A stretch of DNA of 19,352 nt from Candidatus Tenderia sp. (GCA_031416075.1 JANOSY010000028.1:1-19352); one strand, 5' to 3'. Shown: positions 1 through 19,352, numbered from the stretch's first letter. Notes: generated from the sequence alone by a model not told the origin. Numbers and translations: made by a program.

Positions 1-67
1 TACGACAACAGCGATGAAATTCTTGGCGTTCTTCTTCTGTGAGTGAGATAGCAACGGGGACAGGCAT
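1..67 (-). CDS. IS630-family transposase N-terminus (partial, runs off the window edge)
   Basis: ATG at 67 gives MPVPVAISLTEEERQEFHRCCR, resembling the LTEEER-type start of IS630 HTH regions. Only 22 codons are visible. Confidence 0.6.
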   Translation of the reverse strand, partial: MPVPVAISLTEEERQEFHRCCR

Positions 68-139
68 AGTCAGCGCACCAGAAAATAAGGAAGGAGTAGC
101 GCTATTATATATGATCATACTATTTGTTACAGTACACTA
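1..139 (-). mobile_element. Left end of a probable IS630-family element inserted into the IS4 transposase; continues beyond the window
   Basis: IS4 transposase homology stops at CTAG (137-140). The minus strand then reads TAGTGTACTGTAACAAATAG and leads into a new ORF. TA/CTAG targets are typical of IS630. Confidence 0.6.
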
Positions 140-890
140 GACACCACGCTTCTTGCATCTCTTTTGCCCAGACGCAAACCACCGTCGGTACTGCAAACTC
201 CTCGGCAGTGATCTTCGCGTTGCGTAAGGTTTTCGGGCGGCCTGTCGGTGTCACCCAGTCAGCCGTTTGACGCCGCTCACCATCACTGGTGGTAACCCAG
301 ATATTCTTTTTTAAACGGATGAGATAGTCGAACTTTAGCTCGTCGCGCAGGAATTCAAACAGGCGTGTATCGCCAAATCCACGATCAGCGATTACGGTGA
401 CTTTTACCCCTGCCGGTAGAATCTCATGTAAACGGCTTAATACTTCATCTTCGTAGTCATTGCGGCGTGCTTTCAACGCGCTCTTTTCTACCGTTTTCCA
501 CACCAGCGGGGTTGCGCGGCCGTGATTGGTCAGTAAGTTCAGTGCGATCATGGTGTGGCCATCATCATCAAAATCGGTCCAATCCATGGCCACCATAATC
601 GTTTGACGTTCCGCGATAATATAGGGCACCCAATAGGCGAAGCACGCCCAAACATCCACACCGGCATTGCCTACCAAACGATCTACTTGTTTGATGGCAT
701 GCTTGGTCACCAACCCCTGCGCATGAGCCAGGCCGAGGCCGATGGCCTGTACAGCTAATGAGGTGCTGTTTAATGCCCCCAGCGTGGCATTTGCCAATGA
801 CGCCACACGTTTGGCATGCAGATCGCCTTGAAGAACATCATCAAGAAAGGAATGAACATCGTCTATTCGCCCAATACTCCGCTTCTTCAT
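120..890 (-). pseudogene. IS4-family DDE transposase, interrupted (C-terminal third not in this ORF)
   Basis: Likely start ATG 890 (MKKRSIG). Motifs LHAKRVASLANA, KHAIKQVDRL, VAMDWT (D1) and VIADRGFG (D2) are present. The ORF ends at EAWCLV-YCNK* before the expected YxxRWxIE segment; the last codons come from the inserted element. Confidence 0.85.
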
Positions 891-1005
891 GATTTGCCTT
901 CTCGATAAATGAAGCGCAAGAATGATCATGTTCGCGCATGAAATCAATGGGCTGAAAAAAATTACGGCAATCAGCGGCATATTGAAAAATGAGGGGATCA
1001 CTGAG
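140..1005 (-). mobile_element. IS4-family insertion sequence, left part
   Basis: Transposase plus terminal sequence CTCAGTGATCCCCTCATTTT starting at 1005 (minus strand), exactly where homology of the imm8 fragment begins (1006). Confidence 0.7.
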
Positions 1006-1092
1006 ATAAAGATGTGTAAAGGAAGGGATGTTGATGACGTTTTTCGTAGAGTTGGATTGTTGGGTGACTGGGAATCCGAGTGGGAAATCTAA
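1006..1092 (+). pseudogene. 3' fragment of a second Imm8-like immunity gene, truncated by the IS4 element
   Basis: Translates IKMCKGRDVDDVFRRVGLLGDWESEWEI*, versus IKMCKGRNVDDVYRRVGLLGDWESEWEI* at 12547-12633. 6 mismatches in 87 nt, 4 of them synonymous. Confidence 0.9.
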
Positions 1093-1119
1093 GGAACACG
1101 TCCGGGCGTCTTAGGGGGA
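1006..1119 (+). repeat. Inverted repeat, left copy (partner 12517-12633)
   Basis: Manual alignment to the reverse complement of 12517-12633: the imm8 3' end plus about 27 nt downstream (AACACGTCCGG...GCGT.TTAG.GGGA) with a 3-nt indel. Confidence 0.9.
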
Positions 1120-1883
1120 TGGGGCACCCATATCCACGAGCGCAATACGTACGGTTGGTCAGTTTTCCCTGTAAGTAATAGTTCAGCGACAAGATCTACT
1201 GAAAATATCAACGGTCCGGACGTTGATGCAATGATTTTGTAGGTATGTCCATACACTGTGGCCTCTTCACTGATCACAGAGTCTTTTTGTTCAGGCCCAT
1301 CTAATCGCAACAATCCCTTTAGCGCGTCCGTTGCATAACGCGAGTCAGGCTGCTCCAGAATGGAAAACAGCGTTATATGTGGTTGCAAGCTAACAAACTG
1401 CTCAATGGGCAGCTCCAGCGCCACTGACATATCTACATATGTCCCCCACCTAGCAGTGGCACTTGCTCGGCTTTCCCTGAGGCGTTCTATGACATGCCTA
1501 GCGGGTTCTCCCTCTAGGCGGCTCGTTATTAATTGTTCGAGCCGTACCGGGTCTGTTGAGTTGACATCAACCAATCCGCGCACGTCAGTCACACTGGCCT
1601 CAACTTCTGCTCCATCTATGGTGAGTTTTTCGGGGATTCCGGGAGAATTTAGCCAACGTGAGCGTCGCCCATGCTTGATGAGATCTAGCACTATCATCTC
1701 GACACTTGCCTCAAGCCGAGTCTCCAAGAGTGCCTTCTCTTCGAGCGCCGCAATCTCCACGACATTTCTCCAGGCTGTCGAGAGTGTTATAGCAACGAGC
1801 CCTGCCACTACCATCAGCAGCAGCAGGGCATGCAGCAATATAGCGCCCTTAATGTTAATGCTTGGGGGTAATGGGGCGTGCAC
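1089..1883 (-). CDS. gspK: T2SS minor pseudopilin GspK
   Basis: Class III signal KG|AILLHALLLLMVV lacking Glu+5 (typical of GspK), DVRGLVDVN motif (D..GxxDxN), LQPHITLFS. Last gene of the gsp operon. Confidence 0.85.
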   Translation of the reverse strand: MHAPLPPSINIKGAILLHALLLLMVVAGLVAITLSTAWRNVVEIAALEEKALLETRLEASVEMIVLDLIKHGRRSRWLNSPGIPEKLTIDGAEVEASVTDVRGLVDVNSTDPVRLEQLITSRLEGEPARHVIERLRESRASATARWGTYVDMSVALELPIEQFVSLQPHITLFSILEQPDSRYATDALKGLLRLDGPEQKDSVISEEATVYGHTYKIIASTSGPLIFSVDLVAELLLTGKTDQPYVLRSWIWVPHPPKTPGRVP

Positions 1884-3942
1884 GTTCCGCGGCTTTAGCG
1901 GCTGAATCCATGCCTTCGGCTAGGGCATCGACTACCGCCTGTGTTTCGTCTTGGTTTTTCATAACATGTGGCACCAGCAGTATGATGAGCTCAGATCTGC
2001 GCGTATCTGAAGTGTTGGTGCGAAATATATTACCAATGATCGGAATATCTTTTAGAAATGGGATACCACTAGTTCCCTTACTTCCGTTTTCTCTTATTAA
2101 ACCGCCGAGTGCTACTGTGTTCCCGTCCTTGGTGGAAACCACTGTCTGAATCCGCCGACGTTGGATCGTCGGAGAATCAATGCCCGATGACTTTGTTGGG
2201 GTAACGTCGCTAACCTCCTGTGTGATTAATAGGGTCACATTTCCATTTTCACTTATCCGCGGTGTCACTTCGAGAATGACACCGGTATCTCTCATTTGAA
2301 TCGAATTTACCACGGGTGCCCCCGGGGTACTGGTTGACTGAGATATCTGCGTAACCACCGGCACCTGATCTCCAACCTGTAGACTGGCCTTTTGATTATT
2401 GAGTACTGACAATTTTGGCGAAGATAGTACGCGCACATCCGTTTTTTCGGCAAGAGCATTCAACACCAAACGCGCATCAGCGAGCCCAGAGTAAGCATAA
2501 GAGAATCCTGGAAACTGGGAAGCTGCTCCTCCTGAGTCTTGTGAACTGAGAGTGACCTTGTTTTTTCCAGAATCATAGAACCATTGCACACCGTAACGCA
2601 GGCTATCATTAAGGGAAACCTCCGCCAAGATAGCCTCGATCATGACTTGGCGCGGAAATATATCAATAATCTTCAAGGCATCTTTAATCACACTGAATTT
2701 TTCTTCTTCTCCGTAAAAGATAATAGAGTTAGTGTCCTCTATCGCCACCAAACTACTGGCATCAGTAGGAGTTGCTGGGGCCAGTGACGAAACCACTTCA
2801 GCTGGAAAAGCCGGAAGTGATTCTATTTCTGTTCTTGGTGCGGTGTTTTTTTCAGCCACGATGCCTTCTAAAACTTGGCGTAGCGCAATCACGAGATCTT
2901 TTGCAACACCATGCTGGACGTTGTATACAAACAGTCGTTTCCCAGTTGCTTTTGTTTTATCCAGCCGACGTATCCAGTCCTCTGCATTTTCGAGGTCTGC
3001 TCGATCATCGGCCACTCCTAGAATCGTTTTGATACGTGGGATGGGAATGAGTCGCACACGCCCGTCCATAAAATTCATGGGTGGCTGAAAAACCTGTTTT
3101 AACTCCGCCACCAGTTGTTCGGCATCGAGCTGTTCCAAGTGGTAAACTGCGAGGCTCTTGCCTTCAAGCCAGTTTTTATCGAAGTTATCAACAGCTTGCC
3201 GAACTGATGCGCGTTCCTGACTAGTGCCTGTAACAACAAGAAGCCGATACTGCTCATTTGCCTGCAATATGGTTTCCTTCGGAACAAACGATTCCAAAAT
3301 TCTCAGCATCTCGGTGGCATCAATATAAGTCAGGGGAAAAATCTCGATGGCGTAACCGGGACGAATGACCCCGGTAGGGGTAACCACACTAGTCCCCTTT
3401 ACAAACGTCGATGCTAACTCTTTTGAAACCACCTGGTGCACATCATTTTCAGAAATAATGGCAATCGATAGCGAATTAAGTGCTGTTTCCAAGGCAGAAA
3501 ATAATGCATCTTGATCGACGGGCTTCCCTGTACGAAGCGTAACGCGACCTTGAATATCCGGTTTCACAATATAATTCAGTTTGAGAATGTCTCCCATCAC
3601 TGCATCGACCACTCCTTTTATTTCCGCATCTTGAAAATTCAGATCATATTTTTTCCCTTCAGCAATTTTTGTTACGCCAGCGGCTTCCCCCCCTCCGTTA
3701 GTTGGCAAATATTCGGTTTGTTCTGATGCTGGTCGTTTCGCAATTGAAGTTGATCCAAGGTATTCCACTCGCGGCTTTTGCTCAGGTACTGCCTCTTTGT
3801 CTGGGTCAGCAGTAGACTCGTCAACGCCATTGGTATTTCCATGGGACCGCCAGCCGGCCCCAGATTGGGGAGACAGCTGTATGCCAGATGAACTGCATGC
3901 AGACAGGCAAAACAATATTAATAAATAAGAGAGAGATTTCAT
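1855..3942 (-). CDS. gspD: T2SS secretin GspD with lipoprotein signal (XpsD-like)
   Basis: Lipobox LSA|C, N0 domain (LNFQDAEIKGVVDAVMGDILKLNY), N-domain repeats, secretin motifs QVMIEAILAEV, VLSSPKLSVLNNQKASLQVGDQVP, GIPFLKDIPIIGNIF. Confidence 0.97.
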   Translation of the reverse strand: MKSLSYLLILFCLSACSSSGIQLSPQSGAGWRSHGNTNGVDESTADPDKEAVPEQKPRVEYLGSTSIAKRPASEQTEYLPTNGGGEAAGVTKIAEGKKYDLNFQDAEIKGVVDAVMGDILKLNYIVKPDIQGRVTLRTGKPVDQDALFSALETALNSLSIAIISENDVHQVVSKELASTFVKGTSVVTPTGVIRPGYAIEIFPLTYIDATEMLRILESFVPKETILQANEQYRLLVVTGTSQERASVRQAVDNFDKNWLEGKSLAVYHLEQLDAEQLVAELKQVFQPPMNFMDGRVRLIPIPRIKTILGVADDRADLENAEDWIRRLDKTKATGKRLFVYNVQHGVAKDLVIALRQVLEGIVAEKNTAPRTEIESLPAFPAEVVSSLAPATPTDASSLVAIEDTNSIIFYGEEEKFSVIKDALKIIDIFPRQVMIEAILAEVSLNDSLRYGVQWFYDSGKNKVTLSSQDSGGAASQFPGFSYAYSGLADARLVLNALAEKTDVRVLSSPKLSVLNNQKASLQVGDQVPVVTQISQSTSTPGAPVVNSIQMRDTGVILEVTPRISENGNVTLLITQEVSDVTPTKSSGIDSPTIQRRRIQTVVSTKDGNTVALGGLIRENGSKGTSGIPFLKDIPIIGNIFRTNTSDTRRSELIILLVPHVMKNQDETQAVVDALAEGMDSAAKAAERARPITPKH

Positions 3943-3963
3943 ACGATCAGAGGAGGTAAAAAA

Positions 3964-4488
3964 TCATTTGAAGATAGTCGATGTTGCGACGCTCGCATTA
4001 GGCAGGTGAATTTGTATATCAATTTTAGACTCCAGATGATGTAGGGTCGCATCTTTCGCGCCAATGCGAATAACACGCCAGCCTTCGAAATTACCACCTT
4101 TGGCCAATAGTTGCCGACTCGCGCCACCATTACTTTCGAGCAATGCCCAACTTTGACCATCCTCATCCCTGAGAATACCAGACAGGGTGGGTGATAATGG
4201 GGCTGGAATGGGCTGAACTTCAATCTCATTCTTCGCTCCAGTAGCAGAGGTTGTATTGTCAAACTCAAGCGCTTGCCGGCTACGCCTGAATATTGGTTTG
4301 GACATAATCGCATTATCATCAATAGATGCCACTCTAGGCACGGTCAGCCGTGCCGCTTCTCCAAGCTTAGGCGGCGGAACATTAACGTCAATCTTGTGTG
4401 ACAGGATCATATAGGACACAAGCCCTCCCCCCAATAGCACCACCGCATTGAGAACAACCAACAGGACTGTGCGAGAGACGAGTTTCAT
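3964..4488 (-). CDS. T2SS GspC/XpsN-like inner-membrane protein
   Basis: N-terminal TM helix, PIFRRSRQ motif, C-terminal LSGIL...ALL...EGWRVIRIG HR-like domain. Lies between gspM and gspD as in xps operons. Confidence 0.7.
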   Translation of the reverse strand: MKLVSRTVLLVVLNAVVLLGGGLVSYMILSHKIDVNVPPPKLGEAARLTVPRVASIDDNAIMSKPIFRRSRQALEFDNTTSATGAKNEIEVQPIPAPLSPTLSGILRDEDGQSWALLESNGGASRQLLAKGGNFEGWRVIRIGAKDATLHHLESKIDIQIHLPNASVATSTIFK

Positions 4489-5081
4489 GGCGTTGATTGC
4501 ATCTGTTGTGCTTGTGCTGTGACCGTCCCGAAACTCGATAAACGCATTTCCACGGAGAGCAATGGTCCGGCAGGGTTGTCTTGTCCCGTCTGCGTGGAAT
4601 CAGCTGAACGAACAACCAAGCGCTCAATCACAATAATCGGCTCAGAACGTTCAATTTGCGTAAGTAATGTATAGAAGCTCGCCTCCGATCCAGAGCCTGT
4701 CACATCCAGGGAAACTCTTGTGAGGCTACCCAGCTGGGCTACTGGAGCCGATCGCATTTGATCGAGATTGAATTGGGTCTCGACAAAGGTCTGATTGACG
4801 ATCTCCTGTAAACGGGCTTCTCCAATCGAAGCCGCACCGACCCACATCAACACTGGCGCCAAGGATTTCTCCTCGACCTCGACTTCTGTCGCTAATACCC
4901 CGCGACTGGCAGCCTCACGTTGCTTTGCTTGCACGAGGTCGAAACGGGCGTCATAAAGTTGTTCAACAGCGTCACGTCCCAACACAAACATCGACTGGAA
5001 CAAACCGCCGAGGATGAATAGGGATAAAATAAGCAAGGCCAGCGCCACCAACTGTCTGATACGTGGACTCAGCGCATGCAT
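4485..5081 (-). CDS. gspM: T2SS protein GspM
   Basis: SPRIRQLVALALL TM helix, coiled coil, C-terminal LLTQIERSEPIIVIERLVVR ferredoxin-like motif. Follows gspL with 1-nt overlap. Confidence 0.85.
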   Translation of the reverse strand: MHALSPRIRQLVALALLILSLFILGGLFQSMFVLGRDAVEQLYDARFDLVQAKQREAASRGVLATEVEVEEKSLAPVLMWVGAASIGEARLQEIVNQTFVETQFNLDQMRSAPVAQLGSLTRVSLDVTGSGSEASFYTLLTQIERSEPIIVIERLVVRSADSTQTGQDNPAGPLLSVEMRLSSFGTVTAQAQQMQSTP

Positions 5082-6190
5082 TAGTTTCGCGCTCCAGCAA
5101 TAACGGCGCTAATTTCAAATTGTGGTGGCCCACCCGGATTAACAGCACTCGCGACTACATCAAGCTTGGCATTGGCAAGCAAGTTGCCTTTCTTGAGTTG
5201 TCGTACAGCCGCTGACGGATTAATTGCCTGACCTGCCAGAGAAACTTTTCCATTCGCATATTCCAGCCTGTTCACCCACGCATCAGATGGTAAATGGCTG
5301 GCCGCCTCGTTTATAAGGCTGGTCACCCGAAAGGACGGCAATTGCCCCGCCAACTCCTGGCGGACGGTTTGAACGTGTGATTGTCGTGCCTCCAGCTCGG
5401 TGTGCTTTTTATCCGGGGTATTCAACGTAAAGATCTGACTGCGCGTATCCCGTTCCAACCATTTTGCGGTCAGAATCGTTACAGGAAAATACACCGTGAA
5501 AACAACCACCGCCATGACCAGCAAATAGAGATGCAAGCGTTTTTTCGCTTGTGCCGCTTTCTCCCTTTCTGAAGTATGAAACACATAATCGAGACCTTGT
5601 GAGCCGGGTAATGCATAACCCACCTCATTAACCGATATATCCCATTTGCCAAAGGTGGTTACCATCTCCGCCACAGCCTCCTTGCGAGAGATCACCACAT
5701 TAAGCCGAATATATTCCGGGGATGAAGCATCCTTTCTGGGCCTGACGGCGAAAAAAACATGGGAAGGATCGATGGGCGACTCTGTCAGTAGCCTGTAAGA
5801 CACCGCTTGTCTCAGTTCGCTACGGGCCGCTGTGGGCAACTCATATTCCAGTGGGAGAATGTCTTCTTCCGCCATGGAAACATGAAGCGAGCGTCCTATG
5901 CAGAGCGTCTTCAGCCTTGAGGCAGAGGACTCCAATTGATCCAAGCCGGGAAGATCGACAGTGGCCGGTACATTTGCAGCGGATGATTTATTGTTTGATC
6001 TATCCAGCAATAGCAACGAACATTGTTGCTTGCCAACGCGTAACAAAGCCGGAGGGCTCTTAAACGAATCAAGGCGTCCCAACCAGGGAAACATTGAAGA
6101 GAGTTCCGAAAACCACCAAGACAGGGCTTGCACCGCAAGGTCGCTCGCTTGGGCCAAAAACATACGGCTATTCTTCAAGATGTCCGGCAT
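5081..6190 (-). CDS. gspL: T2SS protein GspL (PilN-domain)
   Basis: LSWWFSEL motif, LPTAARSELRQAVSY..ESP cytoplasmic motif, single TM helix, periplasmic LPSDAWVNRLEY...LAGQA PilN-like domain. Confidence 0.85.
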   Translation of the reverse strand: MPDILKNSRMFLAQASDLAVQALSWWFSELSSMFPWLGRLDSFKSPPALLRVGKQQCSLLLLDRSNNKSSAANVPATVDLPGLDQLESSASRLKTLCIGRSLHVSMAEEDILPLEYELPTAARSELRQAVSYRLLTESPIDPSHVFFAVRPRKDASSPEYIRLNVVISRKEAVAEMVTTFGKWDISVNEVGYALPGSQGLDYVFHTSEREKAAQAKKRLHLYLLVMAVVVFTVYFPVTILTAKWLERDTRSQIFTLNTPDKKHTELEARQSHVQTVRQELAGQLPSFRVTSLINEAASHLPSDAWVNRLEYANGKVSLAGQAINPSAAVRQLKKGNLLANAKLDVVASAVNPGGPPQFEISAVIAGARN

Positions 6191-6816
6191 GTCAGGCTGG
6201 TCCAGTCAAGAATACATTCCCCCGGAACGATGCTACGGGGCCGGACCGCAATCCAGAATGGCGGCTTTTTCCTGCTCGTATACACCCCATGCAGTTCGAC
6301 GAGTTCCGGCGCTACCGCTACTTTCTCCCAGTGACTTTGGGGCTGGTCGTCCAGCGGGCCAAAATATTCGAAGCGCAGGCTCTCTAACCCCTGGAGGAGT
6401 ATCCAACGGTCGCGCAAAGGTGAGGGCGTCGAGTCGGATCCCGGGTTGATTGGATTGATGGACAACACGAGATTGAAGGAGCCATCAGATTGGCGTTCTG
6501 TTGCCAATTTGGCCCTCATGCGCCCCAGCGCGAAAGCAGATTGCGGCGGCATCACGAACATCTCCATTCCTGCTTCAGTCCCTCTTAAACCACCCTCTGC
6601 TTGATTTGGCCCTGCCGCTATACCCGCCTTGAGTGTTCGTGTGATCGCTATATGGGCCAAAGTCTCAATACCAAGCTCTTTATCGGCTGCGGTTGAACGT
6701 TCCCATCCTTCACGAACAGTGATGAGAATCTGCGACAGGCTTGCCAGGAGTAGCGCGCCTACCGCAATCGAAATGAGCACCTCAATCAAACTGAAACCAA
6801 GCTCCGGTTTGCTCAT
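6175..6816 (-). CDS. gspJ: T2SS minor pseudopilin GspJ
   Basis: G|FSLIEVLISIAV class III signal, LRFEYFG and PELVEL C-terminal motifs, size and gene order. Confidence 0.85.
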   Translation of the reverse strand: MSKPELGFSLIEVLISIAVGALLLASLSQILITVREGWERSTAADKELGIETLAHIAITRTLKAGIAAGPNQAEGGLRGTEAGMEMFVMPPQSAFALGRMRAKLATERQSDGSFNLVLSINPINPGSDSTPSPLRDRWILLQGLESLRFEYFGPLDDQPQSHWEKVAVAPELVELHGVYTSRKKPPFWIAVRPRSIVPGECILDWTSLTCRTS

Positions 6817-7220
6817 AGTGATCTCACGCGCTTCAGGTGGAATGCGGTAAGACTGATCATGGGAGAAGTGCCTGGATCGCGTAGAACCTCGACCCCTATT
6901 CGCTCCATCATTAAAGAGGCAGCGCCCCCATTTTTGTCAGCGGGTGTGCCATCGCTCACGGAAACCCGCCAATGCAGACCATTCATGATTCCACTTCGAG
7001 GCAAGTCGTCTCGTCCTGTCAATGCCATAAACTCCTCAAGTTTCGAATGCGCCAGCCCAATGGCTGACATGTGCAAACGTGCATCGGATTGTCGCGATAA
7101 ACTGTCAGATATCGCTGGCAGTCCTATACTCACAACCATTACCGAAATGGCGAGGGCTACCAGCACTTCTATCAAAGAGAAGCCGACCATTTGTCGAAGA
7201 GCCATAGGGTGAAGACCCAT
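6813..7220 (-). CDS. gspI: T2SS minor pseudopilin GspI
   Basis: G|FSLIEVLVALAI class III signal, AHSKLEE motif, 135 aa, position between gspH and gspJ. Confidence 0.85.
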   Translation of the reverse strand: MGLHPMALRQMVGFSLIEVLVALAISVMVVSIGLPAISDSLSRQSDARLHMSAIGLAHSKLEEFMALTGRDDLPRSGIMNGLHWRVSVSDGTPADKNGGAASLMMERIGVEVLRDPGTSPMISLTAFHLKRVRSL

Positions 7221-7226
7221 CTCGCC

Positions 7227-7670
7227 TTACTCCCAACTCATTTGGCCAGTGAACCAGTCCACATCTATATGCTGCTGACGCTCTAATTCGAAGCTGATGC
7301 CCCCTCCCGAAGACGACCCGTCAGGATAGAATACGATGGCATCCTCGCCTGATGAAGATCTGATAGCACTGTTACACTGAAACCTGATCTCTGAAACATT
7401 TTTATGATCCAACAGGTCAGCCAGCTTTTCTTCCAGGGCACGGCAGCCAACTGAGACAGCCGCCCCGGACTGGAAACTTTGCTGTCGTGCATCCTGCAAT
7501 ACTTTGCTCAAGCCAGCACTCAACATAGTGGGACTCTGTCTCCAGTTCGGCAAGGCCTGCGCCCCGATCCAAGCGAGCGCGCCCAGCAATGCCACCACAA
7601 TCAACAGTTCCAGCAAGGAAAAACCACCTTCAACGCGCTTTCCCGGTCCCGACATCGGTGTTTTCGCCAT
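7227..7670 (-). CDS. gspH: T2SS minor pseudopilin GspH (start ATG 7670 or 7655)
   Basis: G|FSLLELLIVVAL class III signal; IVFYPDGSSSGG and VDWFTG motifs typical of GspH/XpsH. Confidence 0.88.
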   Translation of the reverse strand: MAKTPMSGPGKRVEGGFSLLELLIVVALLGALAWIGAQALPNWRQSPTMLSAGLSKVLQDARQQSFQSGAAVSVGCRALEEKLADLLDHKNVSEIRFQCNSAIRSSSGEDAIVFYPDGSSSGGGISFELERQQHIDVDWFTGQMSWE

Positions 7671-8076
7671 CCCCCCCCTCTCGATTGTCTGCACCAAGCG
7701 AATATACCTCCACTACCGTTTCACGACCAGGTATCCGGTAGCGATAGGGGTTTCCCCAAGGGTCAATAAGGTGCTGTGGCTTGCGCACATAAGGTCCGCG
7801 CCAATTACGAACGTCAGACGGTGCCTTCCACAAGGCATTCGGACCCTGCTCCATTGTTGGATAGGCGCCAACATCTATCTTGTAGTAATTCAGTGAAGTC
7901 ATGAGGGTTTCAACCTGCAGCGCGGCAGTGTCCGACTTTGCCCCGGAAAACATATTCATGACCTGAGGTGCGACCACTGCGACAAGCAGCCCCATGATCA
8001 CGATGACCACCAGTAGTTCAAGCAGCGTGAAACCTGAAGCCCTTGTTGCGCAATGAACCTGTGAATGTAAATGCAT
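7630..8076 (-). CDS. gspG: T2SS major pseudopilin GspG
   Basis: G|FTLLELLVVIVIMGLL, YKIDVGAYPT, WRGPY, DPWGNPYRYRIPG, YSLGADNREGGDG. Confidence 0.97.
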   Translation of the reverse strand: MHLHSQVHCATRASGFTLLELLVVIVIMGLLVAVVAPQVMNMFSGAKSDTAALQVETLMTSLNYYKIDVGAYPTMEQGPNALWKAPSDVRNWRGPYVRKPQHLIDPWGNPYRYRIPGRETVVEVYSLGADNREGGDGENTDVGTGKAR

Positions 8077-8104
8077 AATTGTAACTGTTCCAAAAAAGGC
8101 GAGT

Positions 8105-9328
8105 TTACCTCATCGCCAACTGGTTGATGCTCATGATTCCAAGCATCACGCCAGCTACAACCACGCCCACCACCAACCCCAAGAAAGCGATGGCGATGGG
8201 ATTGACGAGTGCCACCAGGCGCTTAATCCGTTGCTCGGACTCAATTTCAAGCAGATATGCTGCCCTCTGGATTGCCCTCCCTAATTCGCCCGTGTGCTCA
8301 CCTACCTCAATGATCGAGAGCGTGGTCTCGGGAATCTTCACTACCAAGCGGAATATACCTGAGACTGAGCCGCCCTCACGCAGTTTCCTTCCCGCGTCTT
8401 CCATTCGCTGAGCAAGTGCTTGGGAAGAGGCCACACTGGCAGATAGGGTGACAGCGCCTGATATTTCGACACCATTTTTAATCAAGGTGCCCATCACGCT
8501 CAATACCTTTGACAGGTCCAGCGAGAGCATAGCCTGCGTCACAGGCAGATAAACCAGTATCTTGTCCGCAGCCGCGCGGCCTGAATTGCTCCGGCGCAGT
8601 GACCAAGCGAGCGCTACTGAAAGCAATATACCGGCGGCCAACCAGATGCCGTGGTGAGTGACGAGATCCGAGAGATACAGCACAAATCGCGTAACCCTCG
8701 GGAGACGATCTTCATCTCCTTCGAAGATAGGTGCGAACTGCGGAATCACAAAACCAAGCATGAAGGCCAAAACGCCTAACACGGTCAACAACACAATAGC
8801 AGGATATAAGAGAGCATTAGCCAACGTGCCCCTCGATGCCACTTCTCTTTGCAGGTAGCGTGTTGCATCAGTGAACGCTTCTGCCATCTGGCCGCTTTGT
8901 TCGGCAGCGCGGACCATCCCCACCAGATAGCTTGGAACCCGTTCTTCCGCCAGTGCCGACGACAGCGCCCCACCTCCACGTACCCGCAGTAACACTTGGC
9001 TCGCCATTTTACCCAGAGCTGACTTGCCGGGCTGGCGACCGATCACACCCAGAGCCTGCTCAACCGTTAACCCCGAGGCGAGCATTTCCGACATTTGCTC
9101 GGCAAACATGGCCATCTCTGAGGCACGCGGACCTTGGCTCCACTGTATGGGCTTTGACAACGCCCCCAACCAGTCAGTCCGCTGCAAGGATATGGAAACA
9201 GGTGTATAGCCTTTCGCCAACAGATCCAAAGCAATATCCCGCTCAGAAAGCGCATCCCTTTCGATATGCTGCCGCTCCCCCGTAGGGCTGATGGCTTCAA
9301 CCGAGAAACGCTTCAGGGCCTGCGACAT
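8105..9328 (-). CDS. gspF: T2SS inner-membrane platform protein GspF
   Basis: Two T2SSF repeats (MLASGLTVEQAL; AAEQSGQM; ALLYPAIVL; FVIPQF; VGEHTGEL), three TM helices, 407 aa. Confidence 0.95.
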   Translation of the reverse strand: MSQALKRFSVEAISPTGERQHIERDALSERDIALDLLAKGYTPVSISLQRTDWLGALSKPIQWSQGPRASEMAMFAEQMSEMLASGLTVEQALGVIGRQPGKSALGKMASQVLLRVRGGGALSSALAEERVPSYLVGMVRAAEQSGQMAEAFTDATRYLQREVASRGTLANALLYPAIVLLTVLGVLAFMLGFVIPQFAPIFEGDEDRLPRVTRFVLYLSDLVTHHGIWLAAGILLSVALAWSLRRSNSGRAAADKILVYLPVTQAMLSLDLSKVLSVMGTLIKNGVEISGAVTLSASVASSQALAQRMEDAGRKLREGGSVSGIFRLVVKIPETTLSIIEVGEHTGELGRAIQRAAYLLEIESEQRIKRLVALVNPIAIAFLGLVVGVVVAGVMLGIMSINQLAMR

Positions 9329-11016
9329 TCAACCACCCGCAACACCTCAGCCAGACTGGTCTCACCTGAAACCACCTTGGAGACACCATGGCCCCACAAA
9401 TCCATGCCACCAGACCTCAGAAAGGCATTTTCCAGCTTACTCTCGTCGTCCCAGTCCCGGATCATCGCCCTTTCGCCCTCACCGATGGCAATGGCCTCGA
9501 ATAATGGTATCCGCCCGATAAAACCACGCTGCTCACAATGCGGACAACCCTTCGGTTCGAATATGGTGTCAGGCAATACGTCCTCACTCATTGCGCCGGC
9601 CATTAGCTCAAGTTCCTGTGGTGACGGGTGGCGCCCCAATTTACATTGCGGGCAGAGTTGCCTGATTAGCCTTTGCGCGGCCGTCAATTCGAGTGTCGAG
9701 GCCAGCAAATAGCCCTCTATTCCAAGATCTAGTAGCCGAGTCACAGCACCTGCCGCTGTATTCGTGTGCAGCGTTGACAATACCAGATGTCCAGTCAAGG
9801 CAGCCCGGATTGCAATATCGGCCGTCTCCCTATCTCTGATCTCACCGATCATGATGACATCCGGATCGTTTCTCAGGATCGAGCGCAACGCTGCCGGATA
9901 ACTCAGCCCGATATCGGGCTTAACCTGCAACTGCGAAACGCCTGGCAAGGTGTATTCGATCGGATCTTCGACAGTGACGATCTTTAGTTCCGGGTTGCGA
10001 ATTGCATTTAAGGCCGCGTACAAGGTTGTGGTCTTGCCGCTCCCTGTCGGCCCCGTGATCAGGACGATCCCGTGAGGCTGTTTAAGCACGGTTTTGAGGG
10101 TAGACAATCCCTGCGTCGACAGACCGATGCGCTCTAGTTCCAATTGCACCGTCTCCTGTCCCAGCAGCCGCAAAACGATGGACTCGCCATGCAGTGTTGG
10201 AAAGGTGGCCACGCGCAGGTCGATGTTGCGGCCCCTAACAGGAAACTGGATACGTCCATCTTGAGGCAGCCGCTTCTCAGCGATGTCCAGTCGGGCCATC
10301 AGCTTGACCCGTGAAGCGACCGGCTCCACCCAGCGAACAGACAGCATTTCCATCTCCTGCAATAGACCATCAACGCGGTAACGAACACTTAATCCGTTCC
10401 CTGTTGGTTCAAGGTGTATATCTGATGCATGCCGGTCGCTGGCCGTCATGATCAATCGATTCACCAGGCGAATTACCGGTGCATCGGATGCGTGATCGGC
10501 TAACCTGTCGAGGTCTTCTTCAACCACCTTGGTCGAACCGAGGTCAACAGACAACAGCGAGTGGGCAGACTCGTTGGCCGCCAGAGCCTGCTGATGGAAA
10601 AAGTCCTCCAGATCCGATTCATAGGCAACCCGACGAACGACACGTTTTCTGGTAAGAAACTCAATGCCAGCCGCAACGCTATCGTCGGCTGGATCCGCCA
10701 TGGCAAGCTCAATTGTTGCCTCATTGACCGAAAGCGGTAAAACCTTCTTGCTCTTTAAATACTGCGGATTGAGGTCGGCAATGTGAGGGGCCTGGCTCGG
10801 AAATTCGTGACGCCTGACAATCTTGATGCCCAGCAAACTGGAAAAGGCGGATGCCATCTCCTGTTCGGTCACCAGGCCTAAACGGGTGACCACAGAAGCC
10901 ATGGATACACCACTCTGTTTAGCAGCGGTCTGTACCCGTTCTAGAGACTCAGGCGTTAGGAGGCCACTCTGCAATAGTGCGGTGACGACTTGGTGCTCAG
11001 TTAAGACAGGTGTCAT
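9313..11016 (-). CDS. gspE: T2SS ATPase GspE
   Basis: ASDIHLEP, RLPQDGR, Walker A GPTGSGKTT, TVEDPIEY, Walker B DVIMIGEIRD, TGHLVLSTLHTN, CPQC/CPHC zinc motif. Confidence 0.98.
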   Translation of the reverse strand: MTPVLTEHQVVTALLQSGLLTPESLERVQTAAKQSGVSMASVVTRLGLVTEQEMASAFSSLLGIKIVRRHEFPSQAPHIADLNPQYLKSKKVLPLSVNEATIELAMADPADDSVAAGIEFLTRKRVVRRVAYESDLEDFFHQQALAANESAHSLLSVDLGSTKVVEEDLDRLADHASDAPVIRLVNRLIMTASDRHASDIHLEPTGNGLSVRYRVDGLLQEMEMLSVRWVEPVASRVKLMARLDIAEKRLPQDGRIQFPVRGRNIDLRVATFPTLHGESIVLRLLGQETVQLELERIGLSTQGLSTLKTVLKQPHGIVLITGPTGSGKTTTLYAALNAIRNPELKIVTVEDPIEYTLPGVSQLQVKPDIGLSYPAALRSILRNDPDVIMIGEIRDRETADIAIRAALTGHLVLSTLHTNTAAGAVTRLLDLGIEGYLLASTLELTAAQRLIRQLCPQCKLGRHPSPQELELMAGAMSEDVLPDTIFEPKGCPHCEQRGFIGRIPLFEAIAIGEGERAMIRDWDDESKLENAFLRSGGMDLWGHGVSKVVSGETSLAEVLRVVECRRP

Positions 11017-11049
11017 GATGAACGGATTAAGTTAACAAAAGTGATCCAT

Positions 11050-11103
11050 AGACTACGCAACTAATCAAAGCTATACAACGATAATTTCCAAAGATTGTCT
11101 TTG
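11050..11103 (-). promoter_or_regulatory. Possible sigma70-type promoter for the gsp operon with an upstream palindrome
   Basis: TTGTAT (11078-11073), 17 nt, TAGTCT (11055-11050): weak consensus match. Palindrome CAAAGA-N3-TCTTTG at 11089-11103. Confidence 0.3.
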
Positions 11104-11138
11104 AGTTGTGTCGTCGTTACCAATGTTACGGGCGTTGC

Positions 11139-11348
11139 TCAAAGAGCATCCAAGGGTATACCGATCGGCTCACGGTTTTCGTCATATCGATACCATTTTA
11201 GGCGCAGGTCATGGACATTCACTTCCTGTATCTCCGTCCATTTCGTTGGAGCCAGCTCGATACCGTAATCGCCGCGACGACTTTTTCCATAAAAACTAAC
11301 CCAAGTTGGATACTGCCAGAAGAGCTTATCGAAGGTTCCACATTTCAC
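11139..11348 (-). CDS. Small hypothetical ORF, possibly the remnant of an orphan gene cut by IS3
   Basis: 69 aa, GTG start, aromatic-rich, same strand as the locus, 35 nt from the IS3 end. No recognisable motif. Confidence 0.3.
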   Translation of the reverse strand: MKCGTFDKLFWQYPTWVSFYGKSRRGDYGIELAPTKWTEIQEVNVHDLRLKWYRYDENREPIGIPLDAL

Positions 11349-11383
11349 ATAAATTTATCCAGTCTGAAATGTCAACCTACCAA

Positions 11384-11645
11384 TGATCTTGTAAGCCTTG
11401 TCCGGACAAAATATCACGCAATATTTTGGTTTTGTTCTTCATAGCCCAAGGGCGTCTGATAGCCGATAGTTGAGTGATACCTCTGACGGTTATAAAACAC
11501 CTCGATGTACTCAAAGATCTCCTGTTTGGCCTCATCTCGGGTCTGGTAGTGCCAGGGATGAATCAGTTCGGTCTTCAGCGTATGGAAGAAGCTCTCAGCA
11601 GGAGCATTGTCCCAACAATTGCCTCTGCGACTCATGCTGCAAATG
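11384..11645 (-). mobile_element. IS3-family remnant (OrfB integrase C-terminus and right inverted repeat)
   Basis: [24 protein letters not shown]...[20 protein letters not shown] (11414-11635). Terminal TGATCTTGTAAGCCTTGTCCGGAC begins at 11384. Confidence 0.92.
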
Positions 11646-11892
11646 GAGCGTCCCGATATCCATATCCCCTGACTAGCCCGTGGCCCTGTGGCTGCACACT
11701 TAAACGCGCACTACATCCCTATCGACTGGCATTGAAACGCCACGCCGCTATTCATTTTTATTACGTTGCGCCGGTTACCGTGTAGCTGGTACGGTTGCCC
11801 GCCGCATCGTATACATAGGCGATCACCACCCCGTTGCCGTAGGTAGCTGTGGAGAGTCGGCCCAGCGTGTCGTAGGTGTAGGCTACTGAACC
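11646..11892 (-). repeat. Diverged direct copy of 19003-19295 (mini-YD mature region, intergenic leader, first 6 rhs codons)
   Basis: Manual alignment. Encodes GSVAYTYDTLGRLSTATYGNGVVIAYVYDAAGNRTSYTVTGAT*, then the leader, then ATG at 11663 giving MDIGTL (versus MDIRKL). Confidence 0.93.
11761..11892 (-). pseudogene. Second mini-YD gene lacking its signal peptide
   Basis: Open frame of 43 codons, 39 of the first 42 residues identical to the mature 19161-19352 product. No ATG or signal peptide upstream; only an in-frame TTG at 11904. Confidence 0.8.
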
Positions 11893-11910
11893 AAGTAATG
11901 CCAATGTTCG

Positions 11911-12471
11911 TCACATTCTAAGTGAGGCCTCATCCTCTTCTGTCCAGCTCTCTGGGGGCCAAACACCTCTTTCTTGCATCGATTTTTTTCGAACACCGGG
12001 TGTGTTCTCTTGATTCGTATATAAGCGTATGTTTGGGTTAAGTTCACCAATTTCGAACCATCGTTCGACTTGCCAAAACAGGTGTATTAGATGCGCCACG
12101 GCCTTTTCCACAGAATATTTCGTAGTGCGAAATCCAAATAAAGCATTAGGACTGAACCAAAACATGGAATATGGCAAACTGTAAAGTCTGCCATGTTGCA
12201 CAAGATGAGCTATTTGCACATTTTTCCTACTCACGAATCGACCGTAGGCGTCGATAATTCCATTTGCTGGCACAACTCCAAAATTCAGGACAAATTTCGG
12301 TCTGTTGTGCTTGTCAAATTGCACTTCTATTATTTCATCACGCTCTTCACCTGACCGCCGGTAGGGATAGAATTCGTTTCGTTTTTTCTCAGGCTGGAAT
12401 CCCAGCCCGAGTACATGCATTCCAAAATCATCAACAATGGCTTCTTTTAATAATGACGTAAGTTGCTCCAT
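11911..12471 (-). CDS. Hypothetical protein, putative orphan immunity protein (DUF4304-like)
   Basis: Low GC, directly downstream of the toxin/Imm8 pair. LGF...YRR...IIEVQFDK...FVLNFGV pattern resembles DUF4304-type proteins (from memory, not searched). Confidence 0.55.
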   Translation of the reverse strand: MEQLTSLLKEAIVDDFGMHVLGLGFQPEKKRNEFYPYRRSGEERDEIIEVQFDKHNRPKFVLNFGVVPANGIIDAYGRFVSRKNVQIAHLVQHGRLYSLPYSMFWFSPNALFGFRTTKYSVEKAVAHLIHLFWQVERWFEIGELNPNIRLYTNQENTPGVRKKSMQERGVWPPESWTEEDEASLRM

Positions 12472-12516
12472 CAATGCTTACCTATCAGGCGGTCTATTTT
12501 AGTGCCGAACCCACAC

Positions 12517-12633
12517 TCCCACTAAAACGCCGTCCGGACGTGTTTCTTAGATTTCCCATTCAGATTCCCAGTCACCCAACAACCCAACTCTGCGATAAAC
12601 GTCATCAACATTCCTTCCTTTACACATCTTTAT
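12517..12633 (-). repeat. Inverted repeat, right copy (partner 1006-1119)
   Basis: See the left copy; covers the imm8 3' end and downstream flank. Confidence 0.9.
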
Positions 12634-12915
12634 ATAAGATTCAATGTACCCAATTATTTTTTCGTAAGAATAAATACCTACAATAATTTTCCCATGTCCA
12701 ATTACACAATCATTCTCTCTTAGTTCTTCAATAATCCAACTGGGAGTACAAGCTTCAATATCGAAACGCTCAGAACCGTCGCGCCCCCCGATTCCAACGA
12801 ACACTTCCAAATCAATCGAAAATTTTAAAGGGTCAGCAGGTCTATATTTTTCAATTTCCGCATTCTCCGCACCAGAATCTATTAACGTTATGTGGCGTAT
12901 TACTGCTTGCAACAT
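12547..12915 (-). CDS. Imm8-family immunity protein, cognate to the Rhs C-terminal toxin
   Basis: Likely start ATG 12915 (AAGGA 6 nt upstream), 122 aa. Motifs YRPADP..F, IG..G.E.F.I.ACTPSW, GHGKIIV, C.G and C-terminal WExE. Immediately follows the toxin; low GC. Confidence 0.85.
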   Translation of the reverse strand: MLQAVIRHITLIDSGAENAEIEKYRPADPLKFSIDLEVFVGIGGRDGSERFDIEACTPSWIIEELRENDCVIGHGKIIVGIYSYEKIIGYIESYIKMCKGRNVDDVYRRVGLLGDWESEWEI

Positions 12916-12978
12916 ATCCATTCCTTGTGAATTATTTTTCATACCCAGCCTGCAACCGATAAACATTGAATTTGTTGG

Positions 12979-15900
12979 CTACTTACCCACAAAAGAACCG
13001 ACAGTCCCACCGATTGTGCCGCCAAGAATACCCTCTCCAACCTGTGTGCCTAGCGGCGTAACATTGGCATGAATATTCGTGATAATGTTTGGCTTACCAG
13101 ATAATTTAGGAATACTAGATTCAAAGTTTGCCTGTGTGCTTCCTGTTTTCTTAAGCGCTGGTGCCCGATATGAGTACTGCCCCCCTTGACTTGTGAATGA
13201 TCGGCCAAGTTGATTGGCCTCCGCCTTTGTGACATTTTGACTGATAGCGCTAGTAAACTTTGGCTCAGCACCCGATGTCACTAGGTTACGTCCAGTGTTA
13301 GTAAGCTTATTTATCTCACCAAGCTTGTTCACGGTATTTATTTTTGACGCAATTCCCGCCCCGACAGCCCCCAGCCCAGCGGAAACCCCAACACTTGTCC
13401 AGCTTACATCCGAGAAACTGCCTCCATTCGAGTACAACTGGATTCCAAGGTCAAGACCTCCGCCAATAAACGCGCCTATAACGCACGATGGGCAATTTCC
13501 CGTCGGATCGGTCAAATTCACCGGATCATTCCCCACATACCCATACAGGTTCATATCATCCGCATAGCCGATAGGATCGGTCTGCAGGAACCTGCCCAGC
13601 GCCGGGGAGTAGATGCGGGCCTTATAGTAGTAGAGGTTGAGCTGGCCCAAGAGCTGCTGGCCGGTGTAGCGAAAGCGCACGCCGGTGGTGACGTTGGGTT
13701 CGCCGTAGGGGCCGTAGGTGTAGGTGGCGGTGCTGGTGCCTGCGCTGTTGGCGGTGGCGACGATACTGCCGAGGTGGTCGGCGTAGAACCAGCTTTTGTT
13801 GGTGGTGGTGCTGCCTTCGTACCAGACCAGCGGTTCGTCGATGCCGGGGCCGTGGACGTAGCGGCGCAGGACGTTGCCGACGCTGTCATATTCGGCGGCC
13901 AGATCGACGCCGTCGTAGAGCAGGTTGGTGGTGGACCCGCCGATGACGGTCTGGCGCAGCCGCCCTTCGGCGTCATAGGCGAGGGTGGCGGTGAGGCCGG
14001 TCTTGGTGGCGCTCTTGAGGCGGTTGTCGGTGTCGTAGCCGTAGCTCCAGACGCCGTCGCCGCTGAGGTTGCCGTTGGTGTCGTAGCCGAGGGTGGCCCC
14101 GGCGGCGGCGGTGTATTGGTTGAGGCCGTTGGCGGTGTAGCTGCGGGCACCGTTGGTGTAGCCGGTCCATTGGTAGAGGTCGTTGTTCCAGCTGTGGCCG
14201 GTGATCTCCTGGGCCTGGTTGCGGCTGTAGGTGTGGGTGACGTCCTGGGCGGTGCCGGTGAGGTTGTGGCCGAGGCTGGCCAGGGCGCTCTGGGTGGTGT
14301 AGCCGTAGCCGGTGGTGGTCAGGCCGTTGCCGCGGGTGACGGTGGTGCGCCGCGAGAGGTCGTCGTAGGCGTAGCTGGCCAGGGTGGTGGCGCCCAGTTC
14401 GAGGAGGGCGGTCGGACGGTTGAGGGCGTCGTAGGTGGTGGTGACGTAGAAGCTGGTTTCGGGCCAGGTCTGGCGGGTGCGGTTGCCGGCCGGGTCGTAC
14501 TGGTAGGCCATGGTCTTGCCGCCGGCGCTGGTGCTGGTGAGCCGCCCGGCGTTGTCCCAGGCGTAGCTGATGCCATAGCTGGCGTTGGCGTAGTTGGCGG
14601 CGGTGCGGCGGCCGAGCAGGTCGTAGCTGAAGCTGACGTTGTCGGCTACGGTTGGGTAGCTGCGGGTCAGGAGGCGGTTGAGGTTGTCGTAGGCGAGCGT
14701 GACGGTCTGGCCGTTGCGCTTCCTCACGCTGGTGACGTTGCCGTTGGCGTCAAAGCCGTACTGCTCGTAGTCGGTGGCAGAGGAGCTGTTGACGGTAGTC
14801 GGGTTTGGATAAAGGGTTTTGAGTTTGCGATCATGACCGTCGTACTGGTAGGTGGTCAGGTTGTTTTTGGCGTCCTTGACGGTGGCGGGCAGGCCGTTGA
14901 CGGTGTAGGTGTAGGTGGCGTAGGTCTGCGCCAGCGTTGTACCGACGGCGCGTTTGACGGACTGGACGCTGTCGTCGGCGTTGTAGACGGTCTCGCTGAT
15001 GCGGTTGCCCCCCTCCCCTGCGGTGAGGTTTTCGGTCACCCGCAACGGCCGGTCGAGGTCGTCGTAGAGATAGTCGGCCACCGCCACTGGGGCGGCGGCG
15101 GTTGGGCAGGTGGTGTCGAGCGCGGTCTGTCCGGGACCCCAGGCCTTGAGCAGTTTGCCGCTGTTGGTATAGGTGCTGCAGGAGACCAGCCATTGGGTGC
15201 CGATCTGGGCGGCGCTGCGTATTACCCGACCGTCGGCGTCATAGGCCTGGCGGGTGAGTTTGCCCAAAGCATTGGTGGTCTGGGTCACGCGGCGTTCGGC
15301 GTCGTAGGCGTAGGTGACGGTATCGGTGACGTCGCTGCGCGGGCCGTTGAGCTGGGTGAGGTTGCCAAAACCGTCATAGGTGAAACTGGTGGTGAGGTTG
15401 AGCGTGCCAGTGCCGGAATCGACCACGGCAGTCGCGGGCACATACTTGTTGGCCGTGTTGTAGCTGGTGGTGGTGACCACGGTGGCGGTGGCGCTGCTCT
15501 TGCTGGTAACGCTGCTCTGCAGGTAGAAGGTGGGGAAACCTGCCGGTGTGTAGGCGATGTAGCCATAGGTGGTGGTGGGCTGTACGCCCGCGGCATCCGC
15601 TGGGGCAAGCACCGTCAGGGGGTTGCCCTGGGCGGTATAGGTAAAGGTGGTCAGCTTGCCGCGTGGGTCGGTGACGCTGGCCACTTTGTTGAAGGTTGAT
15701 TCATAGGTGGTATTAGTGACCAGGTTGACCAGGCCTGAACCGGCCTTGGGGATCTGGGTGATGGTCTTGACGTTGTGGGTGCAGCGCTTCTGGGCGGCGC
15801 AGGGGGCGTCATCATAGACGTAGGTGGCGCTGTTGCCCTCGGGCAGCACGGTGCTTACCGGCCGTGACTGGCCATCATAGGTGGTGGTCGTGGCGCGGCC

Positions 15901-18900
15901 CAGCGGGTCGATGCGCTTGGTGACCTTGCCCAGGCCATTGAGGTAGGAGACCCGGCTGATGTTGCCTGGCCCCACTTCCTCGGAGCGCCAACCCGCAAAG
16001 TAATAGGTGTAGAGCTTGCCGTTGGCGTTGGTCTGGGTCTGCACCCGGCCCAGGGTGTCGTAGACGTTGGTGAGGAAGGCCACCGCTGGCGTGCTCGGGT
16101 AGTAGAGCTTGGTCATGCGTCCGGGCAGGTCGTACTGGAAGGTGGTGTTCCTGGCCGTGGCGTCGGTGAAGGTGGCGAGGTTGCCGCTGGCGTCATAGAG
16201 ATACTTGACGTTGCGGGCGCCGTCGGCGACCTGGGTCACCCGTCCCGTGGTGTTGGTGAGTGTCAGGCTGCGGCCCAGGCTGTTGGCGACATGAGTGAGG
16301 TCGTTGCCAGTGTAGGTGAAGTTGGCCTGCACGCCGCTGGGGTGCAGATAGGTGGCGATCTTGCCGGCGGTGTTGAAGTTGAGCCTGGCCTTGTTCAGCG
16401 TCTCGTAGCTGTAGCTGGTGTCGGCATTTTTGATGAGCTTGGCGGCATTGCCGGGCGGGGCGTTGTAGGTGCCGTCGGGCAGCTTGACGAACACTTCGCC
16501 GTTGAGGCCCTGACGCACGATGACGGTGTTGCTGAGGAGCTGGTCGCCGAACCAGCGCTGGCCGAGGGTGGCGATGACCATCTTGTCCAGGGGTTTGGCC
16601 ACATCGCTCAACAGATCAAATGAGACCATCTTCTCGACGATGCTGGTGACGGCGTCCAGCGCCGAGTCTTCACCCAGCCCCTGGAAGCCGTCCGAGCCCA
16701 CCGTGGTGCTGGCGGCGAGGTTGTGTGTCCAGCCCTTGCCCAGCGGGCCGCTCTGGGTACGCAGCCCTGAACTATAGAGCTTCTCGAAGTTCAGGCTCAG
16801 GGGGAAGGCGCCCACGCCCGTGGTGATGTCGCTGCGGGCGTAGAGGTAGTGGCCATTGGCCATGTCGATGGGGTCGCCGAAGGTTTGATACGGGAACGTC
16901 TGGATCAGCTCGTTGGGGCTGATGGAGAAATTCAGGCCGTTATCGTCAAATATCGTGGGCGCCAAGATCTCAGAGGCAAAACCACCCGCCAGACCACCGC
17001 CAATGATGGCGCCGATGCTGGTGCTGGTGCCGCTGACCAGGATATTGAAGTAGCCGGCGCCACTCCAGCTGTTCTCGGTGATATTGCAGCGCGCGGGCAG
17101 GATCAGGCGACGACCGGCATTGACCGCCGCCTGGAAGGTCGGTTGCCAAGCGGCGCAGGAGACCAGGTTGGGTTGCACGGCAGTGGCATAATTTGCCAAC
17201 TTAGCATCGTAGAAACGCTCATTGTTAATCGCGGCGATGTCAATCAGCTTCACGGTGGAGACTGCGCTCACCCCGGCAATCTGCTGCACCGCCGTGGACT
17301 CGAAGATACTCGAGTGCATAGCAGCGCTGAAGAAGGCGGCTGACTCTTTGGCGGTGTCAGCGCTCTGACTGACCACGCTCAGCATGTTGCCCGGCAGGTC
17401 GACGTAGGGAGAGGTGTTGTAGCCAGCGATGCCGATCTGGTGGTGGAACAGGGTGTTGGTCTTGGCCAGACGATCATTAATATAGTCGGCCTGGTTGACC
17501 TGGGCGATCCAGGTGGCGGAGAGCACCGCCAGGGTCGAACCCAGCACCGCTTCGCTGGTGTCGGCATTGCCGGCGGCCTTGGCATTATCCAGCTGCGTGC
17601 GGTACTGCTCGACAAGCCCACGGCCCGCGGTCCCCCAGCCATTGCCGATCAGGAAGGTGCCACCCGCCTTGATGGACTGGGTGAAGTTCTGGTTGGCATA
17701 GGTCGAGGCGTAGGCACCATGGGTCACAGTGAAGGTGACGTTGGCGTTAGTACCGGGAGTGATTGCCGTGCCAATGGCCTGACTCACGCCATCAAGCATC
17801 AGTACCGGCTGGTTGGAGGCGTTGTAGGTGATGCTCAACCGCTTGCCGTAGAGCGCGTCCGAGGTGTAGGTCGTGTCGATCCCCTGGTACTGCATGCGCA
17901 GGGTGGGCCGGTAGTTGGCCGGGATGTCCGTGGTCCACTCGGTCAGCGCCACCGCGGTGTCCTGGTAGGGCAATACGGTCTGGCGCAGGTTGGCGCCGCT
18001 GTGCGGGGTGATGGTCATGCCGCCCACCACGTCTTCCAGCGTCCCGGCAGGTTTGTTGCTGCGCAGGTAGTTGGTGAGGTTGGTGGCGTAGCTGGTGAGG
18101 TTGGTGCGGATATTGGGGCGGTTGATCCCCTGCACGTAGTCGGCGGTGACCGTGGTGCCGGTCTTGGCCGCCGTCAGGTAGCTGGCGGCGTTGTAGCCGG
18201 TGGCTGCCGCCAGATCGATGCCGCTCTTGAGGGTATGGGGTTTGTAGCTCGGGTCAAAATAGTAGGCGATGCCGCCGATAGTGGCCTTCACCCAGACATG
18301 GTCGATCTTCATGCTCACCAGCGCCGCGGTGGAGCCGGGGCAGCTACCCGCCGCCGTCGCAGTCACCGAAGCGATGGGGATCTGACCTTGTGATAACAGG
18401 TTGATCACCGCGCAGACATTGCTGGTATCAACCCCCAGCCAGGTGTTGACCTGGGCCGCCGTCAGGTTGATCCGCCCCTTGACGTAGCTGGCGGTGTAAC
18501 CCGCCTGGCGCAGCAGCGACACCATCAGCGCCGCCTGGTCGTAGGCGGTGCCCTGATTGTCCAGAATCGCGCCTACCGCCCCCTTTTGTACCCCCCACAC
18601 CGGGTAGTACTCGATGTTGTTGCGCACATATTCGTAGATGAGGTCAGGGTTATTCTTCAGCGCCCGCGCCAGTTCGGCGATGGAGGCCGGGCCGACGGGG
18701 GCGGCGGTGGCGAGTGTCTGGAGAGTGCCGTCGGTGCTGCCCTGGTTCAGGTTGGCAGGCACAGGGCGCGAGCGGATCGCCCGTTCGGATTCTGCCGGGG
18801 TCACCGGCGGCATGATGGCGCGGTTGACGCCGGGTTGGGGACTCTCGGGGGCAACCGGCTGCTTGGCGCCGAGGGCGGACGCTTGGGATTGGGCCGCCTG

Positions 18901-19020
18901 GGCGGGCTGCACCGCCAGCTGACCACCACCAAAACGGATGTTACCGTCTGCGGCATAGACAACTGACGCACCGACAGCCAACACCACCCCTGCCATGCGG
19001 CTGAGTTTCCTGATATCCAT
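12979..19020 (-). CDS. Rhs/YD-repeat polymorphic toxin: signal peptide, inactive transglutaminase-like domain, DUF6531-like domain, YD repeats, Rhs core, C-terminal toxin
   Basis: MDIRKLSRMAGVVLAVGASVVYA|A signal; GDPIDMANG...PLGKGWTHN; many YD/GR repeats; core RFRYTGQ...YYYKARIYSPALGRFLQTDPIG...NLYGYVGNDPVNLTDPTG. AGGGGA RBS upstream. Confidence 0.96.
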   Translation of the reverse strand: MDIRKLSRMAGVVLAVGASVVYAADGNIRFGGGQLAVQPAQAAQSQASALGAKQPVAPESPQPGVNRAIMPPVTPAESERAIRSRPVPANLNQGSTDGTLQTLATAAPVGPASIAELARALKNNPDLIYEYVRNNIEYYPVWGVQKGAVGAILDNQGTAYDQAALMVSLLRQAGYTASYVKGRINLTAAQVNTWLGVDTSNVCAVINLLSQGQIPIASVTATAAGSCPGSTAALVSMKIDHVWVKATIGGIAYYFDPSYKPHTLKSGIDLAAATGYNAASYLTAAKTGTTVTADYVQGINRPNIRTNLTSYATNLTNYLRSNKPAGTLEDVVGGMTITPHSGANLRQTVLPYQDTAVALTEWTTDIPANYRPTLRMQYQGIDTTYTSDALYGKRLSITYNASNQPVLMLDGVSQAIGTAITPGTNANVTFTVTHGAYASTYANQNFTQSIKAGGTFLIGNGWGTAGRGLVEQYRTQLDNAKAAGNADTSEAVLGSTLAVLSATWIAQVNQADYINDRLAKTNTLFHHQIGIAGYNTSPYVDLPGNMLSVVSQSADTAKESAAFFSAAMHSSIFESTAVQQIAGVSAVSTVKLIDIAAINNERFYDAKLANYATAVQPNLVSCAAWQPTFQAAVNAGRRLILPARCNITENSWSGAGYFNILVSGTSTSIGAIIGGGLAGGFASEILAPTIFDDNGLNFSISPNELIQTFPYQTFGDPIDMANGHYLYARSDITTGVGAFPLSLNFEKLYSSGLRTQSGPLGKGWTHNLAASTTVGSDGFQGLGEDSALDAVTSIVEKMVSFDLLSDVAKPLDKMVIATLGQRWFGDQLLSNTVIVRQGLNGEVFVKLPDGTYNAPPGNAAKLIKNADTSYSYETLNKARLNFNTAGKIATYLHPSGVQANFTYTGNDLTHVANSLGRSLTLTNTTGRVTQVADGARNVKYLYDASGNLATFTDATARNTTFQYDLPGRMTKLYYPSTPAVAFLTNVYDTLGRVQTQTNANGKLYTYYFAGWRSEEVGPGNISRVSYLNGLGKVTKRIDPLGRATTTTYDGQSRPVSTVLPEGNSATYVYDDAPCAAQKRCTHNVKTITQIPKAGSGLVNLVTNTTYESTFNKVASVTDPRGKLTTFTYTAQGNPLTVLAPADAAGVQPTTTYGYIAYTPAGFPTFYLQSSVTSKSSATATVVTTTSYNTANKYVPATAVVDSGTGTLNLTTSFTYDGFGNLTQLNGPRSDVTDTVTYAYDAERRVTQTTNALGKLTRQAYDADGRVIRSAAQIGTQWLVSCSTYTNSGKLLKAWGPGQTALDTTCPTAAAPVAVADYLYDDLDRPLRVTENLTAGEGGNRISETVYNADDSVQSVKRAVGTTLAQTYATYTYTVNGLPATVKDAKNNLTTYQYDGHDRKLKTLYPNPTTVNSSSATDYEQYGFDANGNVTSVRKRNGQTVTLAYDNLNRLLTRSYPTVADNVSFSYDLLGRRTAANYANASYGISYAWDNAGRLTSTSAGGKTMAYQYDPAGNRTRQTWPETSFYVTTTYDALNRPTALLELGATTLASYAYDDLSRRTTVTRGNGLTTTGYGYTTQSALASLGHNLTGTAQDVTHTYSRNQAQEITGHSWNNDLYQWTGYTNGARSYTANGLNQYTAAAGATLGYDTNGNLSGDGVWSYGYDTDNRLKSATKTGLTATLAYDAEGRLRQTVIGGSTTNLLYDGVDLAAEYDSVGNVLRRYVHGPGIDEPLVWYEGSTTTNKSWFYADHLGSIVATANSAGTSTATYTYGPYGEPNVTTGVRFRYTGQQLLGQLNLYYYKARIYSPALGRFLQTDPIGYADDMNLYGYVGNDPVNLTDPTGNCPSCVIGAFIGGGLDLGIQLYSNGGSFSDVSWTSVGVSAGLGAVGAGIASKINTVNKLGEINKLTNTGRNLVTSGAEPKFTSAISQNVTKAEANQLGRSFTSQGGQYSYRAPALKKTGSTQANFESSIPKLSGKPNIITNIHANVTPLGTQVGEGILGGTIGGTVGSFVGK

Positions 19021-19086
19021 ATCCGTTTCCCCTGACTAGCCCGCAGACCCTGTGGCTGCACACTTAAATGTCCACTACATCCCTAT

Positions 19087-19155
19087 CGGCTGGCGTTGAA
19101 ACGCCAAGCCGCTGTTCATTTTTAGTACGTGATTGCTGCGGCGTCTCCACGCCGC
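19087..19155. promoter_or_regulatory. Two GC-rich stem-loops between the mini-YD gene and rhs
   Basis: GCGGCGT-CTCC-ACGCCGC (19138-19155) and CGGC-TGGCGT-TGAA-ACGCCA-A-GCCG (19087-19111). Neither has a U-tract in the sense direction. Confidence 0.45.
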
Positions 19156-19160
19156 GCGGT

Positions 19161-19352
19161 TTAAATCGGTGCGCCGGTTACCGTGTAACTGGTACGGTTG
19201 CCCGCCGCATCGTATACATAGGTGATCACCACCCCATTGCCATAACTGGCCGTGGCGAGCCGACCCAGAGTGTCGTAGGTGTAGGCCACGGAACCTGCCT
19301 GGATAGCGCCAGACAACAGGGTCAGTACCGCCCCCAGCATCAGTCGCTTCAT
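19161..19352 (-). CDS. Small secreted YD/RHS-repeat protein (signal peptide plus two YD units)
   Basis: MKRLMLGAVLTLLSGAIQA|GSV signal, then YTYDTLGRL...Y and YVYDAAGNRT. The paralog at 11761-11892 differs mostly at synonymous sites, which supports coding status. The ATG is at the window edge. Confidence 0.9.
   Translation of the reverse strand: MKRLMLGAVLTLLSGAIQAGSVAYTYDTLGRLATASYGNGVVITYVYDAAGNRTSYTVTGAPI

Follow-up and report, generated by a model that had tools for sequence, protein, structure and literature searches.

A polymorphic Rhs toxin module linked to a complete accessory type II secretion operon, its probable exporter, in Candidatus Tenderia

Genes and features of the locus

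The window, i.e., the whole stretch of DNA analyzed, is an entire 19.3-kb contig (19,352 nt) from Candidatus Tenderia sp. The toxin module, scars and type II secretion system (T2SS) are all on the minus strand, in the order miniYD, Rhs, Imm8, a probable orphan immunity gene, a decayed rhs head with an IS3 scar, and an 11-gene T2SS. The features are as follows.

19161..19352, minus strand: miniYD, 63 aa, with a signal-like N-terminus and an RHS_repeat match (E 1.5e-9)
12979..19020, minus strand: Rhs toxin, 2013 aa, with Transglut_core, DUF6531, RHS repeats and Rhs_assc_core
12547..12966, minus strand: Imm8-family immunity gene (Pfam Imm8, 71.5 bits)
11911..12474, minus strand: DUF4304 gene (Pfam)
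11656..11892, minus strand: decayed head of a second rhs unit, consisting of a miniYD copy without signal peptide, a copy of the intergenic region and an rhs start
11414..11635, minus strand: C-terminal fragment of an IS3-family transposase (rve_2 and NF033516 matches), which cuts the second rhs
9313..11016, minus strand: GspE-type ATPase with an MshEN-like N-domain (T2SSE, 435 bits)
8105..9328, minus strand: GspF inner-membrane platform protein (two copies of the T2SSF domain, 147 bits)
7630..8076, minus strand: GspG pseudopilin (TIGR01710, 143 bits against a cut-off of 88.85)
7227..7697, minus strand: GspH-like pseudopilin (XpsH, E 8.6e-14)
6813..7220, minus strand: GspI-like pseudopilin (gspI, E 4.9e-5; a weak assignment)
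6175..6816, minus strand: GspJ-like pseudopilin (N_methyl motif only; T2SSJ, E 0.23; a weak assignment)
5081..6190, minus strand: GspL-like protein with a PilN-type C-domain (PilN, 22.2 against 22.8, E 1.4e-4; gspL, E 4.2e-4)
4485..5081, minus strand: GspM type b (T2SSM_b, 50.6 bits, over cut-off; NF040576, 58.1 against 60)
3964..4488, minus strand: short GspC-like protein without a PDZ domain (GspC_delta, E 1.6e-4)
1855..3942, minus strand: GspD secretin (TIGR02517, 411 bits against a cut-off of 351; Secretin, Secretin_N and gspD_N0 matches)
1089..1883, minus strand: GspK, 264 aa, the last operon gene, without a Pfam match and assigned by fold
970..1119, plus strand: 3' remnant of a second imm8 and the 30 nt that follow it, in the opposite orientation to the intact gene
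120..1005, minus strand: copy of an IS4-family transposase, which truncates the imm8 remnant, has further copies in the genome and marks the end of the contig

The gsp genes occupy positions 1089–11016 in the order E, F, G, H, I, J, L, M, C, D, K, with gaps of -68 to +28 nt between them. The original prediction described 11 gsp genes without frameshifts, co-oriented with and downstream of the miniYD, rhs and immunity genes, and this layout is confirmed; all 11 are open and have full-length counterparts in a second genome of the same genus (G003), with 88–99% aa identity. GspE and GspF are family members by Pfam (T2SSE and T2SSF over cut-off) but are divergent, as they do not reach the NCBIfam equivalog cut-offs (GspE TIGR02533, 553 against 630; GspF, 240 against 424). 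The pseudopilin block (6175–8076) displays N_methyl motifs. GspL, GspM and GspC fit by size and position, with marginal profile scores. For GspK, the AF2 model has a pLDDT of 80.5 and XcpX/GspK chains take all of the top six places among the Foldseek matches (E 1.5e-5 to 2e-2, TM 0.41–0.51); one of eight homologues matches Pfam T2SSK_1st (1.3e-10). Of the components by which a T2SS is recognized, GspD, GspE/F and pseudopilins G to K are present.

GspD has the lipobox LSAC at residues 13–16, and on this motif it may be a self-piloting liposecretin. The lipobox regular expression also matches three rhizobial secretins and 2/3 rows of a large Rhs-poor clade in the secretin tree described below, and Cys-containing variants were seen by eye only in the secretins of G042, L107, L111 and L141. 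The same scan shows no lipobox in the GspD of the canonical T2SS of the host genome, which is on contig C5 and is of a type conserved through the family. With this canonical system present, the T2SS of the window is an accessory one. The genome has a third T2SS-like cluster on contig C45, two TssC/VipB genes of a type VI secretion system (T6SS) on contig C56, and a single prepilin peptidase gene, which lies outside the window (Peptidase_A24 at C26:12984-13313).

The first gene of the Rhs module, miniYD, encodes a signal peptide followed by approximately 43 aa with two YD repeats, and its start is the last base of the contig. It is kept upstream of Rhs in G003, L016, L017, L106, L107 and L141. 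The N-terminus of Rhs, MDIRKLSRMAGVVLAVGASVVYA/ADG, reads by eye as a Sec-type signal peptide, as had been proposed. It is followed by an N-domain of about 680 aa with a transglutaminase/cysteine-protease-like core (model pLDDT 79; fold matches to TglA, Z 8.6, and 3kd4, Z 8.5), and then by DUF6531 and the YD shell. The core ends in DPVNLTDPTG, with the DPxG motif at residues 1838–1851. YD/RHS repeats (RHS_repeat, 137.5 bits) and an Rhs-associated core (TIGR03696, 77 bits against a cut-off of 32.5) with terminal DPxG are characteristic of an Rhs polymorphic toxin. The putative toxin at the C-terminus is 167 aa, Gly-rich and variable, and is without a Pfam match. Since DNA homology with G003 stops at position 13482, this C-terminal toxin is polymorphic; the Rhs tail and immunity gene of G003 differ from those of the window. 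The imm8 gene begins 12 nt past the rhs stop, so that from the sequence the variable toxin has its cognate immunity gene directly 3'.

No PAAR, VgrG or Eag family is present in Rhs or in any of the 20 window ORFs scanned, in agreement with the original prediction. The window thus shows neither the PAAR/VgrG-interacting N-terminus nor the neighboring Eag or VgrG genes of a T6SS-type Rhs effector. The Rhs sequence displays no lipobox or sorting signal, and nothing in it points to surface anchoring. SpvB, FG-GAP and TcdB_mid domains are likewise absent from it.

Approximately 2 kb separates the Rhs module from gspE, a segment that the original prediction did not mention; it holds the DUF4304 gene, the truncated miniYD and rhs start, and the IS3 fragment. 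DUF4304 probably represents an orphan immunity gene; in both L016 and G042 an Rhs C-terminus is followed by a homologue of it (46% and 59% identity, respectively). The decayed miniYD copy has 93% aa identity over 42 aa, and after the copied intergenic region the first codons of the second rhs are ATGGATATC. There are contig breaks and loose ends at positions 11604 and 11638, in the region of the IS3 fragment. The scars, together with a sharp difference in GC (0.62–0.66 in rhs, 0.46–0.56 in the gsp genes), make co-transcription of the two modules in the window unlikely.

A second copy of imm8 does exist on the far side of the operon, as had been stated, but it is merely a 3' remnant of 45 codons (970–1089) on the opposite, plus strand, with 69% aa identity to the intact gene. 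The remnant and the end of intact imm8 constitute an inverted repeat (117 nt, 90%), and there are loose ends at position 1005, the edge of the IS4 copy. The duplication is a rearrangement scar and not a sign of coupling. Little can be concluded from the missing hydrolase substrate on its own, as the window is the whole contig.

Linkage of this T2SS type with Rhs in relatives

A GspD tree of 58 loci was constructed and Rhs and miniYD were scored in the gsp flanks, which is the comparison proposed at the outset. The secretin of the window belongs to a 12-row clade (SH-aLRT 100). Rhs or miniYD is found beside the gsp genes in 9 of the 12 rows, in at least five different gene arrangements; these positive rows reduce to a small number of independent lineages, some four of them in the core clade, and L103 to L105 repeat G042. 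The three Rhs-negative rows (L108, L109 and L110) are all cut by contig ends, and in L110, the deepest row, what lies upstream of gspE is a flavin amine oxidase gene and not Rhs. On a neighboring branch, L114 and L115 show no Rhs within about 3 kb upstream of gspE or 8–10 kb beyond gspD. Outside a wider 17-row group and a rhizobial trio, Rhs is nearby in 2 of 38 rows. The outcome favors coupling: orthologous gsp clusters unassociated with rhs, which were to count against it, did not appear, and the clade is Rhs-linked wherever a flank is visible.

The arrangements differ extensively. In G003 the gsp region is 95% nt identical to that of the window, and the Rhs and immunity genes are 262 nt from gspE. 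In Methylocaldum (G042), where GspD is 52–59% identical, miniYD-Rhs leads up to gspE together with approximately 37 kb of arrayed orphan C-terminal fragments of rhs. Methylomonas plasmid pUP202 has the Rhs module between gspE and gspK-gspD, and the metagenome contigs L106, L107, L111 and L141 each have yet another gene order. Both in L141 and in the decayed copy of the window, miniYD is directly upstream of gspE. In L111, gspK and the Rhs ORF are 166 nt apart, and this interval holds no miniYD.

When the ORFs of 11 loci were clustered, with antisense shadow ORFs left out of the count, the only families present in at least three of them were those of the 11 gsp genes together with Rhs, miniYD and a ParE toxin of plasmid type (three loci). 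Among 400 scored genomes of Gammaproteobacteria, close copies of both the T2SS and the Rhs are present in G000 and G003 only; a search of three genus mates found neither. In the family of G042 (64 genomes), G042 alone has both. In the genomes sampled, this T2SS type and this Rhs type are therefore present together or missing together. These comparisons show a clade-specific, rearrangement-resistant linkage of the two, with rhs adjacent to T2SS genes in the window and in relatives.

The carriers are all plasmid-type or mobile: pUP202, a 247-kb replicon in G042 and a plasmid backbone beside the G003 locus. It may be added that rhs genes and IS elements accumulate anyway in mobile and plasmid contexts, where all positive loci are found.

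The dependence is one-sided in that the Rhs family does not need a T2SS of the window type. It is far more widespread, with at least 329 protein clusters, and no gsp genes are near family Rhs in the flanks examined on the Burkholderia contaminans, B. gladioli and Methylomonas DH-1 plasmids and on a Zoogloea contig; the Zoogloea assembly has no orthologue of the window's T2SS (best GspD 30% and best GspE 44% identity). Variovorax and Caballeronia have members of this Rhs family next to another type of T2SS-like cluster (gspG-F-E ... secretin). On a Ralstonia megaplasmid (L192), a pair of RHS genes adjoins a GspD...gspG-F-E cluster, and rhizobial plasmid T2SSs are beside signal-bearing Tc-like RHS proteins.

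Export of the Rhs toxin and other explanations

The T2SS accompanies this kind of toxin in every relative with enough flank visible, and so the machine most likely exports the toxin. The window probably represents plasmid-type cargo in which a polymorphic Rhs module is coupled to a complete accessory T2SS that serves as its exporter. The proposal that this T2SS is specialized for Rhs holds insofar as the GspD clade is Rhs-linked and Rhs and miniYD are the only widely conserved non-gsp neighbors; secretion itself is predicted from gene linkage, and the one-sided dependence tempers the proposal.

Judging from their N-termini, miniYD and Rhs would cross the inner membrane by Sec. As in other members of the family, Rhs would then fold in the periplasm, with the YD shell around the 167-aa C-terminal toxin. 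Gene linkage suggests that the GspEFLMC platform and a GspG-K pseudopilus, with pseudopilins matured by the single prepilin peptidase noted above, would push the shell through the putatively lipidated GspD. Once outside the cell, Rhs may act in the manner of a bacteriocin, either released or held at the surface; binding or entry would probably be mediated by its conserved N-domain, and Imm8 would protect the producer. A folded shell of about 215 kDa is unusually large for a T2SS substrate, which counts against export.

An alternative, which we consider unlikely, is that the T2SS and Rhs are independent cargo of the same plasmids or islands and that the T2SS exports a protein encoded elsewhere. 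The plasmid-type or mobile nature of all carriers, the IS3 and IS4 elements in the window, the many Rhs family members without this T2SS and the amine oxidase in place of Rhs in L110 are consistent with such hitch-hiking. It does not readily account for an adjacency that outlasts at least five rearrangements of gene order and strand, for the lack of any other shared non-gsp family across the 11 loci save the ParE toxin, for the rarity of Rhs near other T2SS clades, or for two further T2SS-type lineages that also adjoin signal-bearing YD-shell genes.

Less probable still is a functional link other than export of the free shell. Rhs might be displayed or delivered at the surface in a contact-dependent manner, the T2SS might export only miniYD or an accessory factor, or Rhs might leave by another route, e.g., in vesicles, on lysis or through the general T2SS of the host. 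That miniYD is a 43-aa peptide of its own, strongly conserved and predicted to be exported, and that it is found directly upstream of gspE, as noted above, fits this explanation, as does the presence by Pfam of nuclease-type C-terminal toxins in many family members, which must enter the target cell. Lysis is described, in the available text, as releasing large Tc toxins in Yersinia entomophaga (PMC10847048). Against these points, Rhs is without a lipobox or sorting signal for surface anchoring, the L111 Rhs is without a miniYD after gspK, and the activity of the RHS bacteriocin Bcn-A is reported from cell-free supernatant and is xpsD-dependent (PMC7259588).

That Rhs is delivered by T6SS like an ordinary effector and has nothing to do with the neighboring T2SS is very improbable: most characterized proteobacterial Rhs toxins do use T6SS and the genome has the TssC/VipB genes, but the Sec-type signal peptide, the conserved transglutaminase-like module as N-domain, the lack of PAAR, VgrG-binding and Eag-chaperone families in Rhs and the window, and a plasmid-type locus unlinked to the T6SS contig all argue otherwise.

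Comparison with known systems and significance

T6SS-delivered Rhs effectors are PAAR-Rhs proteins with Eag chaperones. The window's Rhs is similar to these in its YD shell, DPxG core, polymorphic C-terminal toxin, immunity gene and orphan modules; it differs in its Sec-type signal peptide, in an N-domain that is transglutaminase-like and in the absence of PAAR, VgrG and Eag. The BC components of Tc toxins (TcB/TcC) also have a YD shell enclosing a toxic C-terminus, and rhizobial relatives of this T2SS type adjoin SpvB/FG-GAP/TcdB_mid/RHS fusion proteins, whereas the window's Rhs has none of the three additional domains and no TcA-like gene is present in the window.

The delivery route had been called poorly characterized, and it is less obscure than was assumed, as the idea of a T2SS-exported Rhs is partly in print (Bcn-A and xpsD in 2020; the Rhs–gspG linkage in a 2025 preprint). 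Bcn-A is an RHS-family bacteriocin of Xanthomonas perforans whose supernatant activity is lost in an xpsD mutant, and it is the only experimental precedent found in the literature for T2SS-dependent Rhs release (PMC7259588). By its description in the text available, it is similar to the window's Rhs in that an immunity gene follows that of the RHS/YD toxin; it differs in that it is 1398 aa and uses the general Xps system, with no dedicated neighboring operon. XRhs F VIII from Xanthomonas and RRhs F II from Ralstonia are, by description, Rhs families that likewise show genetic linkage to a T2SS gene, in their case gspG, and are predicted T2SS substrates (bioRxiv 10.1101/2025.05.08.652813). The accessible part of that preprint names only gspG, within 5 kb upstream or 3 kb downstream, and presents no complete operon or linkage-defined T2SS clade, unlike the present case. 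The gspG-F-E cluster type is a different lineage, with the gene order G-F-E and a secretin with TPR and STN domains, to which the window's GspD is 30–32% identical over the C-terminal domain only.

Accessory single-substrate T2SSs are found in Pseudomonas aeruginosa, i.e., Hxc, which exports LapA and has the liposecretin HxcQ, and Txc, which exports CbpE and is on a genomic island (PMC6567927, PMC2996285). As far as these sources describe them, they resemble the window's system, as it is proposed here, each being a second, horizontally acquired T2SS for one dedicated substrate, and HxcQ is like the window's GspD by its lipobox motif. They export small enzymes or binding proteins, in contrast to the 2013-aa toxin shell proposed here.

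A broader proposal, which is tentative and about which we are somewhat more doubtful than confident, is that Sec-exported YD-shell toxins, both signal-peptide Rhs and Tc-like BC fusions, generally exit Gram-negative bacteria via T2SS-type machines, and that such machines were recruited at least three separate times. The three recruitments, put forward with the same reserve, would be the Gsp-type clade of the window (methanotroph and other gammaproteobacterial plasmids), the Burkholderiales gspG-F-E type with a TPR-STN secretin, and the rhizobial plasmid type. If this proposal is correct, the window would represent a self-contained, transferable cassette of a toxin and its own outer-membrane exporter, the T2SS would have no conserved cargo besides the shell, at about 215 kDa, and the YD peptide of 43 aa, and any plasmid recipient would turn into a producer of a contact-independent Rhs bacteriocin.

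Organisation of the Rhs-gsp region

The 19,352-bp window represents an entire contig (C28) of a 3.49 Mb assembly in 95 contigs. Its real genes are all on the minus strand and are listed here in their direction of reading. miniYD is a 63-aa YD-repeat peptide with a predicted export signal.

Features of the window in the 5' to 3' order of the minus strand
19352..19161, minus: miniYD, the first gene
19020..12979, minus: Rhs, 2013 aa
12966..12547, minus: Imm8
12474..11911, minus: DUF4304 protein
11892..11656, minus: second miniYD (truncated), duplicated miniYD-rhs spacer and opening codons of another rhs
11635..11414, minus: C-terminal fragment of an IS3 transposase
Between the IS3 fragment and the gsp operon: spacer of 397 nt
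11016..1089, minus: 11 gsp genes, tightly packed with gaps of -68 to +28 nt
970..1089, plus: 3' remnant of imm8, 45 codons, cut by the IS4 copy
120..~1005: IS4 copy

The GC content is 0.62–0.66 in rhs, 0.41–0.48 around the immunity genes and 0.46–0.56 in the gsp operon. At the aa level the second miniYD copy is 93% identical over 42 positions, and it has no signal peptide. A tandem rhs unit was formerly located directly upstream of gspE; its surviving head (11892..11656) was severed by IS3. DNA reads from four runs gave short contigs, with pieces that span 11790–13549 and 10010–11256 at equal depth (~25 in X1). None of the read pieces listed from these four runs crosses the IS3 fragment, so that the support for the Rhs-gsp junction is the assembly itself together with the synteny in G003, a genome of the same genus. 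The gsp DNA of G003 is 95% identical to that of the window, and 262 nt without an IS element separate the Rhs-immunity end from gspE there.

The original prediction noted imm8 sequence on both sides of the operon. A second copy does exist as a remnant, but its reading as a sign of coupling was rejected, as the remnant is an inverted-repeat scar next to the IS4 copy. The 3' ends of imm8 form a 117-nt, 90% inverted repeat (1006–1119, plus strand, and 12517–12633) that flanks the DUF4304 gene and the gsp operon. Inversion between these repeats would yield the convergent Rhs-imm/gspK-gspD layout of pUP202, a Methylomonas plasmid in which miniYD-Rhs-immunity is flanked by gspE (divergent) and gspK-gspD (convergent).

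A promoter and terminator scan of positions 10900–13100 shows none on the minus strand and overall no excess over shuffled sequences. Neither the window nor the G003 flanks contain a tRNA gene that could mark an island border. A 641-aa open frame antisense to rhs (13774–15699, plus strand), also found in the rhs genes of relatives, is regarded as a shadow ORF of the GC-rich repeats rather than a gene.

The Rhs toxin and its small YD partner

The Rhs N-terminus is MDIRKLSRMAGVVLAVGASVVYA/ADG, which is read as a predicted Sec signal peptide. It is followed by Transglut_core, DUF6531, RHS repeats and the Rhs core, which ends in DPVNLTDPTG (residues 1838–1851). An AlphaFold model of residues 24–700, made with 33 sequences, has a pLDDT of 79. 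Matches to this N-domain model by VIA-align are limited to transglutaminase- and cysteine-protease-like cores (TglA, Z 8.6; 3kd4, Z 8.5; PeiP, PeiW and LapG, Z 7.4–7.7); Foldseek gave no match at E ≤ 0.001, the 677-residue model being perhaps overlong for that search. In the transglutaminase-like core (residues ~156–260) His241 and Asp256 are invariant in the 33 sequences, as are Cys203 and Cys227, and the expected position of the catalytic Cys is G-T-A in nearly all of them. From this motif the domain may be a putative non-catalytic binding module.

The last 167 residues represent a polymorphic toxin. DNA homology with G003 ends at position 13482; the Rhs of G003 has a different tail, and the next gene there encodes a 295-aa LRR-like protein. 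Pfam gives the toxin no family, even with the cut-off relaxed to E 5, and no Atlas cluster with a name scores above 0.81. It has 17% glycine and three hydrophobic Gly-zipper-like stretches; that it might be membrane-active is only a guess. miniYD consists of a signal peptide and ~43 residues with two YD repeats, and it lies upstream of Rhs in all full loci of the Rhs family that were inspected.

This Rhs family, defined by signal peptide, TGase-like domain, DUF6531 and RHS, comprises at least 329 protein clusters at E ≤ 1e-10, from Methylomonas, Thauera, Zoogloea, Nitrosomonas, Massilia, Variovorax, Pseudomonas, Burkholderia and other hosts, and many members carry differing C-terminal toxin families. 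Its N-domain is present on 16 plasmid records, and among the six inspected pUP202 has the T2SS type of the window. On replicons of Variovorax paradoxus and Caballeronia SBC1, miniYD-Rhs directly adjoins a different T2SS-like cluster with gspG, gspF, gspE, a PilN-type gene, a 935-aa TPR+STN secretin and pseudopilins (L054, 17379–36000; L055, 5000–25600; both without annotation in PLSDB). Plasmid records with the TPR+STN secretin type number 138, and Ralstonia megaplasmids make up 110 of these; in one of these megaplasmids two "RHS repeat protein" genes are divergent from a GspD...gspG-F-E cluster. No gsp genes lie within 18–20 kb of Rhs on the B. contaminans, B. gladioli and Methylomonas DH-1 plasmids, or in the Rhs flanks examined on a Zoogloea contig; the Zoogloea assembly is without an orthologue (best GspD 30% and GspE 44% identity). 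The flanks examined of five distant TGase-bearing RHS proteins from the class sample (G151, G343, G260, G359 and G406) also show no gsp genes. By their 24–27% identity these proteins are a different subfamily, with little bearing on the linkage.

The secretion genes and their linkage to Rhs

The operon has the order GspE-F-G-H-I-J-L-M-C-D-K. Family membership is clear for GspD, G, E and F; GspH, I and J are of prepilin type, and their specific matches are weak. GspM is of the XpsM/"b" type, GspL has a PilN-type C-domain, and GspC is short with a weak match. GspE (9313–11016, minus strand) has an MshEN-type N-domain at residues 14–142; its match to the MshE-related c-di-GMP-binding motif is weak (25.5 bits, cut-off 38), and it scores nearly equally as GspE and PilB. 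The last gene (264 aa) matches no family, and a profile search against PDB gave nothing under E 0.7, so that its assignment as GspK is by fold search only: the six top Foldseek matches of its model (pLDDT 80.5) are XcpX/GspK chains. One of eight homologues matches Pfam T2SSK_1st. GspD has a lipobox, LSAC. The regular expression used also matched three rhizobial secretins and 2/3 rows of a large Rhs-poor clade, and Cys-containing variants in G042 (a Methylocaldum genome), L107, L111 and L141 were identified by eye only. HxcQ is a liposecretin, as cited in the available text of PMC2996285. The window's genome has a canonical T2SS on contig C5, whose GspD is without a lipobox, a third T2SS-like cluster on C45 and its sole prepilin peptidase gene on C26.

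In G042, GspD is 52–59% identical, and the same 247-kb replicon carries miniYD-Rhs at 72–74% identity. The stretch from the main Rhs to gspE (G042:C1 218986–246764 and past position 1 to ~9600) is an array of ~37 kb of orphan rhs 3' fragments with immunity genes; it includes eight such fragments and a DUF4304 gene, each in the orientation of gspE. A metagenome scan with the GspD alignment as query gave 80 loci, which were searched by tblastn for Rhs and miniYD. The Methylocaldum layout recurs in L103–105. In L107 the Rhs and miniYD genes and gspE...D-K are transcribed divergently, L106 shows gspD-K-miniYD and then the contig end, and in L111 gspE...D-K is followed by an ORF matching the Rhs N-domain. 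L141 has an rhs 3' end and a miniYD-like gene, then gspE...K.

A GspD tree was calculated by IQ-TREE in "quick" mode (LG+G4, SH-aLRT support only) from 58 loci, kept from 109 with a GspD match. Loci shorter than 10 kb or with a GspD under 500 aa were dropped, except that L106 was retained. A row is Rhs-positive with a tblastn match (E < 1e-5) to the window Rhs or miniYD anywhere in the locus sequence examined; this is a single-query detection that very divergent YD proteins may escape.

Rhs-positive rows in the GspD tree
Core clade with the window (support 100): 12 rows, 9 Rhs-positive
Wider group including the core clade (support 84): 17 rows, 11 Rhs-positive
Rhizobial plasmid clade: 3 rows, 2 Rhs-positive
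All other rows: 38 rows, 2 Rhs-positive

The co-occurrence with Rhs anticipated for GspD orthologues is thus borne out, at 9/12 in the core clade versus 2/38 in the other rows, with uneven flank lengths and few independent lineages. The three core-clade negatives are all short-flanked: L108 is missing the sequence upstream of gspD, L109 begins at gspE and stops 1.4 kb past gspK, and L110 stops within gspD, with a flavin amine oxidase gene and no Rhs in the 2.7 kb upstream of gspE. L114 and L115, of the wider group, have no Rhs in ~3 kb upstream of gspE and 8–10 kb beyond gspD. The gsp neighbours of two Rhs-less relatives include the flavin amine oxidase (L110, 299–2248, plus strand) and an FAD-dependent oxidoreductase (L100, 30347–31927, plus strand); these two proteins may be alternative T2SS substrates.

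The rhizobial positives are SpvB/FG-GAP/TcdB_mid/RHS proteins with signal-like N-termini. These Tc BC-like proteins flank plasmid T2SS clusters (L058, 30447–36985; L059, 11846–19688 and 30723–37004), and a Neorhizobium T2SS cluster has an additional, separate transglutaminase-family protein.

When ORFs from 11 loci of the window's clade and neighbouring branches are clustered, only these families recur in at least three loci: the gsp genes (all 11), Rhs, miniYD, a ParE toxin, which occurs in 3 loci, and antisense shadow ORFs. Close copies of GspD (at least 96%; next best 40%) are confined to G000 and G003 among the 400 Gammaproteobacteria scored, as are those of the Rhs N-domain (at least 94%; next best 36%). 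Neither is seen in the remaining three genomes of the genus (99, 84 and 95% complete). In the family of G042 each is present in one of 64 genomes, the same one.

Probable export of Rhs by an accessory T2SS

The T2SS clade is always accompanied by Rhs wherever the flank suffices, and Rhs often occurs without the T2SS. One-sided linkage is the pattern that would be expected of an accessory exporter travelling with its substrate, and P. aeruginosa Hxc/LapA and Txc/CbpE are examples of such an exporter with its substrate (available parts of PMC6567927). Judged on gene content and synteny, Rhs is probably exported by the window's T2SS, the specialisation put forward in the original prediction; in hosts without this T2SS type, Rhs would use another T2SS-type machine. 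Mere co-carriage of the two is unlikely, though it is the foremost alternative. The G003 flanks carry plasmid backbone genes for TrfA, ParA, a resolvase, ParE (twice), Phd and KfrA (KfrA_N) (L013, 8500–18200; L014, 16200–19111; 244-kb contig), and the only widely conserved neighbours of the T2SS lineage are Rhs and its partner. Somewhat less probable still is a functional link other than export of a free shell. Delivery through a T6SS is very improbable: the genome does have a T6SS with two TssC genes (contig C56), and, as originally noted for Rhs, no PAAR, VgrG or Eag family was found in the Rhs itself or in the other window ORFs of the 20 scanned.

To our knowledge, nearly all work on Rhs toxins of Gram-negative bacteria treats T6SS cargo, and the exit route of the large signal-peptide Rhs class is barely tested. 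Bcn-A, an RHS-family protein active in the supernatant, loses its activity in an xpsD mutant (available parts of PMC7259588). Rhs families of Xanthomonas and Ralstonia are described as "associated with the gspG gene", with T2SS translocation predicted and secretion "not functionally confirmed", in the accessible text of a preprint (bioRxiv 10.1101/2025.05.08.652813). In the full-text literature, as far as available, no account was found of a complete T2SS operon clade marked by an Rhs neighbour, of miniYD or of the methanotroph plasmid cases; the supplementary synteny of the preprint may exceed gspG. From these partial sources, the known data on the exit of signal-peptide Rhs proteins are one Xanthomonas mutant phenotype and one bioinformatic gspG linkage. 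Since the only widely conserved neighbours of this T2SS lineage are Rhs and the small YD partner, the question of Rhs exit is directly testable here. If export by this T2SS is true, it would extend the size range of T2SS substrates to a ~215 kDa shell, define a contact-independent branch of Rhs warfare and explain the extra T2SS copies without known substrate in some genomes.
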